The notes: generated from the letters alone by a model not told the origin. DNA of 64,000 nucleotides from Pseudomonadota bacterium (GCA_043825735.1 JBDRRP010000062.1:1-64000); one strand, 5' to 3'. Numbered from the stretch's first letter, positions 1 through 64,000 are shown. Translations and numbers: made by a program.

Positions 1-267
1 CAAGGGGTCGAGGGGTCGAGTGAAAAGCAACTAAGAAAACAGCCAATTACGTCTGCGGACCGAAAGACTTAGGGGCGCCTGCAGTGTATCTGCGTTTTGA
101 TCTCACCGCTAATATGCCGCTCGGATCTGCTGCCGGCCGAAAAAGTACTGAATATCGCCCGATGCCGTTACTTGGCCCCTTGCCGCTGTTAAGCCGTATA
201 GGCGCAACCCTGGAACCCTTGACCCCTTGGACCCTTGAACCCTTTTCTCCAACTAAATTGGAGAAGG
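1..267. repeat. Right part of a MITE/REP-like element: oppositely oriented degenerate 8-bp repeat tracts ending in a terminal hairpin
   Basis: 1-24 c(a/g)aggggt units; 208-247 five CCCT(T/G)NNN 8-mers (ccctggaa, cccttgac, cccttgga, cccttgaa, cccttttc) in the opposite orientation; hairpin ttctccaa-ctaaa-ttggagaa at 245-265. Left end lies outside the window. Confidence 0.5.
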
Positions 268-293
268 CCCTAAAACTTTAACCAGAGGACCTC

Positions 294-968
294 ATGAAAC
301 TGATCGCCCCTTCCATCTTGTCTGCTGACTTCGCCAGGCTGGGCGACGACATCCGAGCCGTAGCAGCCGCCGGCGCTGACTGGATCCACGTGGATGTGAT
401 GGACGGCCATTTCGTGCCCAACATAACCATCGGCCCGCTGGTTGTATCTGCCATCCGGCCAGTCACCACCCTGCCCTTGGACGTGCATCTCATGATTGAG
501 CAGCCGGATCGTTACATCACAGATTTTGCCAAAGCAGGCGCCGATCTAATTGCGGTGCAGGTGGAAACCTGCCCTCACCTTCACCGCACTGTACAGCTGA
601 TCCGGGAGCAGGGATGCCGCCCCGGCGTGGTCTTGAACCCCGCTACCCCACTCTTCACCCTGGATTGGATCCTCGATGATGTCGATTTCGTTATGCTCAT
701 GAGCGTCAACCCGGGATTTGGCGGTCAGAAATTCATCCCGAGCACACTGGAGAAAATCCGCACGCTTCGGGGGATGATCCGCGCCCGGGGCCTAACGACC
801 CTCATCGAAATCGACGGGGGCGTAAACGCCGGGACCATCGCCGAGATTGCCGAGGCAGGCGCGGATGTTTTCGTGGCCGGATCGGCCATTTTCGGCAGTA
901 GCGACTACGCGGCCACCATCGTCGAATTGCGCCGACGCATGGCTGAAAAGGAGGCATCACCCGCATGA
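294..968 (+). CDS. rpe: Ribulose-phosphate 3-epimerase
   Basis: [49 protein letters not shown] motifs; GAGG RBS. Confidence 0.97.
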
Positions 969-1405
969 GCCCTAAAGCAGCCAAAACAATCCTGGTCATC
1001 CATGGCCCAAACCTCAACATGCTGGGCACTCGGGAGCCCGCAGTGTACGGCAAGGCCACCCTGGCCGACATCGATGCGGAACTGACCGCTGATGCTACCG
1101 CCATGGGGCTTGAAGTGGCCCTGTTTCAGTCCAACCACGAAGGGGCCATCGTCGACCGGATCCAGGCGGCGGTGGGCACAGTGGACGGGCTCATCATCAA
1201 CCCCGGCGCCTACACCCACACCAGCGTCGCCATCCGCGACGCCCTCCTGCTTCTGGAGGTTCCCGTCATCGAAGTGCACATCTCCAATGTCTACAAGCGC
1301 GAAACCTTCCGCCACCGTTCGCTCATCTCGGATGTGGTCACCGGAAAAATCGTCGGCTGCGGCGTCGCCGGCTACCGCATGGCGTTGAGCTTCTTCGCGC
1401 AGTGA
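965..1405 (+). CDS. aroQ: Type II 3-dehydroquinate dehydratase
   Basis: [50 protein letters not shown] overlap with rpe. Confidence 0.97.
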
Positions 1406-1464
1406 AAACGCATCCTTTAGCGACGCTGTTGACGGGCAGAGCAGCGATCGCAGCCACCACTCTC

Positions 1465-1545
1465 GTGGCGACGCTCCTGCGTCGCCACACCCCCTGGTTG
1501 CTTAGCTGATGACGACCAGCAGTCAGGACGCAGGGGCGTCGTGAC
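1465..1545. repeat. Inverted pair of REP-like palindromes (REPIN-like doublet)
   Basis: gtggcgacgc-tcct-gcgtcgccac (1465-1488, perfect 10-bp stem) and a degenerate reverse-complement copy gtcaggacgc-aggg-gcgtcgtgac (1522-1545). Confidence 0.55.
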
Positions 1546-1587
1546 CAGAAAAGCGGCCCTCGTTTTCAAATAGTATCAATTTACCCC

Positions 1588-1641
1588 TTGCACCAACACA
1601 CGGCCACGTTTATACTTTATGTATCTACAAACTCGGATACA
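1588..1641 (+). promoter_or_regulatory. Sigma70-type promoter and inverted-repeat operator of vapBC
   Basis: TTGCAC (1588-1593), 17 bp, TATACT (1611-1616); TGTATC-N10-GATACA inverted repeat at 1620-1641 just before the GAGG RBS. Confidence 0.65.
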
Positions 1642-1656
1642 GAGGTGAACCATATC

Positions 1657-1887
1657 ATGACAATCGCGAAAGTATACAAAAGCGGCAACTCGCAGGTCGT
1701 CAGGATCCCTAAAGCCTTTCGGTTTGATGTGCCCGAAGTCGAAATCTTCCGCAGAGGCGACGAGATTGTGCTGCGTAAGAAAAAGCAAAATTCGGCAAAG
1801 ATATTCGAATTGCTGACGTCGCTGTCCGATGATTTCATGGCCGACGGTCGCGTGCAGCCAGCACTACAGACAAGGGACCCACTTTAA
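1657..1887 (+). CDS. vapB: VapB antitoxin (AbrB/MazE DNA-binding fold)
   Basis: MTIAKVYKSGNSQVVRIPKAFRF signature; start moved to ATG 1657 after GAGGTG RBS; TAATG overlap with toxin. Confidence 0.92.
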   Translation: MTIAKVYKSGNSQVVRIPKAFRFDVPEVEIFRRGDEIVLRKKKQNSAKIFELLTSLSDDFMADGRVQPALQTRDPL

Positions 1888-2294
1888 TGTACATGCTGGA
1901 TACGGACATCTGCATCTATATCATCAAGTCAAAACCCATCCATGTGTTGCGCCGTCTGGAATCCATCCCTCCAGAGGACCTGTGCATGTCGTCCATAACG
2001 TTTGCCGAATTGGTGAACGGCGCCAAGAAAAGTCTGAAAGTAATTGAAAATATGAATAAACTCAAAGAATTGAGTGATGTAATTCAAGTTTTGCCGTTCG
2101 ATAAACGCGCGGCATTGGCATACGGCGACATTCGATCGGACCTTGAAATGCGGGGTGAGGTGATCGGTGGTAACGACCTTCTTATCGCGGCCCACGTTCT
2201 CAGTCTAAACATGATCCTTGTCACCAACAACGAGAAGGAATTTCAACGGGTGAAAGGGTTGATGATCGACAACTGGGCAACCCCCTTGCCTTAA
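1887..2294 (+). CDS. vapC: VapC PIN-domain toxin
   Basis: YMLDTDICIY, SSITFAEL, IGGNDLLIAAH, LVTNNEKEFQRV PIN motifs. Confidence 0.95.
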   Translation: MYMLDTDICIYIIKSKPIHVLRRLESIPPEDLCMSSITFAELVNGAKKSLKVIENMNKLKELSDVIQVLPFDKRAALAYGDIRSDLEMRGEVIGGNDLLIAAHVLSLNMILVTNNEKEFQRVKGLMIDNWATPLP

Positions 2295-2558
2295 ATTCAT
2301 CGACCCGCAAGTATTGTTCCTTACCTTCTGCAATCAATTCAGCAAAATTGCCTAACCGTATCGGCTTTGCTCAGCGCTGGCGGCACTTATCTCTGAGTGA
2401 GGCAATACGGCCTCGAATTCACGAATTGATAGTCTAAGCATGATAATTTGACCTCCCCACCGCCGTGCCTTCATTACGCGACACCTGCCGGCAGAATTTG
2501 AAATATAACGCTATATTCAATCCAATTGTTCGATATGAGCGTTGGAATACGCACCGAC

Positions 2559-2602
2559 TTGACACAGCTTTTAGAATAGGTTATGAGTAGTTTAACTACT
2601 CA
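2559..2602 (+). promoter_or_regulatory. Sigma70-type promoter with overlapping perfect 9-1-9 palindromic operator
   Basis: TTGACA 2559-2564, 17 bp, TATGAG 2582-2587; TGAGTAGTT-T-AACTACTCA at 2584-2602. Confidence 0.7.
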
Positions 2603-2615
2603 CAAAGAGGCCGTA

Positions 2616-3170
2616 ATGGACTCACTGTTTTCAGGCATCATCGGTTCAAAGACCCGCATCAAGCTCTTCGTCCGCTTTTTTTTCAATCCGGATACCCAGT
2701 CCTATCTGCGCCAGTTGGCATCGGAATTCAATGTCTCCACCAATGCAGTGCGCGAGGAATTGAACCAACTCACCCAGACCAAACTCCTGCATTCCGAAAA
2801 GCGCGGCCGCCAGGTCTTCTATTCGGCCAACAGCGCGCATCCACTGTTCCCCGAGCTCAAGTCCATGGTGCGCAAGGTGTTGGGCGTCGACCAGGTCATC
2901 GACAGCATCGTCATGCGGCTGGGAAACCTGGAAAAGGCCTATCTCATCGATGATTATGTCGAGGGTAAAGACACCGGCATCATCGACATCGTGCTGGTGG
3001 GCGATATCGACCAGTACAACTTGAACGACTTGACCCGTAAGACAGAGCGCTACATCAAACGGAAAATCCGATCCATTGTACTGGATCGCACGGAGTACGA
3101 GCGTTTTCGCACTCAGTTGGAAAACCGACCCCACATGCTGATCTGGCGATCCGGTGAGCCGGCTTCTTGA
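2616..3170 (+). CDS. ArsR/winged-helix regulator with C-terminal nucleotidyltransferase-like domain
   Basis: SKTRIKL..FFFNP..SYLRQLASEFNVSTNAVREELNQL wHTH; C-terminal AYLIDDYVEGKDTGIIDIVLVG resembles a degenerate minimal NTase; ATG 2616 after AGAGG. Confidence 0.8.
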   Translation: MDSLFSGIIGSKTRIKLFVRFFFNPDTQSYLRQLASEFNVSTNAVREELNQLTQTKLLHSEKRGRQVFYSANSAHPLFPELKSMVRKVLGVDQVIDSIVMRLGNLEKAYLIDDYVEGKDTGIIDIVLVGDIDQYNLNDLTRKTERYIKRKIRSIVLDRTEYERFRTQLENRPHMLIWRSGEPAS

Positions 3171-3436
3171 GCCTGGGCGCGAGCAATCGTCCTGTTGCCC
3201 CTCGGGCCACCCTACAGGGCATGCTTTTCGCGGGGCGGTATCGGTATAGATATCCTTTGTTTACAGCATGTTGTGCGGTTTTTCAACCTGTAATCGACCC
3301 GGCGGAGCTATGTCCGCCCACCGGGCTCCAACCTTCTTTCCACGACGCGTTGAAACCCGATTGACGGATCCCCTACCAGAGACTGCCGATGGGCCATGAG
3401 GATCGCCTCGACACCCCTAAAAAAGCGGGTTGTGCC

Positions 3437-4555
3437 ATGCGCCCCCGCCTGAATCGACTGCCGCCGCTGCGGCTGCGGGACTACGTGCCGGCCGCCGTCG
3501 ACGCCGCCCTGTCGCCTGCGCGGCCGTCGCCGCCCGCGGTGCACTACTACGGTTACGCCAGGGACGCCCTTTTCGATGCGCTGAGGGTGTGCGGTCTTGG
3601 GCCGGGCGACACCGTCCTTTTCCCGGCGTACATTTGCGACGTGAGCCTCGAGCCCGTCCGGCGGCTCGGACTGCGTGTGTCGTTCTATCCGGTGTCCGAC
3701 GTGCTGCGCCCCGACTGGGGGACCCTTTGGCGGTGCATCGCCGAGACCACAGCAAAAGCGGTGATGTCGGTGAATTTTTTCGGGTTTCCCCAGCCCATGG
3801 AGCAATGGCGGGAACTCGCAAAGGAAACCGGCGTGGCATGGATCAACGACAACGCCCACGGTTACGGCAGCCGCCACGGGGACATATTCCTCGAGGCCTT
3901 CGGTGATGTGAGCGTCACCAGCATGCGAAAGGTGCTGCCCCTGGTCAACGGCGCCTGCCTGCGCATCAACCGCCCGGACCTGCTCACGCCACCCCCGGAG
4001 TGCCAGCCCTTCGCCGGCGTCCGAAGCCCCTTGCCGATTCCGGAGGAATGGCGCCGCTTCAGCCGCTCGGCAGCGGCCATGGCCGGCCTCGACAGAAGAC
4101 CACCGAAAGGGGCGTCGCCGTACGGGCAAATGCCCCCTCCGGCGGAAGCCGACCACCGCAGCGGCCCCATGGGGCAAGTCAGCCGCCGCGTTCTCGCGCG
4201 CCTGGAGGATCGCGTAATAGAGGCATGGGGCCGGAGCCGACGACGAATCTATCGCCTCTGGGGCAATTATTGCGCCGACACACCGCTGCGCCCGGTGTTC
4301 TCGGCGCTTCCGCCGGGTGTCAGCCCCATGGTCTTTCCCTGCTATGCCCGCAGCTTCCAGCACCGCCAGAAATGGCTCCACTGGGCCTGGGCCCGTAACA
4401 TCGATGCCTATCCCTGGCCCAGTCTGCCCGCGGCCTGCCGCCGGGACGACAGCGCAGCGGGGGACCGATGGCGACGCCTGCTATGCTTTCCCATTCATCC
4501 GGGCATGAACGAAGCGCGCCTCGCTTCCCGGTTGTCCTGCGGCGGTAGACCGTGA
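3437..4555 (+). CDS. Divergent DegT/DnrJ-fold PLP-dependent protein (paralog 1)
   Basis: YGYARDAL..GLGPGDTVLFPAYICDV, VNFFGFP, INDNAHGYG, GDVSVTSMRKVLP (Lys kept), LLCFPIHP; start could be 3389. Confidence 0.75.
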   Translation: MRPRLNRLPPLRLRDYVPAAVDAALSPARPSPPAVHYYGYARDALFDALRVCGLGPGDTVLFPAYICDVSLEPVRRLGLRVSFYPVSDVLRPDWGTLWRCIAETTAKAVMSVNFFGFPQPMEQWRELAKETGVAWINDNAHGYGSRHGDIFLEAFGDVSVTSMRKVLPLVNGACLRINRPDLLTPPPECQPFAGVRSPLPIPEEWRRFSRSAAAMAGLDRRPPKGASPYGQMPPPAEADHRSGPMGQVSRRVLARLEDRVIEAWGRSRRRIYRLWGNYCADTPLRPVFSALPPGVSPMVFPCYARSFQHRQKWLHWAWARNIDAYPWPSLPAACRRDDSAAGDRWRRLLCFPIHPGMNEARLASRLSCGGRP

Positions 4556-4775
4556 CCACGCCGGGAAACCGCCGATGCCCGACGCGCACCGACCGCAGAT
4601 ACCGTGTCGTTGGCGGGGCGGCCCGGAACTTGCGCGAGAATGAAAACGACTCCCAAAAAGCGGGCGGGGATCCATTTGATGCCATGCCCGGGCGCCGCCT
4701 GAACACAAACCCACGGGGCAGCGGGGATGACCCGGCGGCGGCCACCGCGCACCGAAAGACCATTGGAGTTCTCCC

Positions 4776-5870
4776 ATGAAAATACCCTGGGCACAGCCTT
4801 ACACCGATCAAGCCGAAACTGATGCGATCCTCGAGGTAATCCGGTCCAACCGTCTTTCCATGGGACCGCGGGTGAAGTCCTTTGAAGAACAGATGGCCGC
4901 CTATGTCGGGGTCCGTCACGCCGTCGCGGTCAATTCGGGGACAGCCGCCCTCGATACGGCTCTCAAATGCCTCGGCATCGCCGCGGGTGATGAGGTGGTC
5001 ATTCCGGCCCTCACCTACATCGCCACCGCCAACGCGGTGGTCTACCAGCATGCCACTCCGGTGTTCGCCGACGTCGACCCGGTGACCTTCAACCTCGATC
5101 CGGACGCTGTCCTTGGCAAACTCACGCCGCGGACCAAATGCATCATCGCCATCGATTACGGCGGCCAGGCGGCGGATTTCGCCCGGCTGAGGCGCATCGC
5201 CGACGAACACGGGCTACGCCTGGTGGAGGACGCCGCTCCCGGGCTGGGCGGCGAATACCGGGGCCGCCGGAACGGGGCCCACGGGGACATGGCCATCACG
5301 AGTTTTCACACTGCCAAGATCTTTACTACAATCGAAGGGGGCATGGTATTCACCGACGATGACCGGCTGGCGGCAACGGCGCGGATCATACGCTCCCAGG
5401 GCGAGGACCCCGATGCGAAATACATCCACCCGGTGATCGGCCACAACTACCGCATGACAGAAATCAACGCAGCCATCGGCATGGTTCAGATGGGCCGGGC
5501 TGCGCAGGTTCTGGCATCCCGCGATGCGGCCGCCCGTCGATACCTGAGCCGGCTTTCGGGCCGCCCCGGGATATCGGTTCCCCGGGTCTCGCCCGATGCC
5601 ACCCACGCATGGTTTCTGTTCCCGGTGCTCATCGACGGCCGCGATGCTGTTAAGCGGCTGCTAGACCAGGACGGCATCGAGACCAATGTCTCCTGGCCGC
5701 ACCCGGTGTACGCTCAGGCCCCCTACCGCGGGTACCCCCACGACCCGTGTCCGGTGAGCGAATCCATCGCCGGCCGCGTGCTCTGCCTGCCCATGTTTTA
5801 CCAGATTTCCGAAGACGCCCAGGATTTTGTCGCGGACCGGCTGTTGGCGGCAATGGACGCGGCCGCCTGA
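4776..5870 (+). CDS. DegT/DnrJ/EryC1/StrS sugar aminotransferase
   Basis: AVNSGTAAL, GDEVVIPALTYIATANAV, EDAA, SFHTAKIFTTIEGG, GHNYRMTEINAAIG. Confidence 0.93.
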   Translation: MKIPWAQPYTDQAETDAILEVIRSNRLSMGPRVKSFEEQMAAYVGVRHAVAVNSGTAALDTALKCLGIAAGDEVVIPALTYIATANAVVYQHATPVFADVDPVTFNLDPDAVLGKLTPRTKCIIAIDYGGQAADFARLRRIADEHGLRLVEDAAPGLGGEYRGRRNGAHGDMAITSFHTAKIFTTIEGGMVFTDDDRLAATARIIRSQGEDPDAKYIHPVIGHNYRMTEINAAIGMVQMGRAAQVLASRDAAARRYLSRLSGRPGISVPRVSPDATHAWFLFPVLIDGRDAVKRLLDQDGIETNVSWPHPVYAQAPYRGYPHDPCPVSESIAGRVLCLPMFYQISEDAQDFVADRLLAAMDAAA

Positions 5871-5942
5871 CGGCCGGCGGCCATCGCCGCTGCCCACGGA
5901 TTCACGCCGTCACCGGCATCTCACAAGAAAAGGACACACCCC

Positions 5943-6875
5943 ATGAACGTTCTCGTCACCGGCGGCGCCGGCTACATCGGCGCGATACTGGTCCCAGACC
6001 TGCTCGCAGCCGGCCACCGCGTGGTGGTCATCGACAATTTCATGTTCGCCCAGACGTCGCTGCTGGACTGCTGTCACGACGATCGCCTTCAGATCGTCCG
6101 GGGCGATGTCCGGGACGCGTCGCTCCTGAAAAAGCATCTATCCGGCGCCGACTGCATCATCCCGCTGGCCTGCCTGGTGGGGGCGCCGCTCTGCCGGCAG
6201 GAACCGCACACGGCCAAAGCCGTCAACCATGATGCCATCGCCGAGCTCCTGGCCCACCGGAGCCGTGAACAGATCATCCTGTTTCCCACCACCAACAGCG
6301 GGTATGGCATCGGCGAATCCGACATATTCTGCACGGAGGAAACGCCGCTAAACCCCATCTCCCTGTACGGGCGGCTGAAGGTAGACATCGAGAAACAGCT
6401 GCTGGACGCCGGCGGGGTGATCACGTTTCGGCTCGCCACTGTATTCGGCATCAGCCCCCGCATGCGGCTCGATCTGCTGGTCAACGATTTCACCTACCGC
6501 GCCGTCACCGACCGGTTCATCATCCTGTTCGAAGCCCACTTTAAGCGCAACTACATCCACGTCCGGGATGTCTCACGGGTATTTTTGCACGGCATGGCCC
6601 ACTTCGAGGACATGCGCGACCGGCCTTACAATGTCGGGCTTTCGGATGCGAACCTGTCCAAGTGGGAGTTGTGCGAGGCGATCGCCGGAGAGGTTCCCGA
6701 TTTTTACTTCGAGGAGGCCAGCATCGGCGAGGACCCGGACAAGCGAAATTATATCGTCAGCAACGAGCGGATCGAGGCCACCGGGTTCCGTCCGGCCCAC
6801 CGCCTGCAAGACGGCATTCAGGAACTGGTCAAGGGATACCAGATCATCCGCAGGCACGGTTTCAGCAATGTGTAA
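5943..6875 (+). CDS. NAD-dependent SDR epimerase/dehydrogenase, Cj1427-like GDP-heptose C4 dehydrogenase family
   Basis: TGGAGYIG, IIPLACLVGAPLC, PTTNSGYGIGE, YGRLK, FRLATVFGISPRMRLDLLVNDFTYRA, IGEDPDKRNYIVSN; closely matches my recollection of C. jejuni Cj1427. Confidence 0.85.
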   Translation: MNVLVTGGAGYIGAILVPDLLAAGHRVVVIDNFMFAQTSLLDCCHDDRLQIVRGDVRDASLLKKHLSGADCIIPLACLVGAPLCRQEPHTAKAVNHDAIAELLAHRSREQIILFPTTNSGYGIGESDIFCTEETPLNPISLYGRLKVDIEKQLLDAGGVITFRLATVFGISPRMRLDLLVNDFTYRAVTDRFIILFEAHFKRNYIHVRDVSRVFLHGMAHFEDMRDRPYNVGLSDANLSKWELCEAIAGEVPDFYFEEASIGEDPDKRNYIVSNERIEATGFRPAHRLQDGIQELVKGYQIIRRHGFSNV

Positions 6876-6931
6876 CCCCCACCGGGTCGCTGGCCGCTCG
6901 GAGACCCGACCCTTTTAAACGAATCGACCTC

Positions 6932-8074
6932 ATGGATTTGTCCCGTTATCGATATGTCGTCGTGGGCGCCGGTTTCTACGGCGCCACCGTCGCCGAGCGG
7001 ATTGCCGAAGCGCTGGGCGCCGAGGTCCTGGTGATCGAACGGCGCGGTCACATCGGCGGCAATTCCTATAGCGAAGTGGACGCCGAGACCGGCATCGAAT
7101 ACCACAAATACGGATCCCACATTTTCCACACGGCCAGCGACCGGGTGTGGGCCTACGTGAACCGGTTCGCGTCCTTCACCCATTACCGGCACCGCGTCTT
7201 CACCACCCACGCCGGCCGGGTCTATCCGTTTCCTATCAACCTGTCCACCATCAACGCCTTCTTCGGGGTCAACCTGCGTCCGGGCGAAGTCGATGCCTTC
7301 CTTCGGGATAAAGACGAGATCGTCCCCATGGCCGCACCGCGCAATTTCTATGAAAAGGCGGTGAGCGCCATCGGGCGATCCCTCTACGAAGCCTTCATCG
7401 AAGGGTACACGGCCAAACAGTGGCAGGCAGACCCCACCACCCTGCCTCCCGGACTCTTCGACCGGCTCATCGTTCGGCGCAACTATCAAAGCGACTATTT
7501 CAGCGATCCCCACCAAGGGGTCCCCCGGAATGGCTACGGCGCCCTATTCCGCGCCCTGCTGGCACATCCGCGCATCACCCTACGGCTGGACACCGATTTT
7601 TTCGATCTGGAGCCCCACCTGGGTGAGGGCGCCCTTGTGGTGTATTCCGGCCCCATCGACCGGTACTTCGACTACCGCCACGGCCCCCTCGGATGGCGGA
7701 CGCTGGAATTCAAGCGGCGGGTCTACGACGTCGAAGACTATCAGGGAACCACGGTCATGAACCAGGCCGATGCAGCGGTCCCCTTCACGCGGACCCACGA
7801 ATTCAGGCACTACCACCCTGAGCGCGCCTACGGGAAAAAGACCCTGGTCTTCGAAGAGTACTCCCGGCCGGTCAACGGCGCCGAAGCGCCCTATTATCCC
7901 ACCGACAGCGACCGGGACCGGCAATTGATCGCGCGCTACCGCGCCGATGCCCGCACCCGACCGGATGTCATTTTCGGCGGCCGCCTGGGGGCCTACCACT
8001 ACCTGAACATGGACGAAGCCGTCGACGCGGCGTTGGACACGTTCGAAACCCGCATCCGGTGCCGCCGGAACTAA
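6932..8074 (+). CDS. glf: UDP-galactopyranose mutase family flavoenzyme
   Basis: VVGAGFYG, ERRGHIGGN, HKYGSHIFHT, YTAKQW, FTRTHEFRHY, PYYP, GGRLGAYHYLNMD; start set at ATG 6932. Confidence 0.9.
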   Translation: MDLSRYRYVVVGAGFYGATVAERIAEALGAEVLVIERRGHIGGNSYSEVDAETGIEYHKYGSHIFHTASDRVWAYVNRFASFTHYRHRVFTTHAGRVYPFPINLSTINAFFGVNLRPGEVDAFLRDKDEIVPMAAPRNFYEKAVSAIGRSLYEAFIEGYTAKQWQADPTTLPPGLFDRLIVRRNYQSDYFSDPHQGVPRNGYGALFRALLAHPRITLRLDTDFFDLEPHLGEGALVVYSGPIDRYFDYRHGPLGWRTLEFKRRVYDVEDYQGTTVMNQADAAVPFTRTHEFRHYHPERAYGKKTLVFEEYSRPVNGAEAPYYPTDSDRDRQLIARYRADARTRPDVIFGGRLGAYHYLNMDEAVDAALDTFETRIRCRRN

Positions 8075-8084
8075 CGGACATGTC

Positions 8085-9467
8085 ATGCTTCTGAAAAACA
8101 TCGACCGCACCCGAATCGTCATCATCAACCTGCCCACCGAGCATCTCAAATCAGACACCGAAATCATGGCGCGGGGCCCCCTGTCGATACACTCTTTCCT
8201 GCGTAAAAAGGGAATCGATTCGATCCTGGTGGACCTTGCCGGCACCCGGGAAGAAAACTGGCCCATGATCCCCGACGCGGATCTTTACGGCATCTCCACG
8301 GTGACCTGCCAGGTGTTCTACGCCGAGCGCCTGGCGTCGTTTCTCAAATCGCGCCACCCCCGTGCCGTGGTCCTCATGGGCGGTGCCCACGCCGTCGCGC
8401 TGCCCGGGGACTGCCTCAAAAACCGCCATGCCGACGTTGTTTGCATTGGAGAGGGGGAACTGGCCGTTTTTGAACTCATGGACAGCGGCAGGCAGCTGTC
8501 CGACATCAAGGGATTCGCCTACCTGGACGACTCGGGAAATGTCGTCGGTACGGGAAAGCGGCCGCTGGCAAAGGACATCGAACAGTTCTACCCCCTGCGG
8601 TTCCAGGATTACGGCATCTACCGCTATTTACACCCTAAAACCTACAAATTCTTCAATCGGGACGCAGACGACCTCCAGCTCAACGTCATGATCAGCCGCG
8701 GCTGCTACGGTTCGTGCAAATTCTGCATGAGCGGTCAGACCGGGGCCAAATCGATCCGGCATCGCAACATCACCACCGCGGTTGATGAACTGATCCAGTA
8801 CAAGAAACGATGGGGCATCAACCGAGTCTATTTCGACGACGATGAAATGCTGTCCAAAAAAGGGATGTTCGAAGCGCTCTGCGACGAGATGCCGCGAAGC
8901 GACCTCGACTGGCTTTGCCTCGGCCGAAGCGACCGGGTCACTCCGGAAAAGCTCGCGCGCCTGGTGGACGCCGGCTGCACCGGCATCGTCTACGGCATCG
9001 AGCACTTTTCCGACCGCGTTCTCTGCGGCCTGAACAAGGGCAACACCGGCAAGCAGAACTACAAGGCATTGATCCAGTCGGCGAAGTACAACCTGAAGGT
9101 CAGGGCCCAGATGATGACCGGCTGCGTCCCCTACGAGACATGGGATGACGTCAAGCTGACGGCCGCGTACGTGAAAAGGGTCATCGCTGAAACCGAAGGC
9201 CGGGTCAGATTCAGTTTCCACATCTACCAGCCGCTACCGGGGACGGCTTCCTACGAAGAGGCACTGGGCTGCCCCGAGCACTTCGATCCCCGGCGATTGA
9301 CCGATTTTTCCGAGTTCCAGACAGTGGGCAATTTTCAAAGACACGCCGCCGGCGGCATCGACAAGCGCCCGCGTATCGCCCACCGGAAGGCGGCAGAGGT
9401 GTTCGATTGGTACGATTACCTGGTTGAGACCGCCGGGGAAGCCGAAATCGCCGCCAACCACGATTAG
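8085..9467 (+). CDS. B12-binding radical SAM protein
   Basis: N-terminal cobalamin-binding-type domain (MGGAHA, IGEGE); SRGCYGSCKFC; YFDDD; GIEH. Confidence 0.88.
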   Translation: MLLKNIDRTRIVIINLPTEHLKSDTEIMARGPLSIHSFLRKKGIDSILVDLAGTREENWPMIPDADLYGISTVTCQVFYAERLASFLKSRHPRAVVLMGGAHAVALPGDCLKNRHADVVCIGEGELAVFELMDSGRQLSDIKGFAYLDDSGNVVGTGKRPLAKDIEQFYPLRFQDYGIYRYLHPKTYKFFNRDADDLQLNVMISRGCYGSCKFCMSGQTGAKSIRHRNITTAVDELIQYKKRWGINRVYFDDDEMLSKKGMFEALCDEMPRSDLDWLCLGRSDRVTPEKLARLVDAGCTGIVYGIEHFSDRVLCGLNKGNTGKQNYKALIQSAKYNLKVRAQMMTGCVPYETWDDVKLTAAYVKRVIAETEGRVRFSFHIYQPLPGTASYEEALGCPEHFDPRRLTDFSEFQTVGNFQRHAAGGIDKRPRIAHRKAAEVFDWYDYLVETAGEAEIAANHD

Positions 9468-9497
9468 CAGCACCGCAATGGAAGGTCCCGGACCGAC

Positions 9498-10202
9498 ATG
9501 ACCACACTCAGCCTCATCTCCCCCTGCTACAACGAGTCCGACAACATCCGTGATTTCGTCGAGGACTGGCACCGGGAACTCGCCGCGCGCATCGACGATT
9601 TCGAAATCATCATCGTGGACGACTGCTCCACCGACGCCACCCCCGATCTGCTCAAGGCGCTTCAGGCGAAATACCCGCGCCTGGAGGTGCTCACCAACGC
9701 CACCAACCGGCGCTACGGGGCGGCGGTGATGCGGGGTCTGCGCCACGCCGCCGGGCAGTACGTCATCTGGACGGACAGCGACTACTCCCACCGGCCCTCG
9801 GACTTCTGGAAGCTGTGGCGGCGGCGCGAGGCGTTCGACGGCGTCTGGGGCATCCGCCGGGTGGACCAGCGCGACAGCCTCGGCCGGATCTTCTTCACCA
9901 TCGGCAATATCCTGCTCATCGGGCTGATCTTCAACATCCGGCTGAAGGACCCGAACTGCGCCTTCAAGCTGTTCCGGCGGGACGCCCTCATGCCGGTTAT
10001 CGACGCCATCCGCGTCCACCCCATCATGACCACCACCAAAATCGCCATCCGGGCGCGCCAGGCCGGATTGTCCATCGAAGAGGTGCCGGTGGAGTTTCTC
10101 GAACGCACCCGGGGCCAAGGATCCATCGACGGCGTGCGCCAGATCGGTGCCGCGGTGGAAGGGGTAAGGGAACTCATGGCCTTCCGGCTACGGGGGCGAT
10201 AG
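9498..10202 (+). CDS. GT2, polyprenyl-phosphate sugar synthase (DPM1-like)
   Basis: SPCYNE, VDDCSTD, NRRYGAAV, WTDSDYSH, DPNCAFKLF, EVPVEFLER. Confidence 0.85.
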   Translation: MTTLSLISPCYNESDNIRDFVEDWHRELAARIDDFEIIIVDDCSTDATPDLLKALQAKYPRLEVLTNATNRRYGAAVMRGLRHAAGQYVIWTDSDYSHRPSDFWKLWRRREAFDGVWGIRRVDQRDSLGRIFFTIGNILLIGLIFNIRLKDPNCAFKLFRRDALMPVIDAIRVHPIMTTTKIAIRARQAGLSIEEVPVEFLERTRGQGSIDGVRQIGAAVEGVRELMAFRLRGR

Positions 10203-10205
10203 CCG

Positions 10206-11987
10206 GTGAAGACCCCGGCGAGGCATCTGATATGGCCGCTGCTGCTGGCCGCCGTTGCCATGCGGCTGGCGTTTCCCTGCGCGGACCCGCCGTTCGAGTA
10301 CGGCCCCCTCAACTACACCATCACCGGCGAGTTGTTCACCTTCGAGGGCAATGCCTGGTCCCAGGACGCGCGCAACAAGGCCCTGTTCGGCGAATGGGTC
10401 ATGGACAAATGGCCGACATCGCTCCTGATGCCCCTGCACAACCTGGCGAGCTATCTGTCTTTCAGCCTGTTCGGAGTCGGCCTCTGGCAGGTGCGGCTGC
10501 CGTCCATGGTCTTCGGCGTCCTCACCACGGTCCTGCTGTTCGCCGTCATGCGCCGCAGCGAAGACGACCGGACCGGTCTGATGACAGCATTTTTATGGGG
10601 GGTCAACTACCTGGCCGTCGCCCTGAACAAGACCGCTCTCATCGAATCGGGCCTTATTTTCACGACGGTGGCGGCCTTCGCCTGCTGGCACCTGGGCCGG
10701 AAAACGGCCGTGGGGCACTTGCTGTTCGGCGTGGCGGCCGTGCTCTGCGTGCTCTACAAGCCCACCGGCCTAATCATTCCCGCCACCGGTGTCTGCGTCT
10801 ACCTCTCGGGGATCCTGCGGGATCGCGGCTGGCGGAACGCCGCGTGGTTCGCAGCAGGGGTCGGCCTCACCGGACTGCTGTACCTGGCGCTGTTTCATTC
10901 CAGGCTCGCCGAGATCTTCACCTTTTACAAGCTCATCGGCAACAGTTGGCGCCCGAAGACCACCATCGACGTCATTATGTCCGGGGGCACCTTCATGGTC
11001 AGCCGCTACTTCTTCATCCGGCAGCCGTTGCTGTTCATCACCGCCCTGCTCTGGCTCGGTTGGTGCCTGTCACGGCTCGCCGCCGATCCCGATGGCCCCG
11101 GGTCGCCCGCATCGCAGGCGTTGCCGTCCGGCAACGCCTGCGTCCAGGCCATCCGGCGTCTCGGTCGAGTCCTGGGCCGACTCGATCCGGCCGATCTCTA
11201 CCTGGCCCTGTGGTTCCTCTTCGGGTTGGCCATGCCGCTGGTCGAGGGGGGGCAAAACCCCATGCTGCGCCGGTATATGTTTCTGCTGCCGCCCATGGCC
11301 GTCATGGGCGCCAAACTCTTGAATGCCGTCCTCGCCCCCGGAGCCGGGCCGGCCATCCACCCGCGCATGTCCCGGGCGGTGCTCTTTCTCGTGGGCTACG
11401 TGGCCTGCTTCAGTCTGCTGCGGATGGTTTTCTTCCCGGACCTGGCCGCCTTCCGGGGCGCCCACGTCAGGCCCTTTTTCCTGGTGTTTCTCACGGCCGT
11501 TCTGGCCGGTCTGCTGTGCGGGCGGCTGGACGGCGTCGCAAGGCGGCTCTTGGGACGCCTGGCAATGCGAAAAACCGCCTTCGTGGCGGGGCTCCTCTGC
11601 CTCTATGGCCTCTTCCAGGCCGGCCAGGTCACCGCATGGGCGGCCGGTCGCCACTACACGATCTACGAAAGCAACCGGCGCCTGGCCGCTATCGACGCCC
11701 TTCAGTCCCCCGTGATCATGGCCGGCAACACCCTGACCATCACCGCCAGTTTTCTCTCCGGCTACCGCACCCTAGTCGTGGGCAGCCCGCCCGCCTACAT
11801 GAACTGGCGGCAGATCCTCGAGTCGCCGCAGATCGAATACTACCTGCTCAACCGCGCCCCTTACATGGAGGACAATCCCATCATGATGCCGTTTCTCACC
11901 CGGTACCCGAACGCAGTGCCCGTGGCAGAGGTGATCGTGGGCCGCCGGAAAGCGACCATCTACCGAAAGGTTGCGACCGCCCCGTGA
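10206..11987 (+). CDS. Multi-TM GT-C glycosyltransferase (ArnT/PMT-like)
   Basis: Many hydrophobic segments; FSLFGVGLWQVRLPSMVFG, ALIES, YKP and RRYMFLLPP motifs; GTG start 3 bp after the GT2 stop. Confidence 0.7.
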   Translation: MKTPARHLIWPLLLAAVAMRLAFPCADPPFEYGPLNYTITGELFTFEGNAWSQDARNKALFGEWVMDKWPTSLLMPLHNLASYLSFSLFGVGLWQVRLPSMVFGVLTTVLLFAVMRRSEDDRTGLMTAFLWGVNYLAVALNKTALIESGLIFTTVAAFACWHLGRKTAVGHLLFGVAAVLCVLYKPTGLIIPATGVCVYLSGILRDRGWRNAAWFAAGVGLTGLLYLALFHSRLAEIFTFYKLIGNSWRPKTTIDVIMSGGTFMVSRYFFIRQPLLFITALLWLGWCLSRLAADPDGPGSPASQALPSGNACVQAIRRLGRVLGRLDPADLYLALWFLFGLAMPLVEGGQNPMLRRYMFLLPPMAVMGAKLLNAVLAPGAGPAIHPRMSRAVLFLVGYVACFSLLRMVFFPDLAAFRGAHVRPFFLVFLTAVLAGLLCGRLDGVARRLLGRLAMRKTAFVAGLLCLYGLFQAGQVTAWAAGRHYTIYESNRRLAAIDALQSPVIMAGNTLTITASFLSGYRTLVVGSPPAYMNWRQILESPQIEYYLLNRAPYMEDNPIMMPFLTRYPNAVPVAEVIVGRRKATIYRKVATAP

Positions 11988-12820
11988 ACCGGCGAACCCA
12001 TTGTCCCCTGTGCGCCGGGACCCGGCTCCGGGACCACCTGGTGGACTGGCAGCAAAACCGCTACCAGCGCTGCGCCGACTGCGGCATGGTGATCCAGAAT
12101 CCCCACTGCCCGGACATCGACTACGACGACGGCTACTGGGGCGTCGTTACCGACCCCGACGGCATGCGCCGGGACCTGTTGAAGGAACGCCGCCGGCGAC
12201 TGAAAAACTGGTACGGGGCCGTCCCGGAGGTGATCGACCAGCTGCCAGACGCCCGGATCCTTGACATCGGGTGCGGCCCGGGGCACCTGCTGAGCGCCGT
12301 CTCGAATCGCCATGAAAAAACAGCCCTGGAAGTCTCCTCGCGGTGCGTCGAGCACATCCGGCGGCAGTATCCGGAAATCCGGGTAAAGAACGCCACCCTG
12401 GAAACGTGCGCCTTCGCTCCGGATTCTTTCGACGTCGTCTTGTTCTACCACGTCATCGAACACCTGACGGACCCCCTGGCGGCCCTTCAGGCCATCCACC
12501 GTCTGCTCAAAGACGGGGGGTTGCTCATCGTCGGCACGCCCAACATCAGCGGTTTCTGCGCCCGGCGCTTCCGAGGCAACTTCAGGCTGCTGGGCCGGCC
12601 GCACCTGACCCTGTTCGACGAGACCACTCTGACCCGGATCCTGCACCGAACCGGGTTTGTGGTGACGGCCAAGGAGTTCCCCTTCTTCCGAACGGACTAC
12701 TTCACCGTGAAGAACCTCCTCCGCCTGTGGAACCCCCGCCGGCTGTCTCCCCCGTTCTACAAGAATGTCATAACCTTTTACGCGCGTAAAAAAGCGCTTC
12801 CGGAGGGCCGTCGTGGATAG
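11984..12820 (+). CDS. Class I SAM-dependent methyltransferase with N-terminal zinc ribbon
   Basis: CPLC..RCADCG, ILDIGCGPG, FDVVLFYHVIEHL, GTPN; GTGA overlap at 11984 (C-terminal part of track ORF 9815..12820). Confidence 0.85.
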   Translation: MNRRTHCPLCAGTRLRDHLVDWQQNRYQRCADCGMVIQNPHCPDIDYDDGYWGVVTDPDGMRRDLLKERRRRLKNWYGAVPEVIDQLPDARILDIGCGPGHLLSAVSNRHEKTALEVSSRCVEHIRRQYPEIRVKNATLETCAFAPDSFDVVLFYHVIEHLTDPLAALQAIHRLLKDGGLLIVGTPNISGFCARRFRGNFRLLGRPHLTLFDETTLTRILHRTGFVVTAKEFPFFRTDYFTVKNLLRLWNPRRLSPPFYKNVITFYARKKALPEGRRG

Positions 12821-13550
12821 ACGGCAGGACCGCCCGGACCCGCTTCCCCCGGCCCTGATCCTGGCCGGCGGACTCGGCACCCGTCTGAGGCCGGTGGTGA
12901 GCGATCTCCCCAAGCCCATGGCACCCGCCGGCGGCAAGCCCTTCCTCGAGCACCTGCTCCGGTGGCTCGGCGGTCAAGGCATTGGCCGGGCCGTCCTCCT
13001 AGTGCACTACATGGGCGCAGCAATCGAGACGCACTTCGGCAACGGCGCACGCTGGGGCATCACCATCGACACCGTGCACGAGCCGGAAGCGCTGGGCACA
13101 GGCGGGGCCGTGGTCCATGCGGTGACGCAGTTGGGCCTCGATGGCCCGTTTTTCCTCCTCAACGGGGACTCCTTCATCGATGTCGACCTCGACGATTTCC
13201 ACCGGTCCATCCCGGACGGCGAAAACGGCATGGTGCTGACCCACCGGTCCACCCCAGGCAAGTACGGCATCGTCGAAATGGACCCTGACGGCCGCATTAC
13301 CCGGTTCGCGGAAAAAGGGTCGCGCATCGGCCGCGGCCTAGTCAACGCGGGCTGCTATTTTCTCCAGCCCGGCCTGTTCCAGGGCCGCCCGCCGATTCCC
13401 TGCGCCATCGAAACCGACCTGTTCCCGGAATGGATCGCGGCGGGCACGCCCATCCGCGGCTATCCGTGCGACGGCTTTTTCATCGACATCGGCACGCCGG
13501 ACGACTACCGGCGCTTTCAATCCCATGTCGAGAAGGGGGCAACGGCATGA
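12813..13550 (+). CDS. hddC: Sugar-1-phosphate nucleotidyltransferase, HddC-like (heptose-1-P guanylyltransferase)
   Basis: ILAGGLGTRLRPVVSDLPKPMAP..GKPFL, EPEALGTGGA, LNGDSF, FIDIGTPDDY; short, with no CBS or hexapeptide tail. Confidence 0.75.
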   Translation: MDRRQDRPDPLPPALILAGGLGTRLRPVVSDLPKPMAPAGGKPFLEHLLRWLGGQGIGRAVLLVHYMGAAIETHFGNGARWGITIDTVHEPEALGTGGAVVHAVTQLGLDGPFFLLNGDSFIDVDLDDFHRSIPDGENGMVLTHRSTPGKYGIVEMDPDGRITRFAEKGSRIGRGLVNAGCYFLQPGLFQGRPPIPCAIETDLFPEWIAAGTPIRGYPCDGFFIDIGTPDDYRRFQSHVEKGATA

Positions 13551-14266
13551 CGACCCTGCTGGCGCTGATTCCCGCCCGGGGCGGATCCAAAGGGGTCCCC
13601 CGCAAGAACATCAAGCCCATGGCCGGCCGCCCGCTCATCCACTATACCATCCAAGCGGCCCTGGCCTCGCCGGTGGTGACCCGCATCATCGTCTCCACCG
13701 AGGACGAGGAAATCGCGGCCATCGCCACCGGCCTCGGGGCAGAGGTGCCGTTCCGGCGCCCCATAGCACTGGCCCTCGATCACGTGCTCGATTTTCCCGT
13801 GGCCGCCCATTGCCTGGACTATCTGCGCAACGTCGAAGGATGGACACCGGACTTCTTGGTGTTTCTGCGGCCCACCATGCCATTGCGAAAGCCGGGCGAG
13901 ATCGAGGCGGCCTACGACATCATCCGACGGCACCCGGACATCGATTCGGTACGCACCACCCGCCCCGTCCCCTACCCTCCGTATTGGATGAAAAAAATCG
14001 ATGACGACGGCCGCTTGTCGCCATTCATGGATGCGGTGGCGCCGTACCAGTACACCCGCCGCCAGGGCCTGCCCCGGACCGTGATGTGCGACGGCTATGT
14101 CGATCTGAGTCGGGTGTCCGCCATCCGGCGCTTCAACCAGGTGGTAGGCGGCAACATCTATGCCCTGTACCGTGAGGACGTGCCCTTTTACGACATCGAC
14201 ACCCAAGAGGACTGGGACTACTGTGAGTACGTCATGGAGCGCCTGAGAATACAGGGAAAGGAATAG
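13547..14266 (+). CDS. neuA: Acylneuraminate/ulosonate cytidylyltransferase (NeuA/LegF/PseF family)
   Basis: IPARGGSKGVPRKNI, IVSTEDEEI, LRPTMPLR, DIDTQEDW; ATG 13547. Confidence 0.9.
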   Translation: MTTLLALIPARGGSKGVPRKNIKPMAGRPLIHYTIQAALASPVVTRIIVSTEDEEIAAIATGLGAEVPFRRPIALALDHVLDFPVAAHCLDYLRNVEGWTPDFLVFLRPTMPLRKPGEIEAAYDIIRRHPDIDSVRTTRPVPYPPYWMKKIDDDGRLSPFMDAVAPYQYTRRQGLPRTVMCDGYVDLSRVSAIRRFNQVVGGNIYALYREDVPFYDIDTQEDWDYCEYVMERLRIQGKE

Positions 14267-14270
14267 CGGC

Positions 14271-15362
14271 ATGCAATTCAACCATCAATTCAACATCGGA
14301 AACCGACTCGTGGGAAAGGGCGCACCTGTGTTTATCATCGCGGAAGCCGGCGTCAACCACAACGGCGATATGGACCTTGCCCGGGCTCTGATCGACGCTG
14401 CGGCCGATGCCGGTGCGGATGCCGTAAAATTCCAGACGTTCCAGGCACACAAGCTCAACACCCGGAGTGCGCCCAAAAGCTCCTACCATCTGCGCACCAC
14501 ACCCAGCGATGAAGAACAATCCTGGTTCGAACTGCTGCGCACCCAGGAGCTGAGCCGCGGTATGCACCTTGAGATCATCACCCACTGCAGCAAACGCGGC
14601 ATCATGTTCCTGAGCACCCCTTACGATCCGGACGCCGCCGACCTGCTGGCCGATCTGAATGTGCCGGCCTTCAAAGTGGCGAGCACGGACGCCAACAACT
14701 ATCCGTTTTTGAAACACTTGGCCAAGTTCGCCCGCCCCATCCTGCTGTCCACTGCCATGTGCACCCTCGAGGAGGTCCGCCGGGCGATAGAGACCATCCA
14801 TCAAACGGGAAACCGCGACCTGGTGGTGCTCCACTGCACGGCGAACTACCCGTGCGTCATCGAAAACACTAATCTGCTGGCGATGAAGCAGATGGCCGCG
14901 GCATTCGACGTCGCGGTGGGATACTCTGACCACAACCTGTCCCACATCAACCCCATCGCTGCGGTTGCGCTTGGCGCCACGGTCATCGAGAAGCACTTCA
15001 CGCTTTCCAAGGATTTGCCGGGCCCGGACCACCAGGCCTCCCTGACCCCCGGGGCGCTGGCCCGCATGGTGCGCGATGTCCGGGACGCGGAAAAGGCCCT
15101 GGGGAACGGGTCGAAGGCGCCCCTGCCCTGCGAACAGGAGAACCGCCGCAAGTTGCGCAAAAGCATCGTGGCGGGGCGGTTCATCACGAAAGGCGAAACC
15201 ATCAAGGCCGCCATGATCGCCTTCAAGCGGCCGGGGACGGGCATCCCGCCCGGCGAATGGAACCGGGTCGCCGGAGCGGCGGCGGCATGTGACATCCCCG
15301 AAGACACGCTGATTACCGATGCCATGATCACCCGACATCCGGAGAACGGCCATGGGCACTGA
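14271..15362 (+). CDS. neuB: PEP-dependent ulosonate synthase (NeuB/LegI family) with C-terminal SAF domain
   Basis: FIIAEAGVNHNGD, AVKFQT, KVAS, LHCTANYP, GYSDH, IEKHFT, GPDH, KRPGTGI. Confidence 0.93.
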   Translation: MQFNHQFNIGNRLVGKGAPVFIIAEAGVNHNGDMDLARALIDAAADAGADAVKFQTFQAHKLNTRSAPKSSYHLRTTPSDEEQSWFELLRTQELSRGMHLEIITHCSKRGIMFLSTPYDPDAADLLADLNVPAFKVASTDANNYPFLKHLAKFARPILLSTAMCTLEEVRRAIETIHQTGNRDLVVLHCTANYPCVIENTNLLAMKQMAAAFDVAVGYSDHNLSHINPIAAVALGATVIEKHFTLSKDLPGPDHQASLTPGALARMVRDVRDAEKALGNGSKAPLPCEQENRRKLRKSIVAGRFITKGETIKAAMIAFKRPGTGIPPGEWNRVAGAAAACDIPEDTLITDAMITRHPENGHGH

Positions 15363-15987
15363 GAAACGCAGCGGCTACCTCATCATCGGCGGCGGCGGGT
15401 TCGGCCAGGAACTCTACGGATTGCTGAGCGAAACCGGTTGGCCCGTCGCCGGCTTTGTGGACACCCATGAAACCGAGGTCATTCGGAGCACCGGCCGCCC
15501 CTACCTGGGCACCGACGATGAACTCGAGCGGTTGAGAAGCCGGTGCACCGGCGCCTTCATCGCCCTGGGCGCCCTGGAAAAACGACACCGGATTTTCGAA
15601 CATTTGAAAGCGCTCGATTACGCCGTGCCCCGGTTCATCCATCCTCGGGCCTACGTGTCCGGGACAGCTGCGGTTCAGGACGGCGCGCTCGTTTATCCCC
15701 ACGCGACCCTTCACCACAACGTCGGCGTGGGCCGGTGCGTGCTGGTCAATTCCAACGTTAGTGTCGGCCACGACACCATCTGCGGCGATTTCACCACGTT
15801 GAACCCCAACGCCGCCGTCGCCGGGCGTGTGGCCATCGGCAGCCGCGTCATGGTGGGCATGGGCGCCGCCATCATCGAGAACCTGAGCGTCTGCGACGAC
15901 GCGGTCATAGGCGCCGGGGCCGTCGTGGCCGCCGCTATCACGACCCCGGGTGTATACGTGGGCGTCCCAGCCCGGAAACGACAATGA
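15352..15987 (+). CDS. neuD: NeuD/PglD-family hexapeptide acetyltransferase
   Basis: IIGGGGFGQE N-terminal domain, FIHP, VGHD, left-handed beta-helix repeats, GVYVGVPAR. Confidence 0.85.
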   Translation: MGTEKRSGYLIIGGGGFGQELYGLLSETGWPVAGFVDTHETEVIRSTGRPYLGTDDELERLRSRCTGAFIALGALEKRHRIFEHLKALDYAVPRFIHPRAYVSGTAAVQDGALVYPHATLHHNVGVGRCVLVNSNVSVGHDTICGDFTTLNPNAAVAGRVAIGSRVMVGMGAAIIENLSVCDDAVIGAGAVVAAAITTPGVYVGVPARKRQ

Positions 15988-16841
15988 ACCCCCTTTACGT
16001 ATCCACGACATTCCTTGAAGGCGACGGCACCAGCATCGCCACAGCGCTGGCGCGCCTCTCGGAGGTCGCCGCCGATGGTGTCGAATTGGGATCGACCCAT
16101 CGACCGGACCCGCGGTTCCTGGAAATCGTACAGGAATCGTCCTGGGAGAGAATCCTCGTCCACAATTACTGCCCCCCGGCGGACATCCCCATGGTCGTCA
16201 ACATCGCCTCGCTGGACCCTCGAATCGCCGGGGAAAGCATCGTCCACATCAAACGATGCATCGATTTCGCCGTCCGGGTGGGCGCCCGGTTGTATACGCT
16301 CCACCCGGGGTTCATGGTGGAGCCGGATCGACCGGGCAGTACCACCGCAAATTACGACTTCGTCTTCTCGTCGGCCCGCTATGACCATCAGGCGGCATGG
16401 GACCGGATGGCCGCATCCCTGGAGGAGATTCTGCACCACGCCGCGGCCCGCGGCGTGCCCGTCGCCCTTGAAAGTGCTGGCTCCATGCGGCATCCGGACA
16501 AGCTCCTGCTGCAGCGCCCCGAGGAATTCGCCGAGTTGCGGCGCCGTTTCGGCGGCGAAATCGGCATCAACCTGAATCTATCCCACACCGTTCTGGCATC
16601 GCGGGCCGGCCGATTTTCCGCAACGGATCTGATCGCGGAGATCGCGCCGCTGATCCGGGCCGTCGAGGTGAGCCATTGTGATCTCGTGGACGACCAGCAC
16701 AGGGCCCTGGTACCGGATTCATTCGTCTTCGACTACCTGCCCTGTCTTCCGGACACCGTCCCCCTGATCCTTGAGCTGCGAAACGTGGACACGGTCGATT
16801 TGAAGTACAGCCTTGGACTGTTGCGGGCTGAAATGAAATGA
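15984..16841 (+). CDS. Sugar phosphate isomerase/epimerase (xylose-isomerase-like TIM barrel)
   Basis: VELGS, HNYCPP, VNIAS, YTLHPGF, ALES, NLSH, EVSH..DQH, LILE. Confidence 0.7.
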   Translation: MNPLYVSTTFLEGDGTSIATALARLSEVAADGVELGSTHRPDPRFLEIVQESSWERILVHNYCPPADIPMVVNIASLDPRIAGESIVHIKRCIDFAVRVGARLYTLHPGFMVEPDRPGSTTANYDFVFSSARYDHQAAWDRMAASLEEILHHAAARGVPVALESAGSMRHPDKLLLQRPEEFAELRRRFGGEIGINLNLSHTVLASRAGRFSATDLIAEIAPLIRAVEVSHCDLVDDQHRALVPDSFVFDYLPCLPDTVPLILELRNVDTVDLKYSLGLLRAEMK

Positions 16842-17911
16842 CGACGTCTCCCCTGACATCGATGCGTGACAGACTGAACAATGCCGACCGCGCCCTGCTG
16901 GCCAACGTCCCGGATCGCTATCTAACGCCGGTGAAGCTGGAAAACTTCATTCTGGCCCGAAACGAGGAGCGCCGCAAGAAAACCGTGCTGACCGCCGCGC
17001 CCTACCACCTGGTGGTAGAGCCCACCAATGCCTGCAATCTCCGGTGCCCCCTGTGTCCCACCGGCAGTGGCGTTGCCTCGCGGAAAACCGGGCGCATGTC
17101 CATGGCTAAGTTCAAGAATCTCGTCGCCGCGTTGGAGACGACCACTATCGAGCTGTACCTGCAAAACTGGGGGGAGTCGACCCTGCTGCCCGATTTGCCG
17201 GAAATGATCCGATACTCAGCGGGTATGGGACTCTGGACGCATCTATCCTCCAACTTCTCGATCCGTTATCCATCGGGATATCTTGAAGACCTCGTGACCA
17301 GCGGGCTCTCCTTTCTTACGGTCGATGTGGACGGCTTGTCCCAGGACGTCTACGAATGCTATCGCCGTGGTGGCCGTCTGGCCAGGGTCATCGAGAACCT
17401 TCGGTCGGCCGTGCAGGTGAAACGGTCCCGGGGACTTAGCGAACCGCAAATCACTGCCACCATGATCGCCATGCGCCACAACGAACACCAGTTGGCCGAC
17501 TTCGCCGACTTCTGCGGCCAGCTGGGCGTGGACGCCGGTTCGGTGGGCAAGCTGCAGATCAACCCGAACGTTACCGCGTCGTGGCTGCCCGAAAACCCGG
17601 ATCACGTATACCGAACGTACCGGGGCGGCGTGCAGAGTGCGCCCTGCCACTGGCCCTGGAGCGGCCTGGTAATTAATTGGGACGGCGGCGTGTCGCCCTG
17701 CTGCATCATCGAAGACTGTCGCGCAGATTTCGGCAATGTGTTTCAAACCCCGCTTCACGAACTGTGGAACAACACCTGTTTCCAGTCGGCCAGAGCCCAA
17801 TTCGCCGCCCCGGCCGCCACCCTCCCCAGAACCATCTGTAACCTCTGTAAAAACGACACTCATCATCCGCGTCTGCCGAGAGCGGGCGACACCTTCGCCA
17901 TCACGCTTTAA
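16838..17911 (+). CDS. Radical SAM protein with SPASM/twitch domain
   Basis: EPTNACNLRCPLC, NWGESTL, CHWPW..INWDGGVSPCC, FGNV, ICNLC. Confidence 0.88.
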   Translation: MTTSPLTSMRDRLNNADRALLANVPDRYLTPVKLENFILARNEERRKKTVLTAAPYHLVVEPTNACNLRCPLCPTGSGVASRKTGRMSMAKFKNLVAALETTTIELYLQNWGESTLLPDLPEMIRYSAGMGLWTHLSSNFSIRYPSGYLEDLVTSGLSFLTVDVDGLSQDVYECYRRGGRLARVIENLRSAVQVKRSRGLSEPQITATMIAMRHNEHQLADFADFCGQLGVDAGSVGKLQINPNVTASWLPENPDHVYRTYRGGVQSAPCHWPWSGLVINWDGGVSPCCIIEDCRADFGNVFQTPLHELWNNTCFQSARAQFAAPAATLPRTICNLCKNDTHHPRLPRAGDTFAITL

Positions 17912-17926
17912 GGAGAAACGCCCGAA

Positions 17927-18811
17927 TTGGAATTCGCCGAATACGCACCCTATTTGGGGGACAAAACCGACTGTCATTTCTGCGGCGAACGAACGCGGCT
18001 GTCCCATTGGGGTGACCGGGGGATCTTCCGCCTCGAACGATGCGAGCAGTGTGGCCTCGTGTTCATCAATCCCCGGCTGAACGCCACCGGTCTGGGCCGG
18101 TTTTACGCCACCTATTTCGCCAACCGGTCCGAGGATCGGGAGATGAGCCGAAAACGGGAGGAGATGTACCGGTTGGAGTCCGCATTTCTTCTCGATCATG
18201 TCCAATGGCACCGACGCATGCTCGACATCGGCTGCGGCGGCGGCCATTTTCTCGCCGCCTTTCCCGACCGGTTTCTGAAAATCGCCACCGAAATCGATTC
18301 AGTGGCAGCGGCCTACGCGTCCCGCCACTACGGCTTCAAATGCTATGTCGGTGACTTTCAGGACCTCGAGATCGAAGAGGCCCCTCTGGATGTCATCATG
18401 CTCCGGGGGGTGATCGAGCACTTCACCAACCCGGGGACGGTGCTGGAAAAAGCGGCGGCCCTGCTGGCCCCCGGCGGTTTCTTGTTCATCTCATCGACGC
18501 CGAATCTCGACAGCGTCTGCGCGGAGGTTTTCCGCGGCATGTGGAACATGGTCGGGCCGGATCATCTATACTACTTCAACGAGCGGCTCCTCACGCACTG
18601 CTTGTCTAAGAGCGGACTCACGCTGGTCGACCGACATCATTTTTATGAAGAGACCCCTTATGCTGATCTTGCCGATGACTATTTGAGGATAGAGGAAGCC
18701 ATCCGTGAAATGCGCAACGGCGGGTCACCGACACGCGTCTCTCCCCCATTCTGGGGCAACATGTTGACACTGTTGTATCGGAAATCGAAACGGCCATCGG
18801 ATTCCTTATGA
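17927..18811 (+). CDS. Class I SAM-dependent methyltransferase with N-terminal zinc ribbon
   Basis: CHFCG..RCEQCGLVFINPR, LDIGCGGG, GVIEHF, STPN; TTG start after AAGGAG. Confidence 0.85.
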   Translation: MEFAEYAPYLGDKTDCHFCGERTRLSHWGDRGIFRLERCEQCGLVFINPRLNATGLGRFYATYFANRSEDREMSRKREEMYRLESAFLLDHVQWHRRMLDIGCGGGHFLAAFPDRFLKIATEIDSVAAAYASRHYGFKCYVGDFQDLEIEEAPLDVIMLRGVIEHFTNPGTVLEKAAALLAPGGFLFISSTPNLDSVCAEVFRGMWNMVGPDHLYYFNERLLTHCLSKSGLTLVDRHHFYEETPYADLADDYLRIEEAIREMRNGGSPTRVSPPFWGNMLTLLYRKSKRPSDSL

Positions 18812-20217
18812 AAAAATTGTCCCCAACCCAATCCTTTCTGCTGCCGGAGACAGCCACCGTCAAAGCGGCCGATGCATGCATCCGGGGAAACGCCCCTGCC
18901 ATCGTCTTTGTCACCGAAGCGGACGGACGCGTCATCGGGTCTGTGACCGACGGTGACATCTGCCGTTTTGCCGACGCCGGGGGCAGGCTTGACGAGAACA
19001 TTCGAAAATGCATGTGCAGCACACCGGTGACGGTACAAAACGACAGCAGCCGGCGGGATGTCCTTCGCCTGTTCGATCAGAAAATCCTTGCCATACCGGA
19101 AGTCGACAAAGCAGGACGGCTCCAGTCGGTGATCACATCGGATAACTATGGTTTCCCGCGCCACCGCCGTGTGATGGCCCGGGCGAAAGCACCGGTTCGG
19201 ATCAGTTTTGCCGGCGGTGGCACCGACCTGACCCATTATTTTAAAGAAAACACAGGATCGGTGCTCAGCACCACCATCCAGTTGTACGGCCACGCGACGC
19301 TCACCAAGCGCCCCGACCGCCGGATCGTGTTGTATTCTGGCGATTTTGACATCAGGGAAGATTTCGAAAGTATCGATCAAATTCTCGCGGCAGCGCTCAG
19401 CGGCCGGCTCGGCCTCCTCAAGGCGATCATCAAGCTGCTGCGGCCGGCTTTCGGATTCGAACTGATCACCTACAGCGACGTGCCACCCGGTTCGGGTCTC
19501 GGTGGATCGGCGGCCATCGCCGCGGCGGTCATCGGCTGCTTCAACGAATTTCGCGAAGACGCCCTGAGCGCCTATGAGATCGCAGAACTCGCCTTTCAGG
19601 CCGAACGCATCGAGCTTGGGGTGCAGGGGGGATGGCAGGACCAGTATGCCAGTGTCTTCGGCGGGTTCAATTACATTGAGTTCACGGACCACGAAACCCT
19701 CGTTCACCCCCTACGCATCAACCCTGCCACCTGGAACGAACTGGAGTCCAATCTGCTGATCTGTTTCACTGGCAGAAGCCGGGACTCCGGCCGGATCCAT
19801 GCCGACCAGAAAAAAACCTTCGAAACGGACCGATCGATGAGCGCAGTCATGGATCAGACCAAAGACATCACCCAGGGCATCAAGAAGGCCCTGCTGCACG
19901 GCGACCTCGACGTTTTTGCCAACCTGCTGGAAACCGGATGGCTGCTCAAGTGCCGGTATGCGCCCTCCATCTGTGATTCGGGACTCGCTGATATCTACCA
20001 AAAGGCCAAGGACGGCGGTGCCGTTTCAGGCAAACTCATGGGGGCCGGCGGGGGCGGCTTCTTTCTTTTTTATGTCACGCCCTTCAACCGGGTGCGCCTT
20101 CGGCAGGTACTGGCTGAAAACGGGCTACGTACCGAGACGGTTGCCTTCGACAAGGCGGGTCTCCGCTCTTGGGTCGTACGATGCCACACCGCCCCCGAAA
20201 TACACGTCAAGAATTAA
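18808..20217 (+). CDS. hddA: CBS-pair plus GHMP kinase fusion, HddA-like heptose-7-phosphate kinase
   Basis: N-terminal CBS (GSVTDGDICR); APVRISFAGGGTD, SDVPPGSGLGGS, GGWQDQYASVFGGFN, GKLMGAGGGGF. Confidence 0.8.
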   Translation: MKKLSPTQSFLLPETATVKAADACIRGNAPAIVFVTEADGRVIGSVTDGDICRFADAGGRLDENIRKCMCSTPVTVQNDSSRRDVLRLFDQKILAIPEVDKAGRLQSVITSDNYGFPRHRRVMARAKAPVRISFAGGGTDLTHYFKENTGSVLSTTIQLYGHATLTKRPDRRIVLYSGDFDIREDFESIDQILAAALSGRLGLLKAIIKLLRPAFGFELITYSDVPPGSGLGGSAAIAAAVIGCFNEFREDALSAYEIAELAFQAERIELGVQGGWQDQYASVFGGFNYIEFTDHETLVHPLRINPATWNELESNLLICFTGRSRDSGRIHADQKKTFETDRSMSAVMDQTKDITQGIKKALLHGDLDVFANLLETGWLLKCRYAPSICDSGLADIYQKAKDGGAVSGKLMGAGGGGFFLFYVTPFNRVRLRQVLAENGLRTETVAFDKAGLRSWVVRCHTAPEIHVKN

Positions 20218-20297
20218 CCCAGCGATTTTCCCTGACCTTCAATAGACGGGCAAGGCACGACTCCGGCGCCTTGCCCCACTGCAACGGTAGACACACC

Positions 20298-21752
20298 ATG
20301 GCGAAAATTTTACTCCTGAACCCGACCTACCGCGGCCGCGCCGACCAAAAGAGCATACCCCATGGGCTGCTGGCGGTTGGTTCCGTGCTCAGAAACAACG
20401 GTCACCAGATACGTTTGATCGATTTTCACCTGGAAGGCGACTCGCCCGAAACGGCCTTCAAAAAGATTGCAGCGACGTCTTTCGATATCGTCGGCATCAG
20501 CGGCATATCGACGTCCTATTACTTCTGGAAAGCATTCGTCAGAATCTTTCGCGAACGCTTGGGCCGGACGATCCCCATCATGGCTGGCGGATCGGTTGCC
20601 GCCACCATGCCGGTAACATTTCTCGACAATGTTCCGGTAGATGCCGTTTGCACCGGAGACGGCGAGCCGACGGTCAACGCGCTGGTCGATGCACTGCTGC
20701 AGGGAACACCATTGGATACGGTCCAGGGCATCGCATTTAAACGGGACGCGGAGGTCATTGTCAGACCCGGTTTGCACGTGGTCGATATGGATGCGGAAGT
20801 GCCACTGCCCGCTTATGATCTCATCGACATGCCCCGGTATCGATGGAAAAGCTGGGACCAGGACAAAGAGATACTTGAAATCGTAATGTTTTCCAGTCGG
20901 GGATGCCCGTATGCCTGTTTCTTTTGCTCCAGAAATTTCGGCCGGCGTTTCACTCAGCACACCGTAGGATCGGTCATCGCGCATATCAGGCACGTCGTCT
21001 CACGCTTCAGGCCCGAGCGCCTCTGTTTTTCAGACGAGCTTTTCACCTTCGATCGCAAATGGGTCCTCGATTTTCTGTCTCAGTTCAAGGCGCTGGACCT
21101 GGGCGTCCCCTTTCGCATCAATTCCAGGGTAAATACCGTGGATCGGGAGATCCTACAGGCGCTGAAAGACGCCAACTGCTCCGATATCGGTTTCGGCATT
21201 GAAAGCGGTAGCGATGTGATTCTCAAGGAGATGAACAAAAAGGTTTCCGCCGCCCAAAACCTCGCGGCGCTGAAAACCTCGAAGGCGGTCGGCCTCAACG
21301 CCACCAGTACCATCGTTCTGGGGATGCCGTCAGAGACCGATCAGACCATTGACGAAACCAGACGTTTTCTCATTGAAGCCGACACGAGAATCTTCGGCTG
21401 TTTCTTCGCGACGGCCTACCCGGGATCCGATCTGTTCGATTATGCCATCGCCAAGGGCTACATCCAGGACGTCGACAGCTACATGCAGCACGTCGACAAT
21501 GCCGACAACCTAGTGGTGAACTATACCCGATTCACCGATGAGGAATTGAAGTCGAAGATGATATGGCTCAAACGTGATGTGGCCTATGCCTGGCATCGAA
21601 AACGAGGGTGGGCGTCGGTCATCCGGTATCGGCTCAGGCCATTGTTCACAGCGGCAGCCATCCTCCGGAACGACGGCCCCTGGGTACTGGCCAGCGAAAT
21701 CAAGGCCTACTTAAACCGGCTGCGCTACCATTTCGGGAAGGCAGGCGCCTGA
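20298..21752 (+). CDS. B12-binding radical SAM protein
   Basis: ILLLNP..PHGLLAVGSVL, GDGE, SSRGCPYACFFC, SDELF, GIESGS, AYPGSDLF; ATG 20298. Confidence 0.9.
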   Translation: MAKILLLNPTYRGRADQKSIPHGLLAVGSVLRNNGHQIRLIDFHLEGDSPETAFKKIAATSFDIVGISGISTSYYFWKAFVRIFRERLGRTIPIMAGGSVAATMPVTFLDNVPVDAVCTGDGEPTVNALVDALLQGTPLDTVQGIAFKRDAEVIVRPGLHVVDMDAEVPLPAYDLIDMPRYRWKSWDQDKEILEIVMFSSRGCPYACFFCSRNFGRRFTQHTVGSVIAHIRHVVSRFRPERLCFSDELFTFDRKWVLDFLSQFKALDLGVPFRINSRVNTVDREILQALKDANCSDIGFGIESGSDVILKEMNKKVSAAQNLAALKTSKAVGLNATSTIVLGMPSETDQTIDETRRFLIEADTRIFGCFFATAYPGSDLFDYAIAKGYIQDVDSYMQHVDNADNLVVNYTRFTDEELKSKMIWLKRDVAYAWHRKRGWASVIRYRLRPLFTAAAILRNDGPWVLASEIKAYLNRLRYHFGKAGA

Positions 21753-23627
21753 ATGCCCCCGACCGATGTGCCCAGCCGAGGACCCGTCGCGTTCATCATC
21801 CTGGACGACGACGATCAGGCGTTTTTCGATTCCTGGTGGCAGGGCGACCATGCGCGGACGCGCCGGATTCCACTGTCCTATAACGCCATACTGCAGGCGG
21901 TCTTCGAGGAAGAGCGGACGGGTTCAGCTGATGACGATGAAATGCGCACGATGTCACTGGATACCAAGACAATCTACGGACTGGCCCATGAATACCTGGC
22001 CCGGATATTCGCATCGCACCCGCTGTTTCCCGACGCCACCATCGCAGAGGCCGGTTTCCCCCTGCTCTACTACTGGTATTGCCTGTTCACGGCCATTTTC
22101 CGATTGATCCACACCCTCCGACAAGGGATCGAACAGCGTCCCGGAGATGAAGTGTTCCTCGTCAAACGGAGAAAAACCGTTGTCGTCGGCGGGTTGAGGA
22201 TCGACCAGTACGCGGTGGCCTGCCTTCTTGAAGCGTATGGTCGGTCCAAAGGATGGCGGGTCCGAACCATTCAGCATGACCCGCCAGGAAGCAAGGGCAC
22301 TACGGTCTACTACTACGGGAAAAAGGGCCTGCGCACCTTCCTGAAGCGGGCCATTTACTTTATCAAATGGAAATACCGTTCCCGGAGCCTCAAAGAATAC
22401 CGATATATTCTGATCAACCCTTCCCATGACAATGTCATCCACTACCGCAGCCCCTACCTGAGAGACGGCCACGGGATGCCACAAGTGTATTTCGACGATG
22501 CCGTTCCGTTCTTCCATGACCTCAGGAGCATCATCCGGTTCTACTTAAACTACGGGTGTGCTTCTCGCTGGAAGATAAAGACGGATTTCACCCCGGTGCC
22601 GTATCCAATAACCATCGATGGGTTTTCATTCGACCTGTCGACGGCTTTCATCAACACGACAAGGACCTACCTTTCGGAGGTCGCCGCCAGATCGGCATGG
22701 GTGGGCCATTGGTGGTCGTGCCTGCCGAAGCATACACCCATCAAGGCGATCGTTTTCAGTCTCTCGCCGGTGTTTCTCGATTCCTACTGCCTGATCGACA
22801 CCATCAAAAAAAACGGCGGCAAAGTGATCACCTGGCAACACGGCGGATTTTTTGGCTATGCGGACCATCCAATTTATCGGATCACCGATTATGGGCCGAG
22901 CGACATTTTCCTGACCTACGGCCAAGGACATCCCCTCACCGATGCCTGGCGTTGTTACGACGGCGGCTGCAAACGCGTACCTGTGGGCACTAACAACCTG
23001 TATCCGCGAAATGGACACCGCTCAAAGTCGGGCAGCTGTCGCGCGGCAGCATCGGAAGGTGTGTACATACCTTCCGTTATCGGAACGGTTTACACCCAAA
23101 GCCGGCCCGATTGGGACCCGGTCCGGCAGTTTTCAAATACCCGACGGCTCATCGATCTTTTCGCCACGGGCGATTTTGGCAGAATAGTGGTCAAAGGACT
23201 GTCCGGGCACCCTCCCCACCGGGCCATCGCCGCATACATCAGAAAGAAATCGATAGCGAACATCTCCTATGATGAAGTGGAAATTGGCGGGATCTATGAA
23301 AAACTGCCGCGATTCGTCCTTTTTGACGCCCCATCGACCCCACTGCTTGAGACCATGTCCCGGTTTGACGGCCCCATTTTTTTGCTTAATTGCCAGCCCT
23401 CGTGGAAGATTCATCCTGCAGCCCTGGACAGCCTGAAAAAACGGGTTTTCTACGCCGAGACGGTCGCGGCGTTCACTTCTCAATTCAAGAAGTTCGAGGC
23501 TTCAGGGGAAACGATCGGCCGCCATCCTGCGGATGATGAGTTTCTTCGTCGATATGCGGCCCCCTTCTGCCTTGACCGGTACAACGCGATTATCTCCCAG
23601 GTGACTCGCCGCCATGCCCACCATTGA
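21753..23627 (+). CDS. Hypothetical surface-carbohydrate protein, possible GT-B-type transferase
   Basis: 624 aa soluble ORF coupled to its neighbours; KVITWQHGGFFGY, FLTYG, VPVG, STPLLE motifs. Confidence 0.55.
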   Translation: MPPTDVPSRGPVAFIILDDDDQAFFDSWWQGDHARTRRIPLSYNAILQAVFEEERTGSADDDEMRTMSLDTKTIYGLAHEYLARIFASHPLFPDATIAEAGFPLLYYWYCLFTAIFRLIHTLRQGIEQRPGDEVFLVKRRKTVVVGGLRIDQYAVACLLEAYGRSKGWRVRTIQHDPPGSKGTTVYYYGKKGLRTFLKRAIYFIKWKYRSRSLKEYRYILINPSHDNVIHYRSPYLRDGHGMPQVYFDDAVPFFHDLRSIIRFYLNYGCASRWKIKTDFTPVPYPITIDGFSFDLSTAFINTTRTYLSEVAARSAWVGHWWSCLPKHTPIKAIVFSLSPVFLDSYCLIDTIKKNGGKVITWQHGGFFGYADHPIYRITDYGPSDIFLTYGQGHPLTDAWRCYDGGCKRVPVGTNNLYPRNGHRSKSGSCRAAASEGVYIPSVIGTVYTQSRPDWDPVRQFSNTRRLIDLFATGDFGRIVVKGLSGHPPHRAIAAYIRKKSIANISYDEVEIGGIYEKLPRFVLFDAPSTPLLETMSRFDGPIFLLNCQPSWKIHPAALDSLKKRVFYAETVAAFTSQFKKFEASGETIGRHPADDEFLRRYAAPFCLDRYNAIISQVTRRHAHH

Positions 23628-25119
23628 GCGGCTAAGCCGCAATCTTCAGTTTTCGTTTTACTTAAAGGCGGCCAGCACATTGAGCCATCTTTTTCTGCTG
23701 CCCTTTATTTTGCACCGGGTGGATGCGTCGCTGTACGGTGTCAATGCATTGTTGATCTCCATCGTCAGCTATTTCTACTATCTGGATTTCGGTTTCAACA
23801 CCGGTCTGAGTCGATACACGGCTAAATTCAGCGGTGAAAACAAAGAAGAAGATCTGGTCAATCTGTTCAACCTGGGGATCCGGATCTTCTTTGTCATCGC
23901 CATCGTGGCCATTGTCAGCTTGATCGGGATCGCCCCTTTCTTCCCTCATATTTTTGACATCCACGGCGACCTAGCCCAAGACAGCCGGCGTTTGATCTAT
24001 GTCTACGCCGCGTCCTCCTTTTTCCTGCTCCTCGGCGTTGTCTTCAAATGCGTACTGAACGGTATCCAGCGAGAAGATGTCATCCACAAGATCGACTTGG
24101 TTCTGGTGCTGGTCAACATTCCCCTTGCCATTTTCATATTGACCCGGTTTCGATCCTACCTGATTTACATCACGGTCTTTCAGGGCTTTACCATTCTGGC
24201 ATCCGGCGCTGCCATCTACACCGTTTTCCGAATTCTTCCGTTTCTAAAAATCCATTTCCGGTCGATTCCAAAGGCCTTCTACAGAGACATCATGTCGTTC
24301 AGCGGCTATTATTTTCTCGCCGGCATCTGCGGACTCATCATCTTTCAAATCGACAATTTCGTGATTGGTGCGTTTCTCAGTGTCTCCACCATCACCGCCT
24401 ATTCAATAGCCTTTGTGATCCATCAGCAAATACGCAGTCTCAACGGAATGCTGGCCAACCCGATCTATTATATCCTCACCAGCCGTTTCGCCACCCACAG
24501 CAAAGAGGACGTCGACGGCATCATCATGGACACGGCACGGATGCACATCGGTATCCTCATTCCCATACTCGTCATCGTTTTCGTCAACACGGATATGTTC
24601 ATCATCGCATGGGTCGGTGAAGCGTTCACCCACGCCATCACTCCGGCAAGAATCCTGATCAGTTATTTTTTTGTCAACATCGTCACCGCCGTTCTGACGG
24701 AGGCGGTGGTCGGCGGCCAAGGCAAGGTGAAGGAGATCCTACGGATCAACGGCTTCGTCGCTTTTTGCAATTTAGTGCTCAGTCTGGCCCTCGTTAAACC
24801 GATGGGGTTGAACGGTGTGGCCCTCGGGACCGCCGCGCCGTGGATTGTCGCCGGGGTGTTTTACCTGAAATTGTTCTGCAACCACTTGGCGATACCCCTG
24901 GCCGAGTTCTATAAAAAAGCCATTAGGCCCAATCTTCCCCATATCGGCGTATCAGTGGCACTGGCCATCGTCATCCGGGGCATCATGAACGCCCCCGGCC
25001 TGTTCGAAGTGCTCGGTTGCATGGGGCTTGCCTACATGTTGACAATGGGATTCGCGTTCATTCTGCTGGAAGCCGACAAGAAATCACTCGTACTGGAAAT
25101 CATCCGAATCCGACTGTGA
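23614..25119 (+). CDS. wzx: Wzx/MOP-family oligosaccharide flippase
   Basis: Highly hydrophobic throughout; YG..ALL, LDFGFNTGLSRY, IDNFVIGAFLS..AYS, NLVLSLALVKPMGLNGVALGT. Confidence 0.85.
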   Translation: MPTIERLSRNLQFSFYLKAASTLSHLFLLPFILHRVDASLYGVNALLISIVSYFYYLDFGFNTGLSRYTAKFSGENKEEDLVNLFNLGIRIFFVIAIVAIVSLIGIAPFFPHIFDIHGDLAQDSRRLIYVYAASSFFLLLGVVFKCVLNGIQREDVIHKIDLVLVLVNIPLAIFILTRFRSYLIYITVFQGFTILASGAAIYTVFRILPFLKIHFRSIPKAFYRDIMSFSGYYFLAGICGLIIFQIDNFVIGAFLSVSTITAYSIAFVIHQQIRSLNGMLANPIYYILTSRFATHSKEDVDGIIMDTARMHIGILIPILVIVFVNTDMFIIAWVGEAFTHAITPARILISYFFVNIVTAVLTEAVVGGQGKVKEILRINGFVAFCNLVLSLALVKPMGLNGVALGTAAPWIVAGVFYLKLFCNHLAIPLAEFYKKAIRPNLPHIGVSVALAIVIRGIMNAPGLFEVLGCMGLAYMLTMGFAFILLEADKKSLVLEIIRIRL

Positions 25120-25175
25120 TCCCCCGCATCGGACAAGACCGCACCGCTGCGGCAGCGCTATCAAACGACAGACAT

Positions 25176-27407
25176 ATGAACCCTCAATCACCATACATCG
25201 GCGGCGACATCCGTCTGCGGTGCGTCCGTTGCGCCTCAGTCGACCTGCGCCACGAGGGGCGGCAACTGCGATGCGCCGCCTGCTCGGCGCGCTACCCCGT
25301 AAACCGGGGAGTTCCCTGCTTCATGGACCCGTCACGGTACTGGGGCAACCTGCCGCGGGAGCAGATGGCCGACATCGTCGATCATGCCGAGCGCCACGGG
25401 TTCGAAGACGCCTGCCGCCACGTCATTCCCGAGTATGTCCAGGCCCATCTGAAGACCCCTGGAAGGGACGACGGTCGTTTTTTTCTGCCCATCGGTCCCA
25501 CGGCACGCGTGCTCGATCTGGGCTGCATGTGGGGCGCGCTTACCCTTTCCCTCGCACGCTACGCCGGTCAGGTGGTCGGCATCGATCAGACCCGGGAGGT
25601 CCTCGAACTGGCGGCGATACGAGGCCGCGACCAGAACCTGAACAATCTCATTTTTCTAGGGGGAGAGGCGACCCGTCTCCCCGTGGATGACAAGCAGTTT
25701 GACGTGGTGATCCTAAACGGGGTCCTCGAGTGGATCGGTCTTGAAGACCCTTATGTCTGTGAAATCCACTGGGGGAAAAAGCAGGCCATTACCGACAGCG
25801 CATCGCGCTCCCCACGGGAGCTGCAGGTCGCGTGTCTAAAAGAAGTTTTCAGGGTCCTCAAACCGGGGGGCACCCTCTACCTGGCCATCGAAAACCGCTA
25901 CAGCTTCATGTATTTCGCCGGACGACCGGACGACCACTCGGGCCTGCGCTTCAACAGCCTGATGCCCCGCGCCGTGGCGGACCGGTACAGCCGGATGCGC
26001 CTCGGCCAGCCCTACCGGGCATACACATACTCCCGCGCCGGGCTGGCCGCACTGCTCTCCGAAGCCGGATTGAGGCACGTGGGCACCCACACCGGCATGA
26101 ACTCATATGCAGAGCCGCTGGCGATCTTTCCACTCACGACCCCCATGCTCCGCTACTACTACGACAATCACTGGGTCGACCGCTTCCCCCCATTTCGTCA
26201 CCGGTTCTTCAGGCTGATCTACCTACTCCTGCTGGCCTCAGGCCTCGCGAGGATCACCCCCCATGCCTTTATTCTGACGGCACGGCGTCCCGGGACGACC
26301 GATGCCGATGCCGACCTCACCCTGGAGTCATTGCTCGGCAAACACTGGGAGATGCTCTACCCCGGCATGGCGAAACCCCGCTCACTGGGAATCATGAAAA
26401 TCGATGGTCGGCAGGAAGAAGCAGCTCCCGTTTCCTTTATCGTTTTCTCGAACGGGCGTCCATTCGCACCAATAGGATATGTAAAACTGGCACGAAACAC
26501 TTTGTGCAGGGCCAATTTGGCACGAGAGGCAAAGATTTATCGCGACATATCCATGCGCCAGGATACCGCCTTGCTGCCCCGGCAATTCTTCGCCGGTCAA
26601 AAGGGGCAGTACTATATCGTTACACGCCCCTTTGTCGGTGGGAAAAAATTTAAATTCCCGAACCGGGGGGACCGCCGGCTGGACGGTCGGAGGAGCCAAT
26701 CGTTGAACCGGTACCTGTCCAGTGCCGTCTCCTGGTTGTGCGCGCTGTTCGCGACATCCGATCCGCAAAGCATCTCCTTTGACCGCTTCTACGACGACTT
26801 TGTAATCAAACGCCTCGCCGCCTTTTCCGGCGTGTTTCCCACGGAGACCCTGCCCCCGGAGCTGCTGTCGGCCTACCGGCAGCGCCTGGCGCAGGTTGCC
26901 CCGGCCAGCATCCCTTTGGGCATGCTTCACGGGGATTTCAACTGCTACAATCTGTTGATGACCGGCAACCGTTTGCACGTTGTCGATTTTGAATACGGCG
27001 AAAGTCGGTCGTTTCCGGTGTTCGATTTTTTGAACCTCTGCCTGCAAACCATCATTGACATCACCCAACCGTCCCTGGCTCCGTTTCTGTCCGGTCCAGT
27101 CGACACCCCGCATTGCACCGCTCGCCCGTCAGCGAAGTTTTTTGGTCCCATCGTCGATTTTATCCGATCCGGCGAGGCTCATACGACTCGGCTGCTGTAT
27201 CCCCACCTGGCATCCTACTGCCGCAGCATGGGGTTGAAACCCGAATTCATCCTGCGCGCCGCACCGGTGTTCATCCTCGACCTATTGCACCGGGAGTACG
27301 GCGATCATGAATTTCATCTGCGGTCCCGGCCCCTTTTCCGCCATCTGGTGTCGGAAGTTTCCCGCGGCGATCGTCACCGTGCCGGCGAGGTCAATGATGC
27401 CCCTTGA
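25176..27407 (+). CDS. Trm112-like zinc ribbon + class I methyltransferase + APH/protein-kinase-like fusion
   Basis: RCVRC..RCAACSARYPVNRGVP; VLDLGCMWG, FDVVILNGVLEW, LKPGGTLYLAIENR; YVK, REAK, HGDFNCYNL, VVDFE; ATG 25176. Confidence 0.8.
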   Translation: MNPQSPYIGGDIRLRCVRCASVDLRHEGRQLRCAACSARYPVNRGVPCFMDPSRYWGNLPREQMADIVDHAERHGFEDACRHVIPEYVQAHLKTPGRDDGRFFLPIGPTARVLDLGCMWGALTLSLARYAGQVVGIDQTREVLELAAIRGRDQNLNNLIFLGGEATRLPVDDKQFDVVILNGVLEWIGLEDPYVCEIHWGKKQAITDSASRSPRELQVACLKEVFRVLKPGGTLYLAIENRYSFMYFAGRPDDHSGLRFNSLMPRAVADRYSRMRLGQPYRAYTYSRAGLAALLSEAGLRHVGTHTGMNSYAEPLAIFPLTTPMLRYYYDNHWVDRFPPFRHRFFRLIYLLLLASGLARITPHAFILTARRPGTTDADADLTLESLLGKHWEMLYPGMAKPRSLGIMKIDGRQEEAAPVSFIVFSNGRPFAPIGYVKLARNTLCRANLAREAKIYRDISMRQDTALLPRQFFAGQKGQYYIVTRPFVGGKKFKFPNRGDRRLDGRRSQSLNRYLSSAVSWLCALFATSDPQSISFDRFYDDFVIKRLAAFSGVFPTETLPPELLSAYRQRLAQVAPASIPLGMLHGDFNCYNLLMTGNRLHVVDFEYGESRSFPVFDFLNLCLQTIIDITQPSLAPFLSGPVDTPHCTARPSAKFFGPIVDFIRSGEAHTTRLLYPHLASYCRSMGLKPEFILRAAPVFILDLLHREYGDHEFHLRSRPLFRHLVSEVSRGDRHRAGEVNDAP

Positions 27408-28236
27408 TCTACTGAAAAACATCTTCCGGCCCTTCGTCTTCAAAAAACGGCACCGAAAGGCAATCCTGCGGGACATGCGTCGATACAACATGGTGACGGG
27501 ATCAGGGGAAGCGTACTACTTCACTCAGTACATGAACGTCCTCGAACCCGTTCTGGGTGACGACCTGACCGGCGCAACGATACTCGATCTCGGGTGCGGT
27601 CAGGGACGGTTCGCCATACCCATGGCAAAACGGGGGGCATCGTTGCACGCCGTCGACATCTCTCCCGATGCCATTGCGTTCGCCAGGCAATATGCATCGG
27701 AACACAAAGTCAGCGATGGCATTCAGTTCGCCAATTGCGCCTTTGATGATTTTTTCCGGGGATGTCGTGACCGATTCGATTTCGTCCTGTGCATCGAGGC
27801 CCTCTATATGGACCCGGACTATCTTCGCACCCTGTCGAATATCAGCCGGCATCTCAAAACGGGCGGAAAGGCCATTATAGGCCTCAGACCGAGACTGTAC
27901 GACGTACTCGACAAAGTCTACCATAAAGACTTTGACGGCGCCCATGCAGTCTTGAACGCAGCGGCTTCTGCGGACCGTCCCTATCGCCTCAAGCCTTTCA
28001 ACAGCCACACGGCCGACGAGTCGAAGCGGCTGATCGCAGCCCACGGGCTCCGCATCGACCGGTTTTTCGGCATCGGGGCCTTGTCCGGCCTGGATGGGGA
28101 TCCCTTTTCGCAAATCTGCCACCCCGGCGCCCTCGATCCCGCCGATGCCGATCGTCTGCAGGCCCTGGAGCAATCCGTCGGGACGACCTTCTATGAGTTC
28201 TGCCGATATTTTTTGATTGTCGCCGGAAAACCGTAG
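27394..28236 (+). CDS. Class I SAM-dependent methyltransferase
   Basis: ILDLGCGQGR, AVDISPDAI, FDFVLCIEAL, LKTGG; start 27394 or 27397. Confidence 0.85.
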   Translation: MMPLDLLKNIFRPFVFKKRHRKAILRDMRRYNMVTGSGEAYYFTQYMNVLEPVLGDDLTGATILDLGCGQGRFAIPMAKRGASLHAVDISPDAIAFARQYASEHKVSDGIQFANCAFDDFFRGCRDRFDFVLCIEALYMDPDYLRTLSNISRHLKTGGKAIIGLRPRLYDVLDKVYHKDFDGAHAVLNAAASADRPYRLKPFNSHTADESKRLIAAHGLRIDRFFGIGALSGLDGDPFSQICHPGALDPADADRLQALEQSVGTTFYEFCRYFLIVAGKP

Positions 28237-28316
28237 ACGCATTTCATGGATACCGGCCGCACGCGCCAAGGAACCGGAGTCCACCCCGAAAACCGTAACT
28301 GGAGGTATGGCGAGCA

Positions 28317-29435
28317 ATGATACCTGTTTCCAAACCATCGTTGGGAAAGGCCGAACTGGCCGCCGTGGAAAAGATTTTCGATAGCGGCTGGCTGGGGATG
28401 GGAAGCGCCACCGCCGCATTCGAAAAAAAAGTCGAAGACTTCATCGGCGTGCCTCAGGTGGTGGCCGTCAATACCGGCACCTCTGCCCTGCATATCGCCC
28501 TGGACTGCTTCGATATCGGCCCCGGCGACGAAGTCATCGTTCCGTCGATGACCTATGCTGCGTGCGTTCAAGCCATCATTGCCACCGGTGCACGCCCGGT
28601 TTTTTGCGAATGCACCAGCGCCTCGCTGCTTATCGATATCGAAGACGTACGCCGAAAAATAACCCCGCAGGCCAAAGCCATCATGCCGGTGCACTACTGC
28701 GGCCAACCATGTGACATGGATGCACTGCTGGATCTTGCGGGCCGACACGACCTGCACATCATCGAAGACGCGGCGCACGCATTCGGTTCGTCGTACAAAG
28801 GAAAGAAGATCGGCAGTTTCGGCCATGCCACCTGCTTCAGTTTCGATCCCATCAAAACCATCACCTGCGGCGAAGGCGGGGCGGTTGCCCTTCAGGATGG
28901 GCGCATCGCCGAAAAAATCCGTCGCAAGCGGATCCTTGGCATCGACACGGAAACCTGGCACCGTTACAGGAACAAGCGGAACTGGTCATATGCCGTGACG
29001 ATGGGCGGTTTCCGTTACCACATGCCGAACATCAACGCCGCCATCGGCATCATCCAACTCGATAAAATCCATATGTTCATTGAAAAACGGCGCGCCATCT
29101 GCCTCGATTACGACTGTCACTTCTCAGGCCTGCGCACCGTCGCGCCGCTGGAGGTCGATTATGCGGCCACGGTGCCCTTCATGTATATCGTCAAAGTCTT
29201 TGACGGCCGGCGGCAAGAGTTCATCTCCCTTCTCAAGGAACGGGGCGTCGATACCGGCATCCACTACATCCCCAATCATGTCCACCCCTATTTTTCAGAT
29301 TTTCTCCGCGGAACGCTGCCGGTGACAGATGAAATCGGTGAACAGATCGTCACCCTGCCCCTTTACTATGACATGACCACCGATGATGTGCGCCGCGTCA
29401 TCGATGCCGTATGTGAATTCGAGGGCGTATCGTGA
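28317..29435 (+). CDS. DegT/DnrJ/EryC1/StrS sugar aminotransferase
   Basis: AVNTGTSALHIAL, IMPVHYCG, EDAAHAFG, SFDPIKTITCGEGG, GFRYHMPNINAAIG; GGAGG RBS. Confidence 0.93.
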   Translation: MIPVSKPSLGKAELAAVEKIFDSGWLGMGSATAAFEKKVEDFIGVPQVVAVNTGTSALHIALDCFDIGPGDEVIVPSMTYAACVQAIIATGARPVFCECTSASLLIDIEDVRRKITPQAKAIMPVHYCGQPCDMDALLDLAGRHDLHIIEDAAHAFGSSYKGKKIGSFGHATCFSFDPIKTITCGEGGAVALQDGRIAEKIRRKRILGIDTETWHRYRNKRNWSYAVTMGGFRYHMPNINAAIGIIQLDKIHMFIEKRRAICLDYDCHFSGLRTVAPLEVDYAATVPFMYIVKVFDGRRQEFISLLKERGVDTGIHYIPNHVHPYFSDFLRGTLPVTDEIGEQIVTLPLYYDMTTDDVRRVIDAVCEFEGVS

Positions 29436-30412
29436 CGGACGCCGCCACAACCGCCGGGAACACCGCAGCCCCGGAGGCATCGCCGCCGCGTATCAGCATC
29501 AATCTGTGCTGTTACAACGGTGAGGCATACCTTGAGGAAACCCTGGGCAGCATCGTGGCCCAAACGTTCACCAATTGGGAACTGGTGGTCATCGACGACG
29601 GCTCCACGGACGGAACGGGCGGCATCGTCCAGCGGTACCAAAAAAGCGGCTGGCCGATCACGTATCATTATCAGAAAAACGCCGGACTCGGTGCTGCGCG
29701 CAACAAGGCGATCGCACTCTCGCGGGCGCCCTTTATCGCCTTTATCGATCAGGATGATCTCTGGCTTCCGGAAAAACTGGAGCGGCAATCGCCCCTGTTC
29801 GACGACCCTGAGGTGGGGCTGGTGTTTTGCGACACCATCTTTTTCAACAACCGGGGCGACACCCAGCGCTTTTACGGAAGCGCCCGGCCCCACACCGGCT
29901 ACTGTTTCAACCGGTTGCTTTCCCATTACGCCCTGTCCCTTGAAACCGTGGTCATCCGGCGAACAGCCCTGGGCGATCCCGACAACTGGTTCGACATACG
30001 GTTCAACATGATCGAGGAAGCCGATCTTTTTCGCCGAATCGGTTATCGCTGGAAACTCGCCATGGTGGATCGGCCCCTGGCGAAATGGCGGGTCCACGCT
30101 GACAGTTGGTCCTGGCGCAAAGGGTATTTGATGGTCGCAGAGACAGATCAGATGCTAGCGCGTTTCAAAAAAATGATACCGGAGTTTGAAAGTCGATATC
30201 ATAACGAAATCGCCATCCTAAGGCGCAACACGGCAAAGGATGCCGCATTTTACCTCTGGAAACAGGGCCGCGGCGCACAAGGCCGCCGCCTGCTGCGCCC
30301 CTATCGGACAACGAACCGCCGCATTCTCCTACTGTATGTGCTGTCCGCCTTTCCGGCCGATTGGGTGCTTGGCCTGCAACGGTTGTTCAGGCGCCAGATT
30401 GTAACTCCGTGA
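29432..30412 (+). CDS. Glycosyltransferase family 2
   Basis: YNGEAYLEETLGSI, IDDGSTD, ARNKAI, FIDQDDLWLPEKLERQ. Confidence 0.9.
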   Translation: MTDAATTAGNTAAPEASPPRISINLCCYNGEAYLEETLGSIVAQTFTNWELVVIDDGSTDGTGGIVQRYQKSGWPITYHYQKNAGLGAARNKAIALSRAPFIAFIDQDDLWLPEKLERQSPLFDDPEVGLVFCDTIFFNNRGDTQRFYGSARPHTGYCFNRLLSHYALSLETVVIRRTALGDPDNWFDIRFNMIEEADLFRRIGYRWKLAMVDRPLAKWRVHADSWSWRKGYLMVAETDQMLARFKKMIPEFESRYHNEIAILRRNTAKDAAFYLWKQGRGAQGRRLLRPYRTTNRRILLLYVLSAFPADWVLGLQRLFRRQIVTP

Positions 30413-30434
30413 ACCGATTGTCGCGTCATTTCTG

Positions 30435-31511
30435 ATGATCTTTTCGAACCCGTCCCTCGAATTCAAGGTCTTTTTGGCGGCTCTGGCGCGACCTCGCCCG
30501 GTCCACCCAGACCCCGGCGTCATCGCCTACGGGTATGCGCGCCAGGCCCTCGAAGATGCCTTCCGAATCCTCGGGCTCAAAAAGGGCGACTGCATTCTCT
30601 TTCCCGATTATATCTGCGACGTGACCATGGCCCCCTGCCGCGCAGCGGGCCTTAGGGTGCGCACCTATCCACTGGGCCCGGATTTCAGCCCGGTCTGGGC
30701 GGAGATCGAAGAACGGATCGACAATCGCGTGCGGGCCATCTTGACAGTCAATTTCTTCGGCTTCCCGATCGATGTAGTGCGATGCGCGGAGATCACCCGG
30801 CGCCGTGGCATCTGGTGGATCGAAGACAACGCCCACGGTTTCGGCGGATCCGTCAACGGCCGGCCACTGGGCACCTTCGGCGACGTGGGGGTCACCAGCC
30901 TTCGCAAACCCCTCCCATTGCTGAACGGCGCCTGGCTGCACATCAACAACCCGGCCGTCTTGAGATGGTCCGTAACCGATGCAGCGCACACACTGCGCGT
31001 GGTACCCGGTGTGGAAGAACTCTATCGCCTAGCCGGATATGCCCTGAGATGGTCAGGAATGCCGGTGAACCGGGTGCACCGGTCTCGCACCAACCTCATT
31101 GCCGACCCGGCAGAGAACGACCGGCGGCCGGTGGCGATGGACGCACTGTCGGCCCGCCTGTTGGATCTTTTGATGGCGGACATGGACCGGTTCAGGAAAC
31201 AACGGCGGGCAGTGTACCGGGCTTGGCAGCGGTTCACCCCCAGGCACGGTCTGCGGCCAGTGTTCGATGCAATGCCCGTCGGGATCAGTCCCCTGTGCTA
31301 CCCCTGCCTTGCCGAAGACATAGTTCAGCGGGACCGCTGGCTCCGGTGGGGAGAAACGAACCGGGTCGCCGTGCACACCTGGCCGAGCCTCCCCGCCCAC
31401 CTGAGGGCGCCGGACGGCCCCGGCATCGCCCGCTGGCAACGGCTGCTGTGCTTTCCGGTCCACCATCAGATCCAGGCGGGCGAGGCCGTCGAAAGATTGC
31501 CGGGGCCATGA
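30435..31511 (+). CDS. Divergent DegT/DnrJ-fold PLP-dependent protein (paralog 2)
   Basis: YGYARQAL..GLKKGDCILFPDYICDV, VNFFGFP, IEDNAHGFG, GDVGVTSLRKPLP, WPSLP, LLCFPVH; collinear with 3437..4555. Confidence 0.78.
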   Translation: MIFSNPSLEFKVFLAALARPRPVHPDPGVIAYGYARQALEDAFRILGLKKGDCILFPDYICDVTMAPCRAAGLRVRTYPLGPDFSPVWAEIEERIDNRVRAILTVNFFGFPIDVVRCAEITRRRGIWWIEDNAHGFGGSVNGRPLGTFGDVGVTSLRKPLPLLNGAWLHINNPAVLRWSVTDAAHTLRVVPGVEELYRLAGYALRWSGMPVNRVHRSRTNLIADPAENDRRPVAMDALSARLLDLLMADMDRFRKQRRAVYRAWQRFTPRHGLRPVFDAMPVGISPLCYPCLAEDIVQRDRWLRWGETNRVAVHTWPSLPAHLRAPDGPGIARWQRLLCFPVHHQIQAGEAVERLPGP

Positions 31512-32617
31512 ACATCACTGTGCACCACTGCGTCGACGAGGTCGAAAGACCATGGCGGTCATTTCAAGAAACCGCCGAGGGTTACGGCTTCCAGACCTTC
31601 GAGTGGGCGAACCGGTGGTATGGGACCATCGGCCGGTACCTCGGCGCCAGGCCGTGCGTCGTAATGGTGACCGACGACCAGGACGCCCCGCTGCTCCTGC
31701 TGCCCCTGGCCCTGACGCGGTCACGGGGCATCACGGTCCTGTCGTTTGCGGACGGGGGGGTGAGCGACTACAACGCGCCGCTGGTCCACCCCGGGTATGC
31801 CGACCGGATGGGCACTGGCGGCTTTTCCGCGATCTGGGACGCCGTCGAAAAACGAATGCCCCCCTGTGACGTGATTCACTTCAGCAAAATGCCCCGCAGG
31901 ATCGGCGATCTGCTCAACCCCATGCTCGAGCTGTCCGTTTTTCCTTACCATGAGAACAGTTATGGACTGAGGCTGTCGGGCATGTGGGAAACCCATTACA
32001 GGACCCGTGTGAAAAAACGTATCCGCGCCGACTCCGCCAGACAGCGCCGCCGCCTGGCGGCATTGGGAGTGCTTCGGTTCGTCATTGTCGAAGACAAACC
32101 GGCAGTGCGGGTGATGACCCACCGCATGATCGCCCAGAAACGCCGTCGATACATCGAAACCGCTGCCCCGGACCTGTTTCTCCTTCCGGTCTACCGGCAG
32201 TTTTATTGCGAGGCGGCGGATGACCTTTTCGACGCGGGTAGACTTCACCTGTCGGCCCTTCTTCTTGACGACACCGTCGTGGCCACCCACTGGGGAATGG
32301 TTCACAACGGCTGCTTCTATTTCCTGCTGCCGACCTTCGAAGGGGGGCGCTGGCGCAAATTCTCCCCGGGCCGCCTGCTGCTGGAGCATCTCCTGGAATG
32401 GGCCTTTGCACATCATCTGGGCATATTCGACTTCACGATCGGGACAGAGGCTTACAAGATGGACTGGTGCGACAGGGAACTGACACTGTATGAAACCCTC
32501 CTGGTCAGATCATCCAAGGGGCATGCATACCGCTTGGGCAACATTTCCAAACGGTTCATTCGCCAGTGGCCGAAGCTGTATACGAAGTTGCGGTCGCTGC
32601 GGCAGATCGTAAAATGA
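31508..32617 (+). CDS. GNAT-fold acyltransferase, CelD/BcsL (Acetyltransf_6)-like
   Basis: FQTFEW, LLPL, SDYNAPL, RRRLAALG, SPGRLLLEHLLEWA, FDFTIGTEAYKMDW; ATG 31508. Confidence 0.85.
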   Translation: MNITVHHCVDEVERPWRSFQETAEGYGFQTFEWANRWYGTIGRYLGARPCVVMVTDDQDAPLLLLPLALTRSRGITVLSFADGGVSDYNAPLVHPGYADRMGTGGFSAIWDAVEKRMPPCDVIHFSKMPRRIGDLLNPMLELSVFPYHENSYGLRLSGMWETHYRTRVKKRIRADSARQRRRLAALGVLRFVIVEDKPAVRVMTHRMIAQKRRRYIETAAPDLFLLPVYRQFYCEAADDLFDAGRLHLSALLLDDTVVATHWGMVHNGCFYFLLPTFEGGRWRKFSPGRLLLEHLLEWAFAHHLGIFDFTIGTEAYKMDWCDRELTLYETLLVRSSKGHAYRLGNISKRFIRQWPKLYTKLRSLRQIVK

Positions 32618-33657
32618 CACTCACCCATCCAAAAACGAAATTGAGCAACGCCGTTTATGCGTTCTGGATCCAATCCGTGATACGACGTGCAACCGCCGCC
32701 TGTCGCGGCTGCGGCGCAATCCTGATGTATCATCGGGTGCTACCCGCCGCGCGGACAGACGCCCATTGGGATTTCAACGCCGGCATCACCACCACCCTCG
32801 CGCGGTTCGACGAGCAGATGGGCCATCTGGCGCGTCACCACCGCGTGATTTCACTGGAAGATCTGCCCGCCCGGCATCGGGACCGCGGCGGTTTTTTCGT
32901 TGCTATCACCTTCGACGACGGTTACCGGGACAACTTGGTCCATGCCCTGCCCGTCCTTGAAAAATACGGACTGCCCGTTACCATCTACGTCGCCACACGG
33001 TTTCCTGACGGTGAGGACGGCATGTGGTGGTATGAACTGGCGGATATCTGCCGCAGGCAGGATGCCGTCGATTTCAGGTGGCGTGGCCGGCGGCACCGCC
33101 GACGCCTGACCTCGATGGAAGCGAAACGGCACGGGTTCCACGCGCTTCACCGCCTCGTCCTGTCCCTGCCCGATACCGACAGGGAAACGTTGATGGCCAG
33201 AATCCGCGGTACCGAGCCACCCGCGCGATATCCGGGTAACTGCCTGACTTGGGATGACATCCGGCGCCTGAGCCGTCATTCCCTGGTCACCATCGGAGCC
33301 CACACCTGCTCCCATGCCCGGTTGAGCGACCTGTCCGGCGACGCAGCGGCGCGTGAAATCCGCCTATCCAAAACCCGCATCGAAGAAGAGACCGGCCGGC
33401 GTGTGCGTCATTTTTCTTATCCATACGGCAGTTTGAACAATTTCGGCGCTCGAGACATTGAAATCGTTTCGAGGTCCGGTTTTCAAACGGCCGTCACCGG
33501 CCAGTGCGAACATGTCTCAGCCGGCCACGGCCGGTACCAACTGCCGCGCATCCCCATTCTCGACAAAGACGGGCCCCGTCGCCTGGAAGCCAAACTGTCG
33601 TCCATGAACCTATTTTACAGAGGCATCAATTTCACGAGAACAATGGTCAAAGGTTAA
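32614..33657 (+). CDS. Polysaccharide deacetylase (CE4/NodB)
   Basis: ILMYHRV, ITFDDGYRDN, IGAHTCSH, FSYPYG, LPRI; ATG 32614. Confidence 0.9.
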   Translation: MTLTHPKTKLSNAVYAFWIQSVIRRATAACRGCGAILMYHRVLPAARTDAHWDFNAGITTTLARFDEQMGHLARHHRVISLEDLPARHRDRGGFFVAITFDDGYRDNLVHALPVLEKYGLPVTIYVATRFPDGEDGMWWYELADICRRQDAVDFRWRGRRHRRRLTSMEAKRHGFHALHRLVLSLPDTDRETLMARIRGTEPPARYPGNCLTWDDIRRLSRHSLVTIGAHTCSHARLSDLSGDAAAREIRLSKTRIEEETGRRVRHFSYPYGSLNNFGARDIEIVSRSGFQTAVTGQCEHVSAGHGRYQLPRIPILDKDGPRRLEAKLSSMNLFYRGINFTRTMVKG

Positions 33658-33658
33658 G

Positions 33659-35140
33659 ATGAAGGCACTGCTCATCCATCCCCCCTGGCTCAGATTCTTC
33701 GGCGGCAGCCTGTCCATCGCCCCCATGGCCCTGAACGCCATCGCCTGCTATGTCCGGCGCGAGACCCCCCATGTCGACATCGACGTGTACAATGCCGATC
33801 ACTGCGACAAGCTGGACCCACTCTTCAGCAGCCACTCCTACGCGACGCTGCACGGCCAGTATCTTAAGCGGCTGAACGATTTCAACGATCCCATCTGGCA
33901 GGCGGTGGCCCGAACGATCGACACCCTCAAACCGGATGTCGTCGGTATCAGTGCGATGACCGCCTCTTTCCCGTCGGCCCTGAATGTCGCCCGCATTGTC
34001 AAGAACATCGACCCGGGCATCCAGGTGCTCATGGGCGGCAAGCACCCGTCGGCCCTGCCGGTGGCCACATTACAGCACCTCGCGATCGATGTGGTGGCCA
34101 TCGGCGAGGGGGAGGAAACCTTCAAGGAACTGCTGGAACACGGTCACGACCGCCACAGGGTCCACGGCATCGCCTTTCGGGACGGCGACGGCGGTATCGT
34201 CAGAACCCCCGCCCGGCCCCCTGTCGCCGATATCAACACCCTCCCCATCCCGGTCTTCAAATCGGCAATCAACCGATACGACTTCGAAAAAGGGATCAAT
34301 CTGGCATCCTACAAATGGCGCATAATCGGCGCCCGCGGCTGTCCGTTCAAATGTGTTTACTGTGCCAGCGACAAGCGGATCCGCTATCGATCCCCCGAAC
34401 ACATCATGGCGGAAATCGACCATGTTATTGACCGTTTCGGCATTCGCACCTTCCGCTTCGAAGACGACTCGTTTTCCCTGAACCGAAAACGGGCCCTGGA
34501 CCTTTGTGCACGCATGGCCGAACGGGGCATTACCTGGGAATGCAACACCAGGGTCGACCTGGTCGACCGGCAGTTGGTTGCGGCCATGAAAACCAGCGGC
34601 TGTGAACTCGTATGGCTCGGCATCGAAACCGGCTCGGATGCGACGGCCCGCAGAATCAACAAGCAGATCTCTCACGACATGGTGCTCGACGCCATCCGAT
34701 TGTTCAAACAGCACCACATCATGGTGTGCGGATATTTCATGATCGGATTCCCCTGGGAGCGCAAAGCGGATATGCTCCAGACGCTGGCACTCATCAAAGC
34801 GCTGCCCCTGGATGATTTCGAACTCAACCTCACCACGCCCCTGCCCGGCACCGAACTGTTCGAAACCCTGGTACGCGAGGGGCGGATCGATGTGGCAACA
34901 GAAGACTGGTCGCGCTACCACCAGGGCAGCCCGGACATGAACTTCTCCCGCTATCCGGATGATGTATGGAAAGCCATTGTCATGGATCTGACACGGCAGG
35001 CCTCTCGGCTGCATCGACACCGCATGGTGATCAAAACCGTGAAGCTTTTCTTGAACGACCCCGTTGTCACTTTCAAGCGCGCCAGCAACCGGCTGCGTGA
35101 CAGCCGCTACTGGGATATCGTCCGAAAACTGCTGTCCTGA
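33659..35140 (+). CDS. B12-binding radical SAM protein
   Basis: LLIHPP, PDVVGIS, GGKHPS, GEGEET, ARGCPFKCVYC, FEDDSF, TRVD, TPLPGTELF. Confidence 0.9.
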   Translation: MKALLIHPPWLRFFGGSLSIAPMALNAIACYVRRETPHVDIDVYNADHCDKLDPLFSSHSYATLHGQYLKRLNDFNDPIWQAVARTIDTLKPDVVGISAMTASFPSALNVARIVKNIDPGIQVLMGGKHPSALPVATLQHLAIDVVAIGEGEETFKELLEHGHDRHRVHGIAFRDGDGGIVRTPARPPVADINTLPIPVFKSAINRYDFEKGINLASYKWRIIGARGCPFKCVYCASDKRIRYRSPEHIMAEIDHVIDRFGIRTFRFEDDSFSLNRKRALDLCARMAERGITWECNTRVDLVDRQLVAAMKTSGCELVWLGIETGSDATARRINKQISHDMVLDAIRLFKQHHIMVCGYFMIGFPWERKADMLQTLALIKALPLDDFELNLTTPLPGTELFETLVREGRIDVATEDWSRYHQGSPDMNFSRYPDDVWKAIVMDLTRQASRLHRHRMVIKTVKLFLNDPVVTFKRASNRLRDSRYWDIVRKLLS

Positions 35141-35151
35141 TCCTTCTTGCC

Positions 35152-36060
35152 ATGACCGACTTCGACATATCCGTTGTCATCCCCTGCCACAATGAAGCGG
35201 GCAATCCGCTGCTGCAGCGGACACTGGCCAGTGTCATCGAACAGGCCGGCACCTTTTCCATGGAACTGCTGGTGGTCGACGACGGATCGACGGATCGCAG
35301 CGCGGATCGCATCACGGCCATCCTGCGCCGCGCCGGCACCATTCATCCCTACCGGCTGATTGCCCTTCCAGAAAACCGTGGTATTGCCAATGCCCTCAAT
35401 GAGGGTATCGGCCAGGCCAAGGGCAGATTCATATGTCGGATCGACTGCGGGGACATCGCCCTGCCCGGACGCTTTCAAAAGCAGGTGGACGCCCTCGAAA
35501 CGGCGCCTTGGATCGACGTCGTCGGCGGTTTGACCAAATGGATCGACACCGGTGGCGTCATCATCGGCGAATACCCGTTTAACCGCCGGATTCGCCGGAA
35601 GCACTTCGATTTCGAGCGACAGGTGCTTTACAAGAATTACCTGGTCCACACTACCTGGATGGTCCGAAGGGATCTCTACGACCGCATCGGCCGCTACGAC
35701 TCCGGATATGCCCTGGAAGATTATGAATTTTTGGTCAGAACAGTGGCCCGGGGGGGACGGATCGCGATCATGCCCGACTACCTGACGCTGATCTACATGA
35801 ATCCGCTGGGTCTGACCGGCGGCGTCATCCATAAGCAATTCATCCAGGACAGCCTGTGGCGCATGAAAAAACGCTACTTCCGTCATCTGAGGGGGGGCCG
35901 AAACGCCGCGGGCCTGCTGAAAACCGGTATCGGGCGTTTGCTACTGAACTGGATGTTCCCCCTTTATCTGAAACTTCAGCGTCGTCGCAATGCCCGGCGG
36001 CCGGTCAAGGATCGGACGGCTTCCGGTCAAGAGCGCCCCGAAACATCGGATCTGCCATGA
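35152..36060 (+). CDS. Glycosyltransferase family 2
   Basis: SVVIPCHN, VVDDGSTD, NRGIANALNEG, EDYEF; DxD motif appears as IDCGD. Confidence 0.85.
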   Translation: MTDFDISVVIPCHNEAGNPLLQRTLASVIEQAGTFSMELLVVDDGSTDRSADRITAILRRAGTIHPYRLIALPENRGIANALNEGIGQAKGRFICRIDCGDIALPGRFQKQVDALETAPWIDVVGGLTKWIDTGGVIIGEYPFNRRIRRKHFDFERQVLYKNYLVHTTWMVRRDLYDRIGRYDSGYALEDYEFLVRTVARGGRIAIMPDYLTLIYMNPLGLTGGVIHKQFIQDSLWRMKKRYFRHLRGGRNAAGLLKTGIGRLLLNWMFPLYLKLQRRRNARRPVKDRTASGQERPETSDLP

Positions 36061-37022
36061 CCCCGGACATCAGCATCATCATCGTCACGTATCAGGCCGC
36101 CATCTATATCGATGCCTGCCTCGAATCGCTGAACCGACAGACCGCGGGCGGGTATTCGGTGGTCATCGTCGACAACGGATCGACGGACGGAACGGTGGGC
36201 CGGGTTCGGCGCCACATGGCGGATCGCCGCGAGATCCATCTCATCGAAAACAGGGAAAACCTGGGATTCGCACGCGCCAACAATATCGGCATCCGCTATG
36301 CACTGCACCGCTTGGGCACGAAAGCAGTCTTCTTGCTGAACCAGGACACCGTCTGCGCAGACGACCTGCTGGAGAAACTGCACTATTGGGCCCAAAGGGA
36401 ACCGGGGGCCGTTCTGGGCCCCAAAATCCTGATCAAAACGACAGGCCGTATCTGGTGGATCGGCACCCATGTGTTCACCCTCAAAGACCTGTTTCAAACG
36501 CCACGGCTGGCCCTCGGTTGCCAGATCGACAAGGAAGCGCCGGATCACTTCTTCCATGACGCGCCGGCCGCCGTTGCGGCGATCGTCGGTTGTGCGTTGA
36601 TGATTCCACGAACAGTCCTTGACGACGTCGGCCCGCTGGACGAACGCTTTTTCATGTACGGAGAGGATCTGGATTTCTCACTGCGGCTGCAAAAGAAGGG
36701 GCTCCGGATGCTCGCCGTCCCCGATGCGGTGGTCTATCACGATGTCCAAAGGGAGACCGAGGCCCTGGGGCCCCGCAACAGGATGCGGGCCATCAGGCGA
36801 TATGTCCGATATTTTCTCGGTTCGTTGAGGGTACTCCAAAAGCACTATTCCATAGGATTTGCCGCTGTGTGGATCGCGCGGATGCCCGTTGCTGCCGCCT
36901 ATGAAATTGTCAGGAGGGTATTAGGCAGATTAAGCGCCGGCGCCGCGGGAAGGTTTACGCGCCCCACAGGATGTTCCAGTGCAGATAGAGCCACGCCCCG
37001 TATTCCGACAGGACCCATTTGA
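36057..37022 (+). CDS. Glycosyltransferase family 2 (rhamnosyl/GlfT-like subgroup)
   Basis: SIIIVTY, VDNGSTD, NLGFARANNIG, LLNQD, GCALMI, LDERFFMYGEDLD; ATG 36057. Confidence 0.88.
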   Translation: MTPDISIIIVTYQAAIYIDACLESLNRQTAGGYSVVIVDNGSTDGTVGRVRRHMADRREIHLIENRENLGFARANNIGIRYALHRLGTKAVFLLNQDTVCADDLLEKLHYWAQREPGAVLGPKILIKTTGRIWWIGTHVFTLKDLFQTPRLALGCQIDKEAPDHFFHDAPAAVAAIVGCALMIPRTVLDDVGPLDERFFMYGEDLDFSLRLQKKGLRMLAVPDAVVYHDVQRETEALGPRNRMRAIRRYVRYFLGSLRVLQKHYSIGFAAVWIARMPVAAAYEIVRRVLGRLSAGAAGRFTRPTGCSSADRATPRIPTGPI

Positions 37023-37620
37023 TCTGGCGGCCTTCCGTCCACCATTGCCCGGGTGAATACGGATCGCTCCGGGCCGCCACCGTCATCACTTGAAACGCCT
37101 CGGGCCAGATTGCTCGCCAGATATAGCGTGCCCTGCGGGTGTGCGACTTGCTGGTGGTAATGATCAACCGGGACAGACCCCGCCCCTGTAATTGCGCCCC
37201 CACCGCCCGCGCCTCGCTGAAGGTGTCATAGACATCTTCGGCACTGATGGTCACGATATCCTTCCGCGGCACCCCAAGCAGTTCCAGAATCCGCACCCGC
37301 TCCTCGTACCACGGGCAGCAGGGGGTGAATCCCCTCTTTTCGAGGGCACGCAAGGCCGCCGTCTTCCGGTTGCCGTTGATGATCACTGTCTTGACGTACC
37401 CCTCCCGATACAGGTTTGCGGCTTCCATCAACCGGGGATAGTAGGCCATCCCCGTATTCAGCACGACAACGGCATCCGCAGCCTCGGGGGGGCTGTCGGC
37501 AATGAGAAATTCGCCGAGCACCATCAACAGACGCCCCGATACCGCCACCAGCAGCACAACGGCCGCGGTCAGGGTCAGCACCACTGCCGCCCGTTTCTTC
37601 CCACGGGTCAGGGTCATCAT
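36955..37620 (-). CDS. YdcF/DUF218 (ElyC/SanA-like) protein with N-terminal TM
   Basis: MMTLTRG..TM..ADAVVVL, DTFSEA, IITTSKSHTRRA, LSEY; C-terminal part of track ORF 36955..38205. Confidence 0.8.
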   Translation of the reverse strand: MMTLTRGKKRAAVVLTLTAAVVLLVAVSGRLLMVLGEFLIADSPPEAADAVVVLNTGMAYYPRLMEAANLYREGYVKTVIINGNRKTAALRALEKRGFTPCCPWYEERVRILELLGVPRKDIVTISAEDVYDTFSEARAVGAQLQGRGLSRLIITTSKSHTRRARYIWRAIWPEAFQVMTVAARSDPYSPGQWWTEGRQIKWVLSEYGAWLYLHWNILWGA

Positions 37621-39047
37621 CGCCCTCCGTGCATCCGGATGGTCTTCAGCAGGCTTTTCAGCGACCGGAACACTCGCCGGATCTCGTCCATGTCGTTCAT
37701 GTGGGTCAGGGTCTGGAGGATATACTTCGGTCGGAAGTAGAACTCGCGGTAGGCCCTGGCGAGAATCGGCTGCAGTTCTTTGCGCGACACGCCCACCACT
37801 TTCACCACCGGCCCGCAAGTCATGTCGAACTCCTTGAAATCCCGGGCCACCAGCAGGCCGTTGGCTGTGGCGTATTCGTAGAGATCGGTCCCCGGGTAGC
37901 ACATGGCGATGGAGAACTGCACCTGGTCCGGAGACAGCTTCCGGGCGAAGGCGATGGTCTCCTCGATGGTCTCTCGCGTGTCGTAGGGGAAGCCGAACAT
38001 GAACCCGCCCAGCGCCTGAATCCCGTGGCGCTTGACCAGTCGCACCCCGATCTCGATCTGCTCCAGAGTCAGCCCCTTTTTGATCTTGTCGAGCACGGCC
38101 TGGGATCCGCTCTCGATCCCCAGGCGGATCATCTTGCATCCCGCCGCCCTCATCTCCCCCAACATCTCCGCGTCCAGATTGTCCACCCGCCCGTTGCAGG
38201 TCCATACCAGGTCCAATTTCTCAGATCGAAGCCGCTGGCAGAATTCGATGACCCGTGACTTGCGTGTTGTGAACGTGCCGTCGTCGATATTGACTTCCCT
38301 CAAGCCGTAGCGATCCACGAGTTGGTGAAGCTCGCCGAAGACATTGTCCAGGCTGCGCAGCCGCTGCTTGTGCCCGTACATGCTCTGGGGCCACAGACAG
38401 AAGGCGCAGTGGTAGGGGCAGCCCCGGGCGGTCATCATGTTCATGAACGGCCGCCGGGAGTACCACGCCTCCAGATACCAGTGCCACGGGACGGTCTCCC
38501 GATCCGGATAGGGGACCAGGTCCAGGTCGCTTTCCACCGCGCCATCGCCGTTGTCGCGGATCGTATCGCCGTCGCGGTAGGTGATCCCGCCGATGGCATC
38601 AAGATCCGGCCAGGCGGAAACCACGCCGGCGATCTTGGTGTCGAACTCGTGTCGAATCACCACGTCGATCGCCGGGCACAGATCCAATGCCTGCCGGTGG
38701 AAGTAAGTCACATGAGGCCCCCCGGCAAGAATCAGCGCCCCGGTGGCTGCCTTGAGAGCGGTCAGGCTTTCATAGTCAGCAGTACTGCTGGGCGTGGTGG
38801 TCTCCATGAACACCACATCCGGCGCGGCGGCTGCGGCCGCCGCCAGGGTCTGCGGCATGTCCAGATCCTGAATGACCGCATCGATATAAACCACATCGTG
38901 CCCTGCCGCGGTGAGTTGAGCCGCCGCATACCCCAAAAATATGGGATACTGGAGGAACTTGTCGCTCCGGTGTTTAATGATGCGGTTCTGGGACCGGGTC
39001 CCGTAGCCCTTACCGGGCCACGGCGGATTGATGATCAATACGCGCAT
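37617..39047 (-). CDS. B12-binding radical SAM protein (HpnJ-like N-terminus)
   Basis: MRVLIINPPW, YPIFLGYAAA, TTTPS, GPHVT, TARGCPYHCAFCLWP, GIESGS, YPGTDLY. Confidence 0.9.
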   Translation of the reverse strand: MRVLIINPPWPGKGYGTRSQNRIIKHRSDKFLQYPIFLGYAAAQLTAAGHDVVYIDAVIQDLDMPQTLAAAAAAAPDVVFMETTTPSSTADYESLTALKAATGALILAGGPHVTYFHRQALDLCPAIDVVIRHEFDTKIAGVVSAWPDLDAIGGITYRDGDTIRDNGDGAVESDLDLVPYPDRETVPWHWYLEAWYSRRPFMNMMTARGCPYHCAFCLWPQSMYGHKQRLRSLDNVFGELHQLVDRYGLREVNIDDGTFTTRKSRVIEFCQRLRSEKLDLVWTCNGRVDNLDAEMLGEMRAAGCKMIRLGIESGSQAVLDKIKKGLTLEQIEIGVRLVKRHGIQALGGFMFGFPYDTRETIEETIAFARKLSPDQVQFSIAMCYPGTDLYEYATANGLLVARDFKEFDMTCGPVVKVVGVSRKELQPILARAYREFYFRPKYILQTLTHMNDMDEIRRVFRSLKSLLKTIRMHGGR

Positions 39048-39915
39048 GGATGCTCCTGCTGCGGGATGCTGTCAGATAGCCGGCTGCCTGGGCGATAATG
39101 CTTATGGCCAGCAGGCTCACCACCCAACCCAACCGATGATATTGACGGGCCGCTCGTAAAACGTTGCCCGTGGACCACCGCCGTAGGGTAACAAAACGGC
39201 GCCGATCTTCGACGAGCCGGGAAAACACATAGCTGCTCATCCCCCGTTTGTACTGCCAGCGTAAAAATCCGGCGAAGTCCTCGCGGGCCGCGTGGGTTGC
39301 CACCATGTCCGGACAGTAGCGGATACGCCCGCCCGCCTGCAACAACCGGTAAGCCAGTAGGCTGTCTTCCCCCCCGGCAAAGGGAAACCGACGGTCAAAC
39401 CCGCCCAGGCGCTGAAATACCGCTGCCCGGACTGCACAGTTGCAGGTACTCAGACTAACGGTGAGGCCGTTTGCCGACACCGGCCAAATGTTTTCAAAAC
39501 CCACGGATCCGCCGGCGGGAAACCCCAACGCGGAAATGGCATCGCCCAAGACGGTGGATGGTGCGATCAACACCCGCCCCATGAGGGCCTCTACCCGGGT
39601 CTCGGACAGATGCCGGTCGATGGCGCCGGTCCAGTCCTTATCAATTCGGCAGTCGCTGTCCGTGAAGGCCAGGATGTCGCCAGTAGCCGCCGCCGCCCCT
39701 GCGTTGCGCGCTGCAGCCGGCCCCCGGTTGGGGGATTGTCGAAGAATGAGGACATTATCACCGCAGGCCGCCCGATGGGAACCGTCGGTGGACCCGTCAT
39801 CCACCACGATGATCTGGTCCGGTGGGCGTCGTTGACGGTGCAGGTCGGAAATCAGCAGCGGTAGCCGGTTGACGTCGTTAAATACCGGAATGATGATCGA
39901 AATGCGGGCGCTCAC
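39010..39915 (-). CDS. Glycosyltransferase family 2
   Basis: SIIIPVFN, VDDGSTD, GPAAARNAG, FTDSDC, GGFD..GED; GTG start 39915 after GGAG. Confidence 0.85.
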   Translation of the reverse strand: MSARISIIIPVFNDVNRLPLLISDLHRQRRPPDQIIVVDDGSTDGSHRAACGDNVLILRQSPNRGPAAARNAGAAAATGDILAFTDSDCRIDKDWTGAIDRHLSETRVEALMGRVLIAPSTVLGDAISALGFPAGGSVGFENIWPVSANGLTVSLSTCNCAVRAAVFQRLGGFDRRFPFAGGEDSLLAYRLLQAGGRIRYCPDMVATHAAREDFAGFLRWQYKRGMSSYVFSRLVEDRRRFVTLRRWSTGNVLRAARQYHRLGWVVSLLAISIIAQAAGYLTASRSRSIHARIDHQSAVAR

Positions 39916-40036
39916 CGATTTTCTCCGGCAGATTTTCCAATCGCCGCCGCCCCAGGATATGAACGCCTGCGCTGACACCCCCTTGTCTCGGGGAGCGCGT
40001 CGATGAACGGATTCGACCACGCATCCATAGTCTTTT

Positions 40037-40918
40037 TCACTCCCTGCCCTCGTGCCGTTCCCTGCGGCGCTCAAAGCGCATCTGGGATATCTGCTCGGAA
40101 ATCATGCCCATTAAAAACACAATGATCGAGGAGTTGAACAGCAGGGCGCTCATATTGGTGAATCGCCCCTCCAATGTAAACGTGTACAGGTACCACACGG
40201 CTCCCAAAAAAAACATGGAAACGCTGATGGGTAAAAAGACCCGCATCGGGGAAAACAGCGTACAGATACGCGTGATAATCATAAAAAACCGCACCCCATC
40301 CTTTATCAGGGAAATCTGGCTCTTGCCGCTGGTCCGCCGCTCGGTTCGAATCGGCACGTATTTTAAGCTCAGGCCGGTGCGCAACACGGCCAAGGTCATG
40401 GTTGTCGGGTACGAATAAGTATTGGGCAACAGGTAGATCATACTGCGGGCCACCGGAGCCTTGATGGCCCGGAACCCGCTGGTCAAGTCCTTGATTGGGA
40501 ACTTGGCCACATAGGAGGCAAAGCGGTTGTACACGGCATTGCCAAGCGCCCGCCCCAGCGATGCCTGGTCTTGGAAGGCGCGTGCACCCACTACCAGATC
40601 ATATTCCGGCAGCAGCGCCAGCATTCGGGAAATGTCTTTGGGGTCGTGTTGCCCGTCACCGTCCATAAACACCAGGACTTCGCCAGAGGCCATACGGATA
40701 CCGCTCTTGATCGCGGCCCCGTTGCCGATGTTGTAGGGATGAGAATACACCCGAGCGCCGCTGTTTTGGGCGTTAGCGGCGGTCTGGTCCGTAGAGCCAT
40801 CATCGACGACGATAATCTCTGCCTCCGGATACTGGCTGCGAACCGCCGTCACCAGGCCGCCGATGGTATGCGCCTCGTTGAAGGTCGGTATGATGACCGA
40901 AACCGTGGGTGCTGGCAT
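40037..40918 (-). CDS. GT2, polyprenyl-phosphate sugar synthase type with C-terminal TMs
   Basis: IPTFNEA, VDDGSTD, NIGNGAAIKSG, MDGDGQH, DLTSGFRA, two C-terminal TM helices. Confidence 0.88.
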   Translation of the reverse strand: MPAPTVSVIIPTFNEAHTIGGLVTAVRSQYPEAEIIVVDDGSTDQTAANAQNSGARVYSHPYNIGNGAAIKSGIRMASGEVLVFMDGDGQHDPKDISRMLALLPEYDLVVGARAFQDQASLGRALGNAVYNRFASYVAKFPIKDLTSGFRAIKAPVARSMIYLLPNTYSYPTTMTLAVLRTGLSLKYVPIRTERRTSGKSQISLIKDGVRFFMIITRICTLFSPMRVFLPISVSMFFLGAVWYLYTFTLEGRFTNMSALLFNSSIIVFLMGMISEQISQMRFERRRERHEGRE

Positions 40919-40934
40919 CGCCTTCCTTTTCGGT

Positions 40935-41219
40935 TTATTTACGCTTTAAAGCCGCCCTGTAGATTTCTTTGTCCCTTCGTGGCCCCACAGCCAGGACAAA
41001 AACCTCGACCGTTTTCTCCCACACCCGGTAAACGACACGATAATCGCCGACACGCAGTTTCCGAAAATCGGCCAGATTCCCCAACAAAAGCGTTCCGAAT
41101 TGCAACGGCGCCCGTGCCAACTTGTCATCGATGGCCTTGACGACGCGACGGGCGGCAGAGGCGCCGATGCTTTCTAAATCTTCTTCGACAGCATGGTGGT
41201 AAACAAGCGACCATGTCAT
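40935..41219 (-). CDS. RelE/ParE-family toxin
   Basis: GNLADFRKLRVGDYRVVY..VLAVGPRRDKEIY. Confidence 0.9.
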   Translation of the reverse strand: MTWSLVYHHAVEEDLESIGASAARRVVKAIDDKLARAPLQFGTLLLGNLADFRKLRVGDYRVVYRVWEKTVEVFVLAVGPRRDKEIYRAALKRK

Positions 41220-41485
41220 CTTCCGAATTTCTCCATAATGTACCCGTGAGACAAGACCTTGCTGTTATCAAAGCTGTCCAGGCGGGCAAGCGCCAGCGCT
41301 GTTAGGCGCAGGTCCTCGATTTCCTCCAGCATGGATTCGTAGCTCTCCATGGACAGCAGAATGGCTTTCGGGGCGTTGTTTTTCAAAATGATGAGTTTTT
41401 CTGTCTCGCCCTTTTCCAGGGCATCCAAAGTCGCGGACGTTTTTTTCGAAAGCGCCGTGGCTGAAAGGTAGTCGGTGTGCCGCAT
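41216..41485 (-). CDS. Phd/YefM-family antitoxin
   Basis: SATALSK, IILKNNAPKAILLSMESYESM; ATGA overlap with toxin. Confidence 0.88.
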   Translation of the reverse strand: MRHTDYLSATALSKKTSATLDALEKGETEKLIILKNNAPKAILLSMESYESMLEEIEDLRLTALALARLDSFDNSKVLSHGYIMEKFGR

Positions 41486-41497
41486 GATTTCTATCCC

Positions 41498-41549
41498 CCG
41501 ATTATCTGACTATTCAACGCAACATAATCGGATTTTACTATCGTGTCAA
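41498..41549 (-). promoter_or_regulatory. Sigma70-type promoter and inverted-repeat operator of phd-relE
   Basis: Minus strand TTGACA (41549-41544), 17 bp, TATGTT (41526-41521); CCGATTAT (41498-41505) / ATAATCGG (41524-41531) inverted repeat. Confidence 0.65.
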
Positions 41550-41625
41550 TCGGCGATGAACGCGTGAAGAGTGCTTGGGGCGCTTTTTGTGTCAGCCCGC
41601 CGTCTCTGTGATATCTGGCACCCGG

Positions 41626-43308
41626 TTATTCTCTGCCTCCACGCTGCTGTGCTTTCCTCACTATCATCAACACATACCCCTTGGATGCCAATAGTGTTTC
41701 AGTCCAACTGGAGAAGAATTCAGCGGTTACCACCAATTGCTGTGCCGATAGATTGTCCGTCAGCCACCGGTTGAGCAGCGGTTCGTATATCAGCAGATAT
41801 TCATGACCGCTCTCAGTTAAACGTGTGGCAATCGACTCCGGCGAAGATGCATCGCGGATGGCACGTAGTAATGTTCCATTGCCGTCCTGAACGGGCAAGT
41901 CACTATAATAAAATCGCCCCCCCATGAAAAAACTCAGCAGCGAAGCCCCTTGAGGTAAATGCCGGTTGGCATATCGAAACAGTTCATATTCTGGGCGATG
42001 GGCGACGATGTATTCATCCCGCGACATCCGACCGCTGAGATATTCCATCGGAGATACTCTGCCGTAAAGGTCTGCGAGGTATCTTACATTCAGGGCCAGC
42101 ATGCACAGTAGTACGACGGCAAACGCACCGCCCATCAGATTTCCCCGGAGGCTGGAAACAGCTAGCACCGAGCGTATCTTCTGAGCGACCCCGTGAAGCC
42201 CGAAGACACTCAGGATAACCAACGGCGGCACTGCCGGCAGAATCCACCGAGTCCGCATGTCGATCTGGAAAAAAACAATAAGGATATAGAGCACGGCAAA
42301 TACCAGCCAGATGGTGTTTTCACGACGGTGGCGCACCGGTTGTGCGCGCCACGTAAGCAATGCAAGCAGCGGCAACACCAGCAGATACGGATTGAGCGCA
42401 CCGTCAAAGAACTGCGGGTTGTCATCCGCCCCCTGCAAGAATATCCTGATAGGTACCAGCACGATCATCCACCACGGTTCGCCAAACGCCAATCGACGGT
42501 ATGAAAAATGATCCAGCCGAGGCGAGGCCGGAACGTCTGGCAGAAAACCTGCTGTTGCCGGGGGATTGAAAATGCTCTGAAACAGCGGATATACAGGGTT
42601 TCCGGTCCACAGGGCATTTCGAATAGCCCACGGCGAGAAAACCGCCACGGCGACAAACAGAAACAGCGCTGCCGGCAAAAATGCCTTCGCACTGGCCAAC
42701 CCGTGAAGACGGTTCCTGCGAACATACACAAACGCGGTCATTAGAAACACCAAGCACAATACGATCAACCCATTGTACTTGGTGCCCATGCAGAGTCCGC
42801 AGAAAACGGCCGACAACACCAGATAACGTTCGGCAAATCCATTTTCCGTCCATTTTACAAAGGCCATTAGCGATACCGTCGAAAAGAAGAGCAGTCCCAG
42901 GTCGACATAGGCCACCGTGGACAAACGAACGATGACCGGCAGAGAAAGAAACAGCAGCCCTCCGATCGCTGCATAGGTGGCTCCCAAGCGTTTCCGCAGG
43001 TAGTTAAACAACACCAATGCCGTCAACAGGCCGAAAGTCAAATGAATAATTTTGGGAAGAATATCGTTTCCGAAAAAAAGGGGGATGGCGTAAAGCAGGT
43101 CGAGATTCATCGGGTAATAGGAAAACAGGATGTGGGGGATCTCGTAGATGCCGCCGTGGGCCAGATAGAGCTTCGGGACCAGGAGATGGTGGTTCAACGC
43201 GTCTCTACTCACCGGCGGCACCGATGCCATGCCAACAACGATCCCGATCAAGATCGCGGCTGCAAGGGTCAATACAATGATCCCGATATGTTTTTTATTC
43301 GTCCCCAT
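41626..43308 (-). CDS. Multi-TM GT-C glycosyltransferase (ArnT/PMT-like)
   Basis: PP..RDALNHHL, SYYP, AYVDLG, GTKYNG, RNALWTGNPVYP, RWILP; start set at ATG 43308. Confidence 0.75.
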   Translation of the reverse strand: MGTNKKHIGIIVLTLAAAILIGIVVGMASVPPVSRDALNHHLLVPKLYLAHGGIYEIPHILFSYYPMNLDLLYAIPLFFGNDILPKIIHLTFGLLTALVLFNYLRKRLGATYAAIGGLLFLSLPVIVRLSTVAYVDLGLLFFSTVSLMAFVKWTENGFAERYLVLSAVFCGLCMGTKYNGLIVLCLVFLMTAFVYVRRNRLHGLASAKAFLPAALFLFVAVAVFSPWAIRNALWTGNPVYPLFQSIFNPPATAGFLPDVPASPRLDHFSYRRLAFGEPWWMIVLVPIRIFLQGADDNPQFFDGALNPYLLVLPLLALLTWRAQPVRHRRENTIWLVFAVLYILIVFFQIDMRTRWILPAVPPLVILSVFGLHGVAQKIRSVLAVSSLRGNLMGGAFAVVLLCMLALNVRYLADLYGRVSPMEYLSGRMSRDEYIVAHRPEYELFRYANRHLPQGASLLSFFMGGRFYYSDLPVQDGNGTLLRAIRDASSPESIATRLTESGHEYLLIYEPLLNRWLTDNLSAQQLVVTAEFFSSWTETLLASKGYVLMIVRKAQQRGGRE

Positions 43309-43348
43309 CCCCTTTTCCCGGTTGCTCGGCAAGCACAGAGACAGATTC

Positions 43349-46300
43349 CTACTCAACAAAATCTGATAGCGATTTCGATGCATTTTTATTGAAAAGATCA
43401 TAATCCCGTTCAGCCTGGGCCAATCGGTGATTTTTCGTCATCCGGTAAACATCGCGCCGGTAAGTGAGAAAACCCGCTTCCCAGGGAACGTCCGGTTCGA
43501 ACAAAGCCAAAACTTCGGCGCCTTTCTCATATCCGCCCAAAGAAGCCACCCTCAGCAGCAGCCGCATTCGATATTCCGAGTACATTCCGACAGAAAACTG
43601 CGGCGTCAGCAGATTCATCAAGCGCTTGATATCGGCGCCATCCTGACGCGCCAACTGTTGGGCGATATCGAGCGCGGGCAACACGCAATAGGCACTGTGC
43701 CAGGGGTCCTCGCGCAGACGTAGGATTGTTCTCTCCAAATGAGCCATGGCGGCCGCCATGTCCGAGGCGTGCCAAAAATAAACCGCCGTGATGGCTTCGG
43801 CATCGGTGGGCCGCGTGCGTTTTAGGATGCGGATGTCTTCCAGGGCGCTGGCGTCACCTGCCGTGGCCTTTGCCATGGCCGACACCAGATAATCGGTGGG
43901 CTCGACCGGTTGAAAACGACCACCGGCGACGAGATCCTGCAATGCCTTGAACTGTTTCCGGACAAACCGCCCATAGGCTTCGATCCGTGCATTCTGGCCG
44001 GGCACAGGCGCCTCGGGCAGACTGGCGCCGCCGATCTCCAGCAGTTGCGCGAGCGATGCTTCCTCCTGGACCTTGTCCCAGGCAACCGTCGACGGATCGA
44101 TGGACGGGCGATGGTGTTGGGTTTCCATGGCCAGTGTCAGCAAGTCCTGGATCTGAAAAAACCGGTTGGCGCCGAGGGTCCTTGCAAAATCGAACTCGAT
44201 CTGCATGCGATCGTCGGTGTTCATCCACCAGTCCGGATGCTGTGTGCGAGAGAGCAGACCCGCAAATTCACCGTTCGCCACATAACGGGACAAAAATCCT
44301 TCCACCCCGGTGGTGTGCCAGGTGTTGAGCAATGCCGAATAAAACGGCTCGCTCGCCAGTCTGGTCGCCAGCGCCCCGCGGTTCATGCGCATGGGCGTCA
44401 TCGAACACAGCAGCACCAGATCGTTGGTCTTTGTCCGCCAGGTGTCGATGTACGGAAAAACGCCCGAAAGCGTCACGTAAATGGACTTGATGGTCCTGGG
44501 TGCGATTTCATAGGCCTGAACCCACTGCGTGAAAATGCCCCCCGGGGCCATCCGTTTGACCGCCTCGCGATAAAATTCGACAGTATACAAACTGGCAATG
44601 CCGGCCCGATAAGGGTTGGACGGCTCCGAGAAGATCAGATCATAGGTCTGCTCGCTGGTCGTCAGTATTTCCCGGGCGTCATCGAAAATGATGTTCACCT
44701 TCGGATTGTTGAGCACATCCTGGTTGACCGGAGTGCAGACCCGAGCCACTTCAGCGATTCCCGGTTCGATCTCCACCACGTCCACACGCGTCATGGATGG
44801 CACGCGCGCCAACCACCCGGCGGTGCTGCCGGTGCCAAGACCGATCACCAGCGATCGCTTTGGCTCAGGATGAATGGCTGCGCCGATGAGCCCACAGGTG
44901 ACCTGGGTGGCCGCATCCCCGACAGCGTGGCCATCGACCTTGCCGTTGATCACGAAGGCATACCCATTGGCGAGGATCAGGCCGATGGCACTTTCCTTTC
45001 CGTCCATTTCCCAGAGCAGATTACGCCGGGTGTGTGCCATCTTATCCTGCATCTCGTTTGGGCTTATATTTGCGAGTGCCAGACGGCCAGCGCCGATCGG
45101 GGAATGCCGCCACGCGGCGGTGGGCCCGCTGGCCAAAAACACCAGCACTGCTACAGCCGCCGCCGCGGCCGATGCGAGCACCACCGGCCAAACGCTCTGT
45201 TTACAGCTGGCGACATAGGCGGCCGCCACTGAGAGCAACAGCAGTATAACAACAGCCAGCCGCCAACATCCTGGTGCAGAAAGGACCGTCATCAATCCGA
45301 AGCCACTGGCAAGGGCGCCGGTGATGGCACCGGCCGTATTGAACGCATAGGCATTGCCCGTATGGCGACCGATGTCTGCGTCACCGCGGCCCAAAAGAGC
45401 GATGATCAGCGGGAACTGGTAGCCAGCGGCCACGGATGCGGGGAACACGACAACCACGGCCACCAGACCATATGAGAGCACCTGCCCCGGCAACCCGAGG
45501 CCCTGGAGGGGGTGAATAATGGCCGCAAAAACCCCGATCCAGTCGCCCAGCAGGTAGGGCACGGCCAGCAGCAGGGCCTCCACGCCACAGCTCACCCCGA
45601 AAACCATCACCCCCCTGCCGGCAGCCCCGCCGACCAGAGCGTATAGGCCGCCACCAACGCCGATGCCCGACAGCGCTACGGCGAGGATGAGACCATAGCT
45701 GTAAGTTGTCCCACCCAAAATGGGAGAGAGCATTCGGTACCAGACCAACTCCATGAGAAAAAAGACAAAACCGGTGGTGAATGCCGCCACGTATATAAAC
45801 CAGGCTGACATCATGGTTTGCCCAAGGCCATCCCGGATTCGATTTGCGTCACCGGTGTCGTTTATGGACGCCACCGGCGTTGAAGGCATCCTTTGAGGGA
45901 ACTTCCACGCCGCCACTGCCACCAGCAGGTTCAGCAAAGCCGCAATGCGCAGTGTGTTCTGGAGACCGAAGATTTCGATCATCCAGAACGTGGTGATCAT
46001 AACACCCATCACGGCCCCGGCCGTATTCATCCCGTAAAGGAGCGCCGTACGCTTGCGGTCAGCATCGGCAGCGGTCTCCAGCGAGCGCACCACAGCGGGC
46101 AGGGTCCCGCCCATAGCGAAAGTCGCCCCGCCGAGAATTATGGTGCTCAACAGCAGCCGGGCCAGGGTACCCCCGACCATTCCCATGGCCATAGTCCCGC
46201 CGGCCGCTGCGTACAGATGCCGTGCGGCGTTGATCAGAAACGGTGACACCAGCGCCAGGCCGGCGATGAGAAACTCGAGCCTGGCATACAAGCGCATAGG

Positions 46301-46504
46301 GTGCCGGCTGTGGTCAGCCCGTTTACCTAAAATAGCGCTGCCCGCGCCAAGCCCGCCCATGAAGACAGCGGTTACCGCCGCGGTGGCGGCCGTCGACGCT
46401 CCGAATACAAGCCTCAGCTCCCGCATCCATACGATCTGGTAAATCAGGGCGCAAAACCCCGATCCGGTGATCAGGAGACTGGCCCGGAATAAACGTGTGG
46501 TCAT
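43349..46504 (-). CDS. Fused membrane (MFS-like) / spermidine-synthase-like SAM-fold protein
   Basis: SGFCALIYQIVWMR, FMGGLGAG, YGMNTAGAV repeated in two TM bundles; INGKVDG, LVIGLGTGST, VEIEP, DDARE, LIFSEPSNP; ATG 46504. Confidence 0.88.
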   Translation of the reverse strand: MTTRLFRASLLITGSGFCALIYQIVWMRELRLVFGASTAATAAVTAVFMGGLGAGSAILGKRADHSRHPMRLYARLEFLIAGLALVSPFLINAARHLYAAAGGTMAMGMVGGTLARLLLSTIILGGATFAMGGTLPAVVRSLETAADADRKRTALLYGMNTAGAVMGVMITTFWMIEIFGLQNTLRIAALLNLLVAVAAWKFPQRMPSTPVASINDTGDANRIRDGLGQTMMSAWFIYVAAFTTGFVFFLMELVWYRMLSPILGGTTYSYGLILAVALSGIGVGGGLYALVGGAAGRGVMVFGVSCGVEALLLAVPYLLGDWIGVFAAIIHPLQGLGLPGQVLSYGLVAVVVVFPASVAAGYQFPLIIALLGRGDADIGRHTGNAYAFNTAGAITGALASGFGLMTVLSAPGCWRLAVVILLLLSVAAAYVASCKQSVWPVVLASAAAAAVAVLVFLASGPTAAWRHSPIGAGRLALANISPNEMQDKMAHTRRNLLWEMDGKESAIGLILANGYAFVINGKVDGHAVGDAATQVTCGLIGAAIHPEPKRSLVIGLGTGSTAGWLARVPSMTRVDVVEIEPGIAEVARVCTPVNQDVLNNPKVNIIFDDAREILTTSEQTYDLIFSEPSNPYRAGIASLYTVEFYREAVKRMAPGGIFTQWVQAYEIAPRTIKSIYVTLSGVFPYIDTWRTKTNDLVLLCSMTPMRMNRGALATRLASEPFYSALLNTWHTTGVEGFLSRYVANGEFAGLLSRTQHPDWWMNTDDRMQIEFDFARTLGANRFFQIQDLLTLAMETQHHRPSIDPSTVAWDKVQEEASLAQLLEIGGASLPEAPVPGQNARIEAYGRFVRKQFKALQDLVAGGRFQPVEPTDYLVSAMAKATAGDASALEDIRILKRTRPTDAEAITAVYFWHASDMAAAMAHLERTILRLREDPWHSAYCVLPALDIAQQLARQDGADIKRLMNLLTPQFSVGMYSEYRMRLLLRVASLGGYEKGAEVLALFEPDVPWEAGFLTYRRDVYRMTKNHRLAQAERDYDLFNKNASKSLSDFVE

Positions 46505-46583
46505 TTCAGTTTCTCTTGGTTTTCGGGTGCTCCGACGCTCCGCACCGGCTGTCTCAGCAGGCACACTGCGCCGACAGCGCCGG

Positions 46584-47384
46584 TCATCGATCGTCCCCGC
46601 CACCGAGGCGCCCTGAAGACGCAGCTGCCAAAGTGGTTGCACTCGGAAACAAACGGGAGGTAATCCATCCCCACCGAGCCATCCGGAATACCGCGGCCGT
46701 CGCCAAGCACCCAATCCCGTACCGAATACTTCTCGGCAGGTTGATGGATGAGGCCTCTTCAAAATACTTGGTCGGACAGCTGACTTCTGCCACAGTGTAC
46801 CCCTGCCAAATGATTTGGGTGAGCATCTGATTGTCAAAAACAAAATCATCACTGTTCTTTTCAAAGTTCAGCCCTTCGAGCAACTGCCTTGAAAAGGCCC
46901 TGTAGCCGGTGTGGTATTCTGAAAGTTTTGCCCCGATGAGGGCATTTTCCACCAGTGTGAGAAACCGGTTGGCCACGTATTTCCAGACAGGCATGCCGCC
47001 CTTCAGGGCTTGCCCGCCGAGGATGCGAGAGCCCAGAACGCAATGGTAGAGGCCGCTGCCGATCATGGCGGCCATGGCCGGGATCAGCTTTGGCGTGTAC
47101 TGGTAGTCCGGATGGACCATGATGACGATTTCCCCTCCGACCTCCAGGGCGAGCCTGTAGCATGTTTTCTGGTTGGCTCCGTACCCGCGGTTGTCCTTGT
47201 GGCGGTGGACCGTCACATTGGACAGGTTCCGGGCCACGGCCAGTGTGTCATCCCTGCTGGCGTCATCGACGACGACAACGTGATCCACCACCCCCTGAGC
47301 CATGACTTCTTCGTAAGTCCGCCTGAGGGTCATGGCGGCATTATAGGCTGGCATGACCACGATAACCCGTTTGTTTGCGTACAT
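46584..47384 (-). CDS. GT2, polyprenyl-phosphate sugar synthase type
   Basis: VMPAYNAA, VDDASRD, NRGYGANQK, HPDYQY, EYHTGYRAF; ATG 47384. Confidence 0.88.
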   Translation of the reverse strand: MYANKRVIVVMPAYNAAMTLRRTYEEVMAQGVVDHVVVVDDASRDDTLAVARNLSNVTVHRHKDNRGYGANQKTCYRLALEVGGEIVIMVHPDYQYTPKLIPAMAAMIGSGLYHCVLGSRILGGQALKGGMPVWKYVANRFLTLVENALIGAKLSEYHTGYRAFSRQLLEGLNFEKNSDDFVFDNQMLTQIIWQGYTVAEVSCPTKYFEEASSINLPRSIRYGIGCLATAAVFRMARWGWITSRLFPSATTLAAASSGRLGGGDDR

Positions 47385-47556
47385 GGGGCAGGTCCTCTCT
47401 ATCCTGGTCTCGGGCCGCAAAATAAATAAACCCGGCACTTCAACTACCACAGCCCCGGCAGCAAAATCCAGGAGAGCTCAAAAATGGCAGGTTGTAGCGC
47501 AACTCAATTGAGCATCATTATAGCCGACGTTGTCCGATGCAGCCATAGAATGGACC

Positions 47557-49632
47557 TTATCGCTCATCCTTATCCCTTCCGACCACATCCTCTGCCCGTT
47601 CCAGATTGTCTTTCACCGACTTGTCTTGGGGCGCATAGGTGAGCGCCTTGCGAAAATAGGCCACCGCCTCAACCGGCCGGCCGGCCCGTGCCAGAAGCAC
47701 CCCGAGGTTGTTGGCCGCAGGGGAAAAGGTCTCGTCAATCTGGAGGGCACGAAGGTACCACCGGGCGGCGGCGCCCCCATCACCCCGTTCCTCCATGGCC
47801 AGGGCCAGGCTATACGCTGCCTGCACGGTATTGGGATTCATGGCCAACACGATCTCGAACTGGGCAACGGCCTCGTCAATTCGGCCGCTCTTTGCCAGGG
47901 CATTCCCCAGGTTCACCCGAGCCGCCTCAAAGTCGCGCCGCAAAAGGATGGCTTTTTGAAAATGATCCATAGCAGTCTGGTCTTTGCCGAGAGCCGATAA
48001 AGATAAACCAAGGTTGTTGTAGGCTTCGGCAAAATCGGGCAGCCGGGTGATGGCCTCTCGATAGCTGAGCACCGCGGCTTCGGTAAGCCCCATGGCCGCC
48101 AGGGCATTGCCTGCGCCGTTACACGGATCTGCAAAGCCCGGATCCAGCACCATGGCTTTGCTGTAATCGGCCAAGGCGCCCTGGGAGTCTCCGGTTTCCA
48201 GCCGCACGTTTCCCCGCCCGTTATACGCCTCCGCACCGTTCGGGTTCAGGGCCAGCGCACGGTCGAACTGAACCATGGCCGCATGGGGCTCACCGATGGC
48301 GGCCAGACCGTATCCCAGATTGTTGCGCGCCAGATAGTTTTCCGCCGTTACTTCCAGGGCATGGGAAAACAGCGTCACCTCGTCCTTCCAGTACCCTACC
48401 TGCCGGTAGGTCAGTCCCGTCAATCCAATCGACAAAAGAACCAGTACAATGGAAACGGCGTTGCCCCTCCACCGCTGCCAACGCCACCGCGAGGCAGCCG
48501 CTGCCCCTGTCCAGGCCAGGGCGATAAAAACGCCGATCAAAGGAATATAGCTATATCGATCCGCCACAGCGTGCGGGCCGATCACCACCAGACCGCTGAC
48601 CGGTGCAAGGGTAATCAGATACCACAGCCAGCCCACGGCAGCAAAAGGAAGGCGCCGGCGGCACCATACCGCCATCGCCGTGACGACGACAAGAAGCATC
48701 CCGCTGAGCAAGGCCGCCCACATCGATGGCTCATGGGGGTAAGGGTAGATGACGGCAAGTTCCACCGGCCAGGCCATCTTCCATAGATACCAGAGGTATG
48801 CCACGGCCGTGTTGGCGATCCGGGTATCTAACGAAATTTTGGCCAGCGACTCGACGGCGCCACCCTGAGTCTGGGTGATCCAGGTCACAATACTGATGCC
48901 GATCACCACAAGAAAAAGGGGGATCTTCTCCCTGATCGGTCGGCCGAAAAAAAACCCGGCGGCCGGTTTCCCGTCCTGAAGGCGGTTCAATGGCCAGTAA
49001 TCGAGCAGCAGCAAAACGAAGGGCAAGGTCACCAGCATCGGCTTGGACATGATGCCAAGCAGAAAAACGAAAACAAGCAACAGATATCGCTTGATGCCGG
49101 GTGCTTTGGCATACCAGGCATAGACCCAGATGCTGAGCATCCAGAAAAACGTGCTCAGCACATCCTTTCGCTCGGTTATCCAGGCAACTGATTCCACATG
49201 CAGGGGATGAAGGGCGAACAGCGCCGCCACAAAGCCGCTGGGCCACAGGGCGCCGCTGATCCTCTTGAGGCAGAAAAAAACCAGCAGGGTATTGGCCAGA
49301 TGTAGCAGTAGATTGGTAAAATGGTATCCGCCGGCGTTCATTCCATAAACAGCGTGGTCCAAAAAAAGGGAGAGCCAGGTGAGGGGCACCCAATAATTGG
49401 CTTTTTCCGTGGCCCGGGTAAAACTCCATAAAAAAGCGTCCCAAGAAAACCCATTTCGAACAACCGCATTGTCGGTGACCCACAGGGGATCGTCAAAATT
49501 GACAAAACCAAATCCGCCCACCCGATGGTAGGCGACAAGCGTTGCCGCCACCAGTAAAAAGGCGATCCAGGCCGAAGGGTCGATGCCGGGCAGCCATCGC
49601 TGCCGCGTCTTTGGATAATCAACAGAATCCAT
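47557..49632 (-). CDS. TMTC-like GT-C membrane protein with C-terminal TPRs
   Basis: FVNFDD..VTDN, YWVPLT, NLLLHLAN, FALHPLHVESVAWITERKD, SKPM, ADRYSYIP, W..TLF, then multiple TPRs; ATG 49632. Confidence 0.85.
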   Translation of the reverse strand: MDSVDYPKTRQRWLPGIDPSAWIAFLLVAATLVAYHRVGGFGFVNFDDPLWVTDNAVVRNGFSWDAFLWSFTRATEKANYWVPLTWLSLFLDHAVYGMNAGGYHFTNLLLHLANTLLVFFCLKRISGALWPSGFVAALFALHPLHVESVAWITERKDVLSTFFWMLSIWVYAWYAKAPGIKRYLLLVFVFLLGIMSKPMLVTLPFVLLLLDYWPLNRLQDGKPAAGFFFGRPIREKIPLFLVVIGISIVTWITQTQGGAVESLAKISLDTRIANTAVAYLWYLWKMAWPVELAVIYPYPHEPSMWAALLSGMLLVVVTAMAVWCRRRLPFAAVGWLWYLITLAPVSGLVVIGPHAVADRYSYIPLIGVFIALAWTGAAAASRWRWQRWRGNAVSIVLVLLSIGLTGLTYRQVGYWKDEVTLFSHALEVTAENYLARNNLGYGLAAIGEPHAAMVQFDRALALNPNGAEAYNGRGNVRLETGDSQGALADYSKAMVLDPGFADPCNGAGNALAAMGLTEAAVLSYREAITRLPDFAEAYNNLGLSLSALGKDQTAMDHFQKAILLRRDFEAARVNLGNALAKSGRIDEAVAQFEIVLAMNPNTVQAAYSLALAMEERGDGGAAARWYLRALQIDETFSPAANNLGVLLARAGRPVEAVAYFRKALTYAPQDKSVKDNLERAEDVVGRDKDER

Positions 49633-49651
49633 TTCGATAGTTCTCTGACGC

Positions 49652-51697
49652 TTATTGCTCTGGCGGCGCCTTGCCTCTTGCGATTTCCAGATCGCGCCTG
49701 AATTCCAGGTGTTGCGGTTGAAGTTCTGATGCCTTTTCAAACTGAACGACCGCCGCTTCGAAAAGTCCATTGTTCATCAGGGCGATGCCCAGGTTGTGGT
49801 GAATCTCAGCGCTGTCGGGTGCATATTGCAGGGCGGTGCGATAGCGCCCGATCGCCTCGTCAATCCGGCCGGCCATATAAAGGGCGTTGCCCATGCTGTA
49901 GAGGACCTCAGCGTTGTCAGCCGACAGTGCCAGCGCTTTCTCGAAGTGGGATAGGGCCGCTTCGAATTGTCCCATGGTTATGAGCACCAGGCCGATGTTT
50001 TTTTGAGCAGTGCCGTAATCGTCCGGGTGATCAGGTCCGACCCGTGAAAAATTCGCCAGAGCCGCTTCATTTTGTCCGGTTCTGGCCAGAACCACCCCCA
50101 GATTGATACGGGCGCTATCATTTTCAGGCACCAATATGAGGGCTTTTTGATAATTATCGATGGCCTCTTCGATCCGGTTCTGCATGGCCAGGACAGTGGC
50201 CAGGTTGGCGTACGCATAGGGGTGGGCCGGATCCAAGGCAATGACATGCCGGTATTGTCGTTCGGCTTCGACGATTCGTCCGCGTTTTTCGAGTGCGACT
50301 CCGAGTTTGTTGTTTGGCCGGGGCTTTTGCGGCGATTTGGCCGCACTGTCCTGCCAGAGGGTCAAATCGTCCTGCCAGACCCTATTGCGCTCATTAGTCC
50401 AAAGCCCAAGACTGAGCACTAAAACCCCGAGTGCCATAGCCTTGGTTCGCCTTCCGAACCCGGTACGGGCGGCGCCGGCCGTCAGTGCGAGGATCAGAAA
50501 CATGCTGGGGAGGTAGGTGCGGTGTTCGAAAACCAGTTCCAAACCGATAACCGAGGATTCGATGACAAGATTGCCCAGAAACCACAACAGAGCGAAACTC
50601 AGCAGGCGATGTCGCCGCGCGGACACCAGTGCCAACAGAAAAATCGCGGTCACTGCGATGATCGCCGCCATCGTCGCCGGTGGCGCCAGGAGCGATCGGG
50701 AAATCTCGAAATCGTGATCCAGGTTTAACCGGTCCGGGCGGGGAAAGGCCAAAAGGCTGAGATAAAAAAGCACCACCCGTGGCTGCGTCAAAAGCCGCTC
50801 AATTACGGTAAAATCACGGTGCCAATAATCGCCGATGATCCGACCCAGGGGGTTTTCCCCCAGGTAGAAAAAAAGAATCCCCACAGCAACGGCGAATAGA
50901 AAGGCCGCCCACGGCCATTGACGACGCAGCCAACGGGGATCCAGGTTCTGAAAAAAGAACCATTCATATAACAGCAGAAAAAATGGCAGGGTGACGGCGA
51001 TCTCTTTGGACCCGACGGCCAACAGTCCGGACAACGCAGCAAGTGAAAAACCAGCGGTCTTTTTCCAGGGCCCGGAAGCGATCCGGCTGCGCACATAAAA
51101 CAGCATGGATAGAATGTAAAACATGGCCGCCATGCTGTTCATGCGCTGGACGATAAAGGTCACGGACTGGATCTGGAGAGGATGGATCATCCACACCGTG
51201 GCGGCGGCGAGTGCCACCAGATCCGTCCCGTCACGGGCAGCGCCTCGCGCCCCCGCCGTATCGCGCTGGCCTTCAACTCCGGCGCCGCGGATCAGTCTCA
51301 AGGTCTCCGCGGCCAGCAGGTAAAAAACCATGCCGGTGACAATGTGCACCAGGATATTGACACAATGGTACCCCGCCACCGCATACCCGCCAAACCGGTA
51401 GTTGATGGCGAAACTGACATTGGAAACCGGGCGCCGGGTCTGTGGGCTTTTAAAGGCGGCCTGCAACAGTCCGGATGCGTCCAACCGGTCCAGCCGGATG
51501 GCGGGGTTATCAACGATATTGGGGATGTCGTCGAAAATAAACGGGTATCTCAGAGTACCGGCATAGACGAGGATCACCAGTATGACTGGAATGAGAAGGA
51601 GAATCGACTGATGAATAAGCGGCGCCGTTGTTCCAGGCCTCCTGGTGGCATTGACACCGACGGCACGGGTTCGAGCAGTCACGGATGTTTCTACCAT
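49652..51697 (-). CDS. TMTC-like GT-C membrane protein with C-terminal TPRs
   Basis: FIFDDIPNIVDN, RPVS, HPLQIQSVTFIVQR, SKE, FEHRTYLPS, RNRVWQDDLTLW, TPRs. Confidence 0.85.
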   Translation of the reverse strand: MVETSVTARTRAVGVNATRRPGTTAPLIHQSILLLIPVILVILVYAGTLRYPFIFDDIPNIVDNPAIRLDRLDASGLLQAAFKSPQTRRPVSNVSFAINYRFGGYAVAGYHCVNILVHIVTGMVFYLLAAETLRLIRGAGVEGQRDTAGARGAARDGTDLVALAAATVWMIHPLQIQSVTFIVQRMNSMAAMFYILSMLFYVRSRIASGPWKKTAGFSLAALSGLLAVGSKEIAVTLPFFLLLYEWFFFQNLDPRWLRRQWPWAAFLFAVAVGILFFYLGENPLGRIIGDYWHRDFTVIERLLTQPRVVLFYLSLLAFPRPDRLNLDHDFEISRSLLAPPATMAAIIAVTAIFLLALVSARRHRLLSFALLWFLGNLVIESSVIGLELVFEHRTYLPSMFLILALTAGAARTGFGRRTKAMALGVLVLSLGLWTNERNRVWQDDLTLWQDSAAKSPQKPRPNNKLGVALEKRGRIVEAERQYRHVIALDPAHPYAYANLATVLAMQNRIEEAIDNYQKALILVPENDSARINLGVVLARTGQNEAALANFSRVGPDHPDDYGTAQKNIGLVLITMGQFEAALSHFEKALALSADNAEVLYSMGNALYMAGRIDEAIGRYRTALQYAPDSAEIHHNLGIALMNNGLFEAAVVQFEKASELQPQHLEFRRDLEIARGKAPPEQ

Positions 51698-51833
51698 AAG
51701 CGCGCCCTTTTGACTGCCTCACCGGATTTCCCGGGCACCGTTTTCATCCTTTCGTTCCTGTCCATGGTCTGGTCTTTTATCTGATTTCCCGGGATGTTGC
51801 AACCGACTGTGGGATGTGTTAGGTCTCCCTTTC

Positions 51834-53966
51834 ATGGAGAAACAAACCTGGAAGAGAATGGGGCCGGCCCTTGCAGGAGTTCTTCTCATCATTGTCTTTT
51901 TCCTTCCTGTCCTTCTAAGTTCAAAAACCTTTTTTTTCCGCGATATTCACCGCTTCTTCTATCCCATGAAGTATTTTCTCAGCCAGAGTTTCCAAAGCGG
52001 CCAAATCCCCTTCTGGAACCCGGGCATTTTCTGCGGTTCGCCATTTATGAGCGACATGCAAAGTGGCGTATTCTATCCGCCGTCGGTTCTATTTTTTCTT
52101 CTCCCCTTTCCTTTCTCATTCAACGGCTACATTCTCTTTCATTTTTTTGTGGCCTTCTACTTTTTCTATCTCTTCATCCGAGCCCACGGCCTAAGTTCCG
52201 GAGCCGCTCTGATCGGAGCCATCGCCTACACTTACGGCGGCTTCACGATCTCTTCGGTCAACACGTTGAACAACTTGTCAGCGTCTGTCTGGCTGCCTGC
52301 CGTCCTCTGGGCGCATCAAGAAGCGGTTCAAAAACGATCCGTCCAGGGCTTTTTTCTTGTGACAATCTTTCTATCCCTGTCCCTTCTAGGCGGTGAACCC
52401 CAGATCTTCGCCATGGGTGCCGCCCTTCTGGTCCTATCGGTCCTGACCAGCGGTGGATCGGACGGGCCGAGGGGGCCCATCAAACAGGCGCTTATAGCTA
52501 CAGCCCTGTGCCTGGCGGCAGTGACCGTGGCCATGGTGCAGATCGGCCCTACCTGGACCGACTTTCAATTTTCAGCGCGCTCCGGAGGGATCTCCTTCGA
52601 TGACGCTGCCCAGCATAGCCTCGACCCGGGGCGCCTTGCAAACTTTCTGTTCCCCTTGCGTTTTACCGAAAATTTCGTCATCTCCCCGGAGAGCCTCACG
52701 CATTTTTTTCCTGGCGGCAGCCTGCCCTGGCTGCTTACGATCTATTCGGGATTTCTCACCTGTCCTCTGGCTGTTGCCGGCATTTTCAACGGTCCGATCC
52801 GCAGGCGGCGCTGGCGGATAATGTGGGTCTGCGTTTTTGTTATCGGCTTGATTCTTTCGTTGGGGCGCCATACACCAGCCTTCCTTCTCTTCTACAAACT
52901 TCTTCCTATTTTTCGTTTTCCGGAAAAATTTGTCTATCTGTGCAGTTTCGCACTATCTGTTCTGGCCGCAGAAGGCATCGACGCCATGGGCACCATCCTG
53001 ACCAGAACCAAGGCCCGAGTCGCTCCGGTTCTGGTCGTCGCACTGATGGCCGTTGCAATGACAGCCGATCTGTACACACAGCACCGCTACCTCAATCCGA
53101 TCTGGGAGAGCACCGATTATGAGCGCCGCCACCCGCTCCTGCAGCCTATCGTCAACGACAAAGGACTTTTCAGAGTCTTTATCGACGGCCAGAATCTTGC
53201 GCCGTCGCTGGAACCGGAAACCATTTTAAGCCATCACGCCCGCTGGCAGGCTTTCTGGATGCCCAATCTCGGAATGATTCATCACATCGACCACGTCGGC
53301 GGCCGGACAGGTTTGGAACTGCGCCACCAGTACCTCATCACCGAACTGCTGGCCAAGCCATGGGCGGAAAAGCTCGTTTTCCTCAGAATGGCCAATGTCC
53401 GCTATATCGTCTCCGGCGCCCCTCTTGATCGGGAACCGGCCCTGACCGGTCATATCACACGAATCAACCCGTTGGTCTTTCGACTCGACACGGCGCTGCC
53501 CCGGGCCTGGCTGGTGGGTAATCTTCGCCCCCTGGCAACCGGGCGTCTCAACGATCTGCATCAAGCCGGTTTTGATCCGGCCGTAACGGCCCTGACACCT
53601 GAGCCTTTTGACGAGCGGTTCAAACGCCCCAGTCATACGCCCGTTACAGAGATCCGTTACAACCGGCCCAACCGGATTCACGTCACGGTCGATACGCCGG
53701 AACCGGCTGTGCTGGTTGTCTCCGAATCGGCCTATCCGGGCTGGCGGGTTCAGGTAGACGGTGACAAACGCCCCGGTCTGTGGTTGAATCTCTTTTTTCA
53801 AGGGGTGGTGCTGGAATCGGGTCGCCACGAAGTGGTCTTTTTCTTTCGACCGCGGTATTTCTCAGCCTATGCCGGAATCAGTGCGGCCGCGCTGGCCCTC
53901 ATGGGTTTGTCCTGGATGCTGGCGATCTACCTCACCAAACAGCCATTCTTAGGAACGCGGGAGTGA
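51834..53966 (+). CDS. YfhO-family GT-C membrane protein
   Basis: [60 protein letters not shown]; start 51834 (or 51816). Confidence 0.85.
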
Positions 53967-53967
53967 C

Positions 53968-54669
53968 ATGGCAACGCCCCCCAAGCTATCGATCATCATC
54001 CCCTGCTACAACGAAAACCAGTTTCTGCCCCGGCTCATCGAACGGGTTCAGCAGTCTCCGATCGACAACAAAGAAATCATCCTTGTGGACGACGCCTCCA
54101 ACGACGGCACAACAGCGCTGATCCGCGGTGGCATCGCGGCCGAGGTCGATGCAGTGGTCTACCACGAACGCAACATGGGCAAAGGCGCAGCCATCCGCTC
54201 AGGCTTGGCTAAAGTCACCGGAGATATCGTAATCATTCAGGATGCCGATCTGGAATACGACCCTGCTGAATACCCTAAACTGATCGCTCCGATCCTTGAC
54301 GGTCGGGCAGATGTGGTCTTCGGTTCCCGGTTCACCGGTGAAGGCCCCCACCGGGTGCATCTCTTCTGGCACTATGTCGGAAACCGTTTCCTCACCCTGC
54401 TGTCCAACATGGTGACCAACCTGAATCTCACTGATATGGAAACCTGCTACAAGGTCTTCCGAACCGAAGTGATTCGAAGGATCACCCTCGAGCAGAACCG
54501 CTTCGGCATTGAACCTGAGCTGACGGCCAAGGTGGCCCGGCTCGACTGCCGCATTTATGAAGTGGGCATCTCCTACTCGGGCAGATCCTATGCCGAAGGA
54601 AAGAAAATCAACTGGAAAGACGGCTTATGGGCGGTCTATTGTATCATTCGATATGGGATTGTCGGATAG
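53968..54669 (+). CDS. GT2, polyprenyl-phosphate sugar synthase (DPM1-like)
   Basis: [55 protein letters not shown]. Confidence 0.92.
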
Positions 54670-54690
54670 CGACATCCGGGATGTTGATGC

Positions 54691-55401
54691 ATGGAACGAT
54701 TCACTTATCAGGGTCAGGAGTTGGCTCTTTTTAGGGACGCTGTAAACTGGAAACGCTACTGGTCTTCAATTCTCCGCCCGTTTGTTACCGGTCGCGTCCT
54801 GGATGTCGGCGCCGGATTGGGCGACAATGCCCGCTACCTTCATAACAGCACCGTGACCGCATGGTGTTTTCTCGAACCCGATGAGCGGCTTTTGCACCAT
54901 AATCAGCGACAACATGATGGAGAACCGGGGTTGGCGTCTCCAAGCTTTTTCACCGGAACCATCGCCAGCCTTCCTGCGGGTAAAACATTCGATACCATCA
55001 TCTATATCGATGTCCTGGAGCATATTTTAGACGATCGTCAGGAACTGGAACGCGCATCGCGTCATCTGAAGGCAGGCGGTCACCTGATCGTCTTATCCCC
55101 GGCCTTTCCTGCCCTGTTCTCTGATTTTGACAAATCAATCGGTCACTATCGAAGATACACCCGGCAGTCACTGATTGATATTGCCCCGCGACGGCTTGGC
55201 CTGATCAAGCTGCACTATATCGACGCCGTCGGCATGGTGACGTCGTTGGCCAACCGTTTTCTGCTGCGGAGCGCGCTTCCGAACCCAACGCTAATCCGCA
55301 CCTGGGATCGCCTCCTGGTCCCCATTTCGCGTATCGTGGACCCCATCCTGCCTTTTAGACTCGGCAAATCAATCTATGGCGTATGGACGCGTTCCATGTA
55401 A
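54691..55401 (+). CDS. Class I SAM-dependent methyltransferase
   Basis: VLDVGAGLG, FDTIIYIDVLEHI, PA..D..IGHYRRY. Confidence 0.88.
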   Translation: MERFTYQGQELALFRDAVNWKRYWSSILRPFVTGRVLDVGAGLGDNARYLHNSTVTAWCFLEPDERLLHHNQRQHDGEPGLASPSFFTGTIASLPAGKTFDTIIYIDVLEHILDDRQELERASRHLKAGGHLIVLSPAFPALFSDFDKSIGHYRRYTRQSLIDIAPRRLGLIKLHYIDAVGMVTSLANRFLLRSALPNPTLIRTWDRLLVPISRIVDPILPFRLGKSIYGVWTRSM

Positions 55402-55450
55402 AGAAACGATCGCCGATTCAACGCCGCTGTCTTCGACATGAATGGCCGGT

Positions 55451-57475
55451 CTATCCGTCCCGGTCAGACACAAGGCGTCCCCAGCTTTCAGGCGGACCAT
55501 TCAGTGCGCGGTCCAGTTCTCTGGCCGATACATGGTAAATCAGAATGGAATAGCCTACGTATGCATCCGGTTCACGCTGTTTCAGGGCGGCGCACAGACG
55601 GGCGAACTGTAACAGGCGCAGCTGACCGGCAATGTATTGGATTTTCTCACTGCTCCCCCAGGTGTCACTCAGCCGCTGCCTGGCCTGCGGATCGTCACCA
55701 GCCGTCCGAAGGTCTTCGGCCATCTTACGGGCCATGGTATAGGCCCGTTCGTAGTCAGGTTTCCAGCCACCGGAGAAACCATAGACCTGCTGGAGTTCGG
55801 TGGCGCTGATGCAGTAATCGCCTGGCCCGAGTGTCGTGGCGAATCTTCGCCACTGGCGCATCCAGGTTAGATTCCGGACTTTAATAATCCGTGCTGTCAG
55901 GCGGTAGAAAGCAGGGCTCGCTGTACCGAAATAGGCGAGATAGACCGGTTGCTGCCGGGCGTTCTCTCTTTGACGGATGTCGATCCAGGTCTTCAGACCG
56001 GGAAGGTCCTGCCCCCAGTCCAGAGAACTTTCCACCAGCAGACGGTATCCTCGGCGCGGTCCACCGGCCGCCGCATTAAAAAAGGCCAGGTAATGAGGCC
56101 AGATGGCGAGCGACTCGGCCATAAAGACGCCCAGGGCCAGAATCGGCACAAGCCGCACGAGCATGCGCCGGTGCCGAAACCATCGCCCCCCGGCACCGGC
56201 AAAGATGAACAGGGCCGGATAAAGGGGCAGTATGTGTCGATGGCCGATGTTAATGCTCGATGAAACAGCGACTGTTGCGTAAACCGCGAACAAAATACCC
56301 AACGGCCAAAGCTCGTAGAGAAAAAATTGTTTCTTTCTACCGGCTATCGCGGCAACGGCCAGCAGTAGTAAAGCAAATCCCCCAATAGGTGTCTTGACGG
56401 CAAAGCAAAATGGGAAAAACCGCCACCCCCCCGTTTCGCTGTATCGACCGTCCATGAAGGTCGGGCGCTGCTTGGCCATGTTGAGCACGAAACTCAATCC
56501 GTAGAGATAGGCCTCCGGCAGCAACCGGTAGTCCCTGCAGAGCCGGATGACGGGCTCAGCAGCACCGCTTCCCGCCAGTTGCGCTTCCCATTTCACGAAG
56601 GAAAGATGATTTTCTGTCGGCAGGCCGGCGGCGGCGGAAAACCGAAATCCATAGTACCCCCAGATGGCGCCCCAACAAACCACGGCCGCAGCAAGGCTGG
56701 CTGCCAGGAGAACGGCTGCTTGCTTGCCATGGTTGTCGACGTGGAACTTGATCCCCAGCCGCAGTGGGCGGGCCGGCCGCTGCGCCAGTCTTACCAGCCC
56801 CATGATCAGGGCCATGGGTACGATGAGGGCACCGGACATTTTTGAAAGCATCAGTCCTGCCGTGGCCGCACCGGCCCAGAGAATGGTTGCGCGGTCAACC
56901 CGGTGCATCAAGGCCCAGAGGGTGCGCACGGCCGCCAGAAAAAACAGGGCCGAGGCCGTATCTGAAGTGGTCAAACGCCCGTGGGCCAACAAGGTCGGGC
57001 TGAAAGCGAACAGCGTCAGAGAGACGAGGGCGCCGTGAAATCCGAAAATCTCTTCAGACCACGAAAAAATCAGAAGGCCCATGAGAAGGCTCAGGCAGAC
57101 GATCATGACCCGGCCGGCAAAGAGCATCCGGCCGGCGTCGTTACCCCGCTCGAAAAAAAAGATATGGGAGGCCATCCAGGTATTTTGCGCCATCTTCTCA
57201 TCGGGCTCGGGAAAATCAAGGTCCATAAAGAGAAGGGGCAGCGCCGCCCAGCGTTGTGGCAGATTGCCGTTTTCAGGCTGGTAGCGATAATCGTTCCGGG
57301 TCCAGTAACTATAGCCCGTGGTCAGATGGATCAACTCGTCATAGGTGTTTGATTTTTCGAAAACGCTGGTGACGGCAAGAAGGCCGTGGCAGGTCAGCAG
57401 GGCCACCACGACCCAGCGCCGAAAGCTGTGCGAAGGTCGCCCGGCGTCGTTATGTTCAAGCGATGCCTGATCCAT
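55451..57475 (-). CDS. GT-C glycosyltransferase (ArnT/PMT family)
   Basis: SNTYDELIH..GY, LAHGRLTTSD, SKMS, IGHRHILPLYP, YLAFFN, ESSLDWGQDL. Confidence 0.82.
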   Translation of the reverse strand: MDQASLEHNDAGRPSHSFRRWVVVALLTCHGLLAVTSVFEKSNTYDELIHLTTGYSYWTRNDYRYQPENGNLPQRWAALPLLFMDLDFPEPDEKMAQNTWMASHIFFFERGNDAGRMLFAGRVMIVCLSLLMGLLIFSWSEEIFGFHGALVSLTLFAFSPTLLAHGRLTTSDTASALFFLAAVRTLWALMHRVDRATILWAGAATAGLMLSKMSGALIVPMALIMGLVRLAQRPARPLRLGIKFHVDNHGKQAAVLLAASLAAAVVCWGAIWGYYGFRFSAAAGLPTENHLSFVKWEAQLAGSGAAEPVIRLCRDYRLLPEAYLYGLSFVLNMAKQRPTFMDGRYSETGGWRFFPFCFAVKTPIGGFALLLLAVAAIAGRKKQFFLYELWPLGILFAVYATVAVSSSINIGHRHILPLYPALFIFAGAGGRWFRHRRMLVRLVPILALGVFMAESLAIWPHYLAFFNAAAGGPRRGYRLLVESSLDWGQDLPGLKTWIDIRQRENARQQPVYLAYFGTASPAFYRLTARIIKVRNLTWMRQWRRFATTLGPGDYCISATELQQVYGFSGGWKPDYERAYTMARKMAEDLRTAGDDPQARQRLSDTWGSSEKIQYIAGQLRLLQFARLCAALKQREPDAYVGYSILIYHVSARELDRALNGPPESWGRLVSDRDG

Positions 57476-57548
57476 TAGGGTCTGTTCTATGGTTGAATAC
57501 GCATCGGTGGTTATCCCAAGGCTCGCAGCGAGGCATGGGTAAACACTG

Positions 57549-58280
57549 TTACGGAATGCGGTAGCGCCCTAGAAGATGGTTTTGCCAAATCTGCACTGTT
57601 TCGAGGATGGTCACCAGGGAATCCCGGCCCACCCGGACTGCTGAATCGAAGCTGTGATACCAGTCCACGGGTACTTCCGCCACCGCGTAGCCGAGTTTTT
57701 TGGCGATGAAGAGCAATTCCGCGTCGTATCCCCACCGGTCGATGCGCGCGCGGGAAAAAATGTCCGCGGCGGCCGCTGCGGAAAACCCTTTCAGCCCGCA
57801 AGTAATATCGCTGACCGGCAGTCCGAAACCCCAGAGAATTATTCGGCGGTATACGGCGCCCATAAACTGCCGCAATGCGCCTTCTCGTATTCGAAGGGCC
57901 GAGGCTTCCAGGTGCCGTGACCCGATGACGACAGGGTCGCCTTGCGCCAACCGGTCAAAAATCCGTCCGGCAAATTCAATCGGCACGGCCAGATCCGCGT
58001 CCATGAAAAGGCGACGCTCCCCTTGTGCCAACATCATACCGGTGCGCACCGCATGCCCCTTTCCCCGATTGACACCGGAGTCGATCAAACGGATGCGGTC
58101 GTGGTCGCCGGCCAAGCGACGCGCGATGGCTGCACTCGTATCGGTGCTGCCGTCGTTGACCAGGAGCAGTTCCCATTCCCGGTGACAGGAAGCCAGATAG
58201 GCGGCCACCCGACCGACGTTGGCTTCCAGGCAACGGGCCTCGTTGAAAAGTGGTATCACCAAGGAGACCTTCACACTCAC
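57549..58280 (-). CDS. GT2, dolichyl-phosphate beta-glucosyltransferase-like
   Basis: IPLFNEA, NRGKGHAVRTG, FMDADLA, GSRH, DITCGLKGF, WGYDAELL, EVPVDW. Confidence 0.9.
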   Translation of the reverse strand: MSVKVSLVIPLFNEARCLEANVGRVAAYLASCHREWELLLVNDGSTDTSAAIARRLAGDHDRIRLIDSGVNRGKGHAVRTGMMLAQGERRLFMDADLAVPIEFAGRIFDRLAQGDPVVIGSRHLEASALRIREGALRQFMGAVYRRIILWGFGLPVSDITCGLKGFSAAAAADIFSRARIDRWGYDAELLFIAKKLGYAVAEVPVDWYHSFDSAVRVGRDSLVTILETVQIWQNHLLGRYRIP

Positions 58281-58283
58281 GGT

Positions 58284-60536
58284 TCACCCCTTGTCAGACA
58301 ATCCGTTATCGTAAACTTCGCCGCCGGTTTCCCCTGCCGGTTCCCCGCGCCGGCGGCGCATTCTGTATAGACCGTATCCGACCGACACAACAATCAAAAT
58401 CAAACCGATGCCGGTCACTCGGCGACCGGTCACATAGGAGGCCGGGAGGAATTCGAGCGCGATTCGGTGCTCTCCGGCCGGAAGGTCGACAGCTATGAAA
58501 GTATCCATAAAAGGCCTGGCGGAGGCGGCCTTTCCATTGATCCGGACCCGCCAGCCGTCATGGAAGGATTCGGTGATGACGACGGTTCCTGCGCTGCCGG
58601 TGCTGCATTGCAACAGCCGCCGGTTCGGCGTGGGGCGAGACAGGGTGACGGTGGCTTCCGGCCGGTGGCCAACACTGGAAATAAAGTAGGCCACCGGCAG
58701 TGTATCCGTGATTTCATAAAGAAAAATTCGCTGGTCCCGCCATCTGCCGCCATGAAAATCAGTCGCGTTCTGGGTATCTGTGGCCACCAGGCGAAGTCCA
58801 GCGTGATCCATCGCTTCGGTGGCGATCAGATGGGTAACCGCGGCAAGACGGAACAGTTCGGGCCGCGCAAATCCGAAGGGGCGAATGCCCCAGAAAACGC
58901 GATCCGGAGACGCGGTGCCGTCCATTCGCGTGATAAACCGCAATGAGCGCAGCAGGGCCATCGGCTCGTAGCCCCCGACCCTGTCGATACCCGCGATCAC
59001 AAACACCGGATCTTCAATCACTGAGATCAGATTGCGTCTCAACCGCTCGGGTTGAATCACCGCCACCCGGATCTGGCGAGGATCTGCAGCCAAGGCCGCC
59101 ATTATGCCTGCCGGGGGTCGCATTGTTTCAGTCCGGTGCCCCTCAAGCAGATATGGCGCCAGCAAGAGCGGATCAGCCAGGAGCCAGCCAACCAGCAGCC
59201 AGAGGCTCAACCGGCCGGGACGCAAAAAGAAAAGGGCAAAAAAGGCAACGGACAGGGCCAGCGCAGCGCCGAAACGCCAATTTGCATCGGGGCCATCCGA
59301 TCCTACTACCGGAATCCATACCACAACCGTCAGCATCAGGCCCAGTGCCGTCAGCATCAGGACGTTTCGACCGCGTTTTGCCGCCGGTCCGTCCAAAAGC
59401 GCCTGAAGACCCCAACCCGCGGCAATGGCCATGGTTACCAAAGTAAAAATGAAGTATCGGGAAGGGTTGACCAGCATTGAAAGGCCAGGCGTGGACCGGA
59501 CAATCCGGTCCAGGAAGGGAATGGCCGGCCCCATGCTCAGTAGTGCCGGCAGCACCCCCCAGACCAGCACAAAATCCCATTGTCGCAATCTCGATCCCAC
59601 GCCCAGAATCGCGAGGACAAGGCCGCCAATGCCGATGTACCCACAAAGCTCCCAGGCGTAGTCCTGAGCAAGGAATTCTGGCCGGATCAGAACGAGTATC
59701 CACTGCCGCAGGTCCCAGGAGAAATGAAACCCCATGGACGCTCCCGCCGGAAGCGGGCGCGAGGAGAGCAAGGTCTGTTCCATCGAAGGGAAAACCTGAA
59801 CTGCGGCCAGAACGAAAAAGACGATGCCGGCCCAGGCCAGATGTCCGACGAAATCCCTCCAGCCGCCTTCCGTTCTTTCCCTTATCAACCGGATGGCGCC
59901 ATGGACCGACACCAGACCGTATGCCATGAAGGCGTATTGGGGCGTGCCGCTGAGCAGGCTCAAGGCAAGGAGCGCCCCGAGCCATGTGGCGCGCGCAAAA
60001 CCCCGACTGCGCCACAGGCGAAGACAAGCCCAGAGCACCATGGGAAGCCAGCAGATGGCGTGCAGGTACCCTATCCAGCCCGCATTGATGTAGTAAAGAA
60101 TGCGGCCATTGAGCATAAAGACGCCACCCGCCGTCAGGCTGGCCGCTGACCCGCAGCCGGTCTCCCGTGCCAGGAGCCATGCACCATATCCGGCCAAGGC
60201 CATATGCAGGGCCTGCCCGATCCACAGCGCTGTAAAGAAAGGAAAAATCCAAAACACTGCGTTGAGCGGGTAAAACAAGGCGTGCTGAATGTTGCCCACC
60301 GCAGGTTGCCCCAATAGGAGGTGGGGGTTCCAAAGAGGGAATTCACCGCACTGTTGGATGCTCTGGTACTGGAATGCCTTGAGGCCGTAGAAGTAAGGAA
60401 TCAGGTCCGAGGCGGGGCCGGAAAAAAAATCGACGCGACCCAACCAAATGGGCGCATGTATCGCCAGTGGCATGAGAATAAAGACTGCCAAGGAAATTAT
60501 GGCGCCGCCTCGGCGTGACCGATGAAAGGGGGTCAC
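58284..60536 (-). CDS. YfhO-family GT-C membrane protein
   Basis: SDL, FPLWNPH..GQP..NIQ..FYP, PSRY, ESFHDGWRVRING, GEHRI. Confidence 0.83.
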   Translation of the reverse strand: MTPFHRSRRGGAIISLAVFILMPLAIHAPIWLGRVDFFSGPASDLIPYFYGLKAFQYQSIQQCGEFPLWNPHLLLGQPAVGNIQHALFYPLNAVFWIFPFFTALWIGQALHMALAGYGAWLLARETGCGSAASLTAGGVFMLNGRILYYINAGWIGYLHAICWLPMVLWACLRLWRSRGFARATWLGALLALSLLSGTPQYAFMAYGLVSVHGAIRLIRERTEGGWRDFVGHLAWAGIVFFVLAAVQVFPSMEQTLLSSRPLPAGASMGFHFSWDLRQWILVLIRPEFLAQDYAWELCGYIGIGGLVLAILGVGSRLRQWDFVLVWGVLPALLSMGPAIPFLDRIVRSTPGLSMLVNPSRYFIFTLVTMAIAAGWGLQALLDGPAAKRGRNVLMLTALGLMLTVVVWIPVVGSDGPDANWRFGAALALSVAFFALFFLRPGRLSLWLLVGWLLADPLLLAPYLLEGHRTETMRPPAGIMAALAADPRQIRVAVIQPERLRRNLISVIEDPVFVIAGIDRVGGYEPMALLRSLRFITRMDGTASPDRVFWGIRPFGFARPELFRLAAVTHLIATEAMDHAGLRLVATDTQNATDFHGGRWRDQRIFLYEITDTLPVAYFISSVGHRPEATVTLSRPTPNRRLLQCSTGSAGTVVITESFHDGWRVRINGKAASARPFMDTFIAVDLPAGEHRIALEFLPASYVTGRRVTGIGLILIVVSVGYGLYRMRRRRGEPAGETGGEVYDNGLSDKG

Positions 60537-62356
60537 CGGGACGCTCCAGGGGCCGCCTCTTTGACGCCCGCATCGATCCTGGCTGCCAGATCGGGCCGCT
60601 TGCGTTTTTCCGCTTCGGGCAACCGTGCAAAGATGACGGCCGCGCTCTTTGGGTCATTCAGGTTGAGGCGGGTCAGTGCCAGGTTGGCGAGCAGCCCGGC
60701 CGATTCAGGGGTCAGGGTCAGCCCCTTTTCCAGGGCCTTGGCGGAGTCGGTGTAATTGCCGGTCATGGCGTAAGCGCTCCCAAGGTTCCCCCAGAATGAG
60801 GGCTCTCCGGGCGCCAGGGAAACCGCCTTTTCAAACAGGAGCACGGCCTGCGGCACACGCCCCAGCCGGGTCAAGGCCATGGCCTGGTTGTTGATCAGGC
60901 GGCCACGGTTTTCCCTGCTCATGAACCTGTCCGAGATCGTATCCAGGACAGCCAGTGCCCTGTCCGGCCTGCCGGTTTCAATGAGCAGTGCCGCGTAGTT
61001 GATGTGGTTATCCACCATGTCCGTCCGGGCAGCGATCCCCTGTTGATAATAGGCTTCTGCCGTGGCAAGGTCGCCGCGGCTGTGAAGCAGTTCGCCCAGC
61101 CCGCCGGCGTAGTCAAGATTGCCGAAGACGGTCACCTCCCGTTCGAAGAATGAGGCTTCGTCGTGCCAGAGGTATTGATTCAGAAAAAGGGTGTATCCGG
61201 TAAGACCGGCAATGACCAGCGCCGTCAGGCAGGCGCCGGCGCGCCGCCATTTGGGCAGGGCCGCCGGAGGACAAAAGGCAATCGCAAAAAAAGCCATGGG
61301 AAAATAAAGCCATCGCATGGAAATCAGGGAAACGGCGGAGGTCGGAAAGATGTTGAGGACGGGAAAAAGCCCCAACAGAAAGGACAACGTGCCCATGATA
61401 ACAGCGCGGTTTCTTCGAAGCCGCCATAGCAGCAGACATACCATGGCCAACCCGGCCAGGCTCGCGGCCACATCCCAAAAGATGCCGTCAGACGGGTAAT
61501 GAATCGAAAAGCTGTGCAGTCCGACCGGCAGAAAAACGAGCCGCAGATTGTACAGGATCAGATAGGGGACCGAGAGCAGGCGCACGAAAATATCGGCGCC
61601 GGCATTGGGCGAGAGGACGGCGCCGGTCGCCGATACCCGAAGCCAGAAATAGCCTATCAATACCGCGCAGAAAGGGAGATAACCGGCCAGTTCCGCACCA
61701 GGTCTTTGACGCCCGGCATCGAATGTTCTGTTCCATACAAACAGGATCGGCAGCACCATCACCCCGTATTCCTTTGAAAGCAGTGCCAGCGTGAAACAGA
61801 GCAGCGCCATGAAGCGGTTGACAGTGGCCCGGCCCGGGTCCCGTTCGGCGTAAAATAACAAGGCCAGCATTGAAAAAAGCGCGGCCATAATGTTGTTGCG
61901 CGAAGAAATCCAGGCCACGGCCTCGGTGTTGACCGGGTGCAGGGCAAAGATCAAGACGGCGGCCACACTCTGCCAGCCGTCGGTCAGATGACGGTGCAGC
62001 AATGCCAGCAGGGCCAGACAGACAAATAAGTGCAGGATCAGGTTTGTGGTGCGAAAACCGATCGGGTTGTTTCCCCACAGCCGATAGTCCAGAGCATAGG
62101 ATAAACTGACAAGGGGCCGGTAGTATCCCGTATGATAGTCACCCTGCCACTGGTCCCTGTCCAGGATCCCGTCCTCCTGGGAAAAATAGTCGCTTGGCGA
62201 TCTGATCTGTCGAATGAAGGTATTGTTTTCTATAAGAACGTGGTCGTCCAGCAGAAAGCCGCCGGTGAAAGTGGGGGTATAGGCCAGGATCGTCAGTACG
62301 GCAACGATGGCCCATTGTTTGAACAAAACCCAGGAATGTCGAGGCTGGTCATCCAT
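60533..62356 (-). CDS. TMTC-like GT-C membrane protein with C-terminal TPRs
   Basis: FLLDDHVLIENN, YYRPLV..SYALD, FALHPVNTEAVAWISSR, LSKE, RWLYFP, TPRs; start set at ATG 62356. Confidence 0.85.
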   Translation of the reverse strand: MDDQPRHSWVLFKQWAIVAVLTILAYTPTFTGGFLLDDHVLIENNTFIRQIRSPSDYFSQEDGILDRDQWQGDYHTGYYRPLVSLSYALDYRLWGNNPIGFRTTNLILHLFVCLALLALLHRHLTDGWQSVAAVLIFALHPVNTEAVAWISSRNNIMAALFSMLALLFYAERDPGRATVNRFMALLCFTLALLSKEYGVMVLPILFVWNRTFDAGRQRPGAELAGYLPFCAVLIGYFWLRVSATGAVLSPNAGADIFVRLLSVPYLILYNLRLVFLPVGLHSFSIHYPSDGIFWDVAASLAGLAMVCLLLWRLRRNRAVIMGTLSFLLGLFPVLNIFPTSAVSLISMRWLYFPMAFFAIAFCPPAALPKWRRAGACLTALVIAGLTGYTLFLNQYLWHDEASFFEREVTVFGNLDYAGGLGELLHSRGDLATAEAYYQQGIAARTDMVDNHINYAALLIETGRPDRALAVLDTISDRFMSRENRGRLINNQAMALTRLGRVPQAVLLFEKAVSLAPGEPSFWGNLGSAYAMTGNYTDSAKALEKGLTLTPESAGLLANLALTRLNLNDPKSAAVIFARLPEAEKRKRPDLAARIDAGVKEAAPGASR

Positions 62357-62525
62357 TGTCCTGTTCTTTCCCCCCGGTAGATCCGCGGCGCCGCCTTCCG
62401 ACGTTGGCGAATGAAGGCTTCCGCGCCAGAAAACGTGGATTCCGATTGCCAATAGACGCCGTAAAACGACGATGGTCAAGAGGGCATGTTGACCAGAAGG
62501 ACCGAACGGTTCAGACCAAGGGGCG

Positions 62526-62565
62526 AAAAAAAGGGAATCCGCCTGCACTGGTCAGGCGGATTCCC
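62526..62565 (-). terminator. Rho-independent terminator downstream of pilA
   Basis: 13-bp perfect stem GGGAATCCGCCTG/CAGGCGGATTCCC (62533-62565) followed on the minus strand by a 7-T run. Confidence 0.85.
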
Positions 62566-62673
62566 CCTTTCATATTCTTTCGTACCGTTTCGGTGCCGAG
62601 TGCTTGCGCTGATCGTGAAACTCGATTCACGCCCGCATTCGATCTCCGTCATTAGCTACATAGCTTGCGGTGC

Positions 62674-63060
62674 CTATGGTTTTTGCATGGAGGCGATGGC
62701 TCCGCCAGGCCCATGGACGGTCCAGCTATATTTGCCCGCGGTGTGATAGGCGGTCATGGTGTAACCGGAATTGCTGCCAGTAAGTGCCAGGGAGACGTTC
62801 TTGGTCAGGGACAGTGCCGGCAAAGCCACGGTACCGGTGGTCGCAGCAAAGGTCTTGTAGGTCATGTCGTCAACAAAGTAGGCTTCCTGTGCGGTCATCA
62901 TGTTTTTCATGTCGCTAAGGGATGCCGCGTCATAGGAGCGCTGGCGGTAGCTCACGAAGTTCGGGATGGCGATGGCGGCCAGAATACCGATAATCGCGAT
63001 AACGATCATCAGCTCGATCAGGGTAAAACCTTTGTCGTTGTTTCTCATTTTCTGAATCAT
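62674..63060 (-). CDS. pilA: Type IVa major pilin
   Basis: Basic leader ending [26 protein letters not shown] (E5); AGGAGG RBS; downstream of pilR with its own sigma54 promoter and terminator. Confidence 0.93.
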
Positions 63061-63212
63061 TGTTTCCTCCTGTGGTTGTGAGTCATGGTTTTTTTCTCTT
63101 ATTCGTACGCCGCAATTGTAAGGCGATGTTCAGCTGGCTTTTCCGCTGATCTTACTGATGAATGGACGACTTTTGTATTTCCATCAGTCTACAAATCTTG
63201 AGCTAAATGTCA

Positions 63213-63228
63213 AGCAATGAGTGTGCCA
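63213..63228 (-). promoter_or_regulatory. Sigma54 (-24/-12) promoter of pilA
   Basis: Minus strand TGGCAC-ACTCA-TTGCT, a consensus match with exact spacing. Confidence 0.88.
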
Positions 63229-63333
63229 CGGCATAGTGAAGTTGCTTACACATCGCAACCCTATAGAATTAATAACTTTTTTTAAAAAACTCGCTGATTC
63301 CGATAGCAACAACAATACTTCCGCCCTTGATTC

Positions 63334-63392
63334 GTGACAAAATTTGTCACCATTTTACCAATATTTGTCACACCCCGGCTGCAATTTGTCGC
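63334..63392. promoter_or_regulatory. Putative PilR enhancer sites
   Basis: Palindrome GTGACAAA-A-TTTGTCAC at 63334-63350; TTTGTCRC half-sites start at 63343, 63364 and 63385 (21-bp period). Confidence 0.7.
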
Positions 63393-63395
63393 CGG

Positions 63396-64000
63396 CTACA
63401 TCAAATCATGTTTTGATAGACGGTACCGAAGGGACCTGAGGGATACGCCGAGAAGTTCGGCAGCCTTCTGCCGGTTTCCCTCTGATACCTCCAGGGCTTT
63501 TCCGAGATACGCCGCCTCGATGCGGTCCATGATGCTGTCCAGTTCGACGCCCGCGGTAACGGCATCGAGATCGAATCGGTTCTTGTCGACGCCTTCGATC
63601 CACCGCCGCTTGTGCAGAGACAATGCAAGACTGTCCGGCAAAATGATATTGGTGGTGGACAGGGCCACGCTGCGCTCCATGAGATTTTCCAACTCTCTGA
63701 CATTTCCGGGAAAATCATATTTCTGGAGCAAATCGATGGCATAGGACGAAATCTTTGCGATCTGTTTGCCCATTTCCTGAGAATACTTTTCCAGAAAATG
63801 CTGGGCCAGGGCCTTGAGATCGCTTTTTCGCTCCCTGAGCGGCGGCACCTTCAACTCGATAACGTTGAGCCGATAAAAAAGGTCTTCCCGAAACCGGCCG
63901 GCAATGACCTCGGCTTCAAGGCTCCGATTGGTGGCGGAGATGAAGCGGACATCAATTTTAATATCGCTGTTGCTGCCGACAGGCTTTATGACCTTTTCTT
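63396..64000 (-). CDS. pilR: Sigma54-dependent enhancer-binding response regulator, C-terminal part (5' truncated by the window)
   Basis: DVRFISATNR, GRFREDLFYRLNVI, PPLRER, FPGNVRELEN, Fis-type HTH (GNRQKAAELLGVSLRSLRYRL); immediately upstream of pilA. Confidence 0.88.
   Translation of the reverse strand, partial: EKVIKPVGSNSDIKIDVRFISATNRSLEAEVIAGRFREDLFYRLNVIELKVPPLRERKSDLKALAQHFLEKYSQEMGKQIAKISSYAIDLLQKYDFPGNVRELENLMERSVALSTTNIILPDSLALSLHKRRWIEGVDKNRFDLDAVTAGVELDSIMDRIEAAYLGKALEVSEGNRQKAAELLGVSLRSLRYRLSKHDLM

Follow-up and report, generated by a model that had tools for sequence, protein, structure and literature searches.

TfpW from Pseudomonas aeruginosa Pa5196/PA7 is described as a pilin D-arabinofuranosyltransferase whose GT-C membrane domain, predicted to have 11 transmembrane (TM) helices, bears DDX in periplasmic loop 1 and is followed by a periplasmic TPR domain at the C terminus. 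The tfpW gene directly follows pilA in a co-transcribed pilA-tfpW-tfpX arrangement, and the enzyme modifies pilin on the periplasmic side, with polyprenyl-phosphate-arabinofuranose as the sugar donor (bioRxiv 10.1101/2020.04.19.049825). TPR domains are reported as protein-binding modules in TfpW, TMTC proteins and OGT (bioRxiv 10.1101/2020.04.19.049825; PMC7801869), and human TMTC3 has a homologue in Deltaproteobacteria (PMC7801869). Streptococcal YfhO-family enzymes of the GtrB/PgtC2 and PgfS/PgfM1/PgfM2 systems are described as glycosylating Ser/Thr-rich protein regions; the pgf genes cluster with those for their adhesin substrates, and GtrB/PgtC2 modifies several membrane proteins (PMC12041528). 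In Desulfuromonadia, genes for OmcE cytochrome nanowires are followed, according to the published account, by islands of 15-70 genes encoding GT2, GT4, GT39, sugar-modification enzymes, methyltransferases, exporters and TPR proteins (PMC13712944).

The locus analysed here is a window of 64 kb, i.e. the whole stretch of DNA studied, on contig C62 of an uncultured Desulfobacterales-like bacterium with a genome of 6.8 Mb. Downstream of pilA, in the region 36955-63060, seven GT-C membrane proteins are encoded, three with TPR domains (TPR-GT-C), two YfhO-like and two PMT-like, interleaved with four GT2s of the ArnC/DPMS/GtrB type. An eighth GT-C is paired with a fifth Dpm/ArnC-type GT2 at 9.5-12.0 kb. 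All these genes were located as listed in an initial annotation, which had proposed an undescribed, pilin-linked glycosylation assembly line. Each of the eight GT-C candidates is a polytopic membrane protein, for which a simple Kyte-Doolittle scan shows about 6-9 hydrophobic segments. The window holds five of the 15 PMT_2 matches, two of the three YfhO matches and three of the eight TPR-GT-C matches in the genome, a concentration that exceeds chance. Long ORFs in the window are over-extended at the 5' end.

The pilA gene (62674-63060, minus strand) encodes a type IV major-pilin-like protein of 128 aa (Pfam N_methyl, 6.5e-12). The translated leader ends in KG/FTLIELM, the C-domain is Cys-free and Ser/Thr-rich, and the match to PilA_Myxo (4e-21) stays under the cut-off of that family. 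Reading of the sequence 5' of pilA revealed TGGCAC-N5-TTGC (63214-63228, minus strand), which we take to be a sigma-54 type promoter. It is preceded by the C-terminal part of a PilR-like sigma-54 activator (63396-63998, minus strand; Pfam Sigma54_activat, AAA_lid_14 and HTH_8), the gene for which runs off the window end. On the 3' side, a stem search combined with sequence reading located an intrinsic terminator (62526-62565, minus strand) consisting of a 13-bp G+C-rich stem and T7. Because of this strong terminator and a gap of 317 nt between pilA and the first GT-C gene, co-transcription of the two is not indicated, in contrast to pilA-tfpW-tfpX.

The first GT-C gene encodes TPR-GT-C no. 1 (60533-62356, minus strand; 607 aa), for which 62356 is the most likely start because a terminator hairpin falls inside the longer ORF. 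An AF2 model (pLDDT 89.9, pTM 0.87) and an alignment show a GT-C membrane domain, DD after TM1 and a C-terminal TPR domain. Residues 4-417 (approximately) of the model match AglB (3waj) with Z 20.0; further matches are Pmt1/2 (6p2r, Z 19.9, 342 residues aligned), ArnT (5f15, Z 19.6) and Pmt4 (9e61, Z 19.0), so that the matches to solved GT-Cs at Z 19-20 span about 330-350 residues. Structure comparison identifies residues 400-607 as TPR. D37 and D38 are invariant in the 45 sequences of alignment A1, and the membrane domain of the family, about 400 residues long, features many invariant polar residues besides. TPR-GT-C no. 2 (49652-51697, minus strand; 681 aa) exhibits Pfam TPR matches, an FDD motif after TM1 and a family match, and no. 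3 (47557-49770, minus strand; a 737-aa ORF) has TPR matches, a weak PMT_2 match and likewise FDD after TM1. Both are assigned a putative GT-C fold solely by homology to the TPR-GT-C family. In all three proteins the acidic DD is situated 2-13 residues past TM1.

Among the many TPR proteins that match the TPR domain of TPR-GT-C no. 1 are PilW (2vq2, Z 19.0) and PilF (2fi7, Z 17.2), and some homologues bear the database name 'Tfp pilus assembly protein PilF'. One might therefore regard these proteins as non-catalytic pilus assembly factors, resembling membrane-anchored PilF, PilW or Tgl, and place the GT2s in unrelated pathways. We consider this highly improbable: the TPR matches are generic, with dozens of unrelated TPR proteins at Z 16-20, the 400-residue membrane domain is GT-C-folded and contains the invariant DD together with many other invariant polar residues, and matched GT2 partners are conserved alongside. 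The eukaryotic protein O-mannosyltransferases TMTC1-4 and their full-length prokaryotic homologues share with the TPR-GT-Cs an N-terminal GT-C part, DD in loop 1 and C-terminal TPRs. Atlas look-alikes include a TMTC_DUF1736 cluster (0.92); Pfam TMTC_DUF1736 (PF08409; TM7-TM8 loop) found no match at E <= 0.01 in the proteins and E <= 0.1 in the window frames. TMTCs act on cadherins, whereas pilin is the predicted acceptor here and the lipid carrier would be bacterial.

Both YfhO-like proteins, no. 1 (58284-60536, minus strand; 45.2 bits, also matching DUF2079; start overlapping the preceding stop) and no. 2 (51816-53966, plus strand; 52.1 bits), pass the Pfam YfhO cut-off of 28.5 bits, with matches restricted to the C-terminal 50-100 or so positions of the profile. 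Their acidic motif is reduced to a single nearly invariant Asp (D29). When the AF2 model of no. 1 (pLDDT 90.1) was submitted to Foldseek, the top 40 ranks were taken solely by GT-C enzymes, the best being AftD, STT3, PglB, AglB, Emb and ArnT (prob 1.00 for AftD, STT3, PglB, Emb and ArnT). The PMT_2-like protein of 674 aa (55451-57475, minus strand) scored 29.8 bits, over the cut-off, in one search and 23.4 bits in another; its paralogue on contig C107 matches PMT_2 at 2.4e-11. The second PMT-like protein, a 591-aa ORF (41626-43401, minus strand), matches Pfam PMT at 2.6e-8 (34.2 bits, cut-off 22.7) and PMT_2 at 4.6e-7, and a regex for the acidic loop-1 motif found no match in it. Its orthologues occur downstream of pilA in six of 20 loci found through pilA, or seven when a 206-residue end fragment in locus L034 is included, and also in several loci found through GT-C. 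The eighth GT-C is of the PMT_2/PMT type (10206-11987, plus strand; PMT_2 5.1e-10, 40.2 bits).

Four of the Dpm-related GT2s, namely soluble GT2 (a) (57549-58280, minus strand), GT2 (c) (46584-47450, minus strand), GT2 (d) with two C-terminal TM helices (40037-40918, minus strand) and the fifth enzyme (9498-10202, plus strand), were recognized by Pfam/NCBIfam and a joint GT2 profile. GT2 (b) (53968-54669, plus strand) matches this profile as well as AglJ (6.9e-35) and ArnC (1e-22), both subthreshold. GT2s (a), (b) and the fifth are Dpm/ArnC-type, (c) is Dpm-type and (d) Dpm/GtrB-type. The profile of all five aligns nearly full length with ArnC (9bhc, 8.5e-34, positions 3-224 of 249), DPMS (5mlz, 1e-33) and GtrB (5ekp, 2e-25); other GT2s match it over the first 100-120 positions only. 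The best NCBIfam matches are AglJ, PpgS, ArnC, PgfS and Dol-P hexose transferase, all under the equivalog cut-offs. Judged from sequence, the five are of the polyprenyl-phosphate-sugar synthase type and likely produce the lipid-bound donors of the GT-Cs. Another GT2 (39010-40074, minus strand) is MftF/EpsD-like (NCBIfam) and does not belong to the Dpm/ArnC type. Our findings therefore bear out the enzyme types named in the initial annotation, for the GT2s through the profile matches to ArnC, DPMS and GtrB and for the GT-Cs through the models of TPR-GT-C no. 1 and YfhO-like no. 1 and, for the others, through Pfam or homology.

Further genes in the same region encode a SAM-dependent methyltransferase (54691-55401, plus strand; Pfam), conserved in relatives alongside YfhO-like no. 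2 and GT2 (b) and represented in L031 by a 66% identical orthologue, and a B12-binding, HpnJ-like radical SAM enzyme (37617-39047, minus strand; Pfam/NCBIfam). A fused polytopic membrane/spermidine-synthase-like protein of about 1051 aa (43349-46504, minus strand; NF037959, 92.5 bits, cut-off 40) has about ten TM segments and recurs in L042 and L059; the start of its 1171-aa ORF is most likely near 46504. ORF annotation shows that the region adjoins a sugar-nucleotide and modification island of about 34 kb (3389-37022, plus strand) with genes for DegT aminotransferases, UDP-Galp mutase, NeuB/CMP-NulO synthase/PglD-like proteins, a GHMP kinase, three B12-dependent radical SAM enzymes, one radical SAM-SPASM protein, methyltransferases, a Wzx/MATE-like flippase and further GT2s. 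Because this flippase and cytoplasmic GT2s occur in the same island, en bloc steps may also take place. The initial annotation had set sugar-by-sugar assembly against en bloc transfer by PglL/TfpO, and the implied lack of such a gene holds on contig C62, where none of the four Wzy_C (PF04932) matches in the genome is located.

An island of this composition resembles polysaccharide clusters, and the GT2/GT-C modules might accordingly decorate a polysaccharide or lipid (O-antigen, side chains of capsule or EPS, lipid A) in the manner of Gtr, ArnC/ArnT and CsbB/YfhO, with the proximity of pilA reflecting mere clustering of surface genes. The separate terminator of pilA fits this possibility, as do the best-known roles of the YfhO and ArnT/PMT_2 families, which are in teichoic-acid and lipid A modification. 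Furthermore, the exopolysaccharide gene xapD (GSU1501) of Geobacter sulfurreducens is presumably just a few genes away from pilA, judged from locus tags. We nevertheless regard this explanation as rather doubtful. In many lineages, the direct neighbour of pilA is specifically a TPR-bearing GT-C, and TPRs bind proteins in the characterized enzymes mentioned above. No gene for Wzy, WaaL or an initiating phosphoglycosyltransferase was found among the window ORFs scanned. In addition, contig C20 bears another pilus cluster (secretin, ATPase, PilC, sigma-54 activator and pilins) that has no sugar genes apart from a TPR-GT-C of its own between the major and minor pilins.

Linkage to pilin genes is conserved across Desulfobacterota, for which the initial annotation had suggested a synteny check. 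GT-C homologues lie within 20 kb downstream of pilA in 14 of 20 loci from 18 genomes of the same order, the other six being devoid of a nearby GT-C; conversely, a pilin gene is present within 5 kb upstream in 15 of 17 Desulfobacterota-type loci found through GT-C and offering at least 3 kb of upstream sequence. As the relatives are kin, these counts are not independent. The recurring gene order is pilR-pilA-TPR-GT-C-TPR-GT-C-GT2c-PMT-like-GT2d/b, and orthologues of GT2 (c) in pilA-linked islands are 54-82% identical. Across 41 genomes, 20 of 134 TPR-GT-C matches have a pilin match no more than 3 kb away, compared with about 0.4 expected at random, an approximately 48-fold excess. The pilin-linked share of TPR-GT-C matches amounts to only about 15-25%, and in distant phyla just two of 54 loci feature a pilin motif. 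The Ser/Thr content of linked and unlinked pilins (0.285 vs 0.24; n=25 and n=5) gave no separation. A profile search of genome contigs with alignment A1 yielded no Pseudomonas locus among the 78 loci kept.

Since most members of the TPR-GT-C family have no pilin neighbour and four of the eight paralogues in the genome lie elsewhere, e.g. near TonB/ExbBD/porin or Slam-like genes, the family probably has other acceptors. This could mean that the island serves general periplasmic O-glycosylation of many envelope or secreted proteins (cytochrome filaments, adhesins, Ser/Thr-rich regions) and that pilin is at most one client, a reading with which the several membrane protein substrates of streptococcal GtrB/PgtC2 and the GT2/GT39/TPR islands after OmcE genes agree. 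We judge it unlikely, because the pilin-adjacency excess and the maintained pilR-pilA-GT-C order argue for a pilin-specific role at least of the adjacent enzymes, and no cytochrome or adhesin gene was detected among the window ORFs scanned.

In our opinion, chances are even that the eight GT-Cs and five ArnC/DPMS/GtrB-type GT2s form periplasmic glycosylation modules with type IV pilin as the predicted main acceptor. In the course of events that we envisage, each GT2 would take a single sugar from a nucleotide donor, supplied by the adjoining genes at 3-37 kb, and attach it to undecaprenyl phosphate on the cytoplasmic side of the membrane. The lipid-phosphate-sugar would then be flipped, a step that may fall to the Wzx/MATE-like protein, to the membrane half of the 1051-aa fusion or to the TM hairpin of GT2 (d). 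It is from the adjacent Dpm-type GT2s that we infer the use of polyprenyl-phosphate-linked donors by the GT-Cs, which would act as sugar transferases on the periplasmic side and whose acidic motif follows TM1. The periplasmic TPR domains of the three TPR-GT-Cs may hold the protein acceptor, as in TfpW and eukaryotic TMTC/PMT, and these enzymes would initiate O-glycosylation at Ser/Thr of the membrane-anchored pilin, while the YfhO-like and PMT-like enzymes may add or extend further sugars.

The island is predicted to represent a many-enzyme version of the mechanism known from TfpW. By its described features, TfpW shares with TPR-GT-C no. 1 the adjacency to pilA, the combination of GT-C and C-terminal TPR domains and DD in loop 1. 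It acts as a single enzyme, whereas the locus described here combines three TPR-GT-C paralogues with four GT-Cs of other types and four GT2s of the Dpm type. Its proline-rich motif YX6PFX7P (periplasmic loop 4) is absent from all three TPR-GT-Cs of the window, and Araf genes of the DprE1, DprE2 or DPPR-synthase type were not found among the window ORFs scanned. In the three-component periplasmic GtrB/GtrA/Gtr-type, ArnC/ArnT and CsbB/GtcA/YfhO systems, a Dpm-like GT2 likewise makes an undecaprenyl-phosphate-sugar that a GT-C transfers outside the cytoplasm. Unlike these and the streptococcal systems, the window contains many modules side by side and no GtrA-type flippase (PF04138), the single match in the genome being fused to a GT2 on contig C107; other differences are the Gram-negative host and the predicted pilin substrate. 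The OmcE islands are also located beside an extracellular filament gene, which however encodes a cytochrome and belongs to another class of Thermodesulfobacteriota. While the enzyme types and the pilA linkage put forward in the initial annotation stand, its notion of an undescribed system was overstated, as TfpW, too, is a TPR-bearing GT-C that is encoded next to pilA and uses a lipid-phosphate monosaccharide. Nor does the supposed departure from the logic of known pilin glycosylation find support, given protein O-glycosylation by streptococcal GT2 and YfhO-family enzymes and the GT2/GT39/TPR islands described beside OmcE genes.

A more far-reaching and tentative possibility is that bacterial TMTC-like TPR-GT-Cs are dedicated pilin O-glycosyltransferases in Desulfobacterota and that the island constitutes a combinatorial, multi-donor periplasmic assembly line. 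If so, initiation by the three TPR-GT-Cs and extension by four further GT-Cs, every enzyme having its own undecaprenyl-phosphate-sugar synthase, would give rise, one sugar at a time, to heterogeneous and partly methylated glycans on the surface of the pilus, and pilus-specific phages would drive the diversification of paralogues. Pilin would then be the first known substrate of bacterial TMTC-like TPR-GT-Cs.

The glycan metabolism genes of the window form a single long island bordered by rpe/aroQ (294-1405) and pilR-pilA (62674-63998). On the left, a gene for a PIN-domain (VapC-like) protein (1887-2294) directly follows aroQ. The product of pilA (62674-63060, minus strand) is a prepilin of 128 aa with a leader ending KG/FTLIELM and, as judged from its translation, a Cys-free, Ser/Thr-rich C-domain. 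The gene is preceded by a TGGCAC-N5-TTGC element (63228-63214, minus strand) located below the gene for the PilR-type sigma-54 activator, and its stop codon is followed by a hairpin with a 13-bp G+C-rich stem and seven T (62565-62526, minus strand), predicted to be a strong terminator. This hairpin falls within the longest reading frame of the next gene, which encodes the first of three GT-C membrane proteins with a C-terminal TPR domain (TPR-GT-C no. 1), so that 62356 is the most likely start of this gene; a 607-aa database entry for this protein starts there too. Beyond pilR, the stretch at positions 64001-84000 of the contig lacks pilB, pilT, pilC and pilS and contains genes for a dihydroorotase-like protein, signal peptidase and other housekeeping functions. 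Thus, pilR-pilA and the glycan island are separate from the pilus assembly genes.

After pilA, the genes for TPR-GT-C no. 1, YfhO-like protein no. 1, GT2 a and a PMT_2-like protein follow on the minus strand, and the three junctions within this set are overlaps or a 3 nt gap. YfhO-like protein no. 2, GT2 b and a methyltransferase are encoded next on the plus strand, and then, again on the minus strand, TPR-GT-C no. 2, TPR-GT-C no. 3, GT2 c and a fused membrane/spermidine-synthase-like protein of about 1051 aa. A PMT-like protein, a small toxin-antitoxin-like pair, GT2 d, another GT2, a B12-radical-SAM enzyme and a DUF218 protein complete the series on the minus strand. Further away, a fifth Dpm-type GT2 (9498-10202) precedes an eighth GT-C (10206-11987). 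ORF and family scans confirm the observation made in the initial annotation, whose inventory of GT-C and GT2 genes is correct gene for gene. The toxin-antitoxin-like pair consists of two small overlapping ORFs (89 and 94 aa; 40935-41485, minus strand) that separate the PMT-like gene from GT2 d and, judged by eye, resemble an antitoxin and a RelE/ParE-type toxin. In the fusion protein (43349-46504), a membrane domain of about ten transmembrane helices is joined to a domain resembling spermidine synthase and to an extended C-terminal part; the protein is found again in pilA-linked islands of other genomes (L042, around 5660-7680; L059, around 6215-8302), and it may act as a flippase or as a modifier of the aminopropyl type.

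The AlphaFold2 model of TPR-GT-C no. 1 (45 sequences; pLDDT 89.9, pTM 0.87) aligns over residues 4-417 or so with AglB (Z 20.0, 324 aligned, rmsd 4.6), and matches yeast Pmt1/2 (Z 19.9, 342 aligned), ArnT (Z 19.6) and Pmt4 (Z 19.0), then ALG12, PglB and STT3; this GT-C match stems solely from the VIA-align wide search, which is independent of Foldseek. Residues 400-607 align with TPR proteins in the same search, and TPR proteins are all that Foldseek returns for the whole model and all that a PDB profile search returns for the family alignment. Immediately past the first transmembrane helix, D37 and D38 are invariant among the 45 sequences, and the F-DD motif at this position also occurs in TPR-GT-C nos. 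2 and 3. For YfhO-like protein no. 1 (47 sequences; pLDDT 90.1, pTM 0.91), Foldseek ranks 1-40 are exclusively GT-C enzymes, among them AftD, STT3, PglB, AglB, EmbA/B/C, ArnT, AftA, DPY19, ALG12 and Pmt4. The YfhO-like and TPR-GT-C alignments match each other too weakly to count as evidence (hhalign probability 12%, E 0.0023). The PMT-like proteins exceed the Pfam cut-offs for PMT or PMT_2; PDB searches with the single sequences of the two in the pilA-proximal part and of the upstream PMT_2 protein gave no informative match (best E 0.29-0.34). When the five short GT2s are combined into a profile, it matches ArnC (8.5e-34), Pyrococcus DPMS (1e-33) and GtrB (2e-25) over nearly the full length, and other GT2s align with it over the nucleotide-binding half only. 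GT2 d carries two C-terminal transmembrane helices as is typical of GtrB. Both enzyme assignments of the initial annotation, GT-C transferases and DPM/GtrB-type GT2s, are thus borne out. Because of these folds and profile matches the logic of lipid-phosphate-sugar synthases feeding GT-C enzymes is well founded, and we infer this chemistry for the island.

The closest known case is TfpW, the pilin D-arabinofuranosyltransferase of Pseudomonas aeruginosa. According to its description, TfpW (GenBank AAM52060.1) is a 646-aa GT-C with 11 predicted transmembrane helices, DDX in periplasmic loop 1 and TPRs at the C-terminus; its gene directly follows pilA, and it uses polyprenyl-P-D-arabinofuranose as donor (bioRxiv 10.1101/2020.04.19.049825). 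All of these features of architecture are common to the TPR-GT-Cs of the window. The YX6PFX7P motif of TfpW is absent from the window proteins, and genes of the Araf pathway were not seen among the window ORFs scanned. Architecture is also shared with the eukaryotic TMTC protein O-mannosyltransferases, but the Pfam model for their DUF1736 loop finds no match in the window. Full-length TMTC homologues in Deltaproteobacteria have been noted as uncharacterised (PMC7801869). In streptococci, protein O-glycosylation from Und-P-sugars by a GT2 and a YfhO-family protein has been demonstrated, and the Pgf genes cluster beside those of their adhesin substrates (PMC12041528). Islands of 15-70 genes with GT2, GT4, GT39 and TPR proteins follow the OmcE nanowire genes in Desulfuromonadia, as a 2026 paper reports (PMC13712944).

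Conservation of the arrangement was followed from both sides. Among 20 pilA matches from 18 genomes of the same order, the downstream 20 kb contain homologues of the window GT-C genes in 14 loci and none in six. In 10 of the 14 (11 if a divergently oriented one in locus L034 is counted), the first of these genes next to pilA encodes a TPR-GT-C, and one genome features five TPR-GT-Cs in a row. When species-representative genomes were searched with the TPR-GT-C no. 1 family, 78 loci were kept. Of 24 close, Desulfobacterota-type loci, including MAGs of Desulfobacteraceae, Desulfatiglandales and Smithella/Syntrophaceae, 17 have at least 3 kb of upstream sequence, and 15 of these encode a pilin within 5 kb, with the recurring order pilR, pilA, TPR-GT-C (no. 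2 type, opposite strand), TPR-GT-C (no. 1 type), GT2 c, PMT-like, GT2 d/b. The distant loci (Omnitrophota, Planctomycetes and others) have a pilin motif in only 2 of 54 cases. In 41 genomes taken together, TPR-GT-Cs have 134 matches, of which 20 fall no more than 3 kb from a pilin match (about 0.4 expected by random placement) and 14 of 37 best pilA matches have a TPR-GT-C within 3 kb, figures that come from related genomes, count matches and not genes, are affected by fragmented contigs concealing neighbours and express a strong tendency without a formal test. Finally, contig C20 of the same genome (1-16000) carries a second, MSH/T2SS-like pilus cluster with genes for a secretin, an AAA_22 protein, an MshE-like ATPase, a PilC-like protein, a sigma-54 activator and pilins, in which a gene for a 620-aa TPR-GT-C, flanked by the genes for major and minor pilins, is the only sugar-related gene. 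Given these four lines of evidence, the linkage to pilA across Desulfobacterota envisaged in the initial annotation is indeed conserved. In a quickly built tree of 61 TPR-GT-C domains, from loci picked by pilA or similarity, the paralogues fall into three clades that all include members next to pilin genes, but many of its "far" labels reflect only short contigs and the tree supports no statistic. Ser/Thr richness yields no usable difference between GT-C-linked and unlinked pilins.

Some points call for caution about pilin as the target, among them the predicted strong terminator after pilA. This genome has eight TPR-GT-C paralogues, and four of them are located away from pilin genes, one next to TonB/ExbBD/porin genes and accompanied by a PMT and a GT2-GtrA fusion of its own, another adjoining a Slam-like gene. 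The complete 2.1 Mb genome of a relative (G029) has 14 TPR-GT-C matches, and six tandem paralogues (C1:811491-821700) are all remote from the best pilA match. With so many paralogues far from pilA, gene positions clearly point to other acceptors for the family. The island also encodes a Wzx/MATE-like flippase and cytoplasmic GT2s; it lacks genes for a GtrA-type flippase and for Wzy_C/PglL/WaaL, and the scanned window ORFs include no initiating phosphoglycosyltransferase. A 624-aa ORF (21753-23627) between a B12-radical-SAM gene and the flippase gene was considered as polymerase or oligosaccharyltransferase and discarded, as it has one hydrophobic segment and no Pfam or NCBIfam match. Four B12-binding radical SAM enzymes (8085-9467, 20169-21752, 33659-35140, 37617-39047), a radical SAM-SPASM protein (16838-17911) and at least five SAM methyltransferases within 64 kb hint at sugars with heavy C- or O-methylation or with other unusual features. 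A nonulosonic-acid module (13430-15987) comprises genes for a protein resembling CMP-sugar synthetases, NeuB and an acetyltransferase similar to PglD, with DegT aminotransferases and UDP-galactopyranose mutase (6662-8074) nearby.

There is good support for periplasmic glycosylation from lipid-phosphate monosaccharides, which is very probably the class of mechanism operated here. That pilin serves as the principal acceptor is a reasonable reading of the conserved synteny and the TfpW precedent, to which we give an even chance. The system is not an undescribed one, as had been proposed, since it represents a multi-enzyme, multi-paralogue form of a mechanism known from TfpW and the streptococcal GT2/YfhO proteins, and no new category. 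In the open-access papers searched for pilin glycosylation by such enzymes in Geobacter or Deltaproteobacteria we found no description of a pilA-linked TPR-GT-C island in Desulfobacterota. Full-length prokaryotic TMTC homologues are widespread: 796 relatives of one TPR-GT-C protein from several phyla score E <= 1e-5 among 7995 candidates. For this large, uncharacterised bacterial TMTC-like family, the pilA-specific conserved neighbourhood supplies a concrete, testable acceptor hypothesis, and the GT2/GT-C modules would be of potential use in periplasmic glycoengineering that draws on lipid-phosphate monosaccharides as donors. Should pilin be the target, many Desulfobacterota, both sulfate reducers and syntrophs, would have heavily glycosylated type IV pili made by a route that does not depend on O-antigen, with a bearing on adhesion, aggregation, phage resistance and the reading of pilus structures.
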